Shown one piece after another: positions 1 through 64,000 of a stretch of 64,000 nt of DNA. Position 1 is the stretch's first letter; the number at the start of each line of letters is the position of its first letter. The stretch lies in contig CAZIZX010000002.1 of assembly GCA_964544275.1 (NCBI GenBank), positions 2,056-66,055 on the forward strand, given 5' to 3'. Below the pieces are notes generated by a model. The model was not told the origin of the DNA and ran no database searches. It saw only the letters and a list, made by a program, of their open reading frames with translations. The stretch is from an uncultured Gammaproteobacteria bacterium (GTDB taxonomy: Bacteria; Patescibacteriota; Microgenomatia; UBA12405). Made by a program: the position numbers and the translations under genes.

Positions 1-2953
1 GAAAGTAAGTATTGTTTGAGAAGGTTTGAGCTCCTGCCCAGGTATTGGCGTTAGCTAGATTGAGGGACAGTTGATTACCAGAGTTGGTGAGGGTGGAGTT
101 GTAGAAGACGGCAATGGTTCGGCCAACACCGGTACCACTGATTGTAATGCCAATGCCAGGAGTTAAAGTGGTTAAAAAGCTACCAGTTTGACCAATACCA
201 ACAAAGCCAGTAGAAGGGATGCCATTGAGGTAGTTGGCATTAAGATTAGTTACCAGATTAGTAGAACCAACAGAGACGAAGGTGGCACCAACAGAGAAGT
301 TGGCATTGGTTCGGACATTAGTAGCAGTAAGACTGATACCAGTACCTAAGATGTTGGTGAGATAAGAGGAATGACCAAAGGTAACGTTACCATTGTTACC
401 CATGAAGAGTGGGGATTTAACAGCAGTGGAAGCAGTTAGGGTATTGCCGACAGAGAGAGAGTTGCTAAAGACAGAGTTACCAGTGACGCCAATACCATTG
501 GAACTGACGAAGAGATTATAGGTAGCATGAGTAGTTCCAATACCGAGTTTAGTGGTGACAGTTTCACCATTAATATGAAGTCTGTAGAGAGGATTGGTGG
601 TGTTAATTCCAACGTTGGAAGCAAAGTAGGCTGTACCGCCAACATTTAAAGTGTTGGTTAAATTGGTTGTGCCACTAATCCCAATGCCATTAGTAAAGGT
701 GTGTAGTCCAGTCCAAACAGGAGTGTAGCCAAGGTTTAACCTAATATCGTGATTGACCAAGGTAATACCAATAGAGGCAGTATAGGTGCCGCCGATGCCT
801 GAGGTATTAGCTGGTATCCAAGAGGTATTACCGGAAGCGTCGGTTTGGAGAATATATCCCGATTGAGCACCTTGGGGGAGAGTGAGGGTGCCGCCGATAT
901 TGAGATTAGTGGTAATGTGAGCATTACCACTAATGTGAAGTTTAGCTTGAGGATTGGTGGTGCCGATACCTAAGTTAGTACCGTCGGCCCAAAGGTTGCT
1001 GGATTCGAGAATGATCTTGCCGGCATTAAAAGTTCTTAGAGTTAAATTACTGGAATTAAAAGGTTCGCCGGCTTGAAGGTAGAGGGGAGCACTGGATTTG
1101 ATATAGGATGCTGTTTGATTAGTAAAAAGTAAGTCATGGGACAGAGAGACATCACCACTGCTAGTAAAGGAAGAAGGCAGATTGAAAGTAGCATTGGTAT
1201 CAGTAATGTCAACCAGAGTGTTACCGGCGGTATCACCAATACGGAGAAGGGAACCGCTGCCGACCAGGTGAAGACGAGAGGTGGGAGAAGTAGTACCTAA
1301 GCCAATATTGTTGAGGAAGTAGGCAGGAGCAGTCCAGGTATTGGTAGAGCCGAGATTGAGTTCGAGAGTATAAGGGCCGGAGCCAGAACGGATGAGGGTG
1401 GAGTTAGTGGCGCTGTTGACAAAAGGAAGATTACTTATGGTGTAACCGGCAAGTTGGTTAGCATTGATAATGCCGGTGCCGGCGAAGGTTAGTGAGGCGC
1501 CGGTGCCAATTGTCATTAGGGCTTGGGTGTTGGTGCCGGTAGTGATACCGGAGAAGGGAACTGAAGAGGCGCCGACACTGCTTGAGGGAGAGACCCAGAT
1601 GGGGGATTGACCAGGTCCGCGGGTTTGAAGGATGTAACCATTGGTACCAGGATTGAGGTTGGTTAGGTTTGATCCATTTCCATAGATAATTGATCCAGTT
1701 GTAGCGTTTAATCCGGCTAATAAATTTAATTCGGAAGCCGAGGAGGTGACGATGGTGCTACCGATTGATATATTTTGAGTGAGTAGGGTGGAACCAACCT
1801 GGAGGTTTCTAAAGACATTGGTATCGCCGTAGGCGTTGACAGAGAAACGGGATTGGAGTTGGGTGGTACCGATATTGAAGTTTTGAAAGTCGATAAAGTT
1901 GTAGCTGCGGTTGGTGTTGCGGATTTCACCCTGAAACAAATTACCTGAAGCTAAATTAGCATTGGAGGCATAGATAAAACCGCCAACTCCGGAAGGGGTG
2001 TTGCCTTCGGTAGTAAGTTTGATGACACCGTTGGCGTCGGGATTAATTTCAATGTTGCCTCCGGAGCCGTCATTGGCTTTGAGTAGTAAAGCTTCGCCTT
2101 TGAGGGCAAATATACCATTATCGGAATAGATGGAGGGACTTTCTTCGCCCAGGTAGATATCACCACTATCACCGATGACTAGCACAGTATTTTTTAGACC
2201 GCTAGCAGATGGAGGGAGACCTTGTAAGGTTTCTGAGTTTAGGGCGTAGGCAACGGTGGCGATTTGCTGGCGTTTGTCCATGGGTTCACCGCCAACGGCG
2301 ATGTCGAGCCAGACTTCGGCGTTTTCGGAAAAAACTTCCGGGGGGATTTCGTCTCCATGGGTCTTGCCGATAATTACCGAGAAGATACCGTTGTCGTCGG
2401 GATGAACGATGGTGCTGCCAATGCCGTTGCCGGTGCCGTAATCAGTCCAAGAATCATAAAGCGGAGGATCACCCATACCGGTAGTGCCGATATCGTAGAG
2501 CTTGAATTGAATGGCGGTGGGAGAGGTTATCGGATTGCCAACCCGGTCGGTGAGACGACCCTGGAAGGAGAGTTGGCGTCCGGGACGGGTCATTTCGGAA
2601 CTGGATGAGTAGGCTAGTTCTTGTTTGGCTTTAAGGTATGTTTGAGTGTAGATACCGACACCGAGGGCAGAAATAATTATGAAAATAAGGGCGCTTAGTA
2701 AATATTTATTAAAATGCCTACCGGGTAGTTTGGAGTCGGGAGTTATAGGATAAGAGGTTTGAGTTGTCGGGTTATAGCTTATAGGTTGAGAGGTGACGGT
2801 TTTGGGTAGGAAAGATTTTTTTTGGAGGAATTTTTTGAAAGAGACGAGAGAAGAAAGTTTTCTTTTGATTGAAGCATCAGATAAGCTCTGAGACTTGAGA
2901 AAGTCTGTATATTTGTTTATTTGATCTTGGTTTAATAGTTGATCAAGTTTCAT
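1..2953 (-). CDS. Giant repetitive cell-surface protein, partial (C-terminus lies beyond window position 1). N-terminal integrase-type SAM-like segment, single TM anchor, then Thr/Gly/Asn/Ser-rich beta-solenoid-like repeats.
   Basis: The reverse frame is open from the ATG (complement of 2951-2953) to position 1. It is missing from the ORF track because its stop codon is outside the window. Translation: MKLDQLLNQDQINKYTDFLKSQSLSDASIKRKLSSLVSFKKFL..., then TM LLSALIFIIISALGVGIYT, then recurring units such as LHISGNAHITTNLNIGG and GYILQT(D/R)xxGxxxW(I/V). Its start overlaps the upstream gene's stop by 11 nt. The + strand ORF 2264..2608 is an antisense shadow. Confidence 0.7.
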   Translation of the reverse strand, partial: MKLDQLLNQDQINKYTDFLKSQSLSDASIKRKLSSLVSFKKFLQKKSFLPKTVTSQPISYNPTTQTSYPITPDSKLPGRHFNKYLLSALIFIIISALGVGIYTQTYLKAKQELAYSSSSEMTRPGRQLSFQGRLTDRVGNPITSPTAIQFKLYDIGTTGMGDPPLYDSWTDYGTGNGIGSTIVHPDDNGIFSVIIGKTHGDEIPPEVFSENAEVWLDIAVGGEPMDKRQQIATVAYALNSETLQGLPPSASGLKNTVLVIGDSGDIYLGEESPSIYSDNGIFALKGEALLLKANDGSGGNIEINPDANGVIKLTTEGNTPSGVGGFIYASNANLASGNLFQGEIRNTNRSYNFIDFQNFNIGTTQLQSRFSVNAYGDTNVFRNLQVGSTLLTQNISIGSTIVTSSASELNLLAGLNATTGSIIYGNGSNLTNLNPGTNGYILQTRGPGQSPIWVSPSSSVGASSVPFSGITTGTNTQALMTIGTGASLTFAGTGIINANQLAGYTISNLPFVNSATNSTLIRSGSGPYTLELNLGSTNTWTAPAYFLNNIGLGTTSPTSRLHLVGSGSLLRIGDTAGNTLVDITDTNATFNLPSSFTSSGDVSLSHDLLFTNQTASYIKSSAPLYLQAGEPFNSSNLTLRTFNAGKIILESSNLWADGTNLGIGTTNPQAKLHISGNAHITTNLNIGGTLTLPQGAQSGYILQTDASGNTSWIPANTSGIGGTYTASIGITLVNHDIRLNLGYTPVWTGLHTFTNGIGISGTTNLTNTLNVGGTAYFASNVGINTTNPLYRLHINGETVTTKLGIGTTHATYNLFVSSNGIGVTGNSVFSNSLSVGNTLTASTAVKSPLFMGNNGNVTFGHSSYLTNILGTGISLTATNVRTNANFSVGATFVSVGSTNLVTNLNANYLNGIPSTGFVGIGQTGSFLTTLTPGIGITISGTGVGRTIAVFYNSTLTNSGNQLSLNLANANTWAGAQTFSNNTYF

Positions 2954-3569
2954 AAGGCTTATGAGCCAGTATATTTTTTAGCCAATTAAGCCCGGATTTA
3001 TTTTTTTCAGTGCTCACGCGTTGTGCTTCGCTTACATGATTGTGCTCTGAAAAAATAAATACCTGGTTATTATCGTTTTTGTGTTGTTTGGCCCAGGTGA
3101 GGTATTGGTGAATATCATTGATATAGTTTTTGATAGTTGTTGAAGTTTTTTTGTGCTGGAGAAGGTAGTTTTGGTAACGGGAAATTAGGCTGTCCAGGTC
3201 GGTGGTTTGGGGTGAGGCTAAGTTTTTCTTTTGTTGTTTTAGAAATGATTTGACGGGGTTTTGAGAAATTATGTTTTGATCAATGGCAAATTGGCAGAAT
3301 AGAGAAAGGCTTGCTAGAAACCTTTTGGAGTTTTTTTGGTTGTAAATTTGGAGGATATAAGCGTTTATGAGTTGTGAGGAAAAGAGATGTTTGGGGTCAT
3401 CGGCGATATCAGCCAGGAGAGTGGGATTGGTTGATTTTGTATCAGTTGATTGAGCGGTGGTGGAAACAAAGTTGAGGTACTTGTTGGTGTCGGCCAAGTA
3501 GTTTCGAATTGTGTTTTTATTATAGTTTTTGCTTTTGAGCCAGTTTTGGTAAGAGTGAATGAAGGTCAT
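2943..3569 (-). CDS. Protein made of two tandem phage-integrase N-terminal SAM-like (core-binding) modules, with no catalytic domain
   Basis: 208 aa. Two copies of the XerD/integrase N-terminal pattern (..TIRNYLADTNKYLNF.. and ..TIKNYINDIHQYLTW..). No R-H-R-Y catalytic region is present. Confidence 0.5.
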   Translation of the reverse strand: MTFIHSYQNWLKSKNYNKNTIRNYLADTNKYLNFVSTTAQSTDTKSTNPTLLADIADDPKHLFSSQLINAYILQIYNQKNSKRFLASLSLFCQFAIDQNIISQNPVKSFLKQQKKNLASPQTTDLDSLISRYQNYLLQHKKTSTTIKNYINDIHQYLTWAKQHKNDNNQVFIFSEHNHVSEAQRVSTEKNKSGLNWLKNILAHKPYET

Positions 3570-4350
3570 GGGCAGGGGTGAGAGTTATCTCCAAAGCCAC
3601 ATGAAGCAAGTGGCGATGATTAAGAAGGGAACCAGCTTCTCCAGCATCGGAGATAAACTTTTAGCTTTAGAATTATATTTTTTATACATGTTTATATGAT
3701 TTTTTTTGGCGCTTGCCAGTTTTTATAACTAATATATTTATCTACTATAAAAAAAAGCCTGTCAACAGGCACTTTTGAGCTAATTATTGATATGTTTTGA
3801 TAGTATGATTTGATTGATTATTTACCGATATTTATTTGCGGTAAAATTTCACAAGCTTTTACACGGGTGGTACACCTACTTGCAAAATATTACAAAATGG
3901 TTGAATATGGATAAAAATAGGTAGAGAGTGAAAATCAGGAATGCGGAGAAGTGCGGAATATAATAAATGTTTCTAATTGATATAGAAATAAAGTATTTAA
4001 CAGGACGGAGTGTGGTCGGGTTCGAGGCAGAACGGAACAGTAAAAATGATGGTTTAATTGTTGGTCGTAGACCTGGAGTAGAGGCGAGGTGTGGACAATG
4101 AGTGTATCTAAATAAAACAAACGGGGAAAATTGGTTTGTGTGTTGGTTGAGGTGGATTCTGCAATGTGATTATCCGGTGAACGGGTAAGTGTGGAGTGGG
4201 AATAGTTAATAAATTCAGTAATATAGAGAAAAAGTGGTTAATGTCTTTGTTAGCAGAAGCAAGCGGTAGTTGTTAAATTAGACATAAATTGGTTGTTTTG
4301 GAGAACAGCTATTGATTTTTGGGGATAAATGAATTAAATTTAGATAGTTT

Positions 4351-4767
4351 ATGAATAAAAATACTTTGATGGTAGTGGGTGGAATAGTATTTGGTTTGGT
4401 GGGATTGTATTTTATTGCCAGTGAAGCAGTGCCCCGAGTGATGGTGACAATGACTCGGGCAGCGCCGGAGAAAAATATAGATTTGCAGAGCTCTCATATT
4501 ATAGGTGAGAAGTTACTGGCGAGAGCAGATGGGAAAGAGGCATGTGTTATTAATGTTTTTATCATGGATAAAAATGGAATGGGAGTGGCTGGGAAGAGGG
4601 TAGAATTGACTGGAGCAAAAGAGGCGAAGACTTTGAATGAGATTACTGACAAAAACGGAAAAGTGAGTTATCAAGTTACTTCAGCGATTGAAGGTCAGTT
4701 TAAGTTGAGTGCGAGTGTTGAAGGGGTGCCGATGGGAAAAGAACTGACGGTGACGTTTAGGGACTGA
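4351..4767 (+). CDS. Small membrane-anchored Big_1-like (bacterial Ig-like) domain protein
   Basis: 138 aa. N-terminal hydrophobic anchor, then ..VINVFIMDKNGMGVAGKRVELTGAK..TDKNGKVSYQVTSAIEGQFKLSASVEG, which is an invasin/Big_1-like beta-sandwich pattern. Paralogous to the protein at 11411..11827. Confidence 0.6.
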   Translation: MNKNTLMVVGGIVFGLVGLYFIASEAVPRVMVTMTRAAPEKNIDLQSSHIIGEKLLARADGKEACVINVFIMDKNGMGVAGKRVELTGAKEAKTLNEITDKNGKVSYQVTSAIEGQFKLSASVEGVPMGKELTVTFRD

Positions 4768-4788
4768 TTACATAAGGAGAAGTAAGAG

Positions 4789-7700
4789 CTAATTGAATGA
4801 GACGGCGCCGTTGTTGTAGATGATTTTGATTTGTTCAGAGGTGAGAGGGTAGTTGTAAATGCGGATGTCATCGATTTGGCCGTTGAAGTTTTGGTTATAA
4901 ACCCTGCCAAATGCCGATGCCGCGCTATAATCTTGGATGCCAAGACCGGTGTGTGTGATGTTTTTGTCAAGTTTTCCGTTGATGTAGAACCGGCAGCCCA
5001 CTCCTCCTTCAATAACAAAAGCTACGTGTACCCACTCGTTTGCTGTTATAGAAGAATTTGATTCAGGCCAGTAGTTTACTCCTCCGGTAATATCTCCTAT
5101 CATTAGTCTCAGTCTCCGGTTGCCAGCATTATCCCGTACTTGGAAGTAGTGATAGCCAGCCATATATTGAGAAAATCCGTTAGCAATTGTTCCTGATTCA
5201 TGTGATTTTATCCAGAAGCTTGAGGTCGAAGATCCGTACGAGCCTCCATAGAGTGCCGGGTTATTTAATCCTTTGCCATTGAGGTTTACTTCGTCGTCGA
5301 TTCCATCAAAATTTATGCTGGAGTTTAGTTTTCCGTTTTGGCCATTTCCCCAAGCGGTAGCAGGAATGTCGCAGGTGCCAACACTAACTTGGGTGCCACC
5401 GACACCAACATTGAGGGTGCCGTGATAGTTATTGCCGGAAGAATCATGGATGGTGGTACCCTGACATTCATCTGCTTTCCAGTGAGCAATGGGAGCGCCG
5501 TGGTTATAGTCGTAAGCGATTTGGGCAGGAGTGCGGGCGTAATTGTAGATGCGAACATCGTCAATAGTACCGTTATATGAGTTGTTTTCCCAGACATTAT
5601 TTCCGATGTTTAGTTCATAGGCCCAGTTTCTAAGTCCGTTTTCGAAGTAGTCAGAATCAATATAAATACCATTCAGGAAGAGGGATCCGGTTGAAGTGGT
5701 GGTATCAAAAACGAAAGATGCGTAATACCATTGACCAAAATTTATTGAAGTTGAAGCAGATTCCCATCCACCATTTCCGTTTTGTAGGGTATAGCCAACT
5801 GTTCCGTTGTCGTTTACATTTAGGATAGACACACTACTTCCTCCACTAACCCCAGAACCAAGGAGGCTGGCACTTTTTGTATTTGGTTTAAACCAGACAT
5901 GAGCAGTAAAAGAGGTGTTGTTGCCAATGAAATTAGACATGCTGCTTATGGCTCGAATGTAATTAGAGTCACCGCCGTCAAACTGAACAGCGGCACCATT
6001 ATGGCCGGTGGTCCAAAAAGGGCTGGAGTTGCCGATACCAAAATTTCCATGCCTGTTGTTACCACTGGTGTCAAAAGCAGTAGAGCCAATATTTTCTTCA
6101 AATTTCCATTCAGCTATGGGGGGATCACAGTGAGAAGTATCACCAGGGATACAGTAGTCAAGAGAAGTGGTAGTACCACCGATGTTTTGGGTAGAAGAAC
6201 CCATGACAAAAGCAGAACCCTGATTCATGTCAAGTTTGATTTGGTCTTGAGTGAGAGCATAATCGTAGATTTTGACTTCGTCGAGATAGCCGTAGAGGGA
6301 TTGTTCGGTAATGGTGGAACTGTACCAGGTGTTGCGACCTAATTGGGGTACAATTAGAATATTTTGGTTTGAACGACTAGAGATATCGCTTTGGCCATTC
6401 AGATGACCATTGATAAAAAATTGACCAGTACCGGTGCGATTGGCGACGTAGACAACGTGATACCACCGACCCGGTTCTAGAGTTGAACTAGAATCATGAA
6501 CCCACCCAGTATAGGTGGCGCCGGTGTAACACCGAGCCGATAAGCTTCTTGAAGAATTGATTCCAAATTGAAAACTGTCGGTTGCTCCAGTACTAACAAT
6601 GCCGCCTCGATATGCATCATCGGGAGGGTTTGGCCGGATGTAAATCCAAGTGGAGACTGAGAAATCGGAGGTACCGATTTGAATATTACTTCTGCCTGTG
6701 TGATCTCCATTGCCATTAAAACTTAAAGCTTTACCGAATTTACCTTCTATCCAGGAAGGTGATAAAAGGTTAATGTCGAGACTAGGACCGATGGTGCCAG
6801 AATTTTTGGCAATAGAACCAAAACCGTCGTCAAGACGCCAGTGAGTGATGGGAGGGGAGAGCTGTGAGGTTCCTAGGGGAGAGCCGAGAATAGCCGAAGA
6901 ACCTTTAGATGTAGAAATGCCGGAGAGTCCGTTGTTGTAGTCGGTTAGAATTTGTTGCGGGGTACGGGTGTAGGAATAAATTTTTACTTCGTCAATGAGA
7001 CCGTCAAATTTGTAATTATTAAGGTAAGTGTTGGACCATTGTCCTACTAATATTTTGTCCAACCTAAAGTCTACTTGTTTTGAGAGTGTCCACTCGCCGT
7101 CTTTTTTTCCATTTATAAAAAACGTTACGGAGTTTTGGTTATGTTTATAAATTAATGTTATGTGTGTCCAGGTATTAGCTGTGATGGTATAAGTACTTTG
7201 TTTTGAATTGTATTCTCTTGTTCCATCGGTGTAACCAATTGATATTGAAAATTTGTTTCCATTTTGGTTGATACCAATATTTGAGGTGCTGGAGTGGTTG
7301 TGTGTAGTTAATATGCCGCGTAGGCCACTTGTAATATGTGGGTAGACCCAGGTTGAAAATGTTTGATCACCATTTAATAGAATATTGCCATTACTTCTAG
7401 TGTAATTGTTTGATGTTGAATCAAAATATAAACAATTATTGGATATACAATTTTCTCCAGTTTGCCAAGTGGCGCCAGTAATCGTACCGTGATTGATACC
7501 ACTGGAATCATAAGCTGTAGTTCCCACTCCTTCATCAAATTTCCAGTGAGCAATGGGGGCAGGGGAAAGTTCTTCGGACTGGGGAGTAGATTCGGGATCG
7601 GAAGATGCATATTTTCTCAACCTAACATTGTCAATGTCGATAGAGCAGGTTGTGCCTGGTGACAAATAAATTCTTGTTGGTAGATGTAGAGAGGAGCTTC

Positions 7701-8601
7701 CACTATTAATTGTTTCTGTTTTTTTTGCTAAATAGTTGTTGTTTTCATACACGGAAATACCTGTTGATTCTTGTACAATTTTTGTGTTTACGAAAGTGCC
7801 TCCAGCAGAGATAATAGAATTTGCAATATCAACCCACCCACTAGAATAGTATTGCCATTTATTTGTTGACGATGTTTTTCTTAAATCGAAACCACCAACA
7901 GAAGATTTAAATCCCAAAAGCATTTCTGCTGATGTGCAAGTATTTATTCTGATTTTTAACTCAGTAACTCTAAAGTTATTGAAGGAATTGTTTGACCGGA
8001 GAGTGTTGGAATAATAGTCTGTCGTGCCTAAATATGAGCCGCTTTTATTAAGCACCTGATTTGCTTCTGTGGTAGTAATTGGACTAGCATCATCGTCAAC
8101 AAACCACTTGTCGGTATCTATGGAATTATCATCAAAGTTATCAAAGAGTTCAAAGACCAAGTTGCCATCTTCAACATTAGTAGCTGAGGAATTGCCGTAG
8201 TAAACAAAAATGGTGGTGCCGGAAGAGGGCAGGATGGGGGCTTTAGTCCAGATTTTAGTTTCGGCTTGGCCACAGCCAGGATTACCTTCTTCAATCCAGT
8301 GGGGCAAGAGGCTGCCATTTTGATCAGTAATTCTAATATCGGAGCAGTCATTGTTAAACTTGGTGGTATCAGTAGTATCGAGAGTCAGGGAGACTTGAAA
8401 ATCAGTTAAGTCAGAACCGGAAGAATTATCAATGTTAATAGCCCGTCTAAATCTCCAGGTCTCGTTCCACCATGAAGCTTCAACTAAATTTTGGGGTTTC
8501 TGGGTAATTCTGACTAGAGCAACAATGCCAATTAACAAGAAGACGATAATGGTTAAAAGAGTCTTGTAGGAAAAAGAATTAAGAGAGAACTTTTTTGTCA
8601 T
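4789..8601 (-). CDS. Giant surface protein: N-terminal signal anchor, DUF2341 domain, four LamG/concanavalin-A-like lectin domains
   Basis: 1270 aa. WWNETWRFRRAINIDNS...DIRITDQNGSLLPHWIE is the DUF2341 signature. Four LamG-type C-terminal motifs: LDEVKIYSYTRTPQQI, LDEVKIYDYALTQDQI, IDDVRIYNYARTPAQI, IDDIRIYNYPLTSEQI. A TAAACT hexamer sits 7 nt upstream of the ATG. Confidence 0.85.
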   Translation of the reverse strand: MTKKFSLNSFSYKTLLTIIVFLLIGIVALVRITQKPQNLVEASWWNETWRFRRAINIDNSSGSDLTDFQVSLTLDTTDTTKFNNDCSDIRITDQNGSLLPHWIEEGNPGCGQAETKIWTKAPILPSSGTTIFVYYGNSSATNVEDGNLVFELFDNFDDNSIDTDKWFVDDDASPITTTEANQVLNKSGSYLGTTDYYSNTLRSNNSFNNFRVTELKIRINTCTSAEMLLGFKSSVGGFDLRKTSSTNKWQYYSSGWVDIANSIISAGGTFVNTKIVQESTGISVYENNNYLAKKTETINSGSSSLHLPTRIYLSPGTTCSIDIDNVRLRKYASSDPESTPQSEELSPAPIAHWKFDEGVGTTAYDSSGINHGTITGATWQTGENCISNNCLYFDSTSNNYTRSNGNILLNGDQTFSTWVYPHITSGLRGILTTHNHSSTSNIGINQNGNKFSISIGYTDGTREYNSKQSTYTITANTWTHITLIYKHNQNSVTFFINGKKDGEWTLSKQVDFRLDKILVGQWSNTYLNNYKFDGLIDEVKIYSYTRTPQQILTDYNNGLSGISTSKGSSAILGSPLGTSQLSPPITHWRLDDGFGSIAKNSGTIGPSLDINLLSPSWIEGKFGKALSFNGNGDHTGRSNIQIGTSDFSVSTWIYIRPNPPDDAYRGGIVSTGATDSFQFGINSSRSLSARCYTGATYTGWVHDSSSTLEPGRWYHVVYVANRTGTGQFFINGHLNGQSDISSRSNQNILIVPQLGRNTWYSSTITEQSLYGYLDEVKIYDYALTQDQIKLDMNQGSAFVMGSSTQNIGGTTTSLDYCIPGDTSHCDPPIAEWKFEENIGSTAFDTSGNNRHGNFGIGNSSPFWTTGHNGAAVQFDGGDSNYIRAISSMSNFIGNNTSFTAHVWFKPNTKSASLLGSGVSGGSSVSILNVNDNGTVGYTLQNGNGGWESASTSINFGQWYYASFVFDTTTSTGSLFLNGIYIDSDYFENGLRNWAYELNIGNNVWENNSYNGTIDDVRIYNYARTPAQIAYDYNHGAPIAHWKADECQGTTIHDSSGNNYHGTLNVGVGGTQVSVGTCDIPATAWGNGQNGKLNSSINFDGIDDEVNLNGKGLNNPALYGGSYGSSTSSFWIKSHESGTIANGFSQYMAGYHYFQVRDNAGNRRLRLMIGDITGGVNYWPESNSSITANEWVHVAFVIEGGVGCRFYINGKLDKNITHTGLGIQDYSAASAFGRVYNQNFNGQIDDIRIYNYPLTSEQIKIIYNNGAVSFN

Positions 8602-8621
8602 CTAGAATAGTTTACCCCAGA

Positions 8622-9530
8622 TCAGGGATGGACAGGATAGACTTTGCCATTTATTTCTTCGACAAGATTGTTGAGAGACATTAGTGAGACTTGGATGGAG
8701 AGATCTGAAACCGAGAGGTGAAGGCGAGGGGAGAGCTCGTCTATCGTGAGGGGTTCGGAAGAGACAAGGTCAATAATTTTTTGTTCGAGTGGAGAGAGTG
8801 AGGATGGGGATGAGGGTAGGGAAAGTTGCTTGATGCCGACAATATCCTGAGGAGAAGTTACCAGTTGAGCTTGATTGGTTTTGATGAGTTGGTTGGTACC
8901 GGAAGATAACGAAGAGGTGATAGGGCCAGGGATGCAAAAAAGAGGCTTGTTCTGTTTGAGAGCCAGGCGGGCGGTAATAAGCGAACCGGATTTGTGGTTG
9001 GCTTCGATGATGAGAACGCCTAAAGTGGAAAGGCCGGAAACGATACGATTGCGTTGAGGAAAAGACCAAAGAGTCGGTTTGAAATCAGGCTCGAATTCAG
9101 AAATAATCAGGCCGTTGTTGTCGATAATTTGGGAGAAAAGAGGGTTGTTTTCGGGAGGGTAGGGGTGGTTAAGGCCACTGCCCAGAACGGCGATAGTTTG
9201 GCCCCCGCAGTTTAGAGTTTCCTGATGGGCCAGAGTGTCAATACCGTACATAAATCCGGAAACGATGGTTATATTTTGTTGTATTAGCAGAGGAATGAAT
9301 TGTTTGATAACTTGGTGGCCGTAAGTAGTGGATCGACGGGAACCGACGATGGCAAGAGTATTTTGGAAGAGATTTGGATTGAAAGTCCCGGAATAGTAAA
9401 GTTTTTTAACTTTAGGCTTGATAGTAAGTAAGCTTGAAGGAAAATCGGGGTGGTCAGGGGTAAGGGTGTTAACAGGATAGGTTTTCATAGTGGTTAATAC
9501 GATTAACAGAATTGTCCTGATTGAGGACAA
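8622..9530 (-). CDS. dprA: DNA processing protein DprA (Smf)
   Basis: ..LAIVGSRRSTTYGHQVIKQF..IVSGFMYGIDTLAHQETL..AVLGSGLNHPYPPEN is the DprA Rossmann-like core. The start may instead be the internal Met (MKTYPV) at 9488. Confidence 0.85.
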   Translation of the reverse strand: MSSIRTILLIVLTTMKTYPVNTLTPDHPDFPSSLLTIKPKVKKLYYSGTFNPNLFQNTLAIVGSRRSTTYGHQVIKQFIPLLIQQNITIVSGFMYGIDTLAHQETLNCGGQTIAVLGSGLNHPYPPENNPLFSQIIDNNGLIISEFEPDFKPTLWSFPQRNRIVSGLSTLGVLIIEANHKSGSLITARLALKQNKPLFCIPGPITSSLSSGTNQLIKTNQAQLVTSPQDIVGIKQLSLPSSPSSLSPLEQKIIDLVSSEPLTIDELSPRLHLSVSDLSIQVSLMSLNNLVEEINGKVYPVHP

Positions 9531-9834
9531 TGCAGACAGCGTCGAGGCGGAAGCGGGAATAAGAAAGAGGGTGTGTCTGGATGAAACTTTGGGCAGTCTT
9601 TTGAATTTGTTTAATTTTGGAGGTAGAGATCATGTCTTCCGGGTTGCCAAAGTGGGAACCGATTTTGAGCTTGACTTCAACGAAGACGAGAGTATCTGAA
9701 TCTATCATTATCAGGTCAATTTCACCAAAACGGGTGTGGAAATTGTGATCGAGCGGTTGGAAACCTTTTTGGATTAAGAAATTTTGGGCAAGGGATTCGC
9801 CAAGTTTACCTTTGGAATAGTTTTGCTGTTTCAT
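9469..9834 (-). CDS. yraN: YraN-family (UPF0102) endonuclease
   Basis: 121 aa. ..AQNFLIQKGFQPLDHNFHTRFGEIDLIMIDSDTLVFVEVK.. is the UPF0102 pattern. Overlaps the comM stop (ATGA). Confidence 0.8.
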   Translation of the reverse strand: MKQQNYSKGKLGESLAQNFLIQKGFQPLDHNFHTRFGEIDLIMIDSDTLVFVEVKLKIGSHFGNPEDMISTSKIKQIQKTAQSFIQTHPLSYSRFRLDAVCIVLNQDNSVNRINHYENLSC

Positions 9835-11366
9835 TCTTGGGTTCTGATCCGATATTGTAAACTTTCGGCGATGTGGGTGTCGGTAATGGAATCTGATTGG
9901 GCCAGATCGGCAATAGTGCGGGAGACTTTAATAAGGCGAAAATAAGTGCGGGCGGAAAGAGCATATTTGTTGACGGCGGTTTTGAGGAGCAAGTTCCCTT
10001 GACGGGTGAGGTTGGCAAAAGCTTTGAGGTGAGAATTTTTCATGTCAGAATTGGTGTGGACGTTAGGGATATCTTTGAGGCGATGGGACTGGATTTGACG
10101 GGCGGTTAGTATCCGGGATTTGATATTTTCGGAACTTTCGGATTGAGGCTTGTTTGAGTTGACCATGAGTTTGTCAACGTCAACAGCAGGGACGTTGAGA
10201 TGAAGATCGATTCGGTCCATGATAGGACCGGAAAGTTTCTTTTGGTAGTTTAGGATTTGATGCTGGGTACACTTACATTCTTTTTTGGGATCATTTAAGT
10301 AGCCGCAGGGACAAGGATTAGCGGCGGCAACCAGCATGAATTGAGCAGGAAAGGTAACAGAACCGGAAGCGCGGGAGACGGTGATCTGGCCGTCTTCGAG
10401 AGGTTGACGGAGAGCTTCGAGACAGGAGCGGGGGAATTCGGGAAATTCATCCAAGAATAAAACGCCACGATGGGCCAAAGATACTTGGCCAGGCCGGGGA
10501 TTTCCGCCACCGCCGATGAGACCAATGGTGGAAGTAGTGTGGTGGGGAGATTGAAATGGACGGAGACGAATCAGAGAACCACCGGGAGGAATATTGCCGG
10601 TGATGGAGTAGATTTTGGTGACTTCGAGGCTTTCCTTTTGGGTAAGGTCGGGGAGGATGCCGGGGAGAGCGCGGGAGAGCATGGTTTTGCCACTGCCCGG
10701 ACTGCCCATCATAAAAATATTGTGGCCGCCAGCAGCGGCAATTTCCAGGGCGCGCTTGGCTTGTTGTTGGCCCAAAATTTCAGAAAAATTAAACTCAGGA
10801 TGAATATCGGACAGAAGTTGATCTGTTTTGATGGGTTTGAGAGGAGTCAGGATGCGGTCACCAGTGAGGTGTCGAATGAGTGAGTGGAGATTGTCAACCG
10901 GATAGACGTTGAGGCCGTCGATAACAGCGGCTTCGTTGGCGCAGAGGCGAGGGACAAAGAGGTTTTTGACACCCTGTTCTTTGGCCAAGACAGCCAGAAG
11001 AAAAACTCCAGTAGTGTGACGGAGGGAGCCGTCGAGGGATAATTCACCGTAGAAATAGGAAGGAATATTTGGCAGGGGAATTTGGGCGAAAGCAGAGACA
11101 ATGCCGACGGCAATAGGTAGGTCGTAACAAGAGCCGGTTTTGGGAAGGTCGGAAGGTGCCAGATTAACAGTAATCTTGGCGGTAGGAAATTCCAGGTTCG
11201 AGTTGATAATAGCGGTTTTGACCCGTTGGACAGCTTCTTCAACTGATTTATTACTGAGGCCGACAATGGAAAAACCAGGGAAGCCTTTGGAAGCAACATC
11301 GACTTCAACATCGATGTTGGTAGCCTGAAGGCCGTAACTGGTGGCAGAGGCAACTTTGACGAGCAC
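9831..11366 (-). CDS. comM: YifB/ComM-family Mg-chelatase-like AAA+ ATPase (competence-associated)
   Basis: 511 aa. N-terminal Lon-like domain, Walker A GSPGSGKTMLSRALPGILP, and a C-terminal region. GTG start. Confidence 0.9.
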   Translation of the reverse strand: MLVKVASATSYGLQATNIDVEVDVASKGFPGFSIVGLSNKSVEEAVQRVKTAIINSNLEFPTAKITVNLAPSDLPKTGSCYDLPIAVGIVSAFAQIPLPNIPSYFYGELSLDGSLRHTTGVFLLAVLAKEQGVKNLFVPRLCANEAAVIDGLNVYPVDNLHSLIRHLTGDRILTPLKPIKTDQLLSDIHPEFNFSEILGQQQAKRALEIAAAGGHNIFMMGSPGSGKTMLSRALPGILPDLTQKESLEVTKIYSITGNIPPGGSLIRLRPFQSPHHTTSTIGLIGGGGNPRPGQVSLAHRGVLFLDEFPEFPRSCLEALRQPLEDGQITVSRASGSVTFPAQFMLVAAANPCPCGYLNDPKKECKCTQHQILNYQKKLSGPIMDRIDLHLNVPAVDVDKLMVNSNKPQSESSENIKSRILTARQIQSHRLKDIPNVHTNSDMKNSHLKAFANLTRQGNLLLKTAVNKYALSARTYFRLIKVSRTIADLAQSDSITDTHIAESLQYRIRTQE

Positions 11367-11410
11367 TGATTAAAATGTAACACGGAAGAGAGTGAGGATA
11401 AATACAAAAT

Positions 11411-11827
11411 CTAATAGAAAACGACGGAGACGGTTTGGGGAACTTGGAGGCCATTGGATTGGGCAGAGACAGTGAAGCGGCCGGTAATGGAGGAAGAAAG
11501 ATCAAAAACAGCTTTGCCTGAATCGTCGGTGATAGGTTGAATAGGGTGGGCGTTAACGGTTGGAGGTAAATTGAGAGAGACATTTTGGTGGGGAATACCG
11601 AGCCCGCGGGAGTCGAGGAGAAAGACGGTGATGCGAACTAACTCTTGGCTATCGGCCTTGGCTTGAAGGGGTGAGGCAAAAAGATAGGAATTGGAGATGG
11701 AGCCGGCGGAGGTGGGTTGGCTAACTTGGGCCTGACCAAAAAAGACGGTGGTTTGCATTAAAAGATAAAGAGAGGCAAGCAGGGAGAGAACTAGAAATGC
11801 TATTAAGGCTATGATTCCGGGTTTCAT
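11411..11827 (-). CDS. Small secreted Big_1-like Ig-domain protein (paralog of 4351..4767)
   Basis: 138 aa. Signal/anchor, then ELVRITVFLLDSRGLGIPHQNVSLNLPP..TDDSGKAVFDLSSSITGRFTVSAQSNGL. Collinear similarity to the 4351 protein. Confidence 0.6.
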   Translation of the reverse strand: MKPGIIALIAFLVLSLLASLYLLMQTTVFFGQAQVSQPTSAGSISNSYLFASPLQAKADSQELVRITVFLLDSRGLGIPHQNVSLNLPPTVNAHPIQPITDDSGKAVFDLSSSITGRFTVSAQSNGLQVPQTVSVVFY

Positions 11828-11830
11828 TAA

Positions 11831-12682
11831 TTAATTGTAACGGATATTGGCAAGAGATACATGACGGATGGTCGGAAGATAACGAGGTGTGGGTTGAGGA
11901 AGAGTTTTTATTATCAAGTAGACAAAAAGAGTAAGAGTGAGAATAAAACAGGGGAGAAAAATAATCAGGAACTTGTGCGCCAGCCAGAAGAGATAGAGAA
12001 TAGAAGGAAGGCTGTAGTTTAGGGTATTTGATTTGGGGGTGTTGTTGTCTTGATAGAGAGCGGTGGCAAAGAGCCGGTAGTTGCTGGAATAGACGGTTGG
12101 CAGAGAGAAGCTGTAATTGCCAGATTCATCTGTTTTGATTGTAAATTGGGGTAAAGAGTAAGCATAGGTTTCTTTGGGGAAAGTCAAGGGATTTTGCTTG
12201 TCTTGGTAGAGGTAAATGTTGACAAAACTGTCAGGAATGGATTGACCTGAAGCCAGGCTGGTGGAATTGGCTTTGATATTATCGGAGTCGATGGTAATGG
12301 TGGGTGGTAGGAGGATGGGTCCGATATCGGTATGGATGTTTTCAGGAGGTGGTGGAGGGATACAGACGGGGTGGGAGCGGCGGGAGTGATTATCAGTGGA
12401 GGTGAGGCAAAGATCGGAAGGATTTTCGGGCAGGATAGACTTGTCAAATTCAAAGTAACCCGCTTGGTTGGTGTAAGTGACATCAAAAACCCGAGGAGAG
12501 CTAAGCTCAACCCGAGAATTGGGAGTGGTGAAGCCGTGAATGGTGACTTGATTCTTGCCAATGAAGGCTGATATCCGAACTGAAGGTGTTACTTCAGCTT
12601 GGGTGGAAGGAGGAGAAACTAAGATGAAAATAGTAGATATGGCTAAAAGTATGGCAGACCAGAATCTTTTAGGTACGATCAC
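11831..12682 (-). CDS. Secreted Ig-like surface protein with C-terminal TM anchor
   Basis: 283 aa. N-terminal signal peptide, beta-rich Ser/Thr/Asn-rich body, C-terminal hydrophobic helix (LIIFLPCFILTLTLFVYLII). Confidence 0.5.
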   Translation of the reverse strand: MIVPKRFWSAILLAISTIFILVSPPSTQAEVTPSVRISAFIGKNQVTIHGFTTPNSRVELSSPRVFDVTYTNQAGYFEFDKSILPENPSDLCLTSTDNHSRRSHPVCIPPPPPENIHTDIGPILLPPTITIDSDNIKANSTSLASGQSIPDSFVNIYLYQDKQNPLTFPKETYAYSLPQFTIKTDESGNYSFSLPTVYSSNYRLFATALYQDNNTPKSNTLNYSLPSILYLFWLAHKFLIIFLPCFILTLTLFVYLIIKTLPQPTPRYLPTIRHVSLANIRYN

Positions 12683-13652
12683 GGTATTTATTTTTTAGAT
12701 TTTCCAGATCAGGTTGATGAGGAGGCAGAGGTTTGTTTTTGTTGGTCCGATCCTTGTTCTTCAGGATAATGACGAGAAGAGCTATGAGAGCAATGAGGGC
12801 CATGAGGAAGGTGATGAGTCTCCAGGGAATGACCCAGAAGAAGACGGTGGCGGTTAATAGTCCGCCAGTAGTACCATAGGTGGCATTAACTTGAGCCTGA
12901 TAGCGACCAAGGAGCCATTTTTTGTCGAGTTGGTTAATAAATTCTCTTTGGGTATAGGGGAAGATATTGGTTTCGGTCAAGGGAAGTTGAGCGGTAGTAC
13001 CACCAAGCATATTTTTGATGGTGATTTGTCCGTTGGGGGTGATATGAACATCGGAAAGGTTTTCGATAATAGTTTGGATGTCTATGGGTCCGAATTCAGA
13101 AAAGCCAGGTACCGTTAGGTCAACAATGCGGGCATCCTGTTTGATATCTCCGGGAACGGTAATATAGATGAGGCTGCCAACATTGGTTTCGATAGCGGCG
13201 CCGGTGGTATCGAGAAAGACATCAGTTTGAGGATTGTGGAGGACCATAGCATAATGTCCACCAGGAAGGGCGTCAATTGGAGCAATAACGGTTAAGATGA
13301 GAGACTTGGTCTCACCCGGTTTAAGTTTGAGTTGAGTGGGAGAGACCTGAATCCAGGAACTAGCGGCCCAACGATTATCTTCTTCGGTAACGCCGTCAAT
13401 CTGAACAGGGGTACCGATAGTATCGGTGACGACGAAATCCTTGACATTGGTGGTGATAACTTTTTCGGTTTGAGATTCGTTCCGGACCTTGATCTCTTTG
13501 CTGACATGTTGGCCGGGCTCAACAGTGATTTCCAGTCGTGGAGGTATAGCCGATAGACCCAGAGCCGACTGAGCTTTGACATGGGGTGTTAGAAGGAAAT
13601 AAGTAGCTGATAGGAGTAGGAGGATGAGGCTGGTTTTGAATATATTTTTCAT
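12669..13652 (-). CDS. DUF916/DUF3324-like (CscA-like) cell-surface protein with C-terminal TM anchor
   Basis: Likely start at the internal MKNIFK (complement of 13650-13652), which precedes a signal peptide. The longer ORF start is 13748. The C-terminal block ..LGRYQAQVNATYGTTGGLLTATVFFWVIPW + TM matches the DUF3324 pattern (G-x-Y ... F-x-I + TM). Paralog of 18014..18880. Confidence 0.5.
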   Translation of the reverse strand: MKNIFKTSLILLLLSATYFLLTPHVKAQSALGLSAIPPRLEITVEPGQHVSKEIKVRNESQTEKVITTNVKDFVVTDTIGTPVQIDGVTEEDNRWAASSWIQVSPTQLKLKPGETKSLILTVIAPIDALPGGHYAMVLHNPQTDVFLDTTGAAIETNVGSLIYITVPGDIKQDARIVDLTVPGFSEFGPIDIQTIIENLSDVHITPNGQITIKNMLGGTTAQLPLTETNIFPYTQREFINQLDKKWLLGRYQAQVNATYGTTGGLLTATVFFWVIPWRLITFLMALIALIALLVIILKNKDRTNKNKPLPPHQPDLENLKNKYRDRT

Positions 13653-13663
13653 TGTTTTTTGGA

Positions 13664-15145
13664 TTAAAATGTGGCGGTAGCAGTATAAACAACTTTTGTT
13701 TCGTAGTTGCCGGCAGCTTGAAGGGTGTTGGCAACGATCCGGTAGCACATATAGATACTTTCGACAGCAGTAGGAGTGCTGGCATTGCTCATAATATTTT
13801 GGGCATTGACGAAACCGATGCCGAAGGGTTTGGCGGTGAAAGTAGTGCCGCTGGTGTTGTATTGAAAGGGAACGGTGGTGGCGTTGATATTCTGAATTGA
13901 ATAGCCAAAGCCAGATTCGGCCACATCCGAATGCCAGCGGGCGGCGGTAGTGACAGAACAGGTATAAGTAGGATTGTCGCAGTTAGTATCAGGGATGGTG
14001 GTACCGGTAGATATATTTGATAGATAACCGGATTCGTAGACGGTAACGGCGTAACCATTAGTGGCGTTAGTAGTAGCGCTAAGTCTTTGGGCTAGATTAT
14101 TACCGGTACTGCCGATGGAGAGTGAACCGAAAGCGACGGTAGTGGCGGTGGTGTTGTTGGCGCTGGCACCGAGAACATTACCGCAACGGGTCTGGCCGGA
14201 GCCGACGCCGGAATTGTCGATAGTAAAGGTAATAGTAGGATCAACCGTGGCGGTGACCCGAACCGATTCGACAACGGCGATACGACCTGAAGCGGTGTCG
14301 GCATCGATGACGGCACCAGTGGAATCCAAGTGGCGAACGAAGAAATTATAAACATCGGCAACGCCTTCGGAGGAGTAGGGGCGGCTGACTGAAGAGCTGG
14401 GATTGATCAGTTGACTACCGGTAGATAAATCGCGACCGATGCCGATACTGGTACCGATGTCGACCGGATTGTTAGCACCGGCGGCGAGAGTACAAGTAAT
14501 AGAGTGGTAAAGATTGCTACCAATAGTAACATTGGTGACTCCGATTGAGGCAGTGCCAAAAGGACAGGTGATATCGGCTGGTTTGAGACGGGTACCGATG
14601 CCAGTGTTGGTGGAGCCAACGTCGGAGCCGAGATCGAAGCCCTGCTGGTCGGGCATACCGTCAGCTGCCAGTTCCCCGACTCGGGAAGTAGCTTTTATGA
14701 GTAGTTGCCAGGCGCCGCCAGTGACAGAGCTTTTGGGAGTGAAATAGGTGGTGTGGATGGCTGATCGGGTAGCAACGATGATGCTAGTGTTGAAAGAATT
14801 ATTGTGAGCCAAGGTACCGCCGATTTGAAAGACGGCGGTGTTGCCGATACCGCTGACTGTGTAGTGGTCAAGTCCAGTGACTCCAGTTTTGGCGATACCG
14901 ATGACATCGCCGGCAAAGAGATTGGAGGTGGTATTGGACGGATTGCCGGAGGTCTGGATGGTTAGAAACGAACTGCCGGCAGTATTGCCGGTTCCAAGAC
15001 GGGCAAAGTAAGACATTTGAGAGTTGGACAGGACATTGCGGACACTGGTGGGTGGTACTGATCGAATATTGCTTTTGGGTGCCAGTAAAGAAATGGCTCC
15101 AACAGCAGTTAGTACGAGTAAGGTCCTAACCGTTAATTTTTTCAT
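13664..15145 (-). CDS. Secreted surface protein with WxL-like C-terminal domain (ends ..AAGNYETKVVYTATATF)
   Basis: 493 aa. Signal peptide MKKLTVRTLLVLTAVGAISLLAP. The C-terminal ~170 aa (TIPDTNCDNPTYTCS..W..GFGYS..AGNYETKVVY) are homologous to the C-terminus of 18883..19645. Confidence 0.5.
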   Translation of the reverse strand: MKKLTVRTLLVLTAVGAISLLAPKSNIRSVPPTSVRNVLSNSQMSYFARLGTGNTAGSSFLTIQTSGNPSNTTSNLFAGDVIGIAKTGVTGLDHYTVSGIGNTAVFQIGGTLAHNNSFNTSIIVATRSAIHTTYFTPKSSVTGGAWQLLIKATSRVGELAADGMPDQQGFDLGSDVGSTNTGIGTRLKPADITCPFGTASIGVTNVTIGSNLYHSITCTLAAGANNPVDIGTSIGIGRDLSTGSQLINPSSSVSRPYSSEGVADVYNFFVRHLDSTGAVIDADTASGRIAVVESVRVTATVDPTITFTIDNSGVGSGQTRCGNVLGASANNTTATTVAFGSLSIGSTGNNLAQRLSATTNATNGYAVTVYESGYLSNISTGTTIPDTNCDNPTYTCSVTTAARWHSDVAESGFGYSIQNINATTVPFQYNTSGTTFTAKPFGIGFVNAQNIMSNASTPTAVESIYMCYRIVANTLQAAGNYETKVVYTATATF

Positions 15146-15347
15146 TAAGGATTGCGCGTTTGTTAATGTTAATAATTAAAGATAGTGGAGAGAGAGAGTG
15201 GTTGTCAAGAGCTTGATTATTACTTTATGTGTGTGGTTTTGGAGAAAGGTGGTAATTGGATGTTCTGGGAGGTTGAAAATTAGGCGGTTTGGGGATAAAG
15301 TATGCAATACTAGATACGTATTAAAAGTTTTTTAAAAAGGACCAATC

Positions 15348-17987
15348 ATGCAAAAATATGTCTATTTTTTCGGTAATGGCAAGGCAGAAGGCGATAAGGA
15401 GATGAAGTTTTTGTTGGGTGGGAAAGGAGCGAATTTGGCGGAAATGACTAATTTGGGTGTACCCGTACCTCCAGGAATTACGATTTCGACTGAAGTTTGC
15501 CGATATTATTATGAGCATGATAAGTCTTATCCGGCAGAATTACAGAAAGAAATTGATGAGGGGTTGAAAAAAATAGAGGGAGTGACGGGGAAGAAGTTTG
15601 GTGACGAAAAAAATCCATTGCTGGTTTCGGTCAGGTCCGGAGCAGCTGCTTCGATGCCGGGGATGATGGATACGATATTAAATTTGGGTTTGACTGATAA
15701 GACAATTAAGGGGGTAATTGAGAAGTCGGGAAATCCGAGATTTGCCTGGGATTCTTATCGAAGATTTGTTCAGATGTTTGGTAACGTGGTGGATGGGATT
15801 GAACATGAGAAGTTTGAACATGTGATTGAGAGCATTAAAAACAAAAAGGGAATTAAAGAGGATTTGGAAATGAAGGCGGAGGATTGGGAGGAAGTGGTGG
15901 CCGGTTACCGGAAGCTTTATGTAATTGAAAAAGGTGAAGATTTTCCCCAGGACCCAAGAGTGCAACTGGAAAGATCAATTAACGCTGTTTTTGGGTCGTG
16001 GAATAATCCTCGAGCAATTACGTATAGAATATTGAATAAAATTGATGAGAAAAAGATATTCGGGACGGCGGTAAATGTTCAGTCAATGGTGTTTGGGAAT
16101 ATGGGTGAAGATTCGGGAACGGGAGTAGCTTTTACCCGAAATCCGTCAACGGGAGAAAACAAACCGTATGGTGAGTACTTAATGAATGCCCAAGGTGAGG
16201 ATGTAGTGGCCGGGATCCGAACACCTAAACATTTAGAATTACTAAGAGAAGATAATGAGGCTGCTTATGATCAGTTGATGGCTTTGTTTGACCGACTGGA
16301 AAAGCACTATAGAGATATGCAGGATGTGGAGTTTACTATAGAGAATGGGACATTATATGTGCTGCAGACCAGAAACGGCAAGAGAACTGCAGCAGCGGCA
16401 GTCAAAGTGGCGGTAGATTTGGTGGCTGAGGGAATGATTGATGAAAAAGTGGCATTAACGCGGGTTGAGGCTGAAGCTTTGGATCAGTTACTTCACCCGA
16501 CTTTGGACCCAAAATCCAAAAAAGATTTTAAGGTGATAGCTACCGGATTACCAGCTTCGCCGGGAGCGGCTTATGGTGCGGCGGTATTTACAGCCGAAGA
16601 CGCGGTAGAGAAAGCCGAGGCCGGTAAGAAAGTGATTTTGGTTCGGGCTGAGACTTCACCGGAGGATTTGGCCGGGATGCATGCGGCCCAGGGAATATTA
16701 ACAGCCAGGGGTGGTATGACTTCGCATGCGGCGGTAGTAGCCAGGGGCATGGGTAAGTGCTGCGTGTCCGGAGCTGAGTCGGTGGTGGTGTCAGAAAAGG
16801 CCAAAAACTTTAGAGTGGGTGAACTGACTGTGGCCGAGGGTGACATGATCACTTTGGACGGGTCAACCGGGGAAGTGTTTTTGGGACAGGTTTTGACCCA
16901 GACGCCGAGTTTGAGTGGAGATTTTGGAAAATTGATGTCCTGGGCAGATAAATACCGAAAGATGGGTGTTCGGACTAATGCTGATACGCCCAAGGATGCC
17001 AAAACGGCTCGGGAATTTGGAGCGGAAGGGATCGGTCTTTGCCGGACTGAGCATATGTTTTTTGAAGGAGACAGAATTTTTGCAGTGAGGCAGATGATTG
17101 TGTCGGAAACTTTGGAACAGAGAGAAGCGGCTTTGGCCAAGATCTATCCAATGCAGAAAAATGATTTCAAGCAGTTATTTGAAATTATGAAGGGTTTGCC
17201 GGTGAAAATCAGGCTGCTGGACCCGCCTTTGCATGAATTTTTGCCCAAAGAGGAAGCTGATATTGAGGCTATTGCCAAAGAAATGGGAATTACGGTGGAA
17301 AGACTAAAGGATAAGATTGAGTACTTGGCCGAATTTAATCCAATGATGGGTCATCGGGGAGTAAGGCTGGGGGTGACTTATCCCGAAATTTACCAGATGC
17401 AGGTACGGGCAATTATTGATGCGGCTTGTGAACTGAAAAAGGAAACAGGAGAGGAAATAGTGCCGGAGATTATGATCCCTCTAATTGGAGAGGCGGCGGA
17501 AATGCGTTGGATTAAAGCCAAATTATTACCGGTAATTGAGGAAACCATCAAAAAGGCCGGGGTGACATTGAAATATGAAGTGGGGACGATGATTGAAATT
17601 CCAAGAGCGGCCCTGTTGGCTGACGAGATAGCCGAAGAAGCGGACTTTTTCTCTTTTGGGACCAATGATTTGACCCAGATGACTTACGGTTTTTCCCGAG
17701 ATGATGCGGGTAAGTTTTTGAAAGAGTATTTGAAAGAGAAAATAATGGCTGAGGATCCTTTCCGAAGTGTGGATCAGGCCGGGGTGGGTAAGCTGATGGA
17801 AATGTCAGTGAGCTTGGGGCGGAAGGTAAGAAAGGATATGCATATCGGGATTTGTGGTGAGCAGGGAGGAGACCCTCAGACGGTGAAATTTTGTCACCGG
17901 ATTGGGTTGACTTATGTGTCGTGTTCACCCTTCCGGGTACCGATTGCTCGACTGGCGGCGGCCCAGGCAGCAGTGGAAGAATCGTGA
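15348..17987 (+). CDS. ppdK: Pyruvate, phosphate dikinase
   Basis: 879 aa. N-terminal ATP-grasp, central phospho-His domain (..GGMTSHAAVVARGMGKCCV..), C-terminal PEP-utilising TIM barrel. AAGGA 6 nt upstream. Confidence 0.95.
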   Translation: MQKYVYFFGNGKAEGDKEMKFLLGGKGANLAEMTNLGVPVPPGITISTEVCRYYYEHDKSYPAELQKEIDEGLKKIEGVTGKKFGDEKNPLLVSVRSGAAASMPGMMDTILNLGLTDKTIKGVIEKSGNPRFAWDSYRRFVQMFGNVVDGIEHEKFEHVIESIKNKKGIKEDLEMKAEDWEEVVAGYRKLYVIEKGEDFPQDPRVQLERSINAVFGSWNNPRAITYRILNKIDEKKIFGTAVNVQSMVFGNMGEDSGTGVAFTRNPSTGENKPYGEYLMNAQGEDVVAGIRTPKHLELLREDNEAAYDQLMALFDRLEKHYRDMQDVEFTIENGTLYVLQTRNGKRTAAAAVKVAVDLVAEGMIDEKVALTRVEAEALDQLLHPTLDPKSKKDFKVIATGLPASPGAAYGAAVFTAEDAVEKAEAGKKVILVRAETSPEDLAGMHAAQGILTARGGMTSHAAVVARGMGKCCVSGAESVVVSEKAKNFRVGELTVAEGDMITLDGSTGEVFLGQVLTQTPSLSGDFGKLMSWADKYRKMGVRTNADTPKDAKTAREFGAEGIGLCRTEHMFFEGDRIFAVRQMIVSETLEQREAALAKIYPMQKNDFKQLFEIMKGLPVKIRLLDPPLHEFLPKEEADIEAIAKEMGITVERLKDKIEYLAEFNPMMGHRGVRLGVTYPEIYQMQVRAIIDAACELKKETGEEIVPEIMIPLIGEAAEMRWIKAKLLPVIEETIKKAGVTLKYEVGTMIEIPRAALLADEIAEEADFFSFGTNDLTQMTYGFSRDDAGKFLKEYLKEKIMAEDPFRSVDQAGVGKLMEMSVSLGRKVRKDMHIGICGEQGGDPQTVKFCHRIGLTYVSCSPFRVPIARLAAAQAAVEES

Positions 17988-18013
17988 GGCTTGAAATTAG
18001 AGAAAGTGGGGGG

Positions 18014-18880
18014 TTAAGAGGTTCGGTGTCGAGGTAGTTTGTGGTGGCGATAAAAGGTTAGAGCAAGCAAGGAAAGTGGCAGCAGAAGAATTAGTAGAGA
18101 AAAAGGGAAGACGTAGAAGGTGGTAGTGACGGGTTTGGCGGAGTCGGTAGCGGAGAGAGAGAGGCTGGCAGTGTAAGCTCCGGGCCAGAAGGGTGGTTTG
18201 AGGGTGCAGGTGTGAGCGGGAGTGCAAAGGATAGAGCGGGAGTGGTTGGCCAAGACGTTTTGGGGAGATAGCTGCAATTGGACCATTTCCCGGTTATCTT
18301 TGTAAACTGTGATTTTACCTTCAGTTTTGAAGAAATTACCGGTCTGGTTTTTGATGAGGGCGGAGAGATTGACAGGAGTAAGGAAGCAGTCTTTGATTTT
18401 GGGCAGGGCAATAAAGTCGAATATTTGAGCAGAAAGAGGTAGTTTTTCGGTATCGGAGACAGAGAAGAGAAGGTGAGAGCCGATTTTGGCGTGAGTGCTG
18501 GATCTGGCTGAGTCAGGATTGATTTGGTTAGTTTGGGCTTGATTGACAAAAAGGGTGTAGTAATAATCTTTTTTGAGAGTATTTGAATCGGGCTTGATCT
18601 TGAGGACCAGTTGTCTTTTTTCGTCGGGTTTTAGGGCGAAAGTATCTCCCAATTTCAGGTCGGCGTTGTTGAGGGAAAATTGGATGTTTTCACTTTCGGG
18701 GACATGATCGTAGGAAAGCGAGCCGTCCGATCCGGAAGGTTGCCAGGCTTCGACGGAGGTGTTTAAGTAAAGGGTGTTGCCGGAGTTGTTGGTTAAGTCA
18801 TATGCCTGAAGGACAGTGGCACCGGGTTTGATGATAAATTCGGATTGGGCTGGATTGATGGTGAGACTGTAATCGGCCAT
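18014..18880 (-). CDS. DUF916/DUF3324-like (CscA-like) surface protein with C-terminal TM anchor (paralog of 12669..13652)
   Basis: 288 aa. ..LKPPFWPGAYTASLSLSATDSAKPVTTTFYVFP + TM FSLLILLLPLSLLALTF has the same G-x-Y...F-x-V + TM architecture. The N-terminal region is similar to the 12669 gene. Confidence 0.5.
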   Translation of the reverse strand: MADYSLTINPAQSEFIIKPGATVLQAYDLTNNSGNTLYLNTSVEAWQPSGSDGSLSYDHVPESENIQFSLNNADLKLGDTFALKPDEKRQLVLKIKPDSNTLKKDYYYTLFVNQAQTNQINPDSARSSTHAKIGSHLLFSVSDTEKLPLSAQIFDFIALPKIKDCFLTPVNLSALIKNQTGNFFKTEGKITVYKDNREMVQLQLSPQNVLANHSRSILCTPAHTCTLKPPFWPGAYTASLSLSATDSAKPVTTTFYVFPFSLLILLLPLSLLALTFYRHHKLPRHRTS

Positions 18881-18882
18881 GG

Positions 18883-19645
18883 TTAATATTTGGGAACGGC
18901 AATAAAAGTAATGGAATTGGAATAATTACCGGCTGATTGGAGAGGAGAAATGTTGGCTTTGTAAGTGATACGGGCAGAGTGCTGTTCAACAGGTGAATCT
19001 TCGGACATGATTATTTGGCTGGTTTCGGGTGGAGTGGCGGAGGAGTTGGCAAATTGGCGAAAATAGCTGGAGTCGGGAAAGTGTTGGGAAGTGCCAATAC
19101 CGATGGGAGAAAGAAGGTGGTTGATACCAGAGGCATTGAAGCCGAAGCCATAAGTAGCGCCGTTGGTCCAGACGCCGGAGACTGATTCGGAGCAGGTATG
19201 GGTATCGCAAGTAGTGTCGGGGATGGTAACTCCGGAAGCGAGGGAGAGAGGGTGGTTTTGGAAGGTTAGGATTTGGTAGCCTTGGCCAGAAGGAGTAGTG
19301 ATGGTAATAATGTTGGAGTCGGTGGAGCCGATACCGGGAGTAAGAGTGCCGAGGTTGACTAAGAGGTTATCAATTTCAAAAGAAAAATCACTGCGGAAGG
19401 AGTCGTAAATGTATTGGAAGCCGGATTTGAGAGTGTAGCCATTATTGTCAAATTGGCCGGGGGCATTTTGACCAATAGTATCGGTGAGGTTGTAGTTGGA
19501 AGAAGACTTGCTGCCGGAGGTAATGTTAAAGTTGCCCCAATCTATTTGGTAGGAAGGGGAAGTAAAAGTCTGACTGAAAACGAGTTGGGTAAAAAGGAGG
19601 AAGAGTGGAGTGGCGGCGATAAAAAAAATTAATTTAAGTTTCATC
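18883..19645 (-). CDS. Secreted surface protein with WxL-like C-terminal domain (ends ..SAGNYSNSITFIAVPKY)
   Basis: Start at MKLKLIFFIAATP (complement of 19643-19645), a signal peptide. The ORF-track start is 19842. The C-terminal domain is homologous to 13664..15145 (TIPDTTCDTHTCS..W..GFGFN..AGNY). Confidence 0.5.
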
Positions 19646-20281
19646 AGTTTCCCGGTCGATTTGACGGGTGAGATTTTGGGAAGAATCGAGTAATGATTGA
19701 GAGATTTTTTTGATTTTGACAAGTTCATTTTTTTGATTGGGGGTGAGTTTGGGATTGGATTGAAGGAGAGAGACAGAATCAAGGATGTCAAGCAGGTGGT
19801 TTTTGAAATCAAGAGAAAGGAAAAAGAAGATGTCGGTTTCATTCTTGGCGAGACTGTTGGTCATTTTGAGATTATTCAGGTATTGACGGCCGACGTACCA
19901 AGCCAGGGGTGAAATGAAAACGAGTGATAGAAGAGGGAGGAGGGAAGAAGTGGAGTTGAGAGATTGGGATAGGAGTATTATGAGAAAAAGAGAGTAAGCT
20001 AGGGTGGTGCTAGGCGGATGGTGAAAGGCCAGGACAAATAAGAGGAAGTAAATTAAGAAAAAGAAAGGTGAGCTGAGACCCGAGGTGCCAAAGACAATGA
20101 GGTTGATTAAAAGGGAGACGAGGAATAAATTAAGAGTTTGGCGGCGAAGAGAAACGGTTAACAGGACAATTGAGATAAGGGCAATAATTTGGGGTAGATA
20201 ATGAGAAAGCGGGGTGAGAGAAAGGAGAAACCCAAAAAGGGAGGTGAGCGACAATAATGAAATAACTGTTAGTTGTGACAT
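19634..20281 (-). CDS. Polytopic membrane protein, function unknown
   Basis: 215 aa. About 5-6 predicted TM helices, then a polar C-terminal tail. Overlaps the downstream gene by 12 nt. Confidence 0.45.
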   Translation of the reverse strand: MSQLTVISLLSLTSLFGFLLSLTPLSHYLPQIIALISIVLLTVSLRRQTLNLFLVSLLINLIVFGTSGLSSPFFFLIYFLLFVLAFHHPPSTTLAYSLFLIILLSQSLNSTSSLLPLLSLVFISPLAWYVGRQYLNNLKMTNSLAKNETDIFFFLSLDFKNHLLDILDSVSLLQSNPKLTPNQKNELVKIKKISQSLLDSSQNLTRQIDRETDET

Positions 20282-20345
20282 GATGTAATTTTAGTATAGT
20301 CAAAATTTTGTCTATTAACGAGAGGGAATCAAGTGCTAGACTGAG

Positions 20346-20927
20346 ATGGTGTTGAATAAATTACATAAGTTTAGCTGGCTGGATTTGGTTTTGTTGGCTG
20401 GTTTGGGGTTGATCGTGGTTGGGTTGGGGATGAGTATACGAAACAGTAGCAAAACGGCTGAGGTGGAAATAATTAAGAGAGGGAAAGCGGAAGAAGCAGA
20501 AGTTGATAGTGATATTATGGTTGACATAGCAGGAGAGGTGATAAAACCTGGAGTTTACAAATTGAGGCGAGGGATGAGAATAAATGATGGGTTGGCGGCG
20601 GCGGGCGGGTTATCGGCTGGGGCAGATAGGGAATGGGTAGAAAAAAGTTTAAACAGGGCGGAGTTGGTATATGATGGACTGAAAATATATATTCCAAAAC
20701 AAGGGGAAGTGATGGCCAGTGTGGCTGAAGCTGGCGGCAAAATCAGTATTAACCGATCCGGGCTGGAAGAGCTAAATAAATTGACGGGGATCGGGCCAGC
20801 TTTGGCCCAGAGAATAATTGACTATCGGGAGAAAATGGGTGGATTTAAAAATGTAGAAGAGATAAAGGCGGTAAGTGGAATTGGAGAAAAGATGTATGAA
20901 AAAATCAAAGACGAGATTAGTTTGTGA
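20346..20927 (+). CDS. comEA: Competence protein ComEA (DNA receptor, helix-hairpin-helix)
   Basis: 193 aa. TM anchor, SLBB-like middle, C-terminal tandem HhH (..LNKLTGIGPALAQRIIDYREKMGGFKNVEEIKAVSGIGEKMYEKI). Confidence 0.85.
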   Translation: MVLNKLHKFSWLDLVLLAGLGLIVVGLGMSIRNSSKTAEVEIIKRGKAEEAEVDSDIMVDIAGEVIKPGVYKLRRGMRINDGLAAAGGLSAGADREWVEKSLNRAELVYDGLKIYIPKQGEVMASVAEAGGKISINRSGLEELNKLTGIGPALAQRIIDYREKMGGFKNVEEIKAVSGIGEKMYEKIKDEISL

Positions 20928-21852
20928 GGAGTGGGGGATAAACTTTGGTTTGGTGGTAGCGATATATTTGATGTATAGGTTTATAGATAAGCAGGGTTTG
21001 ATTGATGTGGTTTGGCGAGCTTTGCCGGACAGGGAAGCCGGTTTGTTGTCGGGAATGCTTTTGGGGGTGAAGGATTTTGAGGGGCAGTTTTATAATGATT
21101 TAAAGGAGGTGGGGTTGGTTCATCTGGTGGTGGCCAGTGGAGCTAATGTGGCTTTGATAACCAGGATGGTGACTGAAAAGCTGGCAGGTTGGCTGGGTAG
21201 GAAAAGGGCTGTCGTGTTGGGCTTGGCAGCGGTTTGGGGATATGCCCGAATGGTGGGGTGGGAGGCGCCGATTATTAGAGCAGCGATCTTGATTTCGATT
21301 TTTTATTGGGGCCAATTGTTGGGAAGGAAATACAATGTGTTGAGGGGTTTGGGATTGGCGATAATAGTTATGATGGTGGCGAATTTCGACTATGTGACTT
21401 CAGTGAGTTTTTGGTTGAGCGTGGTGGCTTTTGGGGCAATTGCGATAAGAAATAATGAGGGACAAGGAAAGATGTGGCTGGTAGACGATTTAAAAACTAC
21501 AGGTTGGGTAAGTTTGTGGGTTAGTCCAATATTGGCCAAAGTATTTGGGGAGTTTAGTTTGGTGGGACCAATGATTGGCGCATTTTGTTTGTTTCTGGTG
21601 GAATATATTAGTGTGGTGGGAGGAGTGGGGGTGTTAGTTGGGTTAGTTTGGCCGTTTGGAGGAAGGTTGATATTGATGTTTTTGTATCCATTTTTAAAGT
21701 ATTTAGTTATGGTTTCTGAGGGCGTTGGTAGTTGGTCGTGGATAACTGTAGATTTGAATTTTAATTGGTATCTTTTGGCGGGATGGTATGTGGTACTTTT
21801 GTATGTATTACTGAGGAGAGTTAATGAAAACAAGAATCCTGCTTTTATTTAG
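20875..21852 (+). CDS. comEC: ComEC/Rec2 competence (membrane channel) domain protein, the N-terminal half of a split comEC
   Basis: ..LVHLVVASGANVALITRMV..WGYARMVGWEAPIIRAAILISIFYWGQLLGRKYNVLRGLGLAIIVMM.. is the Competence domain (PF03772) pattern. The ORF-track start overlaps comEA by 53 nt, so the real start may be downstream. Confidence 0.75.
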   Translation: MELEKRCMKKSKTRLVCEEWGINFGLVVAIYLMYRFIDKQGLIDVVWRALPDREAGLLSGMLLGVKDFEGQFYNDLKEVGLVHLVVASGANVALITRMVTEKLAGWLGRKRAVVLGLAAVWGYARMVGWEAPIIRAAILISIFYWGQLLGRKYNVLRGLGLAIIVMMVANFDYVTSVSFWLSVVAFGAIAIRNNEGQGKMWLVDDLKTTGWVSLWVSPILAKVFGEFSLVGPMIGAFCLFLVEYISVVGGVGVLVGLVWPFGGRLILMFLYPFLKYLVMVSEGVGSWSWITVDLNFNWYLLAGWYVVLLYVLLRRVNENKNPAFI

Positions 21853-22600
21853 TGCAATTTTTTTGGTGGCGGCATATTTGATAGCGATGCCTGACGGGAG
21901 GGCGAGAATAATATTTTGTGATGTGGGACAAGGTGATGCTATATTGGTGAGCCGGGGATTTGAACAGATATTGGTGGATACCGGGACTGACAATAAAAAA
22001 GTGTTGAGGTGTTTGGACAAGTACCTAGCTTTTTGGGATAAGAATATTGATTTGTTAATTATTAGCCATGAGGATAAAGACCATTTCGGAGGATTGGCGG
22101 ATGTGGAAAAGAATTATAAGATAGGAGAGATAGTATATGGGGTGAGTCAGAGTAAAGAATTTGAACAAAAAAGTAATGCAAAACAAGTGAGGAGAAATGA
22201 TATTGTCAGAATGGGGGATATATATTTTGAGGTGGTAAATCCGGAGGAAAAATTCATAAGTAATTTTGGAGATAATGATAATTCGGTAGCTGGTATCTTA
22301 AAATATAAAGATATAAGAATATTGTTGACAGGAGATGTGTCAGAGGAGGTGGAGAAGATGTGGGTGTGGAGAGAAATGCTGACGGAGCGAATTGATGTGT
22401 TAAAAGTAGCGCATCATGGGTCGGGCCATTCGACCAGCGGTGAGTTTTTGGATTTAATCAAACCAATTGAGGCGGTGATTAGTGTAGGGAAGAATAGTTA
22501 TGGACATCCAAGTGGAGAAGTGTTGGAGAGACTGGAAAAGAGAGGGGTAAAGGTGAGGAGAACAGACGATGGAGGAGACGTGGTTTTCTTTATTGATTAA
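21824..22600 (+). CDS. comEC: ComEC C-terminal metallo-beta-lactamase domain protein (second half of split comEC)
   Basis: ..IIFCDVGQGDAILV..DLLIISHEDKDHFGG..LLTGD..KVAHHGSGHS..SVGKNSYGHPSGEVL is the MBL-fold HxHxDH-type motif series of the ComEC C-terminus. It begins 29 nt before the upstream ORF ends, in another frame. Confidence 0.8.
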   Translation: MKTRILLLFSAIFLVAAYLIAMPDGRARIIFCDVGQGDAILVSRGFEQILVDTGTDNKKVLRCLDKYLAFWDKNIDLLIISHEDKDHFGGLADVEKNYKIGEIVYGVSQSKEFEQKSNAKQVRRNDIVRMGDIYFEVVNPEEKFISNFGDNDNSVAGILKYKDIRILLTGDVSEEVEKMWVWREMLTERIDVLKVAHHGSGHSTSGEFLDLIKPIEAVISVGKNSYGHPSGEVLERLEKRGVKVRRTDDGGDVVFFID

Positions 22601-23582
22601 CGTGGGCGAAGGTGGCGGCAGATATTTTTTTGATAGTTTGCGATAAGTTGTCAAAATCTTGTCCTCGGGTCATAACGCAAAGAAGATATGGTTTTTGGGG
22701 ATGATAGATGATACCGCAGTCATGGAGTTGTTTTTCGTGGGAGGGGAGGAATTGACGCTCGCCGAATTTGTGAGCGACGTCTATATTTTTGGGTACACCG
22801 GCACGAAGAGCGTTAGTGTACTTGGTTTGGGTTAATAATTTGAGAGCTTTTTCAGACATGGTTTGATTTAGATAGGAGGCGTTGAAAAGAATTCGGTAAA
22901 AGGCGGCGTAGTCTTTGACCCTGATTATGTTGCCGGACGGATTGTCTTTGGCTTTGCTAAGATTGATACCTAATAAGTCGTAAATGTGATAAATTTTTGA
23001 GTTGTCAATGTTTTCGGCTAAAGTTTCGTAGGCCTGATTGTCGGAATAGATGATCATGCGATTGATAAGTTCTTCAACAGAATATTCTTTGTTGGCAATA
23101 ACGGTTGTTTCTGGGTCAATATTTTGATCTTCGGGATTATAGATTTCTTTGTTGACAATTAGTTTCTGGAGAATTTCAGGATGAGTCTCGGCCTCTTTGT
23201 AATAGGCCATCATGACAGGAACTTTGATCAGACTGGCCGGGGAAAAGAGCTCTTTTTCTTTTATACCTATCCAAGGTCCATTGTTGAGGTCGCGGTAATA
23301 GATGGATATAAATTGAGCGTTGTTTTGAGAAACTTGGTCAGCAATGATATTTTCAAAAGATTTTTTGAGAGTTAAAAGGCCGGTTTCGTTTGTAGACTGG
23401 GAGTTTTCGCACTCAAGGAGGGGATTGGTGTAAGAATTGTTTTGTTTACTTCTAATTTCGCTAAATACGGAGGTAGAGGTGGAGGTGGGGGGGTTAATGG
23501 CATAGGAAATTATCAGGCCCAAAAAAATTCCGCCAATTGAAAAAAATAAACAGTTAAGCTTTTGGTTAGAAAAATGAGCCAT
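22590..23582 (-). CDS. Membrane-anchored class-A beta-lactamase-fold serine hydrolase
   Basis: 330 aa. N-terminal anchor, SxxK (FSPASLIKVP), SDN (YSDN) and a KTG-like (HKFG) motif in the correct order. Confidence 0.7.
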   Translation of the reverse strand: MAHFSNQKLNCLFFSIGGIFLGLIISYAINPPTSTSTSVFSEIRSKQNNSYTNPLLECENSQSTNETGLLTLKKSFENIIADQVSQNNAQFISIYYRDLNNGPWIGIKEKELFSPASLIKVPVMMAYYKEAETHPEILQKLIVNKEIYNPEDQNIDPETTVIANKEYSVEELINRMIIYSDNQAYETLAENIDNSKIYHIYDLLGINLSKAKDNPSGNIIRVKDYAAFYRILFNASYLNQTMSEKALKLLTQTKYTNALRAGVPKNIDVAHKFGERQFLPSHEKQLHDCGIIYHPQKPYLLCVMTRGQDFDNLSQTIKKISAATFAHVNQ

Positions 23583-23654
23583 GATTAGTAGTATATTAGC
23601 AGTATTTTGGATAGTATGAAGGGGGTAAGTTGGTGTGGTAAAATTCTGCCATAA

Positions 23655-26105
23655 ATGGCAGATAAATTATTTAAAAGCAGAGAAAGAAAATGGCAGAAGT
23701 ACTGGGAAGAACACCCTGAGTTTTATAGGGTGAAAGGTGAAGATGATAAAACGAAGAAAAAGTATGTATTGGTAGAATTTCCTTATCCATCGGGAAGTGG
23801 TTTGCACATTGGGCATACTTTTACTTTTACAGGAGGAGATGTGTATGCTAGGTATTTGAGGATGAGAGGATTTGAGGTGCTGTTCCCAATGGGGTGGGAT
23901 GCTTTTGGGCTGCCAACGGAAAATTATGCAATAAAAAGCGGCAGGAAGCCTCAAGAGGTGACGAAGGAAAATACGGATATGTTCCGAAAACAAATGAAAG
24001 AACTAGCTTTTTCATTTGACTGGAGCCGGGAAGTTAATACGAGCGACCCGAATTATTACAAGTGGACACAGTGGATATTCATACAGTTGTATAAACATGG
24101 ATTAGCTTATAAGCAGGAGATGCCGATTAACTGGTGCCCATCATGCAAGACGGGCCTGGCCAATGAGGAGGTGGTGGAGGGGAAGTGTGAAAGATGTGGG
24201 TCAGAAGTAAGCCGGAGAAATATTTCTCAATGGGTGGTGAAAATAACCAATTATGCAGATAAGCTTTTGGAAGGATTAGAAAAAACAGATTTTGTGGAGA
24301 AAGTGAAGGCGGCCCAGATAAATTGGATTGGGAAGTCGGAGGGAGTAAAGGTCAGGTTTAAACTACCCGATAGTCACGACTTGGAGGTGTTTACCACCAG
24401 ACCGGATACTTTGTTCGGGGCGACTTTTATGGTAGTGGCACCAGAACACGAGTTGGCTTTGGAGGCGGCAAAGACAAAAAAAGAAGTGGAGGCTTATTTG
24501 GAGGCGGCCAGGAAAAAATCGGACATGGAAAGGACGGAACTGAACAAGGAGAAAACGGGGGTATTTTCCGGTGTTTATGCAATCAACCCGGTGAACGATA
24601 AGGAAATTCCAGTTTGGGTTTCCGATTTCGTATTAGCGTCTTATGGTACCGGGGCAATTATGAGTGTGCCGGCTCATGATGGGAGAGATTGGGCTTTTGC
24701 TAAAAAATTCGATTTGCCGATTGTGCCGGTGGTGGAAACGGAGAGCAAGTGGGATTTTGACAAGAGGGCCAGAGAGGAAGTGGACGAGGGAAAGATGATG
24801 AATTCGGATTTTATAAATGGTATGACGCCAAAGATGGCAATTGAAAAAATGACAGTCTGGCTGGAAGAAAAGCAGTTGGGAGTCAGGACTAATTCGTATC
24901 ATCTGAGAGATTGGATATTTAGTCGACAACATTATTGGGGAGAGCCGATTCCGATGATATATTGTGATGAGTGCGGTTGGCAGCCAGTTGAGGAAAAAGA
25001 TTTGCCGGTGAGATTACCGGAGGTAGAAAAATATGAGCCGAACGATAGGGGTGAAAGTCCTTTGGCTAATATATCAGAATGGGTGAATACGACTTGTCCT
25101 GGGTGTGGCGGTAGGGCTAAAAGAGAAACGGACACAATGCCCAACTGGGCTGGTTCAGATTGGTATTTTTTGAGATATATTGATCCTATAAATGATATAG
25201 TTTTAGCTAGTTTGGAAAAGTTGAAATATTGGCTGCCGGTAGATATTTATGTAGGGGGTGACGAACACAACACGCTTCATTTGCTATATTCCAGATTTAT
25301 ATATAAGTTTTTGTATGATATTGGAGTGGTGCCAGAGGAAATTGAAGAGCCGTACTATAAAAGATTGTCTCATGGGGTAATTTTGGGTTCAGATAACCAG
25401 AGAATGAGTAAGTCCCGAGGGAATGTAATATTGCCAGAAACAGTGTCTGCCGAATATGGAGTGGACGTAGTGAGAATGTATTTGATGTTTATGGGGCCGT
25501 TTGACAGCACTATGGCCTGGAACGAAAAGACATTAATGGGGGTGAAGAGGTTTCTGGACAGGTTTGAAAAGCAGGTGAAGCTAAAAATTGAGCAGTTAGA
25601 TACGATTAGTGCTAGCAGTCATGATGTGAAAGTGATAATAAACAAGTTAATTAAAGGGGCGGGAGAGGATTTGGCTAAGTTGAGATTTAATACCATGATA
25701 GCCAAGATGATGGAAGCGTTAAATGAATTATCAACAGAGGAGAGAGTGATGGACAGAAGTGATGTCAAGGCGTTGATTCAAGTTTTGGCCCCGGTGGCGC
25801 CATACTTGTCTGAGGACCTGTGGAGTAGAGTGAGAGAAGAAGCTGATCCGGTTTCGGTGCATGTGAGCCGGTGGCCTGAGATTAATGAAAGTTATTTGAT
25901 AGAAGAAAAAATTAAAATGGCGGTGGCGGTGAACGGAAAAGTTCGGGATGAGATAGAGGTTGAGTCCGGTTTGGTTAATGAAGAAGAGATGGTAGTTGGT
26001 TTGGCCAGAAATCTTTCCAAGATAAAGAGCTGGATTGAAGGGAAAGAGGTGGTAAAGGAATTTTATGTACCCGGGAAGATGGTTAATTTTGTAGTGAGAG
26101 AATAA
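23655..26105 (+). CDS. leuS: Leucyl-tRNA synthetase
   Basis: 816 aa. HIGH (..LHIGHTF..), KMSKS (..RMSKSRGN..), CP1 editing region and a Zn-binding Cys cluster. An extended -10 (TGGTAAAAT) lies upstream. Confidence 0.95.
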   Translation: MADKLFKSRERKWQKYWEEHPEFYRVKGEDDKTKKKYVLVEFPYPSGSGLHIGHTFTFTGGDVYARYLRMRGFEVLFPMGWDAFGLPTENYAIKSGRKPQEVTKENTDMFRKQMKELAFSFDWSREVNTSDPNYYKWTQWIFIQLYKHGLAYKQEMPINWCPSCKTGLANEEVVEGKCERCGSEVSRRNISQWVVKITNYADKLLEGLEKTDFVEKVKAAQINWIGKSEGVKVRFKLPDSHDLEVFTTRPDTLFGATFMVVAPEHELALEAAKTKKEVEAYLEAARKKSDMERTELNKEKTGVFSGVYAINPVNDKEIPVWVSDFVLASYGTGAIMSVPAHDGRDWAFAKKFDLPIVPVVETESKWDFDKRAREEVDEGKMMNSDFINGMTPKMAIEKMTVWLEEKQLGVRTNSYHLRDWIFSRQHYWGEPIPMIYCDECGWQPVEEKDLPVRLPEVEKYEPNDRGESPLANISEWVNTTCPGCGGRAKRETDTMPNWAGSDWYFLRYIDPINDIVLASLEKLKYWLPVDIYVGGDEHNTLHLLYSRFIYKFLYDIGVVPEEIEEPYYKRLSHGVILGSDNQRMSKSRGNVILPETVSAEYGVDVVRMYLMFMGPFDSTMAWNEKTLMGVKRFLDRFEKQVKLKIEQLDTISASSHDVKVIINKLIKGAGEDLAKLRFNTMIAKMMEALNELSTEERVMDRSDVKALIQVLAPVAPYLSEDLWSRVREEADPVSVHVSRWPEINESYLIEEKIKMAVAVNGKVRDEIEVESGLVNEEEMVVGLARNLSKIKSWIEGKEVVKEFYVPGKMVNFVVRE

Positions 26106-26121
26106 GGTAAAATAGAGATAG

Positions 26122-27351
26122 ATGGAAGAGCAGAAATTGGTAGAACTGAATAATGGTATCAGGCTGGTTTTGGTTCCGGTAGCGGGTTTGAGAGCGGTAA
26201 CTACGGAAGTGTTTTTTATGATGGGATCAAAGTACGAGACAAAAGATGAACAAGGAATTAGCCACTTTTTGGAGCATATGGCATTTAAGGGAAGCAAAAA
26301 GCGGTTGAGTGCTTATGATATTAACGGTGAAATAGACGGCAAGGGAGCTTCTTACAATGCAGGGACGAGTTATGAAACGACTTCGTATCACATTACTACA
26401 GTGAAGGAGAGTTTACCCTGGGCGGTGGAAATATTATCGGATATTTTGATTAACGCTACATACCCGGAAAATGAAGTAATAAAAGAAAGAGGGGTGATAG
26501 CTGAGGAAATAAAAATGTATCAAGACAATCCAATGATGGGTTTGAGTGGGGATTTTACAGAGTTTATGTACGGAAGGTCCCCGATTGGCTGTTGGAATAT
26601 TGCCGGTAGAGTGGGCGATGTAGTGAGAATAGACCGAAAGCAGCTGGTTGATTACAGGAATAGATACTTGAATACCAAAGACTTGGTAATAGTGGTGGCG
26701 GGAGATGTGAACGAGGCAGTAGAAGAGGATGTTAAGAAATATTTTGGTGGGCTGGAGGTTAGACCGAGTGTTTTGCCGGAGGTTGAAATTATATTAACGG
26801 AAGACAAGGAAAAGAAAGTTAGACGAAAGGAAATTGAGCAGGGCCATTTTTGTATGGGATTGCCGACGATAGCGCGAAACGATAAAAGAAGATACGCGCT
26901 GAAATTGCTGGACTTAATATTGTGTGGGAATACGTCATCTAGGTTATATAACCTGATTCGGGAAGAAAAAGGATGGGCTTATTATATATTTTCTGCCAGC
27001 GAGTCGTTAAAAGAGGATGGTTTTTGGGCGGTCCAGTCGGGAGTAAAGATGGATAAGCTGAATGAGGCGATAGAATTGTGCCAGGAGGAAATAACAAGTT
27101 TGAGTGGGACGTTGACTGAGGGAGAGCTACAGAGATCCAAGGACTATGTGATGGGTAAGATGAAATTGGCAATGGACAGGAGTGACTTTTGGTCGGGGTT
27201 CGTTGGCAGGAGATTGCTGCTGGACGGAGAGCTGGTTAAGTTGGAAGAAGAACTGACAAAGTATAGACAGGTAAGTATTGGAGAAGTGAGAGAAGTGGCC
27301 CGAACTTTTTTCGTGAAAAAGAATATAAGAATTATGACAGTTTCACGATAA
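26122..27351 (+). CDS. M16-family (pitrilysin-like) zinc peptidase
   Basis: 409 aa. Inverted zinc motif HFLEH (..GISHFLEHMAFKGS..) and a downstream E. TAAAAT lies 10 nt upstream. Confidence 0.85.
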   Translation: MEEQKLVELNNGIRLVLVPVAGLRAVTTEVFFMMGSKYETKDEQGISHFLEHMAFKGSKKRLSAYDINGEIDGKGASYNAGTSYETTSYHITTVKESLPWAVEILSDILINATYPENEVIKERGVIAEEIKMYQDNPMMGLSGDFTEFMYGRSPIGCWNIAGRVGDVVRIDRKQLVDYRNRYLNTKDLVIVVAGDVNEAVEEDVKKYFGGLEVRPSVLPEVEIILTEDKEKKVRRKEIEQGHFCMGLPTIARNDKRRYALKLLDLILCGNTSSRLYNLIREEKGWAYYIFSASESLKEDGFWAVQSGVKMDKLNEAIELCQEEITSLSGTLTEGELQRSKDYVMGKMKLAMDRSDFWSGFVGRRLLLDGELVKLEEELTKYRQVSIGEVREVARTFFVKKNIRIMTVSR

Positions 27352-27639
27352 TTGAGTAAAAAATTCTTGGAAAAAGCGGCTTTTAGCAATCGATTGTTTT
27401 TCTGCTAAGGAGATTTTTGATAGTTTTTTCTGAGAAAATAGGGGTTTTAACAAGATTTCGGTTGTTTGTTTCTATAGTGGAAAAGTTGATAAAGTTAAGA
27501 GGCGTATTCTGGGGTAAATGATGTATTTTGTAATAGTTTAAGGAGAATTAATAAAAACAGGGGTAAATGTTGATTGAAAATTATGAACTTGATGGAGGGG
27601 GAAGTGAAGTTTTGTGGCTATATGCGGTTTTTATGTTAT

Positions 27640-27850
27640 AAATACGATTTATTTGATATAAATAGGTAGGGGTTTTTGAAAGAAATAATGCGGATAAATT
27701 ATAGTGATATTTAATGGTAAAAATGTTGATTAAAGAAATAAAAATACTGCGGGAAAAAACAAAAATAAAGCGGTGAAATGGTTGATAAGAGGCTAAAAAG
27801 TGCGGTAAAAAAATAAGTTAATGCGGTAATATTGAAAATGGATGAAGGAG
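27640..27850. repeat. Degenerate AT-rich direct repeats (units resembling GCGGTrAAAT..GtTGATwrAG) in a 520-bp convergent non-coding region
   Basis: Recurring GCGG(A/T/G)(A/T)AAA and (G)GTAAATGTTGATTrAA-like units: ggtaaatgttgattgaaaa, ggtaaaaatgttgattaaag, gcggtgaaatggttgataagag, gcggtaatattgaaaatggatgaag. No coding potential in the ORF track. Confidence 0.3.
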
Positions 27851-27870
27851 GGTTAAGAGAAAATGAATTC

Positions 27871-27945
27871 TGGTGTCCCCACCAGGAATCGAACCTGGAT
27901 TTGTCGCTTAGGAGGCGACTGTTCTATCCATTGAACTATGAGGAC
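27871..27945 (-). tRNA. tRNA-Arg (anticodon CCU), CCA encoded
   Basis: The reverse complement folds as GTCCTCA / TA / GTTC-AATGGATA-GAAC / A / GTCGC-CTCCTAA-GCGAC / AAAT / CCAGG-TTCGATT-CCTGG / TGGGGAC-A-CCA. The 7-bp acceptor stem includes one G-U pair. Anticodon loop is CU-CCU-AA. Confidence 0.8.
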
Positions 27946-28006
27946 GGGTATCAAAGAGGGATACTGGCGGGAACTTGAGAAGACAAGCTTTTGGACCAGT
28001 ACCTAG

Positions 28007-28080
28007 TCGGGGATACTGGATTCGAACCAGCAACCTCGCGAACCCGAATCGCGCGCGCTAGCCAATTGCGCCAATCCCCG
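28007..28080 (-). tRNA. tRNA-Pro (anticodon CGG), CCA not encoded
   Basis: The reverse complement folds as CGGGGAT / TG / GCGC-AATTGGCTA-GCGC / G / CGCGA-TTCGGGT-TCGCG / AGGTT / GCTGG-TTCGAAT-CCAGT / ATCCCCG-A. Anticodon loop is UU-CGG-GU. Upstream on the minus strand is a candidate promoter, CTGACT-16-TATAAT, at about 28095-28125. Confidence 0.8.
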
Positions 28081-28384
28081 TTTTGGATATGGTGTATTAT
28101 AACTTATTTGGTTGAGAAGTCAGTTAAATTTATTATGATATGTTTAGAGTTATAAAGGTAGATAAAGATATAGATAAGCTGGCAGTCGAGTGGTGTTACT
28201 GGCAGATTAGGTAAGGGATTGCTAGATAAGATTTAATGAATATTAGTCAGATAAACCCAAATAAAGTTAATGTTTCTGTATTTGGGTGAAGGTTTTAGAA
28301 GTTTTTCGGGGTGAAATGATGTGGTTAAAATATAGGATATGCCCAAGGGCTTGACTATAGGAACCAGAGTAATTAAACTGAAGT

Positions 28385-28750
28385 ATGACAGATAATCAAA
28401 GAAATGCGAGAACATTGATAGTTTGTTTTTCGATAGCTTATTTGGTCCTGATCCCATTGAGGATGGTTGAAATCGGAAGAGATCGGGTCGAAAATAATGT
28501 TGGGGAAATGAGTGTTTTGGGGGAGCAGACACGGGTGGAATTACCGGATGCAGAGCTTTCCGGCTTGGAATTACCTTATAGAGAGATTGAGGCGGAAGAA
28601 TTAAAGAGTGACAGCTGCCTGGATGAAGTTGAGGCAAGAGAGCTTTTGGGTGATTATGTGGAGTACCTAGGTGAGGAAAATTTAACTGAAACTCAAATTG
28701 ATGAAGTACTAGACCAGATAAGGAATGTCCAAAAAGAGATTTGCCGATAG
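28385..28750 (+). CDS. Hypothetical small acidic protein
   Basis: 121 aa ORF with an N-terminal hydrophobic segment and a Glu-rich C-terminus. No recognisable family. Kept only because it fills an otherwise empty gap after the tRNAs. Confidence 0.35.
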   Translation: MTDNQRNARTLIVCFSIAYLVLIPLRMVEIGRDRVENNVGEMSVLGEQTRVELPDAELSGLELPYREIEAEELKSDSCLDEVEARELLGDYVEYLGEENLTETQIDEVLDQIRNVQKEICR

Positions 28751-28757
28751 GCGGTGG

Positions 28758-29972
28758 TTAGCGAATAGTGACAGCGTATAGGTTTTCGGGTGCACCTTCG
28801 TAGGGAGAGACTAGGGTGACAATGCGACTGCCATCCGCCCAAGGGAAGACATATTCGGGGTTAAAGTTGCCGGCGAACAATGTTTGATTGTTGGTGCTAT
28901 CGTATTCGATAACTTTGATCTGTTTATCTGACAGGTAGATAATGCTGTTGGAGTTGGGCAGCCAAAAGGGTTTTCTGATGGCGTCGGCTGCTGCCAGAAG
29001 GAAGTTGGTATCGTCTTTGAGGTCGTAAACATAATAGTTTCCAGCTTTGACATCACGGCTTTGGTTTTGGGTACTTTGAGCTGGAGGAGGGGTGATAATG
29101 TTTGGTTTGATTTGGCCGTTGGTGTGGGCAAGGTAGAGAACTTTTTCGTCGGCACTATTGAAGGAGATTTGGCTTTGGGCTGAGTCAGTGGATATGAGCT
29201 GTTTGATTTCAGGAGGGACTTTTTCCAGCTTGACCAGATTATTTTGAATAATTTGGCGTTGCCAGTCTTCACGAATGAGAGGAATTCGGGGAGTGACATC
29301 ATATAGGTTTCTGGTATTTATGGGAGAATCGAGAGAAATGAGATAGCTGATGTTGGTAGTTTTGTTTGAGGCCAATATGGATCGGCCGTCTGGGGAAAAC
29401 TCAAAGGTGAATTTGGACCAATCTATTCCAGGGTAGTTAGGTGCAATTTGTTTGGTGGGAGAGCGGTTTATCAATATGGGATTGTCGACAAGGTCAATCT
29501 GGTAGAGACCATTGTCGCGAGCAGCGGAAGCAGAAGCGACGGAGTAGATTATTTTGGTGCCGTCGGGACTGAGGGTGGAAGCGATAGCACCGGAGAGAGT
29601 GACCGGGCGAAGATCAGGAACCGATCGGTAAAGTTGAGCGTCGGTTTGAAAGACAATTTCTTTTTTGATGATAATTTCTTTTTCCCAGGGGAGATAGCCG
29701 TCTTTGACGATTTTGATAGAGTAGTCGCCGGGAGGTAGATTAATAGTGTCGTCGGTGGCTGTAATTAAGCGGTCGTTGACATAGACTGAAGCTGATTTGG
29801 GACGGGAAGTGGCAGAGAGTAGCCCGGTGGCCTGGAGGACAACTCCTTTTTGAAGATTAAGCTGATAGCCGCGAGCGTAAAAAGAGATGAGGTAGGTAGA
29901 AAAAGCTACAAGTAGGAGAACAGAAAACATTATCAAAAGACTTTTTTTGTCTGAAGATCTGGCCATGAGCAT
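28758..29972 (-). CDS. Membrane-anchored PEGA-domain + TolB-like beta-propeller protein
   Basis: The start is at MLMARSSDKK (complement of 29970-29972), or at the next ATG (29966), which sits exactly 6 nt after a TATAAT. The ORF-track start at 30182 adds 70 non-hydrophobic residues with no signals. TM LLIMFSVLLLVAFSTYLISFY. PEGA pattern VYVNDRLITATDDTINLPPGDYSIKIVKDGYLPWEKEI. Repeated ..SPDG(T/R)(K/S)I(I/L).S.. blades. Confidence 0.7.
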   Translation of the reverse strand: MLMARSSDKKSLLIMFSVLLLVAFSTYLISFYARGYQLNLQKGVVLQATGLLSATSRPKSASVYVNDRLITATDDTINLPPGDYSIKIVKDGYLPWEKEIIIKKEIVFQTDAQLYRSVPDLRPVTLSGAIASTLSPDGTKIIYSVASASAARDNGLYQIDLVDNPILINRSPTKQIAPNYPGIDWSKFTFEFSPDGRSILASNKTTNISYLISLDSPINTRNLYDVTPRIPLIREDWQRQIIQNNLVKLEKVPPEIKQLISTDSAQSQISFNSADEKVLYLAHTNGQIKPNIITPPPAQSTQNQSRDVKAGNYYVYDLKDDTNFLLAAADAIRKPFWLPNSNSIIYLSDKQIKVIEYDSTNNQTLFAGNFNPEYVFPWADGSRIVTLVSPYEGAPENLYAVTIR

Positions 29973-30033
29973 ATTATACCTTAGAGAGAAGTAGTCAGTA
30001 GCTAGTAGTTGGCAGTTGGGATAGAATAAAAAC

Positions 30034-31035
30034 ATGAAGTTGTTTAAGAAACTGGGGATTGATCTGGGAACGGCAAATAGCCTGGTGTGGGAGGCTAATG
30101 AGGGAGTAGTTTTGAATGAACCGACGGTGGTGGCGGTAGGGATTGAGGATCGGAAGGTGTTGGCGGCGGGGACTGAAGCCAAAAAGATGCTGGGGAAGAC
30201 CCCGGAATATATAGAGGTGATCAGGCCACTGTCTGACGGGGCGATTGCGGACTATGAAGTGACCGAGGCAATGTTGCGGTATTTTATGAAGCAAGTGATG
30301 GGAAATAACTGGTTTGTCGGGCCTGAAGTGATGGTTTGTGTGCCGGCGGGAGTGACCCAGGTGGAACAAAGAGCAGTTTTGGATGCGACTTTAGCGGCTG
30401 GAGCCAGGAGGGCGTATCTGATAGATGAGCCGTTGGCGGCAGCGATTGGCGCTAAAATTCCGGGGGCCGATGCCTATGGGAATATGATAGTAGATATCGG
30501 AGGCGGAGCGGCCGAAGCGGCAGTGATTGCTCTGGGTGGAGTGGTAACACATAAAAGTGTCAGGGTGGGAGGAGATAAACTAGACAGAGCAATCGTGGAA
30601 TACCTGAAAAAGAAGTATAACCTGGTGGTGGGGGAGCAAACGGCGGAGAATATTAAGATAGAACTTGGAAGTGCGATTAAATTAAAACGGCCGGAGAAAA
30701 TGGAAGTTCATGGCAGAGATTCTATTTATGGTTTACCTAAAAATATAGAGGTTACTTCGGATGAGGTGTATGAAGCGATCAGACCGATATTGGATCAAAT
30801 TATTATGTCTATTCGGGATACTCTGGAGATTACGCCACCGGAATTGGTAGCGGATATCGTGGACCGGGGGATTGTCTTAAGTGGCGGTACGGCCCAGTTG
30901 AGGAATTTTAATGTGTTGGTGACAAGGGAAATAGGGGTGTCGGCGCATGTGGCATTGGAGCCCCAATTTTGTGTGATCAGAGGAACAGGAACTGCTATAG
31001 AAAATCTGGAAGTTTATCGGCGGGCGATTAGGTGA
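30034..31035 (+). CDS. mreB: Rod-shape determining protein MreB (actin-like ATPase)
   Basis: 333 aa. ..GIDLGTANSLVW.., ..VIRPLSDGAIADYEVTEAMLRYF.., ..IVDIGGG.., ..VLSGGTAQLRNF.. Confidence 0.95.
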   Translation: MKLFKKLGIDLGTANSLVWEANEGVVLNEPTVVAVGIEDRKVLAAGTEAKKMLGKTPEYIEVIRPLSDGAIADYEVTEAMLRYFMKQVMGNNWFVGPEVMVCVPAGVTQVEQRAVLDATLAAGARRAYLIDEPLAAAIGAKIPGADAYGNMIVDIGGGAAEAAVIALGGVVTHKSVRVGGDKLDRAIVEYLKKKYNLVVGEQTAENIKIELGSAIKLKRPEKMEVHGRDSIYGLPKNIEVTSDEVYEAIRPILDQIIMSIRDTLEITPPELVADIVDRGIVLSGGTAQLRNFNVLVTREIGVSAHVALEPQFCVIRGTGTAIENLEVYRRAIR

Positions 31036-31403
31036 TACAGTTTGTTTTAGCTGTATATAAGTCTTTATTATTGATGAATTTTAGATTGTAAATATTCTTT
31101 AAAAATATCATTATAATTTTAATTATATTGAAGTGATGTTGTTTTGGTCTTTTTTGCATATTTGGCGGCTACATTGGCGTAATAAATGAGTAATAAATTT
31201 GATCATTAGAGAAAGAGTGAGAGTAAAAAGATTGGAAGGAGGTAAAACTTATAGTTGACAGGGATTTTGAGGGTGATATATTTATATTGATAACCTTATA
31301 ATTATTATGTATGGGGTAATATGAAAGTCCTATAATATAATAAATTTTTTATTATTTTGATAAAATTTTTGAAAAAACCAAAAAAGGGTTGAGTTACTAG
31401 CGT

Positions 31404-32261
31404 TTGGATGTTGGTTGTGAGATAATTTTGGGTGAAATGATGGCTAGTAAATGTGGAAAAGTGGATAAAGTGGAGTTAAAATATACCGATAAAATAGGGT
31501 TAATATGGGGAATACCCATATTTGGCAGAGGATACAAGCAAGTGCTAGTATTGCTGGAGAGTTGGTTGAGGGAGAAAAAACGCCGAATATGGGTGGCCAC
31601 GGTTAACCCGGAGTTTGTGATGGTGGCCAAAAAAGACAAAAAATTCCTGGAGTTGTTACAAAAAAAGACGAGTTTGAATGTGGTGGATGGGGTGGGGTTG
31701 TTGTGGGCGATGAAAATTCAAGATTCGAAACAGAAACTAAGGGAGGGAGTGAAAGTGGCGGGAGAAATTTTGGGAGGAAAGCATAACAGTGAAATTGCGG
31801 CTGGAAGTGATTTGATTGATGGTTTGTGTCGGGTGGCGGCCCGGAGGAACTGGAGTGTGTTTTTCTTGGGTGGGTGGGAAGACAGGGCCAGGAGAACGGC
31901 AGACAAATTGTTGATCAAATACCCTGGGTTAAAAGTAAAAGGGACTTATGGAGGGATGGCAAATGGGGAGGACGAAAAGATATTAGAAGTTTTGGGTAAG
32001 GATCACATTGATATATTATTTGTAGCGTATGGGATGAAGAGGCAGGAAGATTGGATCGGACGAAATATTAATAAGCTGGATGTGGGTCTGGTGATGGGAG
32101 TGGGCAGAAGTTTTGATTATTATAGTGGGGACCTGAAGCGGGCGCCCGGATGGGTGAGGAAAATGGGGATGGAGTGGTTGTATTCTTTGGTGAAGGAACC
32201 GAAAAGGTGGAGAAGGCAATTGGTGCTGCCTAAATTTGTATGGGAAGTGATCAGGGGGTAG
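31404..32261 (+). CDS. WecB/TagA/CpsF-family glycosyltransferase (UDP-ManNAc(A) transferase-like)
   Basis: C-terminal family signature ..GVGRSFDYYSGDLKRAPGWVRKMGMEWLYSLVKEPKRWRR.. The start may be the internal MMASK (31436). A possible promoter, TTGACA-17-TATATT, lies at about 31254-31282. Confidence 0.8.
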   Translation: MDVGCEIILGEMMASKCGKVDKVELKYTDKIGLIWGIPIFGRGYKQVLVLLESWLREKKRRIWVATVNPEFVMVAKKDKKFLELLQKKTSLNVVDGVGLLWAMKIQDSKQKLREGVKVAGEILGGKHNSEIAAGSDLIDGLCRVAARRNWSVFFLGGWEDRARRTADKLLIKYPGLKVKGTYGGMANGEDEKILEVLGKDHIDILFVAYGMKRQEDWIGRNINKLDVGLVMGVGRSFDYYSGDLKRAPGWVRKMGMEWLYSLVKEPKRWRRQLVLPKFVWEVIRG

Positions 32262-32507
32262 AAAAGCGGTTGATGTTGAGTATAAAATGGGTTAGATGAT
32301 TGGGTTTCTGGAAAGAGTAAAGGAAAGATTATTGCACAGAGAAGTTCCGGCTATTAGGTTGGAGGATGGGTCTTTGTGTACAGACAGGACTTTTGTGGGT
32401 GGTTTGGATCCTCAGAATGTCGATGCGGTTTTGGTTGAGGAAAGGAATCATCCTCTGGCGGAGTGGACGTTGAAGGAGATTATACCGAGGGGTGATGAGG
32501 GAGGTAG

Positions 32508-33449
32508 TTAGAATTGACCCAAAAACTTGATTTCGGGCTGGAGGTCGAGGTTAAGTTTCTGTTTGGCTTGAGATTGGATATACCTGATTAGGTCAAGATA
32601 GTCCCGGGCAGTGGCGGTGCCATCATTGACAAGAAAATTGGCGTGTTGGTCGGAGACCCTGGCTCCATTGATGGAGAAATTTTTTAGATTTAATTCCTGA
32701 TCGATAATCCGTCCGGCAGAGTCGGCGGGGGGGTTTTGGAAGACACAACCGGCGGAATTGGGGGGTTGGGTGATGGTTTTTTGGGCGATGATGTTCCGGA
32801 CGAGCTGTTTGGCTGGGATGGGGTTGCCTGGTGTCAGGTTTAGATTGACGGAGAGGATGATCCATTCGGGGTGGTCCTGAAATTGGGAATAATCATAAGA
32901 CCAGCGAAGTTGATTGGCTTTTTGGGTGGTAATTTTGCCGGTGAGAAGATTAATAAATTTAACTGAGTTGATAATTTGGGAAAAGTGGTGATGGTCGATT
33001 CCGTGAATGTGAGAATAAACGGCACCACCGATAGTGGCCGGGATGTAGGCATAGTATTCCAGACCGGTGAGATGGCGGTTTAGGGTGGAACTGATGGCGA
33101 AGGCCAGAGAAGTGCCAGAACTGAGGGTGACGAGTGAGGGATTTTTTTTGGAGATGGTTAAATGATTACCACTATTTTTGATGACAATGCCTCTGATACC
33201 GGAATCGGAGATGAGGACATTGGAGCCGTTGCCGAGAATGGTTAATTGTAGATGCGGCGTTGTTGCTTTGACATTATTGGAAAGAAAAATTAAAACGTCG
33301 TGAAATTCTTTTGGGTTGCGGGTGTGGATGAAGATGTCGGCCGGGCCGCCGATTTTGAGGGTGGTGTAGGGGGCAAGGGAGTGATTTTCCCGAATGGAAA
33401 GATGGGGAAATTTGGAGGAGAGACTGGAGAACAGCTGATGGTAATCCAT
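32508..33449 (-). CDS. murB: UDP-N-acetylenolpyruvoylglucosamine reductase MurB
   Basis: 313 aa. FAD-binding N-domain ..LAPYTTLKIGGPADIF.., ..LGNGSNVLISDSGIRGIVI.. TATAAT lies 6 nt upstream of the ATG on the minus strand. Confidence 0.9.
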   Translation of the reverse strand: MDYHQLFSSLSSKFPHLSIRENHSLAPYTTLKIGGPADIFIHTRNPKEFHDVLIFLSNNVKATTPHLQLTILGNGSNVLISDSGIRGIVIKNSGNHLTISKKNPSLVTLSSGTSLAFAISSTLNRHLTGLEYYAYIPATIGGAVYSHIHGIDHHHFSQIINSVKFINLLTGKITTQKANQLRWSYDYSQFQDHPEWIILSVNLNLTPGNPIPAKQLVRNIIAQKTITQPPNSAGCVFQNPPADSAGRIIDQELNLKNFSINGARVSDQHANFLVNDGTATARDYLDLIRYIQSQAKQKLNLDLQPEIKFLGQF

Positions 33450-33612
33450 GGATTGATTATAGCTTAAGGTTTGTGTTTTGGAGCAGAGATTGGCCTTATA
33501 AGTTGAGTGATTTGATGTAATATTTATATATAGGTTGTGGATGTGGAAAAGTGGATAGAATTAATGTTATCCTATAGTTTTATTGGAAGCGGAAATAGGA
33601 TAAAATTAGGTA

Positions 33613-34440
33613 ATGAAAAGTTGGTGGAAGTGGGTAGTGTTTTTGGTTTTGATTATAATTTCCGGTATATATTTGACCTCTGACAGGGAAGTGGAGAGGG
33701 CGATTGAGAGTCAGGAGGCAGTATTGGTAGAGGAAGATAAAAAAGAGTTGGGGTTGAAGTTTGCGGTAATGGCAGATGTTCATTCGGAGTGGGGAAGGTG
33801 GCGAAAATTATTGGAAAAAGCGCGGGATGGTGGTAATGAAATGGTGATAATTGCCGGGGATTTGGCGTCGGAGGCCAGAAAAAGGGATTTTTTGGAAGCC
33901 AAAAAGGTATTGGACGGAGCGGGGTTGGAGTATTATGTGGTCCCGGGAAACCATGATTGGAGGTGGGGTGAGAGTAGGGGGAGGAACGAGTACGGGGAAG
34001 TGTTTGAAGAGGATTATATGAGCTTTAAAAAGGGTGAGGTTAAATTTATTTTGGTCAATAATGGTGGTTATTTGGGTTTGGGAGAGAAACAATGGGCGTG
34101 GTTAAGGGAAGAAACAAAAGAATGTGAGGATTATTTTTGTGTGGCAGTGATGCATATGCCGTTGAACCATAATTTTTTGATGGATATTATGGGGAGAGAA
34201 AATGAAAGGTTGAGGAAAGAGGCATCAGAGTTATTAGTTTTTTTGAGGGAGAGCGGAATAAAAGATATAATTACCGGACATATGCATTATTCGACTTCTT
34301 ACGAACTGGATGGAGTGAGGACTTATATTGTCGGGGCAGTGGGAGAAGATAATAATCCGCAAGGGTCGAGGTATACGGAGTTTGAGTTCCAGGAAGGGAA
34401 GTTAGGGCGGAAAGTAGTAACTTGGGAGGAGTTAGAGTGA
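33613..34440 (+). CDS. Membrane-anchored calcineurin-like metallophosphoesterase
   Basis: 275 aa. TM, then ..FAVMADVHSEW.., ..IIAGDLASEA.., ..VVPGNHDWRWG.., ..GHMHYS.. motifs. TAAAAT lies 6 nt before the ATG. Confidence 0.8.
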   Translation: MKSWWKWVVFLVLIIISGIYLTSDREVERAIESQEAVLVEEDKKELGLKFAVMADVHSEWGRWRKLLEKARDGGNEMVIIAGDLASEARKRDFLEAKKVLDGAGLEYYVVPGNHDWRWGESRGRNEYGEVFEEDYMSFKKGEVKFILVNNGGYLGLGEKQWAWLREETKECEDYFCVAVMHMPLNHNFLMDIMGRENERLRKEASELLVFLRESGIKDIITGHMHYSTSYELDGVRTYIVGAVGEDNNPQGSRYTEFEFQEGKLGRKVVTWEELE

Positions 34441-34907
34441 TTTTGGGAATTGATCCGGGATTGGCAAACACCGGTTGGGCGGTATTGAGGGATGAGAGAA
34501 CTTTGGTGGATTGTGGTTGTCTGGTGACGAAAATTGCTGATGGTTCGGCGGCCAGGCTGGATCATATATATAGTGAACTGGAACAAATTATAAAAAAATA
34601 TAGTATCAACGAGATGGCGATTGAGACTTTGTATTTTGCCAAAAATGCCAAATCAGCAATTAAAGTGGCGGAAGCAATTGGAGTGATAAAAGTATGTGGT
34701 CGGCGGAACCGGATAGAAGTGAGCGAATATACTCCGTTGCAGGTAAAAATGGCATTGGTGGGGTATGGACGGGCGGAAAAGGAGCAGGTGGAATTAATGG
34801 TGAGAACTTTTTTGGACAGAAGTGAGCCGATTGTGCCAAGACACGCTTCGGATGCGGTAGCGGTAGGATTGACGCATTTGTTTACAGCTAAATTAAAGGT
34901 GGCCTGA
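34437..34907 (+). CDS. ruvC: Holliday junction resolvase RuvC
   Basis: ..VILGIDPGLANTGWAVL.., ..MAIETLYFAKNAKSAIKVAEAIGVI.., ..YTPLQVKMALVGYGRAEKEQV.., ..HASDAVAVGLTH. GTG start at 34437 with GGGAGGA 6 nt upstream. The ORF-track TTG start is at 34422. Confidence 0.85.
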   Translation: MILGIDPGLANTGWAVLRDERTLVDCGCLVTKIADGSAARLDHIYSELEQIIKKYSINEMAIETLYFAKNAKSAIKVAEAIGVIKVCGRRNRIEVSEYTPLQVKMALVGYGRAEKEQVELMVRTFLDRSEPIVPRHASDAVAVGLTHLFTAKLKVA

Positions 34908-34927
34908 ATATAGTAGAATTAGGATAA

Positions 34928-35248
34928 ATGGACTGCGGTTTAGGTGAAAGTGGCCGATCTATGGTGGGGGCAATTTTGATATTGCTGTTTATGGCGGGGA
35001 TGTTGCCGACTTTGATGAAGGTGGTGGGAGAAAGGCAGGACTGGCGGGATAGAGCTTCGGACAAATTACCAGGGAAAGATGCTTATGTGCTTGAGGGGAA
35101 GAGTGAGGAAGACATTGATAATATGTTTGCTTTGACTTTGACAAAAACAAGCAGATCCTGTTTGCTGATTGACTTGGGCAAGGGCTGTTTTTGTCTGGCG
35201 GGTTTGCAGTGTGTCAGTGGAGAGTGTGCCGGCTGGTACTGCGAGTGA
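34928..35248 (+). CDS. Hypothetical small membrane protein with Cys-rich C-terminus
   Basis: 106 aa. One hydrophobic helix (VGAILILLFMAGMLPTLMKVV) and C-terminal CxxGxGCFCLAGLQCVSGECAGWYCE. No family assignment. Confidence 0.3.
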   Translation: MDCGLGESGRSMVGAILILLFMAGMLPTLMKVVGERQDWRDRASDKLPGKDAYVLEGKSEEDIDNMFALTLTKTSRSCLLIDLGKGCFCLAGLQCVSGECAGWYCE

Positions 35249-35286
35249 AATTAGATGATTTGGTAAATTTACTTTATAATGCTGAT

Positions 35287-35856
35287 ATGATTTCCAGCCT
35301 AAAAGGGGTATTAAACAAAATCAGAAACAGGGATGTTGAGGTGGAAGTAAACGGAGTGGGTTATCTAGTACGGGTGGGCAGCGGTTTTTTGAGAAGACAT
35401 GTTGAGGGAGAAGAAGTGCGGATAGAGACTTACATGGCGGTGTCGGAGAATGATATGAGTTTGTACGGATTTGATTCTGGTGAGGAAGTGGAGTTGTTTA
35501 AGATGTTTTTGGGAGTTTCCGGTATTGGTCCAAAGACGGCTTCTTTGATTTTGGGAGAGTGTGAAGTAGAGGCGGTAATGAAGGCGATAGGGGAAGCGGA
35601 TGTGAAATATTTTGAGAAAATTAAGGGAGTGGGTAAAAAGGCAGCCCAAAGAATTATTATTGATTTGAAATCGAAAATTGGCGGGTTAGGGGAACTGGAC
35701 TTAAGGCAGGATGAAGATGGTGGGGATGAATTGTATTTGAGTTTGAGGCAATTGGGTTTCGCCCGGGTGGAAATTGAAGCGGTGGTTAAAAAGATGCCGA
35801 TGGAAGTTTTGACTATCGAAGAAAGGCTGAGTTGGTGTTTGAATAATTTGGGGTAA
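35287..35856 (+). CDS. ruvA: Holliday junction DNA helicase RuvA
   Basis: MISSLKGVL..VEVNGVGYLVRV.. is the OB-fold domain I. HhH motifs GVSGIGPKTASLIL and IKGVGKKAAQRIIIDLKSK. TATAAT lies 6 nt before the ATG. The ORF-track start at 35191 is in-frame upstream junk. Confidence 0.9.
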   Translation: MISSLKGVLNKIRNRDVEVEVNGVGYLVRVGSGFLRRHVEGEEVRIETYMAVSENDMSLYGFDSGEEVELFKMFLGVSGIGPKTASLILGECEVEAVMKAIGEADVKYFEKIKGVGKKAAQRIIIDLKSKIGGLGELDLRQDEDGGDELYLSLRQLGFARVEIEAVVKKMPMEVLTIEERLSWCLNNLG

Positions 35857-35957
35857 AATAGCGCATGGCCGAGAAAAAGATTTTTAGGGTTTGGTCCCAG
35901 AAGAATGTGTGGCGGCTGATTTGGGTTTTGTTTGGTGGTTTATTGTAAAATAATGAA

Positions 35958-36920
35958 ATGAGCGATAGCAACCTGGACCCGAAGCCCAAGAAAGAAGATA
36001 AAATTATTGAGAAAAGTTTGAGACCACAGAGTTTGGCAGAGTTTATTGGACAGGAGAGACTGAAGGAGCAGTTGAGAATATTTGTGGAGGCGGCAAGAGC
36101 GAGGAGCGAACCCCTGGATCATATCTTGTTTTATGGTCCACCGGGATTGGGAAAAACAACGTTGGCATTTTTGATGGCCAAGGAGATGGGGTCAAATATT
36201 AAAATTACTTCAGGTCCGGCCATGACACGAGCTGGGGATTTGGCGGCGATACTGTCGGGGCTAAAAAGAGGAGATTTTTTGTTTATTGATGAAATTCATC
36301 GGATGAATAAGTTGGTGGAAGAAACTTTGTATGGTGCGATGGAAGATTTTGCCTTGGATATTGTATTGGGTAAGGGTCCGTCGGCAAAGACGGTCAGGTT
36401 AAACCTACAAAAGTTTACGATTGTGGGGGCGACAACGAGGATTGGGTTGATATCTGGGCCAATGAGAGACCGGTTTGGTTATGTTCAACAGCTGGATTTT
36501 TATGATGAAGAAAGTTTGAGGGAAATTGTGGAGAGAACGGGCGAAGTGTTAAAAGTAAAAATTGAAGAGAAGGCGGCAATGGAAATTGCTAAAAGATCGC
36601 GAGGAACACCGAGAGTGGCCAATAGATTATTGCGAAGGGTGAGGGATTATGCTCAAGTGAACAATGACGGGTTGATTACCATTAACGAAGCTAAGATGGC
36701 TTTGAAGATGATGGGTGTGGACGAAATGGGTCTTTCGGACGCAGACAGGAAATATCTGGAGGTGGTTAGAACACATTATGGTGGCGGACCGGTGGGGGTG
36801 GAAAATTTAGCGGCAGCGTTAACTGAGGATATTGGTACTATCACGGAAGTTTATGAGCCTTTTTTGATGAAGAGAGGTTTAATTAAAAGGACACCAAGAG
36901 GCAGGGTGCTGGTTGGGTAG
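35958..36920 (+). CDS. ruvB: Holliday junction DNA helicase RuvB
   Basis: 320 aa. Walker A GPPGLGKTTLA, Walker B DFLFIDEIHR, sensor ..TTRIG.., C-terminal winged helix. TAAAAT lies 6 nt before the ATG. Confidence 0.95.
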   Translation: MSDSNLDPKPKKEDKIIEKSLRPQSLAEFIGQERLKEQLRIFVEAARARSEPLDHILFYGPPGLGKTTLAFLMAKEMGSNIKITSGPAMTRAGDLAAILSGLKRGDFLFIDEIHRMNKLVEETLYGAMEDFALDIVLGKGPSAKTVRLNLQKFTIVGATTRIGLISGPMRDRFGYVQQLDFYDEESLREIVERTGEVLKVKIEEKAAMEIAKRSRGTPRVANRLLRRVRDYAQVNNDGLITINEAKMALKMMGVDEMGLSDADRKYLEVVRTHYGGGPVGVENLAAALTEDIGTITEVYEPFLMKRGLIKRTPRGRVLVG

Positions 36921-36949
36921 TATTTAGATATTATCTAAAATATAAATTT

Positions 36950-37207
36950 TTATTCCGATTGGATGCCCAGGAGCCAAAGGACGGCTTCTTTACGGTAGCG
37001 GCGATCACCGCGAGCGTTAATACGGATAGCCGGGAGTTTGCCCCTTTTACCCCATCTTTTGATAGTAAGTTTACTGACTCGAAGTAAGTCGGCAACTTCG
37101 GCGACGGTAAGTAAGTCGGGAAGATTGTCGATTGAGACTCCATTAACTTTTTTGGGAGGGTGGGATTGAGACACTAGTTTATCTTGTGTCTGAGTTTGTT
37201 CATCCAT
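36950..37207 (-). CDS. Excisionase-family helix-turn-helix DNA-binding protein (Xis/MerR-like)
   Basis: 85 aa. ..LLTVAEVADLLRVSKLTIKRWGKRGKLPAIRINARGDRRYRKEAV.. matches the HTH_17 excisionase-family pattern. No adjacent integrase. Confidence 0.6.
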   Translation of the reverse strand: MDEQTQTQDKLVSQSHPPKKVNGVSIDNLPDLLTVAEVADLLRVSKLTIKRWGKRGKLPAIRINARGDRRYRKEAVLWLLGIQSE

Positions 37208-37363
37208 AGACTGGCTCCTGTTGTATCAGAATAATGTATAACTGTAATCAGTAAAACACATTGGATATTTGTGTGTCAATGAGGCAAATAAGAGTGGTTT
37301 GACGCTAGATGTAGTGTAGGTGGTAGCTGTGGGAAAAAGATAAATATAGTGTAAAATTCTGGT

Positions 37364-38377
37364 ATGGATAAACAAGGGAATGTCAAGATCGCTTTTTTTG
37401 GAGTTAAATCGTGGGAAAGAGAGACGATCGAGAAGGAATTAGTCAAGATTGATAGTTATGGAGTGGGAATTTTTGAGGAGGAGGTACAGGATAAGGTGGA
37501 GCTGGCGGGTGAGTATGAAGTAATTTCTATTTTTATATATTCGAAGATGGATAAGAAGGTATTGGATAAGCTGCCAAGGTTAAAAATGATTGCTACCAGA
37601 TCAACCGGAACAGACCATATTGATTTGGACGAAGCGAAAAAGAGGGGAATAAAGGTAGTTAACGTGCCGGTGTATGGGTCGGAGACAGTGGCAGAGTATT
37701 CAATGGCTTTACTTTTGGCGGTGGCCAAAAAAATTGTTTGTGGTCATCAGGCGGTTGAAGATAATTATTTTAATCCGGAGGGTTTAACGGGGGTGGATTT
37801 AGCCGGAAAAACATTGGGTGTAATTGGGGTCGGAAGGATAGGGCAGAATATGATACGTTACGCCAGAGGCTTTAGGATGAAAGTTTTGGGGGTAGACGGT
37901 AATAGATTGCCCGGATTGGAAAAAAAATTGGGATTTCGGTATACGGATCTGGAAAATTGTCTGAAGGAATCTGATTTTGTGAGTTTGCATGTTCCAAGTA
38001 TTCCGGAAACGTTTCATATTATAAATAGAAATAATGTTAAATTAATGAAGAGAGGGTGTGTGTTGATTAATACATCGCGGGGGACGGTGGTGGAATCAGA
38101 GGCAATTGTGTGGGCGTTGAACAAAGGAATTTTGGCCGGAGCGGGACTGGATGTGGTGGAAGAAGAGGGTTTGCTGATTGATGATGGCAGTATGGCTTTG
38201 GATAAATCGGTGACTAAAGATGATTTGAGAGAAATGGTGAGCTACCATTTGCTGAGGGACAGGGACGATGTGATACTAACACCCCATAATGCTTTTAATA
38301 CCAAAGAGGCAATTGAGAGAATAATATCAACAACGGTGAATAGTATCGGCGAGTATTGTCAGGTAGTAGTGAGATAG
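37364..38377 (+). CDS. D-isomer-specific 2-hydroxyacid dehydrogenase (D-lactate/phosphoglycerate dehydrogenase family)
   Basis: 337 aa. NAD-binding GxGxxG (..LGVIGVGRIGQNM..), catalytic R/E/H arrangement (..TSRGTVVE.., ..LTPHNAF..). TAAAAT lies 6 nt before the ATG. Confidence 0.85.
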   Translation: MDKQGNVKIAFFGVKSWERETIEKELVKIDSYGVGIFEEEVQDKVELAGEYEVISIFIYSKMDKKVLDKLPRLKMIATRSTGTDHIDLDEAKKRGIKVVNVPVYGSETVAEYSMALLLAVAKKIVCGHQAVEDNYFNPEGLTGVDLAGKTLGVIGVGRIGQNMIRYARGFRMKVLGVDGNRLPGLEKKLGFRYTDLENCLKESDFVSLHVPSIPETFHIINRNNVKLMKRGCVLINTSRGTVVESEAIVWALNKGILAGAGLDVVEEEGLLIDDGSMALDKSVTKDDLREMVSYHLLRDRDDVILTPHNAFNTKEAIERIISTTVNSIGEYCQVVVR

Positions 38378-38466
38378 GTGGTAGGTGTGTAATTGATATG
38401 TATCCTATAATATATTGACAACGGTTAGGTTGGTGTGTAAAATATGTTCAAGAAGCAGGAATTTAT

Positions 38467-39426
38467 TTGAAGCCTGCGGGTTTTTTGTTTATGGCTACCG
38501 AAAGAAGATATGGCAGGAGAGATTTTTTGAAGTTGACTGGATTGACTGCGGCCGGGTTAGCGGTTGGGGCGGTAGCGGACAAACTTAAGATAAACAGTGT
38601 GGTTGAGGCGGCATCGGTGGCGGAGGCGTTGCCGGAGAGAATTAGCTGGGAGGAGAATCTACCGTTTGAGGCGTCATTACAGGCAAGTACAAACTGTGCC
38701 ATATTTTCGGCGGCGGAATTGATGAGAATGCATGTGAACAGGTTGAGAGGCGGGTTTCAGCGGGGAAGAGTAAATCAGTATTCAGGTGATCCTGATTCTG
38801 ATTGTGTATTTAATCCCAGTTTCATCAGTGGAATTACAGGGAATGAATACGGTAATTTTAATTTAATTGGCGGGGTTCTGGTTAATCAGGGGATTTGTCG
38901 GAATCATTTGGCCCCAAACCATCTTGAGGTGGGGGTTCCAACAAATCCTCCTTCGGAGGAACAATTAAATGACGCTTTGAATTATCGAGCTACAAGCTTT
39001 GAGACTAGGTTTTACCAAGTTTCTGAAATGGGGGGAGTTATAGATGAGCTAAAAAGAAAGCTAAAAGGAGGACCGATGTTGCTTGCCTTTCCGACTCACC
39101 AACGATCTTTGGAAACAAGAGGCGGAATAGTTCAGAGGTTGCCGGGAGGATTTGAATTCGTGAGTAGTCATGCTTGCCCTCTTTTTGCAATTGACGATAA
39201 TTTTGATACCGGTGATGGAGACAGGGGGGCTTTGGGTTTGTGGTGGAACAGTGGAAGTTTTGATGTGGCAAAAGCCTGGATGCCGTATAAATATTTGACA
39301 GAAGATTTGGCTCAAGTAACTGATCCCGGTTGGTGCCATCTGGTTGATACACTTGTATTAGGGTTTGAGCCTAAGTCAGAATTGCCTAACAAGGTTTATT
39401 TGCCTCATGTAGCAAGAGGGAGTTGA
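38467..39426 (+). CDS. Tat-signal secreted papain-like (C1-like) cysteine peptidase
   Basis: Twin-arginine motif RRDFLKLTGLTAAGLAVGA. The start may be the internal MATERR (38491). Q-x5-C (QASTNCAIF), a His in SSHACPLFAIDD, and an NS(W)G-like WWNSGSF, in papain order. Confidence 0.55.
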   Translation: MKPAGFLFMATERRYGRRDFLKLTGLTAAGLAVGAVADKLKINSVVEAASVAEALPERISWEENLPFEASLQASTNCAIFSAAELMRMHVNRLRGGFQRGRVNQYSGDPDSDCVFNPSFISGITGNEYGNFNLIGGVLVNQGICRNHLAPNHLEVGVPTNPPSEEQLNDALNYRATSFETRFYQVSEMGGVIDELKRKLKGGPMLLAFPTHQRSLETRGGIVQRLPGGFEFVSSHACPLFAIDDNFDTGDGDRGALGLWWNSGSFDVAKAWMPYKYLTEDLAQVTDPGWCHLVDTLVLGFEPKSELPNKVYLPHVARGS

Positions 39427-39458
39427 AAGAAGCGATTGGTTGATGTTTAATAATAAGT

Positions 39459-39884
39459 GTGAAGGTAAATTTGAAATGGTTACTGTTGCTGGGGGCTTTA
39501 GTGTTTGTGAATATTCTGCTGGTAACCAATCTGTTTTTTTTGGATAAAGGGGCTGATGTCAAGGAAAATGTGATAGTAGTTGAAAGCGACAAAGACGGTG
39601 ACGATAACGAGCCATTAACAGTCATCAGCGGGATGATTGATAATATGGCCGGAGGGGGTGGGCTATTTTTTTTGATTAGTGAAGAGGGAGAGTCAGTTTC
39701 AGTGAATATTACTGATGAGACTGAATTGGTTATTGACAGGAATGAACGGAAAGTGGCCGTTTCGTATTTACCGCAGTTTGTGGGCCAGAAGGCAAGGATT
39801 TATTTTGATATTCCATTGGATGCGGCCAGACCTAACGTGGACACATCGGTTAGTGCAAAAAGGATTGTAATTGTTTATGATTAA
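39459..39884 (+). CDS. Hypothetical small secreted/anchored protein
   Basis: 141 aa. N-terminal signal/anchor (LLLLGALVFVNILLV), Gly-run, acidic. Overlaps the next gene's start by 14 nt, which suggests an operon. Confidence 0.4.
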   Translation: MKVNLKWLLLLGALVFVNILLVTNLFFLDKGADVKENVIVVESDKDGDDNEPLTVISGMIDNMAGGGGLFFLISEEGESVSVNITDETELVIDRNERKVAVSYLPQFVGQKARIYFDIPLDAARPNVDTSVSAKRIVIVYD

Positions 39885-42816
39885 AACAATGAAGAAATGG
39901 TTTCGGGTGGTGCTATTGGTGGTAGTTTGTTTTGCCGTTTTGCCAAAAATTACATTGGCTCAGCAATCGCTGGTGTGTGAGCCGGTGGGTGATAGGTGGA
40001 ATACGGACAGCATCAGGATAACAAATTATAAAAATCATGCGACATCTGTTGCGTTTATGCAGCATGTTTGTGACAATGAGGGCCAGTTTGTGAGTGAGGG
40101 CCCTTATGCGGGAGAGTGTCAACTACAACATAGCGGAAGTAACCCCAAAACGTATCATTTTTCCGTCTGTTTGAACCCGGGTGAAAGTCGGGTAGTAACA
40201 TTGCCAGTAATATCGGGTAAGGTGGCGACGTTTAAAGCTTATGAGCACAGGTCAGAGTGTGAGAGATATGGTGATACATATTGTGGGTGTTATCAGACCA
40301 ATAGAACGGCTTTATGGGATAGGTGGTATGATTATAATGGCAATTATTATCAGGGTAAGATTACGACAAAAAAGTGGGGAACAGTGTCAAACTATGTACC
40401 GATAGGGTGTGATAATAGTCAGGTATTTATGAGCAGTAACACACCGGTTCGATTAGGGGAGAATATTACTTTTTCTATAAGTGGGTGTACCGGCTACAAC
40501 TGGTTGGGGGATACTTTCACTGGAGGAATTTCAGATACAAGCGGGGTGCCATGGAACGCAACAACCAGCAGGCAAACGACCAGTGCGGGAAATTTTAGTT
40601 GGACGCATTCGTGGAAAGAATGCCGACCTGTACACACTGACAGTGGAGGTTTGCCGGCTGGTTGTAACAATTGTGCCAAAACTTTGAATTATACTATTAG
40701 CAATGCTGTTAATGACCCTAAAAGGTGTTCCGTTTCAGTAAGCAGCAGCACGATGGCATCGGGCGGGTCGACAGTAGTAACGGTGTCGGGGACAGGAAAT
40801 CTATTAGGGGAGCCGGTAAGGTTGTTTGTCGAAAAGAGTGACGGGAGTTTGGTGCCGGGTTTGGGGACAGCGTATCAGTCGGCCGAGGGGAATTATTACC
40901 ATGAGCTAGGCACGTGTACCTATAGCCAGACAGGTGTACCCTGCACGATTACAAGGACAGTGAGCAATTTACCTTTGGGGACTTATTATACTCATTGTGA
41001 TTTGCCTACCAACCCGCCGAACCCAGGCCCGTTGGCGTTAAGGTGTTCGGGAAACCCATTCTGTCCGCCGCCTCCGGGAATAGGACTGGTTGGAATGGTA
41101 ACCAGGGACAACTGTGATGGGTGGTTGAGTTGTAGTGCTGACGATGTGAAGAGCTTTAGCGTGGTAAACAGTGTTCCCAGCACTGTCGCTTTCCGAATTC
41201 AGAGACCCAGTACGGGGACAGTGGTACCAGCAGAGGGTTCTGGTAATAATCATGTTTGCCAACAGGAAGAATTTATTGATGGCAGTGGAAATGAGAGAAG
41301 AATGCGTTTGGCGGTGGATGCCAGTGATGCTGATGGGGCAAATAATATTTCTCAAGTAGAAGTGAGGATGGTAGCGGGTAGTTATTCGGTGACACTGGTG
41401 GGGACGGTGAGCGGTAGTAATATGAGTATTGGGATAAATAATGTTAGTGCACCGGGGGTGACAACTTATGGAGCGGGGATTGTGGAGAATATAAATACGA
41501 CGACGAGGAGATTCATATTTCCAATTCAATATGCTGAGGTTATGGCTAATAGAACATATGCAATCAGTTATAGGGTAAAGGATATTAACAATGCCTGGAG
41601 TAATGGTGGAAGCTGGACTTCTTCGGGGAGGAATATGAAGGTGTGGGACTGTAATGTGCCGGTTAGTGGGTCTTTGTATGATCAGGCGGGAGCAGAGGGC
41701 GTTTGTCCTAATTCAAACTTATATACAAATTTATTTGCAACCAGCTATGCATTAACGTATCAGGGAATTGGGACTCCGAGTAAATTAATGAATGTGACAG
41801 CGACGGCCAATCCGCAATATACTTCGGAAAGCAACCCACTTAAGTGGGGAAAACAATATCAAGCTGTTTTTGGTTCAATTGAAGGATCGCCGCCGACAGG
41901 TCCTCGTTTTGATGATCTGGGGAGAGTTGGAGAAAATATTCCGTGTAATATGACTTTTACCATAAACAATTCTGTAGTTGATCCTTATTCTGCCAATACT
42001 TCGTTGCGAGTGGATTATTCGTCTTTGAGAAATCAGCCACCATGGTATCAAGTAGAAGGAGGAGGGGTGGCTGGGGTGGGTGGTGTGGTTAGTAAGGTGC
42101 CAGTGACTTGTATCGGTTTATCGTGTACGCCTTATTTTAGTGTAAGCACGGCAAATTGTAGTAGTGGTTTGGTGGCGGGACAACCTTTGTCCGGGGCGGT
42201 TGCCGGCAGGACTTATTATAGTCAGACGAGTAACTGGCACGTTTCAGAAAAAGATGTGGTTGACGGGTCGTACGGTTATGATTTTTTCCACAGTCGCTAC
42301 CATGTGAGGATGGGAAAGGGTGTGGTAATTTCAGGTAATGCGAAAACCAGTGAAGTGTTTGGTTTAATTTCGATGGATACGATGGCCCTGCAATCGTTTG
42401 CAATGTTGGGTGGTACGGTTCAGATGGAAGTACAGGGTGATGGTACGAGTCAGGCGGTGGCAAGTGAGATTGTGTTTGTAGACGGGGATTTGATAATTGA
42501 TCATGATGTCGATTTGCCCGATGGCAGGTTCATTTTGATAGTGGTAAAGGGAAATATTACTATTGAACCAATTGTAACCAAAGTGGAGGGGGTGTATATA
42601 ACGGATTCGACAATTAGTGCCGGAGGAACTAATAATACTCAATTGATTATTGAGGGAATATTATTAGCTAAAGGAGGAGTGGGTATAAATCGGGGTTACG
42701 GTAATCCTGTGTCAAACAATACCTCGCCGGCAGTAGTGGTAAGGTACAATCCGATGTATGTATTTGGAATGTCTAAAGACATTAAAGAAGCGGTGTCCTG
42801 GTATTATGGGGATTAA
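39871..42816 (+). CDS. Giant (981 aa) Cys-rich secreted protein of unknown function
   Basis: Signal peptide MKKWFRVVLLVVVCFAVLPKITLA. More than 40 Cys in the first ~430 aa, including CxxC pairs. Beta-rich Gly/Thr/Ser-rich remainder. No family recognised. Confidence 0.7.
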   Translation: MFMIKTMKKWFRVVLLVVVCFAVLPKITLAQQSLVCEPVGDRWNTDSIRITNYKNHATSVAFMQHVCDNEGQFVSEGPYAGECQLQHSGSNPKTYHFSVCLNPGESRVVTLPVISGKVATFKAYEHRSECERYGDTYCGCYQTNRTALWDRWYDYNGNYYQGKITTKKWGTVSNYVPIGCDNSQVFMSSNTPVRLGENITFSISGCTGYNWLGDTFTGGISDTSGVPWNATTSRQTTSAGNFSWTHSWKECRPVHTDSGGLPAGCNNCAKTLNYTISNAVNDPKRCSVSVSSSTMASGGSTVVTVSGTGNLLGEPVRLFVEKSDGSLVPGLGTAYQSAEGNYYHELGTCTYSQTGVPCTITRTVSNLPLGTYYTHCDLPTNPPNPGPLALRCSGNPFCPPPPGIGLVGMVTRDNCDGWLSCSADDVKSFSVVNSVPSTVAFRIQRPSTGTVVPAEGSGNNHVCQQEEFIDGSGNERRMRLAVDASDADGANNISQVEVRMVAGSYSVTLVGTVSGSNMSIGINNVSAPGVTTYGAGIVENINTTTRRFIFPIQYAEVMANRTYAISYRVKDINNAWSNGGSWTSSGRNMKVWDCNVPVSGSLYDQAGAEGVCPNSNLYTNLFATSYALTYQGIGTPSKLMNVTATANPQYTSESNPLKWGKQYQAVFGSIEGSPPTGPRFDDLGRVGENIPCNMTFTINNSVVDPYSANTSLRVDYSSLRNQPPWYQVEGGGVAGVGGVVSKVPVTCIGLSCTPYFSVSTANCSSGLVAGQPLSGAVAGRTYYSQTSNWHVSEKDVVDGSYGYDFFHSRYHVRMGKGVVISGNAKTSEVFGLISMDTMALQSFAMLGGTVQMEVQGDGTSQAVASEIVFVDGDLIIDHDVDLPDGRFILIVVKGNITIEPIVTKVEGVYITDSTISAGGTNNTQLIIEGILLAKGGVGINRGYGNPVSNNTSPAVVVRYNPMYVFGMSKDIKEAVSWYYGD

Positions 42817-42845
42817 AAAAATATTTATTTGAGGAGATTGAAAGT

Positions 42846-43850
42846 ATGAAACCAGTAATAATTTGCGGGGGGATCGGCTCCAAAATGTGGCCGGTGAGCC
42901 GGAGCAGTTGTCCAAAGCATTTTGCCAAATTGTTGGGAGATAAGTCGTTGTTTGAAATAAATTATGAGGCATTGAGATTAAGGTTTCAGCCGGAAGAGAT
43001 TTTTGTCCAGACCAATCAGGAGCAGGCTTTGATGGCTCAGAATCTGGTGCCGGAAATACCAAAAGAGAATTACTTTGTTGAACCGGAGATGAGGAATCAA
43101 GGGCCGGCTACTGGTTTTGCGGCAGCTATGCTTTTTGAAAAATATCCGGATGAACCGTTTATGCTGGTACAAGCGGATGTATTGCGGGAACCACCGGAAA
43201 AATTTATCGAAATGGTGGAACTGTTTGATAGTACGATTAGAAGAGAGGGCAGATTGATGACAGCCGGGTTAAAACCGGATTTTGCGGTGATGGGAGTTGA
43301 TTATTTAGTGGTTGATCCGCAGACCCATCGGATGCAGCAGTGGTTGGGCAGAGGGGAAAAGGAAGTAATTGAAGGATACTTGAAGGATGGTGAGGCTTTG
43401 ATTCATACTAATCACTATGCGTGGACGCCGAGGAAGTTGTTGGAGTGCTTGAAGGGAAGGAAGCCGGAATGGTATGAACCATTAATGAGTATTATTAATG
43501 GGGGTAACGTGGCCGAGGAGTATGCCAAGATGCCGAAAGGTCCAATTGAGGAAATTACGCAATTTGAACTAATGGAAGGATTGGTAATAGAACTGCCGTT
43601 TGTATGGAGGGACTTTGGGACTTGGGAGTCGTTGGCCTCTTACTTGGGCGACAAACCGGCTAACATGGAAATTGAGAGCAAAAACAATTTTGTCTGGCCG
43701 AGCAAGAGATATATTGCCACTATCGGGGTAGAGGATTTGGTGATTGTGGATACACCTGATGCTTTGTTGGTGATGAAAAAAGACCAAAGTGGTAAGGTGG
43801 GAGGAGTGGTGGATAAGTTAAAGGAGGAAGGTAGGGCTGAGTTGTTGTAA
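42846..43850 (+). CDS. Mannose-1-phosphate guanylyltransferase-like sugar nucleotidyltransferase
   Basis: 334 aa. N-terminal ..VIICGGIGSKMWPVS.. is the G-x-G-t-R-l-W-P-type NTP-transferase motif. GAGGAG SD upstream. Confidence 0.8.
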   Translation: MKPVIICGGIGSKMWPVSRSSCPKHFAKLLGDKSLFEINYEALRLRFQPEEIFVQTNQEQALMAQNLVPEIPKENYFVEPEMRNQGPATGFAAAMLFEKYPDEPFMLVQADVLREPPEKFIEMVELFDSTIRREGRLMTAGLKPDFAVMGVDYLVVDPQTHRMQQWLGRGEKEVIEGYLKDGEALIHTNHYAWTPRKLLECLKGRKPEWYEPLMSIINGGNVAEEYAKMPKGPIEEITQFELMEGLVIELPFVWRDFGTWESLASYLGDKPANMEIESKNNFVWPSKRYIATIGVEDLVIVDTPDALLVMKKDQSGKVGGVVDKLKEEGRAELL

Positions 43851-43884
43851 ATAAAGGGTGGGAGGAGATGGAGTAGAATAAGGT

Positions 43885-44964
43885 ATGGGAGAGTTGGGAG
43901 ATAAATTTAGAGAACATTTGACTCCTGAGGGGATGCGGGAGTTGTGGGGCAAGCGGAAAGAGTGGGGAAGGATAGTGGGAGAGGTAAAAAGAGGGATTTT
44001 GGGAAAGGAGATGAGAATTGGTGATTTGGGTAGAATTACTCTGGAAACAGAGGAGATGAGAGATTTGGCGGAAGAAAGAGGGAAGGAGATGGTTGGCCCG
44101 ATTTCGGTTGAATTGGGTGAGGGATGGTTGGGAGTAGTGGCGATGGTGCCGTTGCCAAAGGGGAACCAGGTATCGTTACTGATACCGGAGCAAGCCAGAA
44201 ATGCCGAGAGAAGCACGTTTGCCAAGGTGGCGGCTTACAACATCAACAATTTACCTTGGGGAAGTTGGGTGGTGAGAGGGCCGACGTCCAGTTCTGGCGG
44301 GACAAGAAGAGCTTTTTTCAATAATGGGGCGGTTATATTTGGAGAGGGAGGGGAAGTCAGGGAGACCGAGAAGGATTTGGCGCCGATGAAGGGGGCGGTA
44401 GCGGTAGGTTTTGATGATAAGGAGGGCAGGAGAGGGCGGTTGAAGTTGTTGAGTCCGGCAGAGGTGGTGGCGGCGGTTAGTCAGGGGCGAAGAGAAGAGT
44501 ATGGGAATGGTGGGGTGATGGTGGGAGTGTCAACTTATTTTGAGGTAAGACCGGGTGAGCGAGAGAGAACAGAGAAAACAGTGATAGATATCATGGCCAG
44601 AAATGGTTACGATGCCACCAGTAATACTATCCTGGGTTTTTTTATGGAGGTGGGTGAGGAGATGTTTTATGGAAATAGTTGGGTAGTAGTGAACGAGACA
44701 AAGGAGGAATGGGTGCGAGAGTACTATCGGAGAGGGGGAAGAGAGGAGTTGCCGATGGATACAGATAAAAAGGGTGCGGGGGAAATTTATTTTTCAAAGA
44801 AGATGAAGATGATGGCAATGGTTCAGTCGGTCTGGGCTCTGGCGGCGATAAAAGCAGAAGAAAGCGGCATGAGGACCAGAGTAGCTTTTATGGAGGAACA
44901 AGGTTCGGCAAAACTGATGAAAGAAGACAGTTTGACTAATTTACTGCCAGATTGGGTGATGTAA
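43885..44964 (+). CDS. Hypothetical protein (Gly/Glu/Arg-rich), unknown function
   Basis: 359 aa ORF. TAGAAT hexamer 5 nt upstream. No recognisable motifs. Its composition may partly reflect the purine-rich coding strand. Confidence 0.45.
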   Translation: MGELGDKFREHLTPEGMRELWGKRKEWGRIVGEVKRGILGKEMRIGDLGRITLETEEMRDLAEERGKEMVGPISVELGEGWLGVVAMVPLPKGNQVSLLIPEQARNAERSTFAKVAAYNINNLPWGSWVVRGPTSSSGGTRRAFFNNGAVIFGEGGEVRETEKDLAPMKGAVAVGFDDKEGRRGRLKLLSPAEVVAAVSQGRREEYGNGGVMVGVSTYFEVRPGERERTEKTVIDIMARNGYDATSNTILGFFMEVGEEMFYGNSWVVVNETKEEWVREYYRRGGREELPMDTDKKGAGEIYFSKKMKMMAMVQSVWALAAIKAEESGMRTRVAFMEEQGSAKLMKEDSLTNLLPDWVM

Positions 44965-44973
44965 AATGGGGTA

Positions 44974-46473
44974 ATGAAAACCGGATTTGATACGCAAGCT
45001 TATCTGAAGGCTCAGAAGATTGCGGTGGAAGAAAGACTAGAAAAGTTTTCGGGAAGGTTATATCTGGAATTTGGAGGAAAACTGATGGATGATTTCCATG
45101 CGTCCAGGACTTTGCCTGGATATGATCCGAATGCCAAGTTGACATTGTTGAAGAGCTTAAAGCGAAATTTGGGGGTAATTTATTGTATATCGGCTAAACA
45201 ACTGGCTGATGGGAAATTAAGAGGTGATTGGGGACAGGGTTATGATGAGGCAACTATAAGGGCGATAAAGGGGTTGATGGAAGAGGGGATTGAGGTGGAA
45301 GGTGTGGCGATTAATCGGTATGAGGGAGAGAGGGAGGCAGATATTTTCCAAAGGAGACTGAGGCAGATGGGGATGAAGGTATTTAAGCGAAAGGAAATTA
45401 GAGGGTATCCTAAGAGAATTAAATATATTTTGAACGACAAGGGTTTTGGATCGGATGAATATTTGACACCAAAAAATAAATTGGTGGTGGTATGGGGAGC
45501 AGGTCCGGGGTCGGGAAAGTTATCAACTTGTCTGGGGCAGATATATCACGAAGAAAGAATGGGCTTGAATTCCGGGTATGCCAAATTTGAAACGTTTCCG
45601 GTTTGGGATTTACCTTTGGAGCACCCGGTAAACATAGCCTATGAAGCAGCCACGGCGGATTTAGGGGATTATAACGTGATTGATAAATTTCACCGACAGG
45701 CCGGTAAGGGAGAGGCAGTTAATTACAACCGGGATATCGAATCATTTCCAATTATTAAAGGAATATTTGAAAAGTTAATGAGCAAGGGTAATTTTGCCAG
45801 AAATTATGAGTCGCCGACAGATATGGGATTTAATCGATTGTCGGCAGGGATTGTAGATGATGAGGTGATAAGGGAAGCGGCCAGAAAGGAAATAAATTAT
45901 TATGTTTTTCGGTACAGGGAGGAATATAAAAAGGGGTTGGTGGAAAAGGATACACTGGATAGGATGGAAAATATATTAAAAAGGGTGGGGGTAAAAGAGG
46001 ATTATTTGAAAACTGTAAGTATGGCTAGGTTGGCCAGAGCTGAGGTGGCCAGGAGAAAAGATAAAGGAAGCATGGGAATAAATTGTGGAGCAGCAATTGA
46101 GCTGGAAACGGGAGAGGTAGTTACGGGAAAGAACTCGCCTTTGTTGCATGCTGAGGCGGCGGCAGTGCTGAACGCGGTTAAGGTGATAGCCGGGATAGAG
46201 GATCAATTTGAACTGATATCACCGTCGGTAATTAAGGAGGTGAATTTGTTGAATAAAAGATTGGGAGACAAATCATGTTCGCTGGATTGTGCCGAGATGA
46301 TGTTGGCTTGGGCAATATCAGCCCGAGATAACCCACTGGCGCGGAAGGGTTTGAGATATTTGGGGAAATTAAAAAGTTGCTTTATGCATACGACCCATCA
46401 GCCGTCAGCGGCAGATTGTAACTTGTTCCGAAAATTGGGGATGTGGGTATCGACGGATGGGTTGATTGCCTGA
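44974..46473 (+). CDS. UPF0371/DUF1846-family protein
   Basis: 499 aa. Blocks RLYLEFGGKLMDDFHASRTLPGYDPNAK, AKFETFPVWDLPLEHPVNIAYEAATADLGDYNVID and TGKNSPLLHAEAAAVLNAVK match the conserved UPF0371 blocks as I remember them. TAAAAT lies 6 nt before the ATG. Confidence 0.75.
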   Translation: MKTGFDTQAYLKAQKIAVEERLEKFSGRLYLEFGGKLMDDFHASRTLPGYDPNAKLTLLKSLKRNLGVIYCISAKQLADGKLRGDWGQGYDEATIRAIKGLMEEGIEVEGVAINRYEGEREADIFQRRLRQMGMKVFKRKEIRGYPKRIKYILNDKGFGSDEYLTPKNKLVVVWGAGPGSGKLSTCLGQIYHEERMGLNSGYAKFETFPVWDLPLEHPVNIAYEAATADLGDYNVIDKFHRQAGKGEAVNYNRDIESFPIIKGIFEKLMSKGNFARNYESPTDMGFNRLSAGIVDDEVIREAARKEINYYVFRYREEYKKGLVEKDTLDRMENILKRVGVKEDYLKTVSMARLARAEVARRKDKGSMGINCGAAIELETGEVVTGKNSPLLHAEAAAVLNAVKVIAGIEDQFELISPSVIKEVNLLNKRLGDKSCSLDCAEMMLAWAISARDNPLARKGLRYLGKLKSCFMHTTHQPSAADCNLFRKLGMWVSTDGLIA

Positions 46474-46486
46474 AGTGGGTGAGGGG

Positions 46487-46523
46487 GTGATGATTAAACC
46501 CCCTCTGGATGAAGGGGGTTTTT
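46487..46523. terminator. Bidirectional intrinsic terminator between convergent DUF1846 gene and rplL
   Basis: gggggtgatgattaaaccccc overlaps ccccctctggatgaaggggg + ttttt on the + strand. The reverse complement gives GC hairpins followed by TTTAAT for the minus-strand rplJL transcript. Confidence 0.5.
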
Positions 46524-46542
46524 GGGTCAAACGGAAAGAAAT

Positions 46543-46950
46543 TTACTTGAGATCGACTTGGGCACCGGCTTCGGTGATTTTGGCTTTGGCGTTTTCAGCC
46601 TCTTCCTTTTTCATAGTACCGAGGGAAGCAGGAACGGCATCAACCATGTCTTTGGCTTCTTTGAGACCCAGTTCAGGTTTAAATTCGCGGACAGCCTTGA
46701 TGACGGCGATTTTGTTGGCGCCGGCATTGGTGATGACAACTTCAAACTCATTTTTTTCCTCGACCGGAGCAGCGGCTTCACCGGCGGCTGATACACTACC
46801 AGCGGCGGCTACAGGAGCAGCAGCAAGCGCTTGGACATCGAATTTTTCTTCTAAAGCTTTGACTAAATCTGAAAGCTCAAGAACTGAGAGCTCAGAAACA
46901 GAATCGATGATTTTCTGTAATTTATCTGAGACTTGGGTTGTTTCTGACAT
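46543..46950 (-). CDS. rplL: 50S ribosomal protein L7/L12
   Basis: 135 aa. N-terminal dimerisation helix, Ala/Pro-rich hinge, C-terminal ..[36 protein letters not shown].. Confidence 0.95.
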
Positions 46951-46974
46951 AATTTTTTTAGTTTTAATAAATAA

Positions 46975-47493
46975 TTAATTAGTTTGATCTTTGGCGGCGA
47001 TAGCTTTGAGGACTAGAGTGAGGCGGGTTTGGTTGTACCTGAGAGAGTAAACAAGACGTTGAAGGGGGTTTTTGAGGCCACCAACAAATTGGGCAAAAAG
47101 GGTGGATTTGGACGGGAGGGTGAGAAATTTTTTGATTTCTTCAACAGAGAGAAGTTTGTGGTCAAAAATTCCAAATTTAAATTGGGTCAGTTCTTTTTCC
47201 TGGTTGATTTTGTCGATTTCTTTGAGAGGAGCGATTTCGTCGTCAAGACAGTAGGTGATGGAGGTGGGTCCGGTCAATTTTTCCGGGAGTTCGATTTTGA
47301 GACTTTGGAGGGCGCGGGAAATAAGGGTGTTTTTGACAACCTCCATCTGGCCACCGGCCTGTTTGATGTTGTCACGGAGGGTGGCGATATCTCCAGCGCT
47401 TAAGCCCTGGTATTGAATTAAGGCAGCCGATTTTGATTGACTGATTTTGTCTGCAATTTGTTTGACCTGGTCAATTTTTTGTTGAGTAGGCAT
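46975..47493 (-). CDS. rplJ: 50S ribosomal protein L10
   Basis: 172 aa. ..KIDQVKQIADKISQSKSAALIQYQGLSAGDIATLRDNIKQAGGQMEVVKNTLI.. Confidence 0.95.
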   Translation of the reverse strand: MPTQQKIDQVKQIADKISQSKSAALIQYQGLSAGDIATLRDNIKQAGGQMEVVKNTLISRALQSLKIELPEKLTGPTSITYCLDDEIAPLKEIDKINQEKELTQFKFGIFDHKLLSVEEIKKFLTLPSKSTLFAQFVGGLKNPLQRLVYSLRYNQTRLTLVLKAIAAKDQTN

Positions 47494-47504
47494 ATTTTTT
47501 GAAT

Positions 47505-47600
47505 TAAAAAACCTCGCCTGAAGGAGCGAGGTGTAAATAACAATTTAGCTGTATTTGCCTCGGTAGGTAGCTTCGACCCAGTGGGTACCTACGGTCTTCG
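47505..47600 (-). promoter_or_regulatory. Structured rplJ leader region (two stem-loops), possible L10-L12 autoregulatory/attenuator element
   Basis: On the minus strand: hairpin CCTCGC-n8-GCGAGG (47512-47531) followed by UUUUU, immediately 5' of the rplJ start. A second stem GTAGGTA...TACCTAC at about 47565-47595. Confidence 0.3.
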
Positions 47601-47649
47601 GTTAAAGGATAGGGAGATTATACAGACAAACGGGAAAAGTATCAAGACC

Positions 47650-49137
47650 TTATCTATAGTTAACAAAAAGGCGGTTGTAGATACGAGAAGGGGTATATTG
47701 AGTGTAATTTTGACCAAGCAGTTCGGTGGAGGAGAGACGATTTAGATTGTAGAGAGTGTAGTTGGCGTGCTGGAAGATAATATTTTCTGAAGACGGGCAG
47801 GGGGTTTCATCCGGATTTTGAAAACAGGTGCCGATGTTCATACCACTATCACTGATTCGATTTTGGCGGTATAAAAGGTAAAAAATAGGCAGGTTTAACT
47901 GATCGTCGGGTGAGTGGCGGGTGAAAAAATTATATGAACCAGGATTTAATTGGTCCAGAGAGTTCATAAAGGCGAAAATAATTGGGGCCTGAGATTTTTG
48001 GTTAATTGTTTTTATATTGGAGTAAGTTGAAGTCAAAAAAATAACGACAGTAACAAGGACGAAGAGTTGCTTTTTAGTTTGGAAAAGGAGCCAGAGAGAA
48101 AAGGCGGTAAGAAAAAGAAAATATGGGTGGAAGGCAATGAGATACTCGGAGGACCGGACCCCTTTGTAATAACGAAGGAGAAGTACCTGAACAAAGAGAG
48201 ACAAGATGATGGCGAATAAGCTGAAGGGGAGTTTTTTGATTTTTTTGAAAAAAAGAAGTGAGAGTAGGAATATTAAAATTAATAAGTAACCCAAAACAGG
48301 AAGGCCGGTAATAATTTCACCCCAGAGTTGAGGCCAAAAATCACGAATGTCAGTGAGCCAGCGGACAGGATAATAAAATTTATTCTGACCTTGGGTGTAG
48401 TAGTTGTAGACGCTGGTTGACCAGACAAAATTGTTTTTTAGGTCAAAAATGATTAGGGGAATAAAAGAAGTAAGTAAGCCTGAGAGCATAGTTAGGGCAG
48501 AATATATTCGTTTTTTGAGGCTTAATTGATTGACTAAGACGGCAGATAATAACAGGGACAGTAGTCCCAGAGACTGGAAGTGGCAATTGATAGAAAAACC
48601 GACAAAAAAAGCAAGAAAAAAGGCGGAAGAGTAATTAAACGACTTAAGGTATTTGATCAAAAATAGAAAAGTGGTGGAGGCCAAGAAGGCGACAATGACA
48701 GTGTTGAGCATGTCGGTGGAGAAAAAAATGGGGGAAGAGGCGATGGCGGGGATCAGGGCAAAGATTAGGCCGGTTGACCGTTGGCCCAGGGTGGTACCGA
48801 TGAGATAAAAAATAATGATGGTGGCGGCTGAAAGCAGAGTGAAAGCCACCCAGGGACCGGAAACGAAAGGAAAGAAAAGGGTGGAGGTAATGACTAAATA
48901 ATTATAAAGAGGGCCGAAGTTGAAAGGACCGGCAGAAGAAGGAGAGCCAAGAAGGGGAATTTGATGGTTTCGGATGGCGTAAAGAGCGTTGGAAACATCC
49001 CGGGCCTGGTCCTGATTTAAGACCCAACGGTGGGGATAGTCATAAAAACGAAAAAACAGGCCAACAAGTAAAATCAGGAGAAGGAGGCGGTGTTGCTTTA
49101 GAAAAACAAGCAATGGGTGCATAAGTGATAATAGCAT
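47650..49137 (-). CDS. GT-C fold glycosyltransferase, family 39/ArnT/PMT-like, polytopic membrane protein
   Basis: 495 aa. About 11 TM helices. The first extracytoplasmic loop, FFRFYDYPHRWVLNQDQARD, is the D-E/D-x-D-type catalytic loop of ArnT/PMT-like enzymes. Large C-terminal soluble domain. A possible alternative start is the 2nd Met (TATTAT, 5 nt, ATG). Confidence 0.8.
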   Translation of the reverse strand: MLLSLMHPLLVFLKQHRLLLLILLVGLFFRFYDYPHRWVLNQDQARDVSNALYAIRNHQIPLLGSPSSAGPFNFGPLYNYLVITSTLFFPFVSGPWVAFTLLSAATIIIFYLIGTTLGQRSTGLIFALIPAIASSPIFFSTDMLNTVIVAFLASTTFLFLIKYLKSFNYSSAFFLAFFVGFSINCHFQSLGLLSLLLSAVLVNQLSLKKRIYSALTMLSGLLTSFIPLIIFDLKNNFVWSTSVYNYYTQGQNKFYYPVRWLTDIRDFWPQLWGEIITGLPVLGYLLILIFLLSLLFFKKIKKLPFSLFAIILSLFVQVLLLRYYKGVRSSEYLIAFHPYFLFLTAFSLWLLFQTKKQLFVLVTVVIFLTSTYSNIKTINQKSQAPIIFAFMNSLDQLNPGSYNFFTRHSPDDQLNLPIFYLLYRQNRISDSGMNIGTCFQNPDETPCPSSENIIFQHANYTLYNLNRLSSTELLGQNYTQYTPSRIYNRLFVNYR

Positions 49138-49165
49138 TTAGGATGAGAGGTTTTTGGGGTAAAAT

Positions 49166-50194
49166 ATGGGAGTGACGAAGAAAGCCGTGTTGGGATTGGG
49201 GATTTTGTTGGCTGTAGTTTTTTTGGGTTTTGTTTATTGGAAGTGGGGGATGAGATTGGTGGAACCGAGAGGGGTGGAGACTAAAATTTTGGAGGCTGAT
49301 TGGGAAAAGTATGATTTTGACAGTTTGAGAAAAAGAGGTGGAGTGGCAAGTTTGATTGAACTTTCGGGTGAGCCTGAAGGAGTGGTGGTCAGAAGGAAAG
49401 AAACGGCGGCGGAATTGGGCATTGATAGTAAAGTTTTTTATTTTTATTCCGAGGGCAAGAAGATTTCGGGGATGGTGAATATACCGGAACTTGATGAAAG
49501 CCGGAAAAGAGGGGCAATAATTATGATCCGGGGTTATGCGGACAAACAAGGTTACTATGTTGGATCGGGGAGTTGGCGGGTGGCAGATGAGTTGGCAAAA
49601 ATGGGATTTATGACGTTTTCGATAGATTTTTTGGGCTTTGGGGAATCGGAAGGGGAAAGTCTGGACATGATGGAGGCGAGGTTTGAAAAAGTGCCGGCAG
49701 TTCTGGACTTAATCGAATCGGTAAAAGCGGTGGGGATGGTGGATGAAAGTAAGATTGGAATATGGGCTCACAGTAATGGGGGCCAGATAGCTTTGTCGGT
49801 TTTGGAAATTACGGGGGGTGATTATCCGACCAGTTTGTGGGCGCCGATGACTAATCCATTCCCTAAGAGTGTATTAGAGACAGCTTCAGGTTTGAGTGAC
49901 GGCGGAAAAGCGGTAGTTAGTGCTATAAAAGAATTTGAGAGGAGCCACGACAGTCGAAGATATGCGTTTGAGAATTATTATGATTGGATAAAGGCGCCAG
50001 TGGTGATCCATCAGGGAACCGGAGATGAGTGGTGTGAGGTGGTTTGGCAGGAAGAGGTGGTTTTGGGTTTGAAAAGAGCGGGCAAAGAGGCTGTTTTGTA
50101 CGAGTATCCCGGGGATGATCACAATTTATCCGGAAGTTGGGAAGAGGTGGTGGAGAGGGATGGATTATTTTTTAAAAATTATCTGATAGATTGA
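49166..50194 (+). CDS. Membrane-anchored alpha/beta hydrolase (dienelactone hydrolase / S9-like)
   Basis: 342 aa. N-terminal TM. Nucleophile elbow ..IGIWAHSNGGQIAL.. Downstream D and H (..GTGDEWC.., ..PGDDHNL..). TAAAAT directly precedes the ATG. The GTG at 49172 would give the 6-nt spacing seen elsewhere. Confidence 0.75.
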   Translation: MGVTKKAVLGLGILLAVVFLGFVYWKWGMRLVEPRGVETKILEADWEKYDFDSLRKRGGVASLIELSGEPEGVVVRRKETAAELGIDSKVFYFYSEGKKISGMVNIPELDESRKRGAIIMIRGYADKQGYYVGSGSWRVADELAKMGFMTFSIDFLGFGESEGESLDMMEARFEKVPAVLDLIESVKAVGMVDESKIGIWAHSNGGQIALSVLEITGGDYPTSLWAPMTNPFPKSVLETASGLSDGGKAVVSAIKEFERSHDSRRYAFENYYDWIKAPVVIHQGTGDEWCEVVWQEEVVLGLKRAGKEAVLYEYPGDDHNLSGSWEEVVERDGLFFKNYLID

Positions 50195-50329
50195 ACGGCT
50201 GGTTTGAGGACACATGCGTATTGGATGTTGCTGGAACAAAGGAGCGAGTAAAGTTTTATTTAGGCTAAAATGCCTGAATAATGATATACTTCCAGTTGTT
50301 TTAATTAAGAATTTATTTAAAATAAGTTT

Positions 50330-51151
50330 ATGGAAAAAGAAGATCTTTGTCGGGCGCTAAGGGGCAGGGAAAAACATGGCTTTCGAATTGACAATTCGGA
50401 ATATTGGAGAAATTATTATGAGAAGAAGTTTAAAAATCTTGATTTGGTGAGAGAAAAAAAATACGCGAAGTTTCTGAAGGAGACATATCCGGGTTACAAA
50501 AAGTATCTGGACGTGGCTTCGGGCTATGGATTTTTACCTTTGGAATTGACTAGACTGGGAATAAAGGTGGTTTGCGTGGATAAGTTTAAAACCATGAGGG
50601 AGGCAGCAAAAAATTATTTTAAGAGTAACGGTTATGAGATTGAAATAGTGGGATCAGATATCACAAAAATGCCTTTTGAAAAGAATGAATACGAGGTGGT
50701 AACGGCAATTTCTATATTGGAGCATTTTCCGATGGTAGAGATAAAAAAAGATGTTTTTGGAGAGATAAACAGAGTTTTGAAAAAAGGTGGAATATTGGTG
50801 GCGCATGTGCCGATAAAGAGTGTGGTAACGAGAATCAAAAGATGGTACAGAACTAAAATAAAGAAGGATTTGCCTGAGTGGGCGGTGGACGATGACGGGG
50901 ATGTAACTCACAAAATTTGGTTCACGGCAGATTCCTGTCTGGCTTTACTGAAAGAGATGGGCTACAGGGTGGACTATGTAATGTTTAACTTTAAGAGAAG
51001 TAACGAAGAGTTGGCTTCAATTAAATTTCTTGACGGATTATTATCGCCGGGGTTGGGGAAATTTTATAGAATGAATGACGTGTTGACCTGGAGGCAGAAA
51101 CTTATCTCTGTTTTTGCCTCTTCTGTGGTATTTGTTTGCAGAAAAAAATAA
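50330..51151 (+). CDS. Class I SAM-dependent methyltransferase
   Basis: 273 aa. Motif I ..YLDVASGYGFLPLELTRLGIKVVCVD... Motif II/post-I ..GSDITKMPFEKNEYEVV... TAAAAT lies 6 nt before the ATG. Confidence 0.8.
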   Translation: MEKEDLCRALRGREKHGFRIDNSEYWRNYYEKKFKNLDLVREKKYAKFLKETYPGYKKYLDVASGYGFLPLELTRLGIKVVCVDKFKTMREAAKNYFKSNGYEIEIVGSDITKMPFEKNEYEVVTAISILEHFPMVEIKKDVFGEINRVLKKGGILVAHVPIKSVVTRIKRWYRTKIKKDLPEWAVDDDGDVTHKIWFTADSCLALLKEMGYRVDYVMFNFKRSNEELASIKFLDGLLSPGLGKFYRMNDVLTWRQKLISVFASSVVFVCRKK

Positions 51152-51174
51152 GTAAATGTAGTATAATTTAGGCC

Positions 51175-51750
51175 ATGAAAGTATTTTTTGTAGCTTCCCC
51201 CAGATCGGTCAACAGGGAGCCGGAAAATTTCAGGAACCTTTTTGGGCATATTGAAAAGGATAATAAGATGCTATCTGATTGGGTTCTGGATTGGGGTAAG
51301 GGCAATGTAGAAAGTTTCTATAGCGGGACACATAAAGAAAGAATCGAACATTTCAAAGAGACAATGGACTATATCAAAAGAGCGGAATTAGTAATAGTGG
51401 AGGTGTCGGAACATAGTATGTCGATGGGATATATAGTCAATAAAGCTTTGGAAATTGGTAAGCCGGTAATTGCTCTTTTTAAGGAAGGATTTGAACCATA
51501 TTTTTTTAGCGGAATTGAAGATACAAAGCTGCAGATAGTCGGTTATGATGAAAATAACTACAGACAGGTGTTGGATGAATCTGTTGAGAGAGCCAGAAGT
51601 AATATTGATGTCAGGTTTAACTTTTTTGTGTCACCTAAAATTTTGAATTATCTCGATTGGGTAGCGAAGAAGAGAATGATTCCCAGGTCGGTATTTTTGA
51701 GAAATCTGATTGAGAGGGAAATGAAGAAAGATAAAGAGTTTGCGAATTAG
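51175..51750 (+). CDS. Fusion protein: nucleoside 2-deoxyribosyltransferase-like domain + C-terminal ribbon-helix-helix (CopG-like) domain
   Basis: 191 aa. The N-terminal part (MKVFFVASPRS ... VIVEVSEHSMSMGYIVNKALEIGKPVIALF) fits the Nuc_deoxyrib_tr-like pattern (..E..G.A.A.GKPVi..). The C-terminal part (VRFNFFVSPKILNYLDWVAKKRMIPRSVFLRNLIEREM) fits RHH/CopG. TATAAT lies 7 nt before the ATG. Confidence 0.55.
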   Translation: MKVFFVASPRSVNREPENFRNLFGHIEKDNKMLSDWVLDWGKGNVESFYSGTHKERIEHFKETMDYIKRAELVIVEVSEHSMSMGYIVNKALEIGKPVIALFKEGFEPYFFSGIEDTKLQIVGYDENNYRQVLDESVERARSNIDVRFNFFVSPKILNYLDWVAKKRMIPRSVFLRNLIEREMKKDKEFAN

Positions 51751-52973
51751 GATTTGGTTGAGCTTTGACGGAAGATGTTTTTGGTTTTTAGCCAGTGATT
51801 TGTTTGGCGGCAAAGGAGTTTTTTGTCGGATGGGTTTTGGAGCAGGGACTTTACCAGTTCTTCCAAAAAGATTGTATTTTGGGAACCTTTGACCAGAATG
51901 GTTGAGTTTTGGGGTAAGTTTTCTTGAAGATATTCGGCTGCCTGCCACCAATAGGTAAATTTTTTGGATTTGGGCCCGAAATATTTCCTAGTTTCCGGTC
52001 CGACACTGATTATCTTATCAGCGGTTGCAACCGCTTTTTTATATAAAGCCTGGTGTTCCTGTTTTGACATTTGGCCAAGTTCTCTCATATCGCCCAAAAC
52101 GGCAATTCGAGATGATGAAGGGAAGGTTTTGAGGAAATTAAGCATTTCTTGGGCGGCTAGCGGGGAAGAATTATAACTACTGTCGATAATGGTGGAGTTG
52201 CCAATACCCTTGATGATGGAAGAGCGGCTGGGAGGTAGTTTAAAGTGGTTAACAATATTGATAATGGCGGTTTCCGATTTGAGACCGAGGGTCTGGGCGA
52301 CAGCGATAGCGGCGCCGAAAGAAACATCATAAATTGGAGGAATAACAAAGCCGGGGAAATTTATTTGAGTGGGGATAATGGGTATGGTCCTAGCTGAAGT
52401 GTTTTGGCCATACTTTTTGACCAGAGGGTCGTTTAGGTTGAGAATGGCAAAGCCGGTTGGTGGTAGAGACTCGATCATTTTGGCTTTTTCCCGGGCGATG
52501 TGATCGATATTATCAAAATACTGGACATGAACAGTACTGACATTGAGAAAAACACCAATGTCGGGACGAAGGATTTTGAGAAGGTAAGACATATTTTTGG
52601 GTTCGTTGGGGCTGTCGATACCCATTTCTACCAGGTACAACTCATAGGTGTGCCAGTTGGTGAGTATTTTTATCGGAGCCTGAAGGGCAACATTTAGCCA
52701 ATCGGTGAGAGTAAATGCTTTGATCTTTAGACCCAGGATGTCTAAAGGGATGCCTGATTCGGAATTGGCACCGGAGTTGGTTTTGAGCTTGAAATGAGGA
52801 GAAAGAGCTGCCTCCAGAGCGGAAAGAGTGGAGCTTTTGCCGGCAGAACCAGTGACGCCGATAACTTTTATAGGTTTTTGGCGAGCTAATTGTATTATTT
52901 TGATTTTGTAAAGCTGGATTTTGGCTAATAGCCGGAGGTAGACCAAAAAAAAATAGGAAATTTTTTGTTTCAC
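51747..52973 (-). CDS. Mur ligase family protein (MurF-like UDP-MurNAc-peptide ligase, short N-terminus)
   Basis: 408 aa. P-loop ..VIGVTGSAGKSST.., central Mur-ligase domain, C-terminal domain ..SRIAVLGDMRELG.. GTG start. Confidence 0.8.
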   Translation of the reverse strand: MKQKISYFFLVYLRLLAKIQLYKIKIIQLARQKPIKVIGVTGSAGKSSTLSALEAALSPHFKLKTNSGANSESGIPLDILGLKIKAFTLTDWLNVALQAPIKILTNWHTYELYLVEMGIDSPNEPKNMSYLLKILRPDIGVFLNVSTVHVQYFDNIDHIAREKAKMIESLPPTGFAILNLNDPLVKKYGQNTSARTIPIIPTQINFPGFVIPPIYDVSFGAAIAVAQTLGLKSETAIINIVNHFKLPPSRSSIIKGIGNSTIIDSSYNSSPLAAQEMLNFLKTFPSSSRIAVLGDMRELGQMSKQEHQALYKKAVATADKIISVGPETRKYFGPKSKKFTYWWQAAEYLQENLPQNSTILVKGSQNTIFLEELVKSLLQNPSDKKLLCRQTNHWLKTKNIFRQSSTKS

Positions 52974-53003
52974 TTTATTGTTATTTTAACTTATAATTCG
53001 GGA

Positions 53004-53927
53004 ATGAGGAGAAGAGTGTTGGTGCTGATGGGAGGAAATGGTCCGGAGAGAGAGGTTTCTTTGAATAGTGGAAAGGAAGTGGTCAAAAATTTTGACAGAG
53101 AGAAGTTTGAGGTGTTTCAGTTCGATTTGAATAATAATCTCCCTGATTTAATAAAGTTTATTCAAGATAATAAGATTGAGGTGGTGTTTGTGGCTTTGCA
53201 TGGGAAAGGGGGTGAAGATGGACAAATTCAAGGGGTTTTAGATTTGTGTAATGTTGTTTATACCGGGTCGGGTGTGCTGGCTTGTGCGATTGGAATGGAT
53301 AAAGCGATGTTTAAGAGAGTGATCGAGTTTGAGGGAATAAGAGTGCCGAAGTGGTTTGAGGTTGTTGAGAATATGAGTGAATTTGACTTAAATAAAGTTA
53401 AAAAATTGGGAACTAAATGGGTAGTTAAGCCGTGTGATCTGGGTTCGAGTATTGGAGTAAGAATAGTGGCGAAAGAAGGGGATTTAATAAAGACGATCAG
53501 TTCGGTGCTGGAGTTGAGCAGGAAGGCAATTGTGGAGGAATATGTTGAGGGAGTGGAAGTGTCTTGTGGTGTAATTGGCAATAAAAATCTGAGAGCTTTG
53601 CCATTAATTGAGATTGTGCCGGAAAATGATTTCTTTGATTATCAGGCAAAATATGAGGGAAAATCCAAAGAAATAGTACCGGCGAGGGTTGAAAGAGAAG
53701 TGGCCGAGGAAGTTTGGGAAATATCAAAGAAAATTCACAAGCTTGTCGGAGCTCGGGGTTTTTCCCGGGTAGATTTTATTATCAGAGATAATATTCCTTA
53801 TGTTTTGGAAATTAATATAATACCCGGTCTAACTTCAGAATCATTATTACCAAAAGAATCCAGGGCTGCCGGGATGACTTATGCTGAGTTGCTGGAAGAA
53901 ATTGTGGTGGTGGCAATTAACAAGTAA
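53004..53927 (+). CDS. ddl: D-alanine--D-alanine ligase
   Basis: MRRRVLVLMGGNGPEREVSLNSGKEV.., ..VALHGKGGEDGQIQGVLDL.., ATP-grasp C-terminal half. TATAAT (52992-52997) lies 6 nt before the ATG at 53004. The ORF-track start at 52965 adds 13 upstream residues. Confidence 0.9.
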   Translation: MRRRVLVLMGGNGPEREVSLNSGKEVVKNFDREKFEVFQFDLNNNLPDLIKFIQDNKIEVVFVALHGKGGEDGQIQGVLDLCNVVYTGSGVLACAIGMDKAMFKRVIEFEGIRVPKWFEVVENMSEFDLNKVKKLGTKWVVKPCDLGSSIGVRIVAKEGDLIKTISSVLELSRKAIVEEYVEGVEVSCGVIGNKNLRALPLIEIVPENDFFDYQAKYEGKSKEIVPARVEREVAEEVWEISKKIHKLVGARGFSRVDFIIRDNIPYVLEINIIPGLTSESLLPKESRAAGMTYAELLEEIVVVAINK

Positions 53928-54021
53928 TTCTTACTTAATTCTTGCTGGTTTCTTTTTGCTTTCCTAAGTAAATTTTTGAAGATATGGTTAAGTAATTAAA
54001 ATTTAAAGCAGGAGGAAAATT

Positions 54022-54582
54022 ATGGCTGGAATGATGGTAGGAATGTTTGATTCTTTTGATGATGCCGACAGGGCGTTGAGGGATCTGAGGGATGCCGGTT
54101 TTGAGGTGGAGGATATGGAGGTGGGTGGAGGACGAAGGCAGAGAGAAGTCAGAGAAGCCGGTAGAAGGGGAGGGATGACAACGGTGAGGCGAGATAGGAC
54201 CGGTAATATTGGAAATGGCGTGATTACTGGGGCGATAGTAGGAGGACTGGCGGGTTTGATTTATGGGATGGTGGCTTCATTGGTGCCGGGCTTGGGAAGT
54301 ATATTGTTTGTCGGTCCGATAGCTGGAGCGTTGGGCTTGACCGGAATCGGGGCGGTAACAGTGACTGGAATGGTGTTGGGGGCTGCGATTGGGGGCCTGG
54401 TTGGAACTTTGGAGAGAACCGGGGAGGTTTCGGAAGAAGTCGGAACATATTATAACGAAGAAGTAAGGGGCGAAGATGTACTGTTGATGGTGCCTGTGGC
54501 TGACGGCAGAAGTAGTGAAGTGGAAAGAATAATGAACAGGAATGGGGTGGGGCAAGTAAGAATGGTCGATGTTAATATTTAA
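54022..54582 (+). CDS. Glycine-zipper membrane protein (general-stress / YflT-DUF1269-like)
   Basis: 186 aa. N-terminal DADRALRDLRDAGFEVEDM, then a Gly-rich TM region (GAIVGGLAGLIYGMV..GPIAGALGLTGIGAV..GAAIGGLVG), then C-terminal ..EDVLLMVPVADGRSSEVERIMNRNG. AGGAGG SD. Confidence 0.55.
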   Translation: MAGMMVGMFDSFDDADRALRDLRDAGFEVEDMEVGGGRRQREVREAGRRGGMTTVRRDRTGNIGNGVITGAIVGGLAGLIYGMVASLVPGLGSILFVGPIAGALGLTGIGAVTVTGMVLGAAIGGLVGTLERTGEVSEEVGTYYNEEVRGEDVLLMVPVADGRSSEVERIMNRNGVGQVRMVDVNI

Positions 54583-54592
54583 AGCAGCGAAC

Positions 54593-55336
54593 CTAGAGAG
54601 CGACTTTGATGGCAGGACCCATAGTAGCTTTGAGAGCCAGTTTTTTGATTTTGGTCGATCCGATTACTTTGATTAGTTCTTCCACGTTGGCCTCGAGTTC
54701 TGTTGCCGGTTGAGCGACTTCACCGGTAACAATGTGAATAACGGGAGCTTTTTTTTCAGTTTTGAGAGAAGTTTTGGCAACAGAAAGCTTCTGGACGGCT
54801 GTTTTGGGATCGTCGGTTAAGGTGCCGCTTTTGGGATTGGGCATAAGACCTTTGGGGCCCAGTACACGGGCGAAGGGTAATAATTTAGGCATGGTGGCTG
54901 GAGTAGCGATTAAAACATCAAACTCGATACGACCATCTTTGATGGCGGCTAAAACCAAGTCATCGAGGACGGCAATTTTTTTGGTGGCTGTTTTCAGATG
55001 AGGGAAAGTGATATCGCCAATTGTTCCCATGCCGGAGACAGTAATGTGGGCCTCGATTTTGCCGCCAAATTTGGCGTAGGAAGTTTCCTTTACCAGGCTG
55101 ATAGCTTCGGAGAGAGGATAATACTTATTAATATCCACTTTGGCTTTGACTGTCTGGTACTTTTTACTTCTGACCTTGACGGTTTTAGTGGTGGTTTGGG
55201 TGGATTCAGGAGCTTCGACAGTTTGACTGGTTGAAGTTTCCTGAGTGTCGCGAACAGTGCCAGCTGACTGCTCTTCCACTAGTTTTTGCTCTTGACGAGC
55301 TTTTTTGGCTTTGTTTTCTTGAGTGGTTTTGCTCAT
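54593..55336 (-). CDS. rplA: 50S ribosomal protein L1 (with ~70-aa low-complexity N-terminal extension)
   Basis: ..KFGGKIEAHITVSGMG..DVLIATPATMPKLLPFARVLGPKGLMPNPKSGTLTDDP.. Lys/Gln/Thr-rich N-terminal extension. Confidence 0.9.
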   Translation of the reverse strand: MSKTTQENKAKKARQEQKLVEEQSAGTVRDTQETSTSQTVEAPESTQTTTKTVKVRSKKYQTVKAKVDINKYYPLSEAISLVKETSYAKFGGKIEAHITVSGMGTIGDITFPHLKTATKKIAVLDDLVLAAIKDGRIEFDVLIATPATMPKLLPFARVLGPKGLMPNPKSGTLTDDPKTAVQKLSVAKTSLKTEKKAPVIHIVTGEVAQPATELEANVEELIKVIGSTKIKKLALKATMGPAIKVAL

Positions 55337-55356
55337 ATTTTTTTAAATTGTTAAAT

Positions 55357-55782
55357 TTATTCAGTGATTTCGATGCCCATGGAACGGGCAGTGCCCATAA
55401 CGGTGTTTTTGGCCGCTTCTAGATCCTTGGTATTCATATCAATGATCTTGTCGCTGGCAATTTGCTCTACCTGGGCCATGGTTAGTTTGCCAACCTTTTC
55501 CCGACCTGCGGTTTGAGCGCCTTTGGAGAGACCGGCCATTTTTTTGATAGTGTCGGAAACGGGTGGTTTTTTGATGATGAAATCGAAAGAGCGGTCTTCG
55601 TAGATAGTAATGAGGGAGGGTATCAATGAACCTCGCATGTTTTTGGTTTTTTCATTGAACTCGTTGCAGAAGTCCATGATTTTGATACCGTGGGGCCCGA
55701 GAGCGGTGCCAACCGGAGGAGCCGGATTAGCACTACCAGCAGGAAGGGCAATTTTGACTATGGTTTTGATTTTTTTGGCCAT
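55357..55782 (-). CDS. rplK: 50S ribosomal protein L11
   Basis: MAKKIKTIVKIALPAGSANPAPPVGTALGPHGIKIMDFCNEFN.. (141 aa). The ORF-track entry 55357..56094 extends upstream in-frame, but that part overlaps nusG in another frame. The L11 start is 1 nt after the nusG stop. Confidence 0.9.
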   Translation of the reverse strand: MAKKIKTIVKIALPAGSANPAPPVGTALGPHGIKIMDFCNEFNEKTKNMRGSLIPSLITIYEDRSFDFIIKKPPVSDTIKKMAGLSKGAQTAGREKVGKLTMAQVEQIASDKIIDMNTKDLEAAKNTVMGTARSMGIEITE

Positions 55783-55783
55783 T

Positions 55784-56380
55784 TTATAATTCTTTGGTAA
55801 CTTGTAAAAAGTCGAGTTCAACTGGAGTTTCCCGCTCGAAGAAGGAAACCAGACAGCGAATTTTGCCTTTTTCCTGATCAATTGAGTCGATAGTACCAAT
55901 AAAGTCAGCAAAAGGACCATTGGTAATTTTGACGACATCGCCAATAGCGAAGGGGGTTTGATATTTGGGTTTTTCCTCTTCGACGGTCTTGATAATGGTG
56001 TCAACTTCTTTTTGGGAAATGGGGGAGGGTTGGTTGCCAATGCCGACAAAGCCGGTAACTCCCTGGGTGGTTCTGACGGTGATCCAAGAGTCATCGGTTA
56101 AGGCCATTTGAATCAAAACGTAACCGGGGAAAGTTTTTTCCTGGGTTTTGACCTTTTGGCCACGACGGATAACCATTTTGCTTTGGATAGGAACGATGGC
56201 CTGAAAAATTTTGTCTTCCAGGTTCATGGTTTTGATGCGGGTTTTGAGGGCGTCAATAACTTTGTATTCGTGACCGGAATAAGTGTTGATCACATACCAG
56301 GCGGCATCAAACTTCGGCTCTTTACTAGAGAGCTTGAATAAAAATTCCTTTTTTTTGGTTTTATTTGACGTATTGGGCAT
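55784..56380 (-). CDS. nusG: Transcription termination/antitermination factor NusG
   Basis: Start at MPNTSNK (complement of 56378-56380), 1 nt after the secE stop. NGN domain ..WYVINTYSGHEYKV.. KOW ..FAIGDVVKITNGPFADFIGTI.. Confidence 0.9.
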   Translation of the reverse strand: MPNTSNKTKKKEFLFKLSSKEPKFDAAWYVINTYSGHEYKVIDALKTRIKTMNLEDKIFQAIVPIQSKMVIRRGQKVKTQEKTFPGYVLIQMALTDDSWITVRTTQGVTGFVGIGNQPSPISQKEVDTIIKTVEEEKPKYQTPFAIGDVVKITNGPFADFIGTIDSIDQEKGKIRCLVSFFERETPVELDFLQVTKEL

Positions 56381-56381
56381 A

Positions 56382-56672
56382 TTAGTTGTTGATATCTGAT
56401 GATTGAGTTGATTCCGGAGAGCTGTTTTCCGGAGAATCCGGTTCAGATATAGTTTCGGGTTCGAGTTCTGTTGTCGGGGTGGTTTGATTGATGCCACCCA
56501 AAAGAGCAATTGAATTAGTAAATAAGTAATCGAAACCTCCTAAAATTAGGGAAGTTATGATCGAGATTGATATTACCACAACTGAAAGCTGAATTAAAGT
56601 ATCTTTTTTGGGCCAGGAGATGTTTTTGAATTCGGCCTTGACTTCGTTGTAAAAACGGATGAGTTTTTGCAT
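56382..56672 (-). CDS. secE: Preprotein translocase subunit SecE
   Basis: 96 aa. ..EVKAEFKNISWPKKDTLIQLSVVVISISIITSLILGGFDY.. is the SecE pattern (K-x-V-x-W-P + one TM). TATAAT lies 6 nt before the ATG. Confidence 0.75.
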   Translation of the reverse strand: MQKLIRFYNEVKAEFKNISWPKKDTLIQLSVVVISISIITSLILGGFDYLFTNSIALLGGINQTTPTTELEPETISEPDSPENSSPESTQSSDINN

Positions 56673-56800
56673 GAAGATATTATACCTTAGGATTTGATTA
56701 TTATCTAAAAAACTGGAGATTGAACTAAATTATTGTTCAACTAAGAAACTGATTTTTGGTGGATTTGATATATTTTTGCCCATTACTTTCTAGTTGACTG

Positions 56801-56848
56801 ACACTATTGGTGGGGTTTATGATGACAATCATCCACTATGATTAGTGG
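56801..56848 (+). promoter_or_regulatory. Tandem NrdR boxes upstream of nrdR-nrdJ
   Basis: Box 2 is ccactatgattagtgg (56833-56848), a 16-bp palindrome CCACTA..TAGTGG matching the acaCwAtATaTwGtgt consensus core. Box 1 is acactattggtggggt (56801-56816), with a good left half-site. The boxes are 32 bp apart centre to centre and 27 bp from the nrdR ATG. Confidence 0.5.
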
Positions 56849-56874
56849 TTTTAAAAATTTAGCGAAAAAAGCGT

Positions 56875-57321
56875 ATGTTATGTCCTTATTGTGGTTTTGA
56901 CGAGTCGAATGTACTGGAGAGTCGGGATGCTCAGGAAGGGAAGGCGACCCGAAGGCGGAGGGAATGCCTAAAGTGCAATAAAAGATTTACGACTTATGAA
57001 AAAACGGGAAATATTGAACTGAGGGTAGTCAAAAAGGATGGTCGGATAGAGGATTATTCCAGGGAAAAGCTGGAAAAGTGTTTTGATAAAGCCTGCTGGA
57101 AGTTGTCAACCGAAGAAAGAAGTCGAATGATAGACGAAGTTGAAAAGAGACTTTTGAATTGGGAAAAAGTAGAGATACCCAGCCGGGAGATTGGCCTGAT
57201 GGTGATGGAGATGATTAAAGATATTGATCCGGTGGCTTATATTCGGTTTGCTACGGTTTATCTGGATATCAAATCGATTGAAGATTTCAGTAATTTATTA
57301 GTTGAATTTCAAAACAAATAA
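56875..57321 (+). CDS. nrdR: Transcriptional repressor NrdR (Zn-ribbon + ATP-cone)
   Basis: MLCPYCG..CLKCNKRFTTYE.. is the zinc ribbon. The ATP-cone follows. Stop overlaps the nrdJ start (TAATG). Confidence 0.9.
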   Translation: MLCPYCGFDESNVLESRDAQEGKATRRRRECLKCNKRFTTYEKTGNIELRVVKKDGRIEDYSREKLEKCFDKACWKLSTEERSRMIDEVEKRLLNWEKVEIPSREIGLMVMEMIKDIDPVAYIRFATVYLDIKSIEDFSNLLVEFQNK

Positions 57322-59849
57322 TGACTGACATTAGAATGTTATCAAGCAGGGATAACTTAAAAGAGGGCTTACCCGAGGTAAAGATATCGGAAAATGCCCG
57401 ATATATTGCCGAAAGCAGGTATGCCATGAAAGACAGTGAAGGCAGAGCTACCGAAAAGGTTGACGATATTTATTGGAGGGTAGCCAGTAACATAGCTAAA
57501 GCTGACGGGGTGTTTAATAAGAATGATGGTCAGGTAAATGATTTGGCGGTTAGTTTTTTTGGGTTGATGGCGGAACAAAAATTTTTTCCCAATACACCGT
57601 GTCTGGTGAATGCAGGTAAGGAAAATCAGCAATTATCGGCTTGTTTTGTGCTGCCGATAGAGGATTCAATGAAGTCTATTTTGGAGACGATGTCAGATAT
57701 GGCCATGATTCATAAAAGCGGAGGAGGGACGGGGTTTTCATTTTCGCGACTGAGACCTTATGGGGATTATATAAAAACTAGTGGTGGAACGACGGTGGGT
57801 CCGGTGTCGTTTATGCAGGCTTATAACGATGTGACCTCGCAGATTAAGCAAGGTGGGGTGAGAAGAGGGGCGAATATGGGAATGCTGTCGATTGAACACC
57901 CGGACGTACTGAGGTTTGCGGTGGTCAAATTGGATGAGTATAGCTTGACTAACTTCAACATATCGTTGGCGGTGACTAATAAGTTTATGGAAAAAATTGA
58001 GGGGGACAAAAAGTTTGTGGCGGATGATTCGGTACCGGAGGGGACGGTTGAGTTTATTCGAGAAGCGGAACAGAATCGGGATGTAGATATGAAGTTGAGG
58101 CAAATAGAGGAAGGAGTGGCTAAATTATATGAGTGGGCGGAAGCCAAGAGTGAGGGTGAAGGATATGAGTTGATTAACCCTAGAGATGGAAAAGTGACTA
58201 TGAGGTTGAATGCTTATAAGGTATTTAATTTGATTACCAGGTTGGCCTGGCAATATGGTGATCCGGGATTGGTGTTTATTGACAGGATGAATGACGAAAG
58301 GTCGAATCCGGTGATAAAGTTGGGGAAAATTGAAGCCACAAATCCGTGCGGGGAACAACCGTTGTTGCCTTATGATGCCTGTAATTTGGGTAGTTTAAAC
58401 CTGGCTAAATTTGTAACAGGCGAGGGTAGAGTGGATTGGGATGATTTGGCGAAAACAACCAGGCAGGCAGTTCATTTTTTGGATAATGTGGTGGAGACGA
58501 ATCAGTTTCCGGTGGAGAAGATTGGGGAAACGGTTAGGAAATTTCGGAGGATCGGGTTGGGGGTGATGGGGTTTGCCGATATGCTGTTTAAGTTGGGGGT
58601 TAAATATGATTCAGACGAGGGTTTGGAATGGGCGGGAAAGATAATGAAATTTATCGATGAAAAGGCCAGAGAAGCAACGGCGGAATTAGGAAGGGAAAGA
58701 GGGGTGTTTCCAGCTTGGGAGGAGAGTGTGTTTGCGGGAACTGATTATCGACCAAGAAATATGGCCCTAACGACGATTGCGCCAACCGGAACAATCAGCA
58801 TGATTGCCGATACCAGCAGTGGAATAGAACCGGTTTTTTCGCTGGCTTATCAAAAAAATACGGTTGAAGGCAAGGTACTTTATAATGTCAACCCGGTTCT
58901 GGTGGAAGTGTTGAAGAAGCGAAATTTGTATGACGAAAAGTTAATTGAGAAAATTGTGGCCAATGGTGGGGTGCTGGGTGGGTTAACAGAGGTGCCGGAT
59001 GATATTAAAAAAGTTTTTGTGAGTGCTCTGGAGATTTCACCTGAGTGGCACGTTAAAATTCAGGCGGCTTTTCAGAAACATGTGGACAATGCGGTGTCCA
59101 AGACGATAAATTTCCCCAAAGAAGCGAGAGTAGAAGACGTGCGAGAGGCGTATTTACAAGCGTATACTTTGGGGACTAAAGGTATAACAATATATCGTAC
59201 TGGATCAAGAGAAAAGGAAATTTTGCAGAAAGTGAAAACGGGGGACAAGAACAAGGAAGCAGGGGGTGAGGGTAACGGTAAGTCGAATTGGCATTTGGCT
59301 AAGAAGAAAAGTACGCCGAGTATTGCCAATGGGGTGCGGGTGAAGAAGGGCTGTGACATGGGGAATGTTTACACTTCGGTGTTTTTTGAGGAGGGAGACG
59401 GGCCGGTGGAAGTGTTTGTGACTTTGGGTAAAAGTGGCGGGTATATGGCCGGAGCGGCCGAAGTAACAGGCAGATTGGCTTCGTTGGCATTGAAATATGG
59501 GGCCAGTTTGAATGAGGTAGCTGAAGAAATGGTAGGAATATCATGTGGACAAAGAGTAGGGTTGGGCAGCAATGCGGTTTTGAGTATGTTTGATGCAGTA
59601 GGGAAATCGATTTTGGAGATTTGGAGGGGGGAGCAGTTGGACTTATTTGGCGCAGAGGAGGGAGCGAATAAGGTTAACTCGGCACCAACCCTAAATCTGG
59701 AGGCGGATATGTTATCGGAAATCAGGACCAAATTAGCTGATACTGAGAGTAAATTCAGTTCCTGTCCGGATTGTGGTAGTCCGCTGTATGCGGAAGAGGG
59801 ATGTTTTAAATGTTCAAACAGTTTTTGCGGTTACAGCAAGTGTAGTTAA
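57321..59849 (+). CDS. nrdJ: Class II (adenosylcobalamin-dependent) ribonucleotide reductase NrdJ
   Basis: 842 aa. ..FFPNTPCLVNAG..LSACFVLPIEDSM.., active-site NPCGEQPL, C-terminal Cys cluster CPDCG..CFKCSNSFCGYSKCS. Confidence 0.9.
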   Translation: MTDIRMLSSRDNLKEGLPEVKISENARYIAESRYAMKDSEGRATEKVDDIYWRVASNIAKADGVFNKNDGQVNDLAVSFFGLMAEQKFFPNTPCLVNAGKENQQLSACFVLPIEDSMKSILETMSDMAMIHKSGGGTGFSFSRLRPYGDYIKTSGGTTVGPVSFMQAYNDVTSQIKQGGVRRGANMGMLSIEHPDVLRFAVVKLDEYSLTNFNISLAVTNKFMEKIEGDKKFVADDSVPEGTVEFIREAEQNRDVDMKLRQIEEGVAKLYEWAEAKSEGEGYELINPRDGKVTMRLNAYKVFNLITRLAWQYGDPGLVFIDRMNDERSNPVIKLGKIEATNPCGEQPLLPYDACNLGSLNLAKFVTGEGRVDWDDLAKTTRQAVHFLDNVVETNQFPVEKIGETVRKFRRIGLGVMGFADMLFKLGVKYDSDEGLEWAGKIMKFIDEKAREATAELGRERGVFPAWEESVFAGTDYRPRNMALTTIAPTGTISMIADTSSGIEPVFSLAYQKNTVEGKVLYNVNPVLVEVLKKRNLYDEKLIEKIVANGGVLGGLTEVPDDIKKVFVSALEISPEWHVKIQAAFQKHVDNAVSKTINFPKEARVEDVREAYLQAYTLGTKGITIYRTGSREKEILQKVKTGDKNKEAGGEGNGKSNWHLAKKKSTPSIANGVRVKKGCDMGNVYTSVFFEEGDGPVEVFVTLGKSGGYMAGAAEVTGRLASLALKYGASLNEVAEEMVGISCGQRVGLGSNAVLSMFDAVGKSILEIWRGEQLDLFGAEEGANKVNSAPTLNLEADMLSEIRTKLADTESKFSSCPDCGSPLYAEEGCFKCSNSFCGYSKCS

Positions 59850-59851
59850 TT

Positions 59852-60328
59852 ATGTCGATAACAACTAAAACAGGAGATGGAGGAAAAAGTCGGTGGATGG
59901 GAAGAGAGGAAGACAAAGACGGTGTTTTGCTGGAGGCGATAGGAGTAATAGATGAATTGAAAGCGGTGACCGGGATGATAAAAACGGCAGATATTGATAA
60001 TGAGATGGGGAAAATCGAGGAGGACTTGTGGGGAATAATGGGTGAGTTGAGTTGTGAGGTGGTTTTTGGGGGTTACGATGAGCGAGTTAGGGAGATGGAG
60101 GAGGAAATTGTCAAAATTGAGTCTGGGGTGAGGCCAATTAGTAAATTTGTGGGGTTTGAAAGTGAAGTGGGGGTAAAATTGAATTGGGTTCGGACAGTAG
60201 CCAGAAGGGCGGAAAGAAGAGTGGTGGGTTTGAGTAAGAGGAGGAAAGTTGATCCGAGAGCTTTAGTTTATTTTAATAGATTGTCGGATTATTTGTTTAT
60301 GCTGGGGAGGAGGGCGGAAGAAGATTAA
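59852..60328 (+). CDS. PduO-type ATP:cob(I)alamin adenosyltransferase
   Basis: 158 aa. N-terminal ..ITTKTGDGGKS.. and ..EAIGVIDEL.. helices match Cob_adeno_trans (MMAB/PduO). It sits directly after the AdoCbl-dependent nrdJ. Confidence 0.75.
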   Translation: MSITTKTGDGGKSRWMGREEDKDGVLLEAIGVIDELKAVTGMIKTADIDNEMGKIEEDLWGIMGELSCEVVFGGYDERVREMEEEIVKIESGVRPISKFVGFESEVGVKLNWVRTVARRAERRVVGLSKRRKVDPRALVYFNRLSDYLFMLGRRAEED

Positions 60329-60335
60329 TTAAAAA

Positions 60336-60410
60336 GGGGAAGCGGGGTGAAATTCCCCCACTGTGCCGCAACGGTGATAGTCCGAGGACCAAATCTTTCG
60401 AGCAAAAGAT
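60336..60410 (+). ncRNA. Candidate compact cobalamin (AdoCbl-variant-like) riboswitch element
   Basis: GGGGAAGCGGGGTGAAATTCCCCCACTGTGCCGCAACGGTGATAGTCCGAGGACC carries, in the correct order, GGGAA, GGUGaAAuUCC, CCACUGU and a B12-box-like AGUCCGAGGACC (consensus AGYCMGGAGACC). It is short for a canonical riboswitch and needs a covariance-model check. Confidence 0.35.
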
Positions 60411-61313
60411 ATGTTGGGGCGGGTAGAAGTTGTAAACCAATATTTTGATCCGAGGAAGTACAAAAGAGACGATTTGGCGAGGATTTTGATGGAAAACAGA
60501 GATACATCGGATTTAGCCAAGAGGGTGGCTCCTTATGAATTGAATTTTGATAAATATGGTAATCCGAATTTTCCGGTGAGAAGAGAAACGAGAATTGATT
60601 TGCTGGAAATTGCGGCCTATGAGAGGATGAGAAGTTTGGCTTATGAGGGACAAAAATATATTTTGTGGATTAGTCCACCGTCGGAGGAGGCCGGATATGT
60701 GGAGAATCGGTTCGTGGTGGCGATAGTGAGGCGAGTGGGGGAGGAGGTAGAAATGGAATGTCGGGGAATTTGTGCTAAATATAGTGAAGAGGAGTGTCTG
60801 GAATTGGGTAACAGGATATTTTCCGAATGTTCTTCTTACCATGAATTGGAAAATAGCGACGATTTGAGAAGGACACCGATTCCGGTTGGGGTAGATGAGG
60901 AAAAAGAGAATTGGATCGATGTATTGGAAAAATTTATTGATTTGCCTTCGGTATGGGGGGCAATAAGGCAGGGGATAGATTTGGACAATTTAAGAAAAAT
61001 GAATGAGGTGGCCAGGACAGTGGAAGTGCAATTTAGAGGTATTTTAGAAAGAGGGATAAAAACCCAGGAAGAATCAATAATGATTGGGGCGATGATGGAA
61101 CAGTTTATTGAGAGACGCTTTGGGATTAGTTTGATGGCAGGAGGGGGGCACGGGATGTCCAACAGTGCGGCATTAGGACGGGTTTCGGCCAGAAGCCCGT
61201 TTACGGAGTTGTTTGACAGGAGTAAGGTGATAGGCAGGGAGGGGAAAAAATACTGTGAACTATGTGGTACTTGGTATAGCGGCGAGAAGTGTCCTTATTG
61301 TGGGAAGGGATGA
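60411..61313 (+). CDS. Hypothetical protein with C-terminal CxxC..CxxC zinc ribbon
   Basis: 300 aa. Ends ..KKYCELCGTWYSGEKCPYCGKG. No family recognised. Lies downstream of the candidate riboswitch. The start may be at an internal Met. Confidence 0.5.
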   Translation: MLGRVEVVNQYFDPRKYKRDDLARILMENRDTSDLAKRVAPYELNFDKYGNPNFPVRRETRIDLLEIAAYERMRSLAYEGQKYILWISPPSEEAGYVENRFVVAIVRRVGEEVEMECRGICAKYSEEECLELGNRIFSECSSYHELENSDDLRRTPIPVGVDEEKENWIDVLEKFIDLPSVWGAIRQGIDLDNLRKMNEVARTVEVQFRGILERGIKTQEESIMIGAMMEQFIERRFGISLMAGGGHGMSNSAALGRVSARSPFTELFDRSKVIGREGKKYCELCGTWYSGEKCPYCGKG

Positions 61314-61320
61314 GGGAAAA

Positions 61321-61965
61321 TTATTCGTTGGCTTTGAGCCATTTTTCCCGTTGAAGATAGAGAAAACCCAGAACCAGGAAGATGCCAAGGACAGTGAGAA
61401 GAGACTCGATTTTGTCGAGGCCGTGAGCCAGTTGAACAAAGGCTTCACCAAGCTGAAAACCGATGAAACCCAAAATTGTGGCTCGAAGAAGAAGGGCCAG
61501 AAAAAGCATGGGGTAGAATTTGGCAGGAGGGACTTTGAAGCCCCCGCAGAAGCCGGTAATGAGAGAAACCGGGACAATGGGAATGGTGCAAGCAATGAGA
61601 ATAAAAAGTTCGTCTTTGATGGATTTTTGAAAATCAGTCCTGACTTTTTCGATTAACTTCCAAGAAAGACCAATGTATGGGCCAATTTTGTCGATAATGG
61701 GCTTACCGCCAAAATAGGCAAAGAAGTAGACCAAGCTGGTACCAAGAGTAGCGCCGATAGAATAGGGCAGGGCGACGTGAAGGAAGACGTTCCAGATAGT
61801 TTCAAAAAATGGATGGCCGTGTTCGACCAGGAAAGCGCCCCCGGCCATGGTGATGATGGGAGAAGGGATGGGAACAATGATTTGTTCGATAAAGCCTCCG
61901 GTCAGCATGGCCAGAGGGCCATTAACATGAACCAGTTCAAGGATATGATTGAGGATTTCAGTCAT
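61321..61965 (-). CDS. DedA/TVP38/SNARE-associated family membrane protein
   Basis: Start at MTEILNHILELV (complement of 61963-61965), with TATACT 6 nt upstream. ..GPLAMLTGGFIEQIIVPIPSPIITMAGGAF.. is the DedA signature. The ORF-track start at 62268 adds 100 Pro/Ser-rich residues in-frame that overlap the next gene. Confidence 0.75.
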   Translation of the reverse strand: MTEILNHILELVHVNGPLAMLTGGFIEQIIVPIPSPIITMAGGAFLVEHGHPFFETIWNVFLHVALPYSIGATLGTSLVYFFAYFGGKPIIDKIGPYIGLSWKLIEKVRTDFQKSIKDELFILIACTIPIVPVSLITGFCGGFKVPPAKFYPMLFLALLLRATILGFIGFQLGEAFVQLAHGLDKIESLLTVLGIFLVLGFLYLQREKWLKANE

Positions 61966-61996
61966 GTTTTGAGTATATAGGGGGATTTTCAATATA

Positions 61997-63058
61997 TCAA
62001 TTACCACTCCGAGTGCGATACCAATTGTCGATGCCCTGATGGTTTTTGGTAAAGAAGGCGTAGAAGTCGAGACCGTATTGTCGGCTACCGCCGGAGTAAC
62101 GGGTGGCCGCTTGGATGAGGGCTTCTTTGATGGATGGCTTTTGATCAAAGGATTCCCGGAGATAATCGGCAAAAACCCGGTAGCCGGTTTGGATATTAGT
62201 TTTGGGATCAAAGGGATTTTCTTTGTTCTGGAAATGAAAGGGCATAACCTGCATGAGACCCATAGCACCGGCAGTAGAAGTTAGATCGGGTGTACCCATA
62301 GATTCAAATTGGATAATAATGCCGGTGACGGAGCGGGAATATCCGGATGGAATAGATTTGACAATTTCCTGCCTCCAGGCGAGTACCTGGGGAACAAGGA
62401 ATAGTGGTAGTTGGTCGGTGTCGAGAAGGGGTATTGATTGGCTACCAGGAATTAAAACTGAGGGAGGAGTGGTTTGAGACTGAAAATATTGATTGAGGCT
62501 GATCTCTTGGAACGGTTTACCTGAAGTAGGACAGTAAAGGGTGAGTTTGTCGTGAAGAAGATCAGTGCCAGCGACAAGGTGGGTATAAGTGTATTGGGAA
62601 TTCTCGGGTTGGTGTTGAAGTAATAATGGGGCGGGAGACTGGACGGACAGTTGATGAAGCTGATCGGGGGTGGAGATTTGTCGGGTTTGATAGTCGGCTC
62701 CATAGGAATTAGCTAAGTCTTTGAGGGATTTCAGGTCGGTGCCTGAAGCTTGCCAGTTTTGTCTTGATAAACCCCGGAAGACTACTCCTTTGATGGAGTC
62801 GGGATTATTTTCAATAACCTGATTTTTGATGAGAGTTGAGGCCAGGGCCAACGGTCCGCTGGAGTTGCAGAGGCGGATATCATCTTCACGAAAGTCAGAT
62901 GATTTGATTTGAGGAAAACTGTGATGATGGATTTCGGGAGGAAGTCCTGAGAATGAGTCTGGGGTATGGGGGTGTCGGGTTCTGGGCAAAATCGTGTTTG
63001 CCGCTGTCAGGCCTGAAAGTCGTAGAAAATCCCGACGGGAATAAGTGCGTTCTGACAA
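61997..63058 (-). CDS. Tat-signal secreted lytic transglycosylase (SLT domain)
   Basis: TTG start. Twin-arginine motif SRRDFLRLSGLTAA. C-terminal ..STAGAMGLMQVMPFHFQ..NIQTGYRVFADYL is the SLT catalytic-region pattern. Confidence 0.7.
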   Translation of the reverse strand: MSERTYSRRDFLRLSGLTAANTILPRTRHPHTPDSFSGLPPEIHHHSFPQIKSSDFREDDIRLCNSSGPLALASTLIKNQVIENNPDSIKGVVFRGLSRQNWQASGTDLKSLKDLANSYGADYQTRQISTPDQLHQLSVQSPAPLLLQHQPENSQYTYTHLVAGTDLLHDKLTLYCPTSGKPFQEISLNQYFQSQTTPPSVLIPGSQSIPLLDTDQLPLFLVPQVLAWRQEIVKSIPSGYSRSVTGIIIQFESMGTPDLTSTAGAMGLMQVMPFHFQNKENPFDPKTNIQTGYRVFADYLRESFDQKPSIKEALIQAATRYSGGSRQYGLDFYAFFTKNHQGIDNWYRTRSGN

Positions 63059-63151
63059 AGGATTTTTGTAAAAATACTGACAACACTAAATTATACCTGA
63101 TTTGAGGCCGTAAAGCAAGGATATATCCTTATAACGTGGGATTGGTTGAAT

Positions 63152-64000
63152 TTAAATTTTACGGTCGGGAAGGGTGGAGAGTTCTTTTTGCCAATTTGGC
63201 AGTCCGCACCACTGATGTTTTGCTTCGGGGCAAGGTGGAATCAGACCGACCTGGCGGCGGATAGCGCAGGGAGTTGGCTGATTAAAATAAGTACCAAGGA
63301 GAGAGTCGTATTGTTGGAGTTGGCGAAGCATTTCTAAGTTAAGACGCCAAATTTCTTCTTGGGCACGATAACAAGATCTGACAGCAGCAAAATGATAAAG
63401 AGTGCCAATTGGTGCTTTAATTTGCTTGGCAATAAGGGTGTTGTTGGTGGCCAGATATTCTGTTAAGGATGGATCGACACCCATATCTATAAGTTTGGTG
63501 CGGGATTTGGTGGCAAAGTCAGAAAGTCGGTGATATAAGTCTAGGGCTTCTTGATTTTCGGTAATTATGGGAGGGATATAGTAATCGTTTTCTTTGGTCG
63601 GAATGGGAATAGATCTATGGGGAGTGTGGGAAAAGCCGCGGTGGCGTTGTAATTGCGCATCGGCAGAAAGGCTGAGTCGGATAAGGAAGCCAGCGGTGGC
63701 GTTGTTTAGCGTTTGAGAAAATTGATCCAGAACAATCTCACCGTCAACCGAAGCAAGATACGAGTTGTTGGTTGGATTTAGAACACAGTCAAGTGCTTGG
63801 GAATCAGACATTTGAGATGGAGGATAACCCAAATGAAGACGGATGGCATTGGCGATTTGTTGACTAGGTTTGATATCAGGGGTTTCAAGCTTAATATTGC
63901 CACTATTTAGTTGATTAGTAATCACGGATTCAAATGCCACGTGATTCGGGGAGCCGAATCTTTTAATGGCTTTGGTTGCGGGTGAATTTTGAGGCAGGGG
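63152..64000 (-). CDS. Hypothetical protein, partial (N-terminus beyond window end)
   Basis: The reverse frame is open from 64000 down to the stop at 63152, with no stop in 63941-64000. The ORF-track start (GTG at 63940) is probably internal. No family recognised. Confidence 0.45.
   Translation of the reverse strand, partial: PLPQNSPATKAIKRFGSPNHVAFESVITNQLNSGNIKLETPDIKPSQQIANAIRLHLGYPPSQMSDSQALDCVLNPTNNSYLASVDGEIVLDQFSQTLNNATAGFLIRLSLSADAQLQRHRGFSHTPHRSIPIPTKENDYYIPPIITENQEALDLYHRLSDFATKSRTKLIDMGVDPSLTEYLATNNTLIAKQIKAPIGTLYHFAAVRSCYRAQEEIWRLNLEMLRQLQQYDSLLGTYFNQPTPCAIRRQVGLIPPCPEAKHQWCGLPNWQKELSTLPDRKI

Follow-up and report, generated by a model that had tools for sequence, protein, structure and literature searches.

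Genes of this uncultured, ultra-small member of a Candidatus Shapirobacteria-like clade (CPR/Patescibacteria) are recurrently preceded by a -10-like hexamer placed close to the start codon, and the arrangement is stronger than the original prediction stated. The explanation probably lies in -35-independent promoters of the extended -10 (TRTGn-like) type that give leaderless mRNAs, of which we infer the leaderless step and the exact start. Such mRNAs would most likely have the start codon at their 5' end and carry no ribosome-binding leader.

Position of the element at gene starts

The window was a 64,000-nt stretch (GCA_964544275.1 CAZIZX010000002.1:2056-66055). Starts were assigned independently of the motif, as the first ATG of all ORFs of ≥100 aa (n = 52 in the window), and the spacer was counted as the nucleotides between the last T of the hexamer and the start codon. 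The spacer histogram for TAnnnT under this rule had its maximum at 6 (10 genes), and 19 sites lay at spacers 5-8, against ∼3.4 expected from all other ATGs. TAnA[AC]T occupied spacers 5-8 at 16/52 window starts and was near-absent at the remaining positions of -46..-1, bearing out the predicted positional enrichment near starts; 14-16 of the 52 genes carry a -10-like motif close to the start. Among 64 patterns of the form XYnnnZ, TAnnnT ranked first for enrichment at spacers 5-7 (15 vs 3.9 in the window, 65 vs 14.9 in relatives). The commonest 6-mers in an unbiased count of -20..-1 were TAAAAT, TATAAT and TAGAAT, with no Shine-Dalgarno (SD) word among the top 6-mers.

The hexamer belongs to a longer element, the 11-mer T(-17)R n G n TAnAAT. 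The strict form TNNNNTANAAT-N6-ATG gave 13 matches in the window, all 13 beginning long ORFs, compared with 1.01 ± 0.92 in 100 dinucleotide shuffles (maximum 3). The loose form TANNNT-N6-ATG was not enriched across the whole window (30 vs 36 expected), so the signal belongs to the stricter motif at gene starts.

The motif was present at the start of 53/140 genes in GTDB relatives (12 loci), and in metagenome relatives (23 independent loci) at 76/189 genes with spacer 5-6 and 84/189 with spacer 5-8. Over the window and both sets of relatives, 27-44% of genes carry the element near the start; the commonest spacer was 6 in the window and 5-6 in the two independent sets of relatives. Other CPR, Clostridia and further distant loci gave ∼5% (26/539 genes in distant metagenome loci). 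Upstream of 373 clade genes, sense motifs at spacer 5-8 reached a density of 6.5 per nt per 100 genes, whereas at 9-200 nt their density equalled the antisense control level (0.13-0.31).

SD sequences are a minority signal, as had been proposed, and are barely over control level. The SD core was found at -18..-5 in 9/52 window genes (4/52 in a control window), 14/140 genes of GTDB relatives (control 8) and 23/189 genes of metagenome relatives. Motif and SD core occurred together in 2/18 motif genes of the window and 3/69 of the relatives; a spacer of 5-8 nt leaves no room for an SD between motif and start. About half of the genes had neither signal under this crude start rule. SD-led contrasts are ruvC (GGGAGGAG, 6 nt, GTG 34437, no -10; 34421..34439, plus strand), for which the Pfam RuvC profile 1-148 aligns to residues 2-147, and the 54022 gene (AGGAGG, 6 nt, ATG 54022; 54010..54024, plus strand).

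Window sites and their conservation

Every hexamer and start codon listed in the original prediction was recovered in place. On the plus strand, strict matches with a 6-nt spacer precede ruvA (TACTTTATAAT, ATG 35287; 35270..35289), ruvB (TATTGTAAAAT, ATG 35958; 35941..35960), a 2-hydroxyacid dehydrogenase (TAGTGTAAAAT, ATG 37364; 37347..37366, with Pfam support), a metallophosphoesterase (TAGGATAAAAT, ATG 33613; 33596..33615, with Pfam support), DUF1846 (TGATGTAAAAT, ATG 44974; 44957..44976), a methyltransferase (TTATTTAAAAT, ATG 50330; 50313..50332, with Pfam support), ddl (TAACTTATAAT, ATG 53004; 52987..53006, with Pfam Dala_Dala_lig domains) and mreB (TGGGATAGAAT, ATG 30034; 30017..30036). 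At DUF1846, where the gap to the preceding gene is 9 nt, the hexamer shares bases with that gene's TAA stop. The metallophosphoesterase gene is divergent from murB, and the ddl ORF stays open for 24 more codons upstream of its ATG.

Strict matches on the minus strand, again with 6 nt, precede murB (TAAGCTATAAT, ATG 33449; 33447..33466), secE (TAAGGTATAAT, ATG 56672; 56670..56689), a TolB/PEGA-like gene (TAAGGTATAAT, ATGCTC, then the second ATG at 29966; 29964..29983), a Big_1-domain protein (TCCGTTACAAT, ATG 11827; 11825..11844, with Pfam support) and ORF 19634-20281 (TATACTAAAAT, ATG; 20279..20298), whose 215-aa product had no match in a Pfam search. The mreB and TolB-like promoters lie back-to-back within a 67-nt gap. 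The 14-mer said to be shared by secE and the TolB-like gene, ATATTATACCTTAG, was found at 29971-29984 and 56677-56690; it is the reverse complement of CTAAGGTATAATAT, so these are two copies of the promoter consensus. The original prediction had the hexamer right and missed the upstream half (T-17, G-14), together with the sites of mreB (30034) and of the minus-strand starts at 11827 and 20281.

Near matches on the plus strand precede ORF 51175-51750 (TGTAGTATAAT, 7 nt, ATG; 51157..51177), ORF 43885-44964 (TGGAGTAGAAT, 5 nt, ATG; 43869..43887), ORF 34928-35248 (TATAGTAGAAT, 8 nt, ATG; 34909..34930) and an M16 peptidase, which would be near-leaderless (TAAGGTAAAAT, 8 nt, ATG 26122; 26103..26124). 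On the minus strand they precede a LamG-type giant protein (T-17 ... TAAACT, 7 nt, ATG 8601; 8599..8619) and a dedA/VTT-domain gene (TATACT, 6 nt, ATG 61965; 61963..61977), a weaker case in which T-17 is absent. An alpha/beta hydrolase has TGGGGTAAAAT with ATG 49166 at spacer 0 and GTG 49172 at spacer 6 (49155..49174, plus strand).

Motif position is a practical guide to start-codon choice in this genome, as ruvA and the TolB-like gene illustrate. The Pfam RuvA_N profile 1-61 aligns with residues 1-61 counted from ATG 35287, and a public gene call for ruvA begins 78 nt upstream of it. N-terminal alignments likewise confirmed the starts of mreB (MreB_Mbl profile 2-324 to residues 5-327), secE (SecE profile 2-54 to residues 6-58) and DUF1846 (profile 2-332 to residues 4-338). 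The second ATG proposed for the TolB-like gene was upheld by its orthologues, 25/26 of which have TATAAT-N5-7-ATG there, the remaining one having spacer 8; GTG 49172, suggested by the same rule, was unconfirmed by orthologues. At spacers 5-7 ATG was far commoner than GTG or TTG and was nearly the sole start codon.

The architecture was also kept in orthologues of murB (TATAAT-N5-7-ATG in 14/15, despite 44-48% protein identity), ruvA (17/21) and mreB (20/27), and relatives have TTTGaTAAAAT/TAGAAT at the place corresponding to the 2-hydroxyacid dehydrogenase site. The sequence of the 6-nt spacer varied among orthologues while the motif stayed conserved, a pattern that suggests selection. The ruvB promoter is specific to the window, ruvA and ruvB of relatives overlapping (ATGA) with no promoter, and the M16 peptidase motif (26122) was not conserved among its orthologues.

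Probable promoter identity and alternative explanations

Base frequencies over 87 sites were 0.84 for A-9, 0.86 for A-8, 0.69 for T-17, 0.72 for R-16, 0.40 for T-15 and 0.55 for G-14. The positions left free by the motif search (A-9, A-8, G-14, T-17) agree with sigma-70/sigma-A rules, as expected of the -10 promoter element originally proposed. Association of T-17 and G-14 with gene-linked sites was scored by Fisher tests (p = 1e-7 to 4e-13): T-17 was present in 15/16 gene-linked sites of the window vs 27% of other TAnA[AC]T sites (p = 1e-7) and in 68% vs 32% in relatives (p = 2e-7), and G-14 in 64% vs 17% (p = 4e-13). Within the window G-14 was weak (6/16 sites, against 15/16 for T-17), and T-17/R-16 were better preserved than T-15/G-14. 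Enrichment of a -35 hexamer was not found, the best -35 match scoring 2.56 vs 2.52 and 2.70 vs 2.57 (gene-linked vs background). This behaviour is consistent with the extended -10/TRTGn class; the TRTGn '-16 element' is a feature of Gram-positive and Mycoplasma promoters without a -35 (PMC3325076).

The motif is not restricted to translated ORFs, as tRNA-Pro and the L10 leader carry a -10 too. In 12-13/18 clade loci tRNA-Pro has the extended motif 10-18 nt ahead of it; in the window the tRNA-Pro(cgg) promoter is TAAGTTATAAT (28096..28106, minus strand), with 15 nt separating it from the mature 5' end at 28080. The L10 leader RNA (47496-47619, minus strand; Rfam L10_leader) has a canonical, leadered promoter, TTGATA-17-TATAAT (47617..47645, minus strand; promoter scan, 11/12 match), whose -10 (TATAAT/TACAAT) is conserved in 4 loci and sits ∼115 nt ahead of the L10 ATG. 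The TAnAAT element is therefore best read as a promoter and not as a ribosome site, the 11-mer preceding tRNA-Pro in most clade loci.

Across bacteria, the distance from a -10 element to the transcription start centres on 7 bp (PMC12641261). With a spacer of 6, the A of the ATG is the 7th base downstream of the hexamer, the usual start position, so that transcription would begin on or next to it. The housekeeping RNA polymerase would use the -35-independent extended -10, T(-17) R(-16) n G(-14) n T A n A A T, with 6 nt (range 5-8) from its last T to the ATG in ∼30-45% of genes. The resulting mRNA would have neither a 5' leader nor an SD sequence, and its translation would follow the leaderless route, ribosome and initiator tRNA recognising the 5'-terminal AUG. 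The SD would be used by a minority of genes such as ruvC and the 54022 gene, and genes overlapping or abutting an upstream neighbour, mostly without the element, are presumably translated by coupling. Promoters also lie in same-strand gaps of 9-40 nt and run into upstream 3' ends, each such gene needing its own start site.

That the hexamer is instead a non-SD, AT-rich translation-initiation signal, read by the ribosome on mRNAs that have leaders and are largely polycistronic (GeneMarkS-2 'group B'), is quite unlikely. It would suit the motif's place before genes with a same-strand neighbour just 9-40 nt upstream, its overlap with a stop codon at DUF1846, the scarcity of SD, which might lead one to expect another ribosome signal, the missing -35 enrichment and the lack of enrichment of intrinsic terminators (14 found vs 12 expected). 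GeneMarkS-2 reads a motif shared by first and internal genes as marking a ribosome site and not a promoter (PMC6028130), and the similar frequency of the motif in short gaps counts against the promoter explanation: with same-strand gaps of 11-40 nt the motif was present in 7/11 genes (window) and 8/17 (relatives), about as often as at divergent genes. At gaps of ≤10 nt it was present in 1/9 genes in the window and 7/19 in relatives. The absent -35 enrichment, the unconserved ruvB and 26122 sites and the genes (about half) that have neither signal also count against it. Against a ribosome signal stand the sigma-70 -10 consensus with its TRTGn-type extension, the identical 11-mer before an untranslated tRNA gene, the -10 heading the L10 leader, a sharp spacing equal to the -10-to-start distance, the near-exclusive use of ATG, and the rarity of the motif in window genes overlapping their upstream neighbour (1/9). 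Real promoters whose transcripts start 2-5 nt before the ATG, or variably, would give very short leaders and perhaps another translation route, e.g. through A-rich or unstructured 5' ends. Spacers of 7-10 (51175, LamG, 26122, 34928, 23655), the presence of both 5 and 6 in relatives, and the reportedly more variable -10-to-start distance in M. pneumoniae and in N. lyticus, the sole CPR species of that dataset (PMC12641261), speak for such leaders, which we nevertheless consider unlikely: the modal spacer is about 6 in three independent data sets, and a spacer of 5-6 nt leaves, at normal -10-to-start distances, no room for a start upstream of the ATG. Leaders of ≤3 nt, moreover, generally behave as leaderless.

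An artefact of AT-rich intergenic DNA, of TAA/TAG stops within hexamers or of motif-fitted start choice is extremely improbable. In its favour, the DNA of relatives is AT-rich (32-39% GC), a TAAAAT or TAGAAT placed 6 nt from the ATG supplies an in-frame stop, and the loose pattern was unenriched window-wide. The in-frame-stop version was rejected, as the in-frame spacers 3, 9 and 12 showed no motif enrichment and TATAAT, which has no in-frame stop at spacer 6, was enriched as much as TAAAAT. The artefact reading as a whole is refuted by the objective first-ATG rule, the first rank of TAnnnT among equally structured patterns, the tie of T-17 and G-14 to gene-linked sites, the shuffles (13 vs 1.0), the absence of signal in identically treated AT-rich Clostridia and other CPR loci, and conservation in orthologues.

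Comparison with known systems

Leaderless extended -10 promoters would place this clade in a class already known from Deinococcus, actinobacteria and mycoplasmas (GeneMarkS-2 group C). Three sequence features of the leaderless 'TA-led' class were found here: a sharp TANNNT near the start, a substantial gene fraction and no intervening SD; in known TA-led/group C cases ∼20-50% of genes or operons carry the motif. As far as we could find, this leaderless style has not been described before in the Candidatus Shapirobacteria lineage.

In Deinococcus-Thermus a TANNNT-type -10 lies ∼6-7 bp before the ORF in ∼1/3 (up to 46%) of genes, and species throughout the genus Deinococcus conserve the motif (PMC12340547; Zheng et al. 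2011, PMC3160421). The gene fraction is similar (here 27-44%) and the spacing equal; both have a separate SD gene class, and in both the motif exposes mis-annotated starts. Deinococcus differs in its high GC and degenerate TAnnnT (commonest TACACT) with no T-17/G-14 extension reported, whereas this CPR lineage has informative middle positions (TAnAAT) and a motif reaching -17. Deinococcus leaderless genes have experimental support; those described here are predicted from sequence.

Group C (Actinobacteria, e.g. M. tuberculosis; PMC6028130) is alike in that other genes are SD-led. Code-11 group C genomes, however, are nearly all high-GC (MetaGeneMark-2 preprint) compared with 31-46% GC in this clade, where SD in the remaining genes is barely over background and short same-strand gaps commonly contain the motif too.

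Mycoplasma (M. hyopneumoniae, PMC3325076) likewise has a reduced genome, small and with low to middle GC. The TRTGn '-16' extension is present in about half of M. hyopneumoniae promoters, with no recognisable -35 (PMC3325076), and 30-60% of Mycoplasma transcripts are predicted to be leaderless (PMC3325076; code-4 group C, MetaGeneMark-2 preprint). The phylum and genetic code differ, code 11 applying here (TGA terminates 11/42 long ORFs), and compared with the Mycoplasma TRTGn the window keeps T-17/R-16 better than T-15/G-14.

The TA-led genes of Lactococcus/Streptococcus resemble those of this clade in their low-GC TAtAAT, which lies ∼10 bp from the start and has upstream of it a TG peak proposed as a substitute for the -35 (Zheng et al. 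2011, PMC3160421). Their reported proportions are lower, and SD is strong in Firmicutes but marginal here.

Start-codon-proximal hexamers in the window

Start codons were chosen independently of the motif, taking the first ATG of each non-nested ORF of ≥100 aa (52 genes). Measured from TAnnnT to these ATGs, distances peaked at 6 nt (10 genes), and 19 TAnnnT sites lay at spacers of 5-8, the spacer being counted from the last T of the hexamer to the start codon; the remaining ATGs of the window would predict ∼3.4. The original prediction had proposed such an enrichment of -10-like hexamers near start codons, and the hexamers and start codons that it listed were all located where it had placed them. 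TAnA[AC]T was present at spacer 5-8 in 16/52 genes and was almost absent elsewhere in -46 to -1. When all 64 XYnnnZ patterns were ranked by excess at spacer 5-7, TAnnnT came first in the window (15 vs 3.9) as well as in relatives (65 vs 14.9). The top enriched 6-mers in -20 to -1 were TAAAAT, TATAAT and TAGAAT, with no SD (Shine-Dalgarno) words among the most enriched. A raw position-frequency logo of unaligned upstream regions was uninformative, being blurred by mixed gene classes and spacer lengths.

Strict TNNNNTANAAT-N6-ATG was found 13 times in the window compared to 1.01 ± 0.92 (maximum 3) in dinucleotide shuffles, and all 13 matches open long ORFs. The ATGs are at 30034 (mreB), 33613 (metallophosphoesterase), 35287 (ruvA), 35958 (ruvB), 37364, 44974 (DUF1846), 50330 and 53004 (ddl) on the + strand and at 11827, 20281, 29966 (TolB-like gene), 33449 (murB) and 56672 (secE) on the - strand. 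The loose pattern TANNNT-N6-ATG gave no window-wide enrichment (30 vs 36 expected). An artefact in which the hexamer itself supplies the in-frame stop (TAA or TAG) that defines the 'first ATG' was excluded, as spacers of 3, 9 and 12 were flat and the enrichment of TATAAT equalled that of TAAAAT.

The motif had also been put forward as a rule for choosing start codons, and Pfam alignments confirmed motif-proximal ATGs as N-termini: profile positions 1-61 of RuvA_N aligned to residues 1-61, 2-324 of MreB to residues 5-327, 2-332 of DUF1846 to residues 4-338 and 2-54 of SecE to residues 6-58. A public ruvA gene call of 215 aa (Logan contig SRR8925753_68553; L001 938-1585; window 35191-35289) starts 78 nt (26 codons) upstream of ATG 35287. 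The RuvA_N alignment supports ATG 35287 as residue 1, and the public call is too long. ruvA is an example of the systematic over-extension of ORFs by standard gene callers where the hexamer is TATAAT and the frame is left open; the frame is also open upstream of the start in ddl, murB, secE and the TolB-like gene. The extended 11-mer T(-17)RnGnTAnAAT can set start codons across the clade. For the candidate start GTG 49172 a single orthologue was found, which was uninformative.

Two divergent back-to-back promoter pairs were observed, one at 29964-30036 (TolB-like gene / mreB, 67 nt apart) and one at 33447-33615 (murB / metallophosphoesterase, 163 nt apart), each gene of both pairs having its own start-codon-proximal extended -10. 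Two - strand ORFs in different frames, 18883-19842 (319 aa) and 19634-20281 (215 aa), overlap by ∼200 nt. The second is preceded by a perfect TATACTAAAAT-N6-ATG and is without a Pfam match; the true start of the first is probably a later ATG, e.g. 19728. Window positions 1-2600 were gene-poor (longest ORF ≤114 aa; short Pro/Ser/Thr/Leu-rich - strand ORFs), gave no Rfam match and may represent non-coding DNA or the remains of a gene.

Source organism and conservation in relatives

The window has a GC content of 44% and uses the standard code, with long ORFs ending with TAA, TGA and TAG. Its RuvB had an exact match on a 3-kb Logan contig only and was 78-82% identical to MAG proteins, several of the MAGs being labelled Candidatus Shapirobacteria; the best identity among GTDB species representatives, which do not include the window's own genome, was 82%. 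Judged by these protein identities, the source organism is a member of a Shapirobacteria-like clade of the Candidate Phyla Radiation (CPR). The + strand of the window contains 19445 G and 8674 C, with a GC skew of 0.20-0.52 in all 4-kb bins. At third codon positions the fractions of G and C were 0.37 and 0.10 for genes on the + strand, compared with 0.09 and 0.39 for those on the - strand, and the bias therefore tracks the DNA strand, not transcription. GC skew was 0.17-0.57 in all clade loci (L002-L014, L082-L104), the same clade that carries the predicted leaderless architecture; a literature search pairing 'GC skew' and 'Shapirobacteria' found no paper.

In 12 clade loci from GTDB (141 kb, 140 genes) TAnA[AC]T was present at spacer 5-8 in 53 genes. 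A further 23 clade loci (244 kb, 189 genes) were retrieved independently via MreB in metagenomes, and these had the motif in 23 genes at spacer 5 and 53 at spacer 6 versus 0-5 at any other position. Per locus, 24-71% of genes carried the motif in clade members only. In other GTDB loci (other CPR such as Magasanikbacteria and Uhrbacteria, Clostridia and others) it was found in ∼10% of genes or fewer, with the exceptions of L016 (2/11), L065 (1/6), L080 (1/7) and L037 (1/7), and in distant metagenome loci in 26/539 genes.

The architecture was kept in orthologues of the TolB-like gene (25/26, the 26th with a spacer of 8), murB (14/15), ruvA (17/21) and mreB (20/27), with a variable sequence in the 6-nt spacer and protein identities of 44-80%. 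The motif of the 26122 gene (M16 peptidase) was specific to the window. ruvB has a promoter of its own in the window only; it is not conserved there, as ruvA and ruvB of the relatives overlap (ATGA).

When 87 gene-linked sites of the window and of relatives were aligned by their hexamer, the unconstrained positions showed A-9 0.84, A-8 0.86, G-14 0.55 and T-17 0.69. T-17 was present in 20/20 window TAnAAT sites lying 0-10 nt before a long-ORF ATG compared to 61/170 of all TAnAAT sites. Fisher tests of gene-linked against all other TAnA[AC]T gave p=1e-7 (window) and p=2e-7 (relatives) for T-17 and p=4e-13 for G-14 in relatives. The 14-mer that the original prediction had found common to secE and the TolB-like gene proved to be two good copies of this promoter consensus (CTAAGGTATAATAT). 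T-17 R-16 T-15 G-14 corresponds to the TRTGn '-16 element' of Gram-positive promoters, also present in the -35-less promoters of Mycoplasma hyopneumoniae (PMC3325076). TTGACA-like hexamers were not enriched 16-18 nt upstream of gene-linked -10s, and a two-hexamer promoter scan was mildly over shuffles (48 vs 34).

Promoter or ribosome site

A short-distance motif occurring before both first and internal genes is treated as a ribosome site by GeneMarkS-2 (PMC6028130). Such a site would agree with how common the motif is where same-strand genes lie 11-40 nt apart (7/11 in the window) and with its single overlap with the stop codon of an upstream gene (DUF1846); three observations nevertheless point to a promoter. 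The window and 12-13/18 clade loci also have the 11-mer (TAAGTTATAAT, TGAGATATAAT, TAAGATATAAT and similar) ahead of tRNA-Pro(cgg), at a distance of 10-18 nt from the mature 5' end. The L10 leader RNA is headed by a conserved TATAAT/TACAAT, accompanied by TATGa or, at 17 nt, by TTGATA or TTTACA, and the clade polymerase therefore reads canonical -10, -35 and TRTG signals. With the modal 6-nt spacer the A of the ATG is the 7th base after the hexamer, and transcription starts across bacteria are centred on this 7th base (PMC12641261).

Upstream of 373 clade genes the sense 11-mer occurred at 6.5 per nt per 100 genes at spacer 5-8 and from 9 to 200 nt at the level of the antisense control (0.13-0.31), this profile giving no second population of leadered promoters of the 11-mer type. 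The start codon in the motif arrangement was almost exclusively ATG, as expected for recognition of a 5'-terminal AUG, and window genes overlapping or abutting an upstream gene were mostly without the motif (1/9 with). The upstream profile, the ATG preference and the scarcity among overlapping genes fit a promoter.

The tRNA-Pro(cgg)-tRNA-Arg(cct) pair (window 27871-28106, - strand) is syntenic across the clade (L002, L009, L014, L083-L103) and usually lies behind a TRnGnTATAAT promoter, from which transcription is predicted to start only ∼3-11 nt ahead of the 5' end of mature tRNA-Pro.

The motif is demonstrated, as are its position, specificity, conservation and identity as a promoter, and the original prediction of leaderless or near-leaderless mRNAs is supported. 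In the best reading, extended -10 sigma-A promoters sit directly at the start codons and produce leaderless mRNAs; we infer both the precise +1 and leaderless translation.

Shine-Dalgarno usage and known leaderless systems

The SD had been described as a minority signal, and indeed 9/52 window genes (control 4), 14/140 genes of GTDB relatives (control 8) and 23/189 genes of metagenome relatives had cores at -18 to -5. A core and the motif almost never occurred in the same gene, and about half of genes had neither under the crude first-ATG start rule. Clear SD-led genes are ruvC (GGGAGGAG-6-GTG; Pfam RuvC alignment from residue 2) and the 54022 gene. Dictation of SD use by GC skew was considered, as window cores were found only in + strand genes, which have G-rich mRNA (9/32 vs 0/20), and was unsupported since the strand difference was absent in relatives (9/97 vs 5/43). 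In Rfam scans covering 19 clade loci as well as the window, the only matches were tRNAs, L10 leaders and one riboswitch, with none to 16S rRNA. The riboswitch, an AdoCbl-II (cobalamin) element at 60321-60397 (+), overlaps the 3'-terminal codons of ORF 59852-60328 and lies ahead of ORF 60411-61313, the gene under its control, which is a leadered gene within a region otherwise rich in predicted leaderless genes.

Several other CPR loci (L017, L024, L053, L061, L066, L078 and other Parcubacteria-type loci) had neither the -10 motif nor SD cores, the latter being present in 0 of 12-18 genes. This absence of cores fits the anti-SD loss reported in part of Parcubacteria (PMC9297842), and these lineages may use yet another initiation mode.

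A wider joint reading is offered tentatively and is, as a whole, rather doubtful: leaderless mRNAs would be the default across the whole CPR clade, with nearly every independently expressed gene having its own -35-less promoter on the start codon, even in tight same-strand arrays, and with the SD almost vestigial. The arrangement would have co-evolved with a reduced ribosome and with the extreme G/C strand asymmetry, because an all-A/T signal alone is equally affordable on G-rich and C-rich mRNAs, and leaderless usage as high as that of Deinococcus would be seen here for the first time in a low-GC bacterial lineage using code 11.

CPR organisms are uncultured. The findings are of moderate value, aiding CPR genome annotation and giving a first handle on how transcription and translation are initiated there; the TRnGnTAnAAT consensus and the predicted leaderless regime offer testable starting points both for metatranscriptomics and for expressing CPR genes in other hosts. 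The gain is one of breadth and not of new principle, as the type of mechanism is well established. Literature on leaderless mRNAs together with Patescibacteria, CPR, Saccharibacteria or Microgenomates gave no report of the architecture in CPR, a search of incomplete coverage and so no proof of novelty.

The same architecture as that of the clade is found in GeneMarkS-2 group C (PMC6028130), in the '-10 region adjacent to ORFs' of Deinococcus-Thermus (PMC12340547) and in code-4 Mycoplasma (MetaGeneMark-2 preprint), and the clade is a new lineage of an already established architecture. The architecture is likewise that of 'TA-led' genes, for which D. radiodurans, at 46%, had the highest bacterial proportion (Zheng et al. 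2011, PMC3160421). Code-11 genomes of the leaderless-rich group C are reported to be almost all high-GC (MetaGeneMark-2 preprint), whereas the clade is low to middle at 31-46% GC. It further differs from known leaderless systems in its CPR lineage, in a TRTG-like extension with a dominant T-17 and in the near-absence of SD.

Follow-up and report, generated by a model that had tools for sequence, protein, structure and literature searches.

Gene organization of the locus

On the forward strand of the window (the whole 64-kb stretch of DNA that was analysed), a gene for an unannotated protein, here called ORF300, follows three genes that the sequence-only reading had named as its neighbours, in accordance with the domain searches. 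The features of the locus are the following:

56875-57321, + strand: nrdR (Pfam)
57321-59849, + strand: class II-type ribonucleotide reductase (RNR) with a TSCPD domain, nrdJ (Pfam)
59852-60328, + strand: PduO-type ATP:cob(I)alamin adenosyltransferase, immediately upstream (PF01923, E = 7e-33)
60411-61313, + strand: ORF300, the putatively regulated gene, for a soluble protein of 300 aa whose family is unannotated (open reading frame list)
61329-61351, + strand: terminator-like hairpin TGGCTTTGAGCCA followed by a T-run, just past the ORF300 stop codon (consensus scan only)

Against TIGR00636, the PduO-type protein scores 104.9 bits, just under the cut-off of 108.45. A promoter-like site lies ahead of nrdR (56794-56823), the consensus scan finds nothing resembling a promoter or a terminator on the + strand from pduO to ORF300, and the four genes nrdR-nrdJ-pduO-ORF300 are probably read as one transcript. 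The usual order in relatives is nrdR-nrdJ-pduO-riboswitch-gene, and pduO stands directly upstream of the family gene in at least 11 lineages; in three lineages (L083, L004 and L012) nrdD-nrdG takes the place of nrdJ-pduO, and the riboswitch and the gene are kept.

A class II cobalamin aptamer between pduO and ORF300

The spacer from the pduO stop codon (TAA, 60326-60328) to the ATG of ORF300 at 60411 measures 82 nt and carries on the + strand, in this order, GGGGAAG, GGUGAAAUUCC, CCACUGU and AGUCCGAGGACC, in agreement with the earlier description of an 82-nt spacer with GGGAA, CCACUGU and B12-box-like motifs, from which a cobalamin-riboswitch-like element had been proposed. When the whole 64-kb window was compared with 4227 Rfam families by cmscan, positions 60321-60397 (+) matched RF01689 (AdoCbl-II) at 52.4 bits (E = 6.8e-10; gathering score 36.5); the alignment is complete (model positions 1-81 of 81) and lies 16 bits over the threshold. 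Rfam 15 gives RF01689, formerly called AdoCbl-variant, the name AdoCbl-II; RF01482 is named AdoCbl in that release. The proposed element stands, with its true start 8 nt further upstream, in the last pduO codons, and the Rfam check suggested at the time did lead to the cobalamin clan, with RF01689 and not RF01482 as the best family. Neither RF00174 (Cobalamin) nor RF01482 is the best description, as RF01689 outscores both within the clan, and an FMN riboswitch was discarded (14.2 bits against a gathering score of 66.2), the resemblance being limited to common GGGUGAAAUUCC and AGUCCG strings. Judged from its sequence, 60321-60397 is a genuine class II cobalamin riboswitch aptamer, with a match that far exceeds chance. 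Its parts, together with the hairpin that follows it, are arranged as follows:

60321-60397, + strand: AdoCbl-II (class II cobalamin) riboswitch aptamer (full RF01689 model)
60321-60326, + strand: P1 5′ strand AAGAUU, overlapping the pduO TAA; its partner is AAUCUU at 60392-60397 (six Watson-Crick pairs in the cmscan alignment)
60344-60358, + strand: P4/L4 hairpin GGGG-UGAAAUU-CCCC with a T-loop-type L4 (RF01689 consensus alignment)
60362-60370, + strand: P5/L5, with L5 bases UGCCG at 60364-60368 as the proposed kissing partner of L13
60372-60390, + strand: P6/L6 and J6/3, CGG-UGAUAGU-CCG and then AGGACC, B12-box-like (fits the consensus ACgGUaAaAGUCcGAGcGCC)
60393-60410, + strand: P13/L13 regulatory hairpin AUCUUU-CGAGCA-AAAGAU, loop at 60399-60404 (conserved loop, covarying stem)

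The four-way-junction core is complete. J3/4 reads GGGAA, P4 carries a loop of GUGAAAUUC type, P5 is present, and P6 bears a B12 box of AGUCCGA type; each of these follows the RF01689 consensus with high posterior probability, and P4, P5 and P6 are compensated in relatives. Across the leaders, covariation is seen in the outer P4 pairs (column pair 40-54: AU 9, UA 8, CG 5, GC 4), the first pair of P5 changes from U-A to A-U in L011 and L012, and P6 changes from CGG/CCG to CUG/CAG in L082. The B12 box, which had been called imperfect on account of its GAGGACC, fits the AdoCbl-II consensus AGUCcGAGcGCC and is normal for the class. The 5′ strand of P1 is supplied by the last pduO codons. In the cmscan alignment the inner helix has only 2 bp, and the minimum-free-energy fold of the element is no better than that of shuffled sequences (z = +0.84). 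A CCAA/UUGG extension that this fold places around the AUG has no counterpart in L001 and was treated as chance, and a terminator-like site on the minus strand (60362-60341) is an artefact, the reverse complement of P4.

The periphery has the features described for class II (PMC7367189): the 77-nt aptamer lacks a P2 arm and a long P6 extension, a bulged J1/3 (AAUUAAAAA) separates P1 from the junction, and a 7-nt loop caps P6. Bulged J1/3 and a simple P6 loop are hallmarks of Cbl-IIa riboswitches, which prefer hydroxo- or methylcobalamin, and selectivity among cobalamins shifts with small peripheral changes that allow no reliable prediction (PMC7367189). The plain L6 loop and bulged J1/3 of the window element resemble the Cbl-IIa architecture, and selectivity is not readable from them.

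The env8HyCbl riboswitch, an AdoCbl-variant (Cbl-IIa; RF01689), has a known structure (PDB 4FRN; PMC7367189) and a described mechanism (PMC5028336). The window element is like it in its compact aptamer of approximately 80 nt, without P2 arm or long P6 extension, in the conserved J3/4 GGGAA, T-loop-type L4 and B12-box-like L6/J6-3, and in the position of P13 directly 3′ of P1, with a loop that complements L5, an unpaired purine that interrupts the kissing helix, and a hairpin that includes the ribosome-binding region. The two differ in detail: the L5/L13 pairing UGCCG / CG-A-GCA of the window has one bulged A as modelled, whereas env8 has two unpaired purines and an A-G pair; the ribosome-binding purines lie in the P13 3′ strand in the window and in L13 in env8; and, unlike env8, the window element is intercistronic, with the P1 5′ strand within the last codons of the upstream gene, and has no J1/13 linker, since P1 and P13 share a pyrimidine tract. 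With Cbl-I riboswitches (RF00174, RF01482) it has in common the clan (CL00101), the four-way-junction core and the L5-L13 kissing loop, but not the P2 arm and large P6 extension that define Cbl-I.

The P13 hairpin and the proposed kissing loop

P13 ends right at the AUG: its 3′ strand (60405-60410) forms the purine-rich ribosome-binding region, and its loop, CGAGCA, is complementary to the L5 bases and can pair with them as UGCCG / CG(A)GCA. The L5-L13 kissing loop of env8-type riboswitches depends on cobalamin, with a stem-loop that presents L13 and unpaired purines that interrupt the kissing helix (PMC5028336), and P13 is stabilised by the kissing loop (PMC10653944). The window appears to have both features, an L13 held in a stem-loop and an unpaired purine in the kissing helix (PMC5028336), as a correspondence of bases and not as structural proof.

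Relatives keep the loop CGAGCA, and their stems covary (CUUU/AAAG, CUUC/GAAG, CUCC/GGAG and others); 12 stem types occur, 47 of 53 instances have a stem of 3 bp or more, and the mean stem of 3.72 bp is above all 2000 permutations (2.24 ± 0.16). The kissing loop was left out of the model used for the leader alignment, and across 29 leaders its helix is nevertheless 98.6% paired, with both bases exchanged at two of the five pairs (U-A to G-C in L083, and C-G to a G-containing pair in L004); as L5 varies little, an invariance imposed in part by the metagenome search pattern, the kissing loop rests on these two compensatory events.

In the window and in L001, the 3′ strand of P1 and the 5′ strand of P13 share one pyrimidine tract (60392-60398), so the two helices cannot both be fully formed as drawn. 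Other leaders of the family show no such overlap, and L082, for example, has P1, a 9-nt linker and P13, the canonical repressing layout.

Conservation of the riboswitch across relatives

A cobalamin-clan element with the same L5/L13 module is present in the leader of 14 of the 14 lineages reached through the protein, which strongly reinforces the earlier inference that the gene is under B12 control. Rfam matches at or above the gathering score lie directly upstream of homologues in L001, L004, L007, L011, L012, L013, L020, L025, L038, L039, L042, L059, L073, L076, L078, L082 and L083. Those of L010 and L081 were recovered by a purpose-built model (87.7 and 51.9 bits), and those of L009, L079 and L080 are sub-threshold, yet carry CUGUGCCGCAAC and the P13/L13 module ahead of the AUG.

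Over 29 leaders, 89.4% of cells are paired, compared with 79.1 ± 1.0 in shuffles, and the covariation score is 0.286, compared with 0.112 (0 of 500 shuffles reach the observed value in either case); slid controls are 61.8% paired at most. The element is conserved, with compensatory changes, among relatives whose proteins share only 24-65% identity. A match above the gathering threshold and conserved pairing, whose absence had been named as evidence against the element, were both found, the one as a full-length RF01689 alignment and the other as covariation in the 29 leaders.

Four relatives (L013, L009, L079 and L080) score best against the RF00174 or RF01482 models. The idea that three independent riboswitch classes control the family was rejected, as the class-I-scoring relatives retain the same L5 and L13 sequences; they therefore appear to belong to one riboswitch lineage with peripheral insertions and do not represent separate recruitments. 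Elsewhere, the same aptamer subtype occurs ahead of DUF4430 proteins (12 of 48) and of an RNR, as expected for a working B12 riboswitch. A locus search with a back-translated family alignment gave only two genome loci, and the literature searched holds nothing relevant on a cobalamin riboswitch with Patescibacteria/CPR or on the combination of nrdJ, pduO and a riboswitch. The riboswitch is another example of an already known class.

The protein behind the riboswitch

ORF300 has an N-terminal alpha/beta domain, a helical domain and a C-terminal four-Cys zinc ribbon; its extent (60411-61313) and its terminal CxxC..CxxC had been read correctly, the protein ending in CELCG...CPYCG. At E ≤ 0.001 the family comprises 279 relatives (cluster representatives), and public sources give it no name. 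No Pfam-A or NCBIfam family matches the body (residues 1-275) in the window protein or the members, a profile search of the PDB with the family finds no relative, and neither a check of the longer members for fused domains nor a second profile search of the annotated collection adds anything beyond the zinc ribbon. The AlphaFold model is predicted with confidence (pLDDT 92, pTM 0.81), and a Foldseek search with it gives no fold match (PDB, best E 0.028, TM ≤ 0.24; BFVD, best E 0.06). The protein has no TM-like hydrophobic segment.

Conservation among 80 members is concentrated at a few positions. Residue 247 is strictly Cys or His (Cys in 49, His in 31), and E28, E66, S88, R100, R153 and E230 are near-invariant. 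The zinc-ribbon residues C282, C285, C294 and C297, conserved in 77-80 of the 80, form two CxxC knuckles confined to the C-terminal 20 residues, and the corresponding Pfam matches are weak (DZR, E = 0.016 in the window protein; Zn_Ribbon_1 in 11 of 80 members). Cys117 and Cys121 (the CRGIC motif) were rejected as a metal site, being conserved in only 37 and 43 of 80.

The canonical B12-binding domain, PF02310, is of Rossmann type and carries the motif DxHxxG...SxL...GG. None of the 80 members gives a Pfam match to it, and the context of the conserved Cys/His is G-x-[CH]-G-x-S-N, with no preceding Asp, unlike DxHxxG. Cytosolic cobalamin handlers include the CblC/MMACHC-type decyanase/dealkylase and BtuM, in which cobalamin is Cys-ligated. 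Like these B12-regulon proteins, ORF300 is predicted to be repressed through a cobalamin riboswitch, and it adjoins a PduO-type adenosyltransferase; its modelled alpha/beta and helical domains and its strictly conserved Cys/His, which could ligate cobalt, are further points of likeness. Unlike them, it has neither in sequence nor in fold a detectable match among solved structures, and its C-terminal zinc ribbon has no counterpart in CblC/MMACHC or BtuM.

Proposed mechanism and alternative explanations

Taken as a whole, the explanation that we favour, to which we assign a probability of roughly three in four, is that a class II aptamer acts through L5-L13 as a translational OFF switch on a B12-regulon protein, perhaps one that handles corrinoid. 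That the RNA binds a cobalamin, which one, and in what direction it regulates are predictions, and the OFF model draws on the anatomy, the covariation and the published work on env8-type riboswitches. With cobalamin bound at the four-way junction, L5 would kiss L13, and this contact would lock P13 and with it the purines of the ribosome-binding stretch ahead of the AUG, in the P13 3′ strand; ORF300 would therefore be translationally OFF when B12 is plentiful. It is most likely, then, that the riboswitch shuts off translation of ORF300, with nrdJ and pduO on the same mRNA presumably staying on, and that the protein would be produced only under cobalamin scarcity. As the family stands behind the riboswitch module in every lineage examined, it would be a core member of the B12 regulon of CPR/Patescibacteria-type bacteria.

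What the protein does is the least certain part. Our best guess is a cytosolic corrinoid-handling factor acting upstream of PduO, which might capture, unload or reduce scavenged cobalamin, with Cys/His 247 as a cobalt or metal ligand. The stronger proposal, that ORF300 founds a new cytosolic cobalamin-handling family with an unseen fold, which holds the corrinoid via Cys/His 247 and prepares or delivers scavenged B12 for adenosylation and RNR loading in CPR/Patescibacteria unable to make B12, is tentative, and we would put it at clearly under even odds.

Both functions proposed in the sequence-only reading, B12 uptake or salvage and B12 sparing, are kept as candidates. The main rival to corrinoid handling keeps the riboswitch and its OFF logic and makes ORF300 a B12-sparing protein, which would supply or conserve deoxynucleotides when the AdoCbl-dependent reductase lacks its cofactor and be repressed when B12 returns. 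Cobalamin riboswitches classically repress B12-independent isozymes (metE, nrdAB/nrdDG), and the surroundings of the gene always belong to deoxynucleotide metabolism (nrdR, nrdJ or nrdDG, thyX, tmk, dcd, a deoxynucleoside kinase-type (dNK) gene, DHFR, prs, glyA, pyrF). Moreover, the gene keeps its slot where nrdD-nrdG replaces nrdJ-pduO (L083, L004, L012) and therefore tracks the RNR genes rather than pduO, and the Cys/His position, like the near-invariant Glu, Arg and Ser residues, is suggestive of an enzyme. To our knowledge, however, B12-independent isozymes carry the riboswitch only where the genome also has the B12-dependent enzyme; its presence in 14 of 14 protein-reached lineages is the pattern of genes devoted solely to B12 homeostasis, a back-up for the B12-dependent reductase would be pointless in nrdDG genomes unless nrdJ is also there, and the profile, PDB and Foldseek searches found no similarity to any nucleotide-metabolism enzyme. 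We regard B12 sparing as somewhat less probable than the new handling family. Considerably less probable is a role as low-potential electron donor or reductase that would serve PduO in the step from cob(II)alamin to cob(I)alamin and also the NrdG activase in [4Fe-4S] reduction, with the C-terminal CxxCG...CPxCG knuckles as a rubredoxin-like redox centre; in enterobacteria both enzymes take flavodoxin as reductant. Such a role would explain both conserved upstream neighbours, pduO and nrdG, and the four C-terminal Cys (in 77-80 of 80 members) have the rubredoxin-like spacing CxxCG/CPxCG; yet the pairs lie only 8 residues apart, as is typical of a zinc ribbon, Pfam returns nothing but zinc-ribbon families, no motif for a flavin or an Fe-S cluster was found, Cys117 and Cys121 are unconserved, and B12 would have reason to repress an NrdG reductant only where NrdJ is also present.

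The sign of regulation might also be the opposite one. If the ligand stabilised P1 (AAGAUU/AAUCUU), the pyrimidine tract would leave the purines before the AUG, the ribosome-binding site would be freed and B12 would induce ORF300. The overlap of the P1 3′ and P13 5′ strands in the window and L001, through which the helices compete, is consistent with this, induction by substrate would suit a cobalamin-processing enzyme, and an activating corrinoid riboswitch is known from A. halodurans cobT (PMC10653944). That example, however, uses anti-termination, and no terminator lies between pduO and ORF300; other leaders lack the overlap and follow the repressing layout (for example L082). Since the kissing loop is cobalamin-dependent (PMC5028336), the L5/L13 complementarity and its compensatory changes matter only if P13 is formed in the ligand-bound state, and a formed P13 buries the purine strand before the AUG. 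We consider activation improbable, on a level with the electron donor. As for a chance or decayed resemblance with no regulatory role, with which the short inner helix and the unremarkable thermodynamic fold would agree, it is effectively refuted by the RF01689 match (E = 7e-10 in the window), by the conservation in relatives with compensatory changes at 24-65% protein identity and by the covariation over 29 leaders.

Significance

The riboswitch itself is ordinary, and its value lies in the highly specific functional label that it gives to a protein. Found ahead of the family in every lineage examined, it ties the purpose of the family to B12 status, and the family is neighbour to class II RNR and PduO, the only B12 enzymes visible in bacteria that rely wholly on scavenged B12. 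The B12-linked riboswitch, the lack of annotation and of any fold relative, the invariant Cys/His and the B12-enzyme neighbours together make ORF300 a concrete candidate, open to cloning, for a so far unknown step, either in B12 trafficking or in B12-sparing nucleotide metabolism, in CPR/Patescibacteria. The locus would also be a clean natural case of an intercistronic, translation-only riboswitch that controls an operon's final gene separately from those before it. If the protein does represent a cobalamin-handling family, it would fill a missing step in vitamin use by minimal-genome bacteria.

The cobalamin riboswitch ahead of ORF300

When the whole window was scanned against Rfam (4227 families), four elements exceeded their gathering scores. 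One of them is an AdoCbl-II riboswitch (RF01689) at 60321-60397 (+), matched over the full model with 52.4 bits against a gathering score of 36.5 (E 6.8e-10). The pduO-type adenosyltransferase gene stops at 60326-60328 (TAA), and the ATG at 60411 starts a 300-codon ORF (ORF300) that ends at 61313. The sequence-only reading had proposed a candidate cobalamin-riboswitch-like element in the 82-nt spacer between these genes, and the motifs do follow one another there in the order it described (GGGGAAG, GGUGAAAUUCC, CCACUGU and AGUCCGAGGACC). The scan bears out its observation and corrects two details: RF01689, not RF01482, is the family that matches, and the element starts inside the last codons of pduO. 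The B12 box that it had considered imperfect agrees with the RF01689 consensus in the alignment, which was obtained by a permissive Rfam scan of 60200-60600 and defines the following parts.

Parts of the aptamer in the window (+ strand, RF01689 alignment)
P1: AAGAUU/AAUCUU
J1/3: bulged
J3/4: GGAAG
P4: GGGG-UGAAAUU-CCCC
P5: UGU-GCC-GCA
P6: CGG-UGAUAGU-CCG
J6/3: AGGACC

A bulged J1/3 together with a plain P6 loop is the architecture rule for Cbl-IIa, the class-II subclass selective for hydroxo- or methylcobalamin (PMC7367189). By this rule the window aptamer looks Cbl-IIa-like and one of these two forms would be favoured, within a group of aptamers whose selectivity is not reliably predictable (PMC7367189). 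The riboswitch class is already known, and the window element is a further member of it. The sole other match in 60200-60600, an FMN riboswitch (14 bits against 66), is explained by short strings in common. The remaining above-threshold matches in the window are a ribosomal protein L10 leader at 47496-47619 (-, 61.7 bits) and two tRNA genes, at 27874-27945 (-) and 28007-28080 (-).

Conservation of the riboswitch among relatives

A word-indexed search with the ORF300 protein returned only four protein clusters. An exhaustive profile search with a limit of E <= 0.001 returned 279 representatives, almost all of them some 300 aa long and aligned over their entire length. In the protein-first sample (n = 14, the window and loci of relatives, designated by L-numbers), an element of the cobalamin clan, at or above its gathering score and in coding orientation, immediately precedes the family gene in the window, L001, L004, L007, L011, L012, L013, L082 and L083. 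L010 (87.7 bits) and L081 (51.9 bits) were recovered by a covariance model built from the family leaders, while L009, L079 and L080 give correctly placed Rfam matches below threshold, whose low scores are due to insertions in L4 or P6; on inspection these three leaders hold the hallmark CUGUGCCGCAAC and, just before the AUG, a hairpin with the loop CGAGCA (in L079, CGAGAUCA). The conservation that had been proposed as a check is therefore found in 14 of 14 lineages. The best-scoring model differs in some relatives (RF00174 in L013, RF01482 in L009), but because these relatives retain the L5 and L13 sequences they are read as a single lineage of riboswitches that carries peripheral insertions, rather than as independent recruitments.

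One locus with the nrdJ-pduO-riboswitch-gene order of L001, namely L008 (= L002; CAZFAI010000054.1), is labelled 'uncultured Gammaproteobacteria bacterium', which probably reflects a mistake in binning or labelling. The longer contig L001 shows the secE-nusG-L11-L1 neighbourhood common to the window and other CPR-type loci.

The P13 hairpin and the L5-L13 kissing loop

Every family leader carries a short hairpin (P13) 3' of the aptamer, whose 3' strand is rich in purines (AAAG, GAAG, GGAG or AGAG) and immediately precedes the AUG. The hairpin loop reads CGAGCA, rarely CGUGCA or CGAGUA, and the stem covaries freely: 12 stem types occur, at least 3 bp flank the loop in 47 of the 53 instances of the subtype, and stems average 3.72 bp, against 2.24 +/- 0.16 with the 3' flanks permuted (maximum 2.85 in 2000 permutations). 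The L5 sequence UGCCG complements L13 as CG-A-GCA, giving five pairs and one bulged A.

Pairs were counted in a structural alignment of 29 leaders, covering the aptamer helices, P13 and the kissing loop; the model used for the alignment lacks the kissing loop, and the alignment itself is fitted to P13. The covariation that had been proposed as a check is present in these leaders, with 89.4% of cells paired against 79.1 +/- 1.0 in shuffles and a covariation score of 0.286 against 0.112 (0/500 shuffles reach either value); when the 3' partners are slid as a control, at most 61.8% of cells pair. The kissing-loop helix has 98.6% of its cells paired, and since the alignment is fitted to P13 and part of L5 is fixed by the search pattern, this helix rests on two compensatory events, in L004 (L5 UGGCG, loop CGCUUCA) and in L083 (L5 GGCCG, loop CGAGCC, where the predicted U-A pair becomes G-C). 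The minimum-free-energy fold (z = +0.84) is uninformative.

In the leaders of one subgroup, L007 (5940-6000), L010, L020 and L038, P13 is made multi-branched by two additional hairpins, UUCUGA-GGAA-UCAGAA and an AU palindrome of 10 bp, which stand between the CGAGCA loop sequence and a distal AAAAG strand before the AUG.

Regulatory mechanism

In published riboswitches of this class the L5-L13 kissing loop depends on cobalamin, presentation of L13 in a stem-loop is required and the kissing helix is interrupted by unpaired purines (PMC5028336), and the kissing loop works through P13 stabilisation (PMC10653944). The design in the window and the family agrees with them on both the stem-loop and the purine-interrupted helix. 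Translational repression by B12 is the best-supported mechanism, because P13 buries the purine strand before the AUG: B12 binding would promote L5-L13 kissing, which would stabilise P13, hide that strand and repress translation of ORF300. In the window and L001, the P1 3' strand and the P13 5' strand have a pyrimidine tract in common (60392-60398), and for this reason P1 may be a ligand-free alternative to P13. The same overlap would suit an ON switch, to which a low probability is assigned, since other family leaders, such as L082, show the canonical layout in which P1 and P13 do not overlap.

The aptamer subtype in metagenomes

A metagenome scan on the aptamer core, with one L4 base free and L5 free save the part fixed by the pattern, gave 64 loci, 10 of them followed by family members, several highly divergent. 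Pfam assigns DUF4430, the transcobalamin-like B12-binding beta domain, to 12 of the remaining 48 downstream genes and an RNR large subunit to 1; the rest have no Pfam match at 1e-5. Clustering of the downstream proteins yields a DUF4430-type group of small proteins (n = 13) and an unannotated family of 390-510 aa (n = 11). With such genes behind it (DUF4430, RNR), the subtype behaves throughout these genomes as a functional B12 riboswitch would. Recurrent proteins of 428 aa and 579 aa also lie behind the same subtype (L5 GCCGC, L13 CGAGCA; L015-L078), and together with the two clustered groups they may form an uncharted B12 regulon. The window holds no homologue of the DUF4430-type, 390-510-aa or other groups of this RNA-first sample.

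Many subtype leaders that precede genes outside the ORF300 family have a GC-rich hairpin and a U-run, placed shortly after P13 in L015, L019, L034, L040, L070 and L075, which suggests transcription termination alongside, or instead of, translational control.

Genomic context

Genes and transcript signals around ORF300 in the window (genes by Pfam; signals by consensus match only)
56794-56823, +, promoter-like site ahead of nrdR
56875-57321, +, NrdR
57321-59849, +, RNR (842 aa; lgN, barrel and TSCPD domains, Cys-rich C-terminus)
59852-60328, +, PduO-type adenosyltransferase
61329-61341, +, terminator-like hairpin after ORF300
downstream of ORF300, -, VTT/DedA-like protein, SLT transglycosylase and ThyX

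Consensus matching finds no promoter-like or terminator-like site on the + strand between pduO and ORF300. This pattern and the tight gene spacing suggest a single nrdR-nrdJ-pduO-riboswitch-ORF300 transcript, in which the riboswitch would be intercistronic. The class II-type RNR ends, after the TSCPD domain, in the Cys-rich tail CPDCGSPLYAEEGCFKCSNSFCGYSKCS (59750-59849), so that zinc-ribbon-like Cys motifs occur in RNR, NrdR and ORF300, all of one operon. The mechanically called 315-aa VTT/DedA-like ORF (61321-62268, -) overlaps the SLT-domain ORF (61997-63058, -) by about 270 nt; its true start is probably an internal codon, given that the L001 homologue has only 214 aa. The ThyX (Thy1)-domain gene encodes 262 aa in the window (63152-63940, -) against 544 aa in L001 (10837-12471, -), where it may be a fusion or duplication.

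The nrdR-nrdJ-pduO-riboswitch-gene order is found in at least 11 lineages, and the array often continues with a SIMPL-domain gene and with thyX, tmk, dcd, prs and glyA. In three lineages nrdD-nrdG replaces nrdJ-pduO (L083, L004 and L012, all with the order nrdG-riboswitch-gene). A syntenic slot common to L083 (6377-10837) and the window (56875-61313), with L1-L11-nusG-secE on one strand followed by nrdR on the opposite one, is occupied by nrdD-nrdG in the former and by nrdJ-pduO in the latter, as though one RNR class had been exchanged in place for another without disturbing the riboswitch or the gene behind it. A Candidatus Microgenomates genome has the family gene on its own, with the riboswitch still upstream.

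A SIMPL-domain (PF04402) gene begins 7-120 nt after the family member in L005-L007, L010, L020, L059, L076, L078 and L081, and may be co-transcribed and hence co-regulated with it. In the window the next gene after ORF300 is convergent, and no SIMPL-domain gene is found in that place.

Possible functions of the family

Except for its last 23 residues, which weakly match a zinc ribbon, ORF300 has no counterpart in Pfam or NCBIfam. It is acidic and has no TM-like hydrophobic segment. A confident AlphaFold2 model from 80 sequences (pLDDT 92.1, pTM 0.81) comprises an alpha/beta domain at the N-terminus, a helical domain and, at the C-terminus, a ribbon on a flexible attachment. Position 247, within the motif G-x-[CH]-G-x-S-N, is always Cys (49 of the 80 members) or His (31). 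Near-invariant positions are E28, E66, W86, S88, R100, R153, E230 and the four cysteines of the ribbon, and Cys117 and Cys121 are not conserved.

Genes dedicated to B12 homeostasis typically have a riboswitch in every lineage; back-up isozymes are riboswitch-controlled only in some genomes. The reading favoured here is a putative cytosolic corrinoid-handling role upstream of adenosylation, the protein being made when B12 is scarce, on the grounds of the riboswitch in all lineages examined, the adjacency to pduO and the invariant Cys/His that could ligate cobalt. The nrdD-nrdG contexts and the deoxynucleotide-metabolism neighbourhood keep alive a candidate B12-sparing role, and a reductant common to PduO and NrdG is a weaker candidate.

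No prior description of this riboswitch-linked family was found in the literature. The interest for follow-up lies in the gene that the riboswitch marks, a member of an unannotated family without a detectable fold relative, which follows a B12 riboswitch in all the cases examined and whose hosts are bacteria reliant on scavenged B12.
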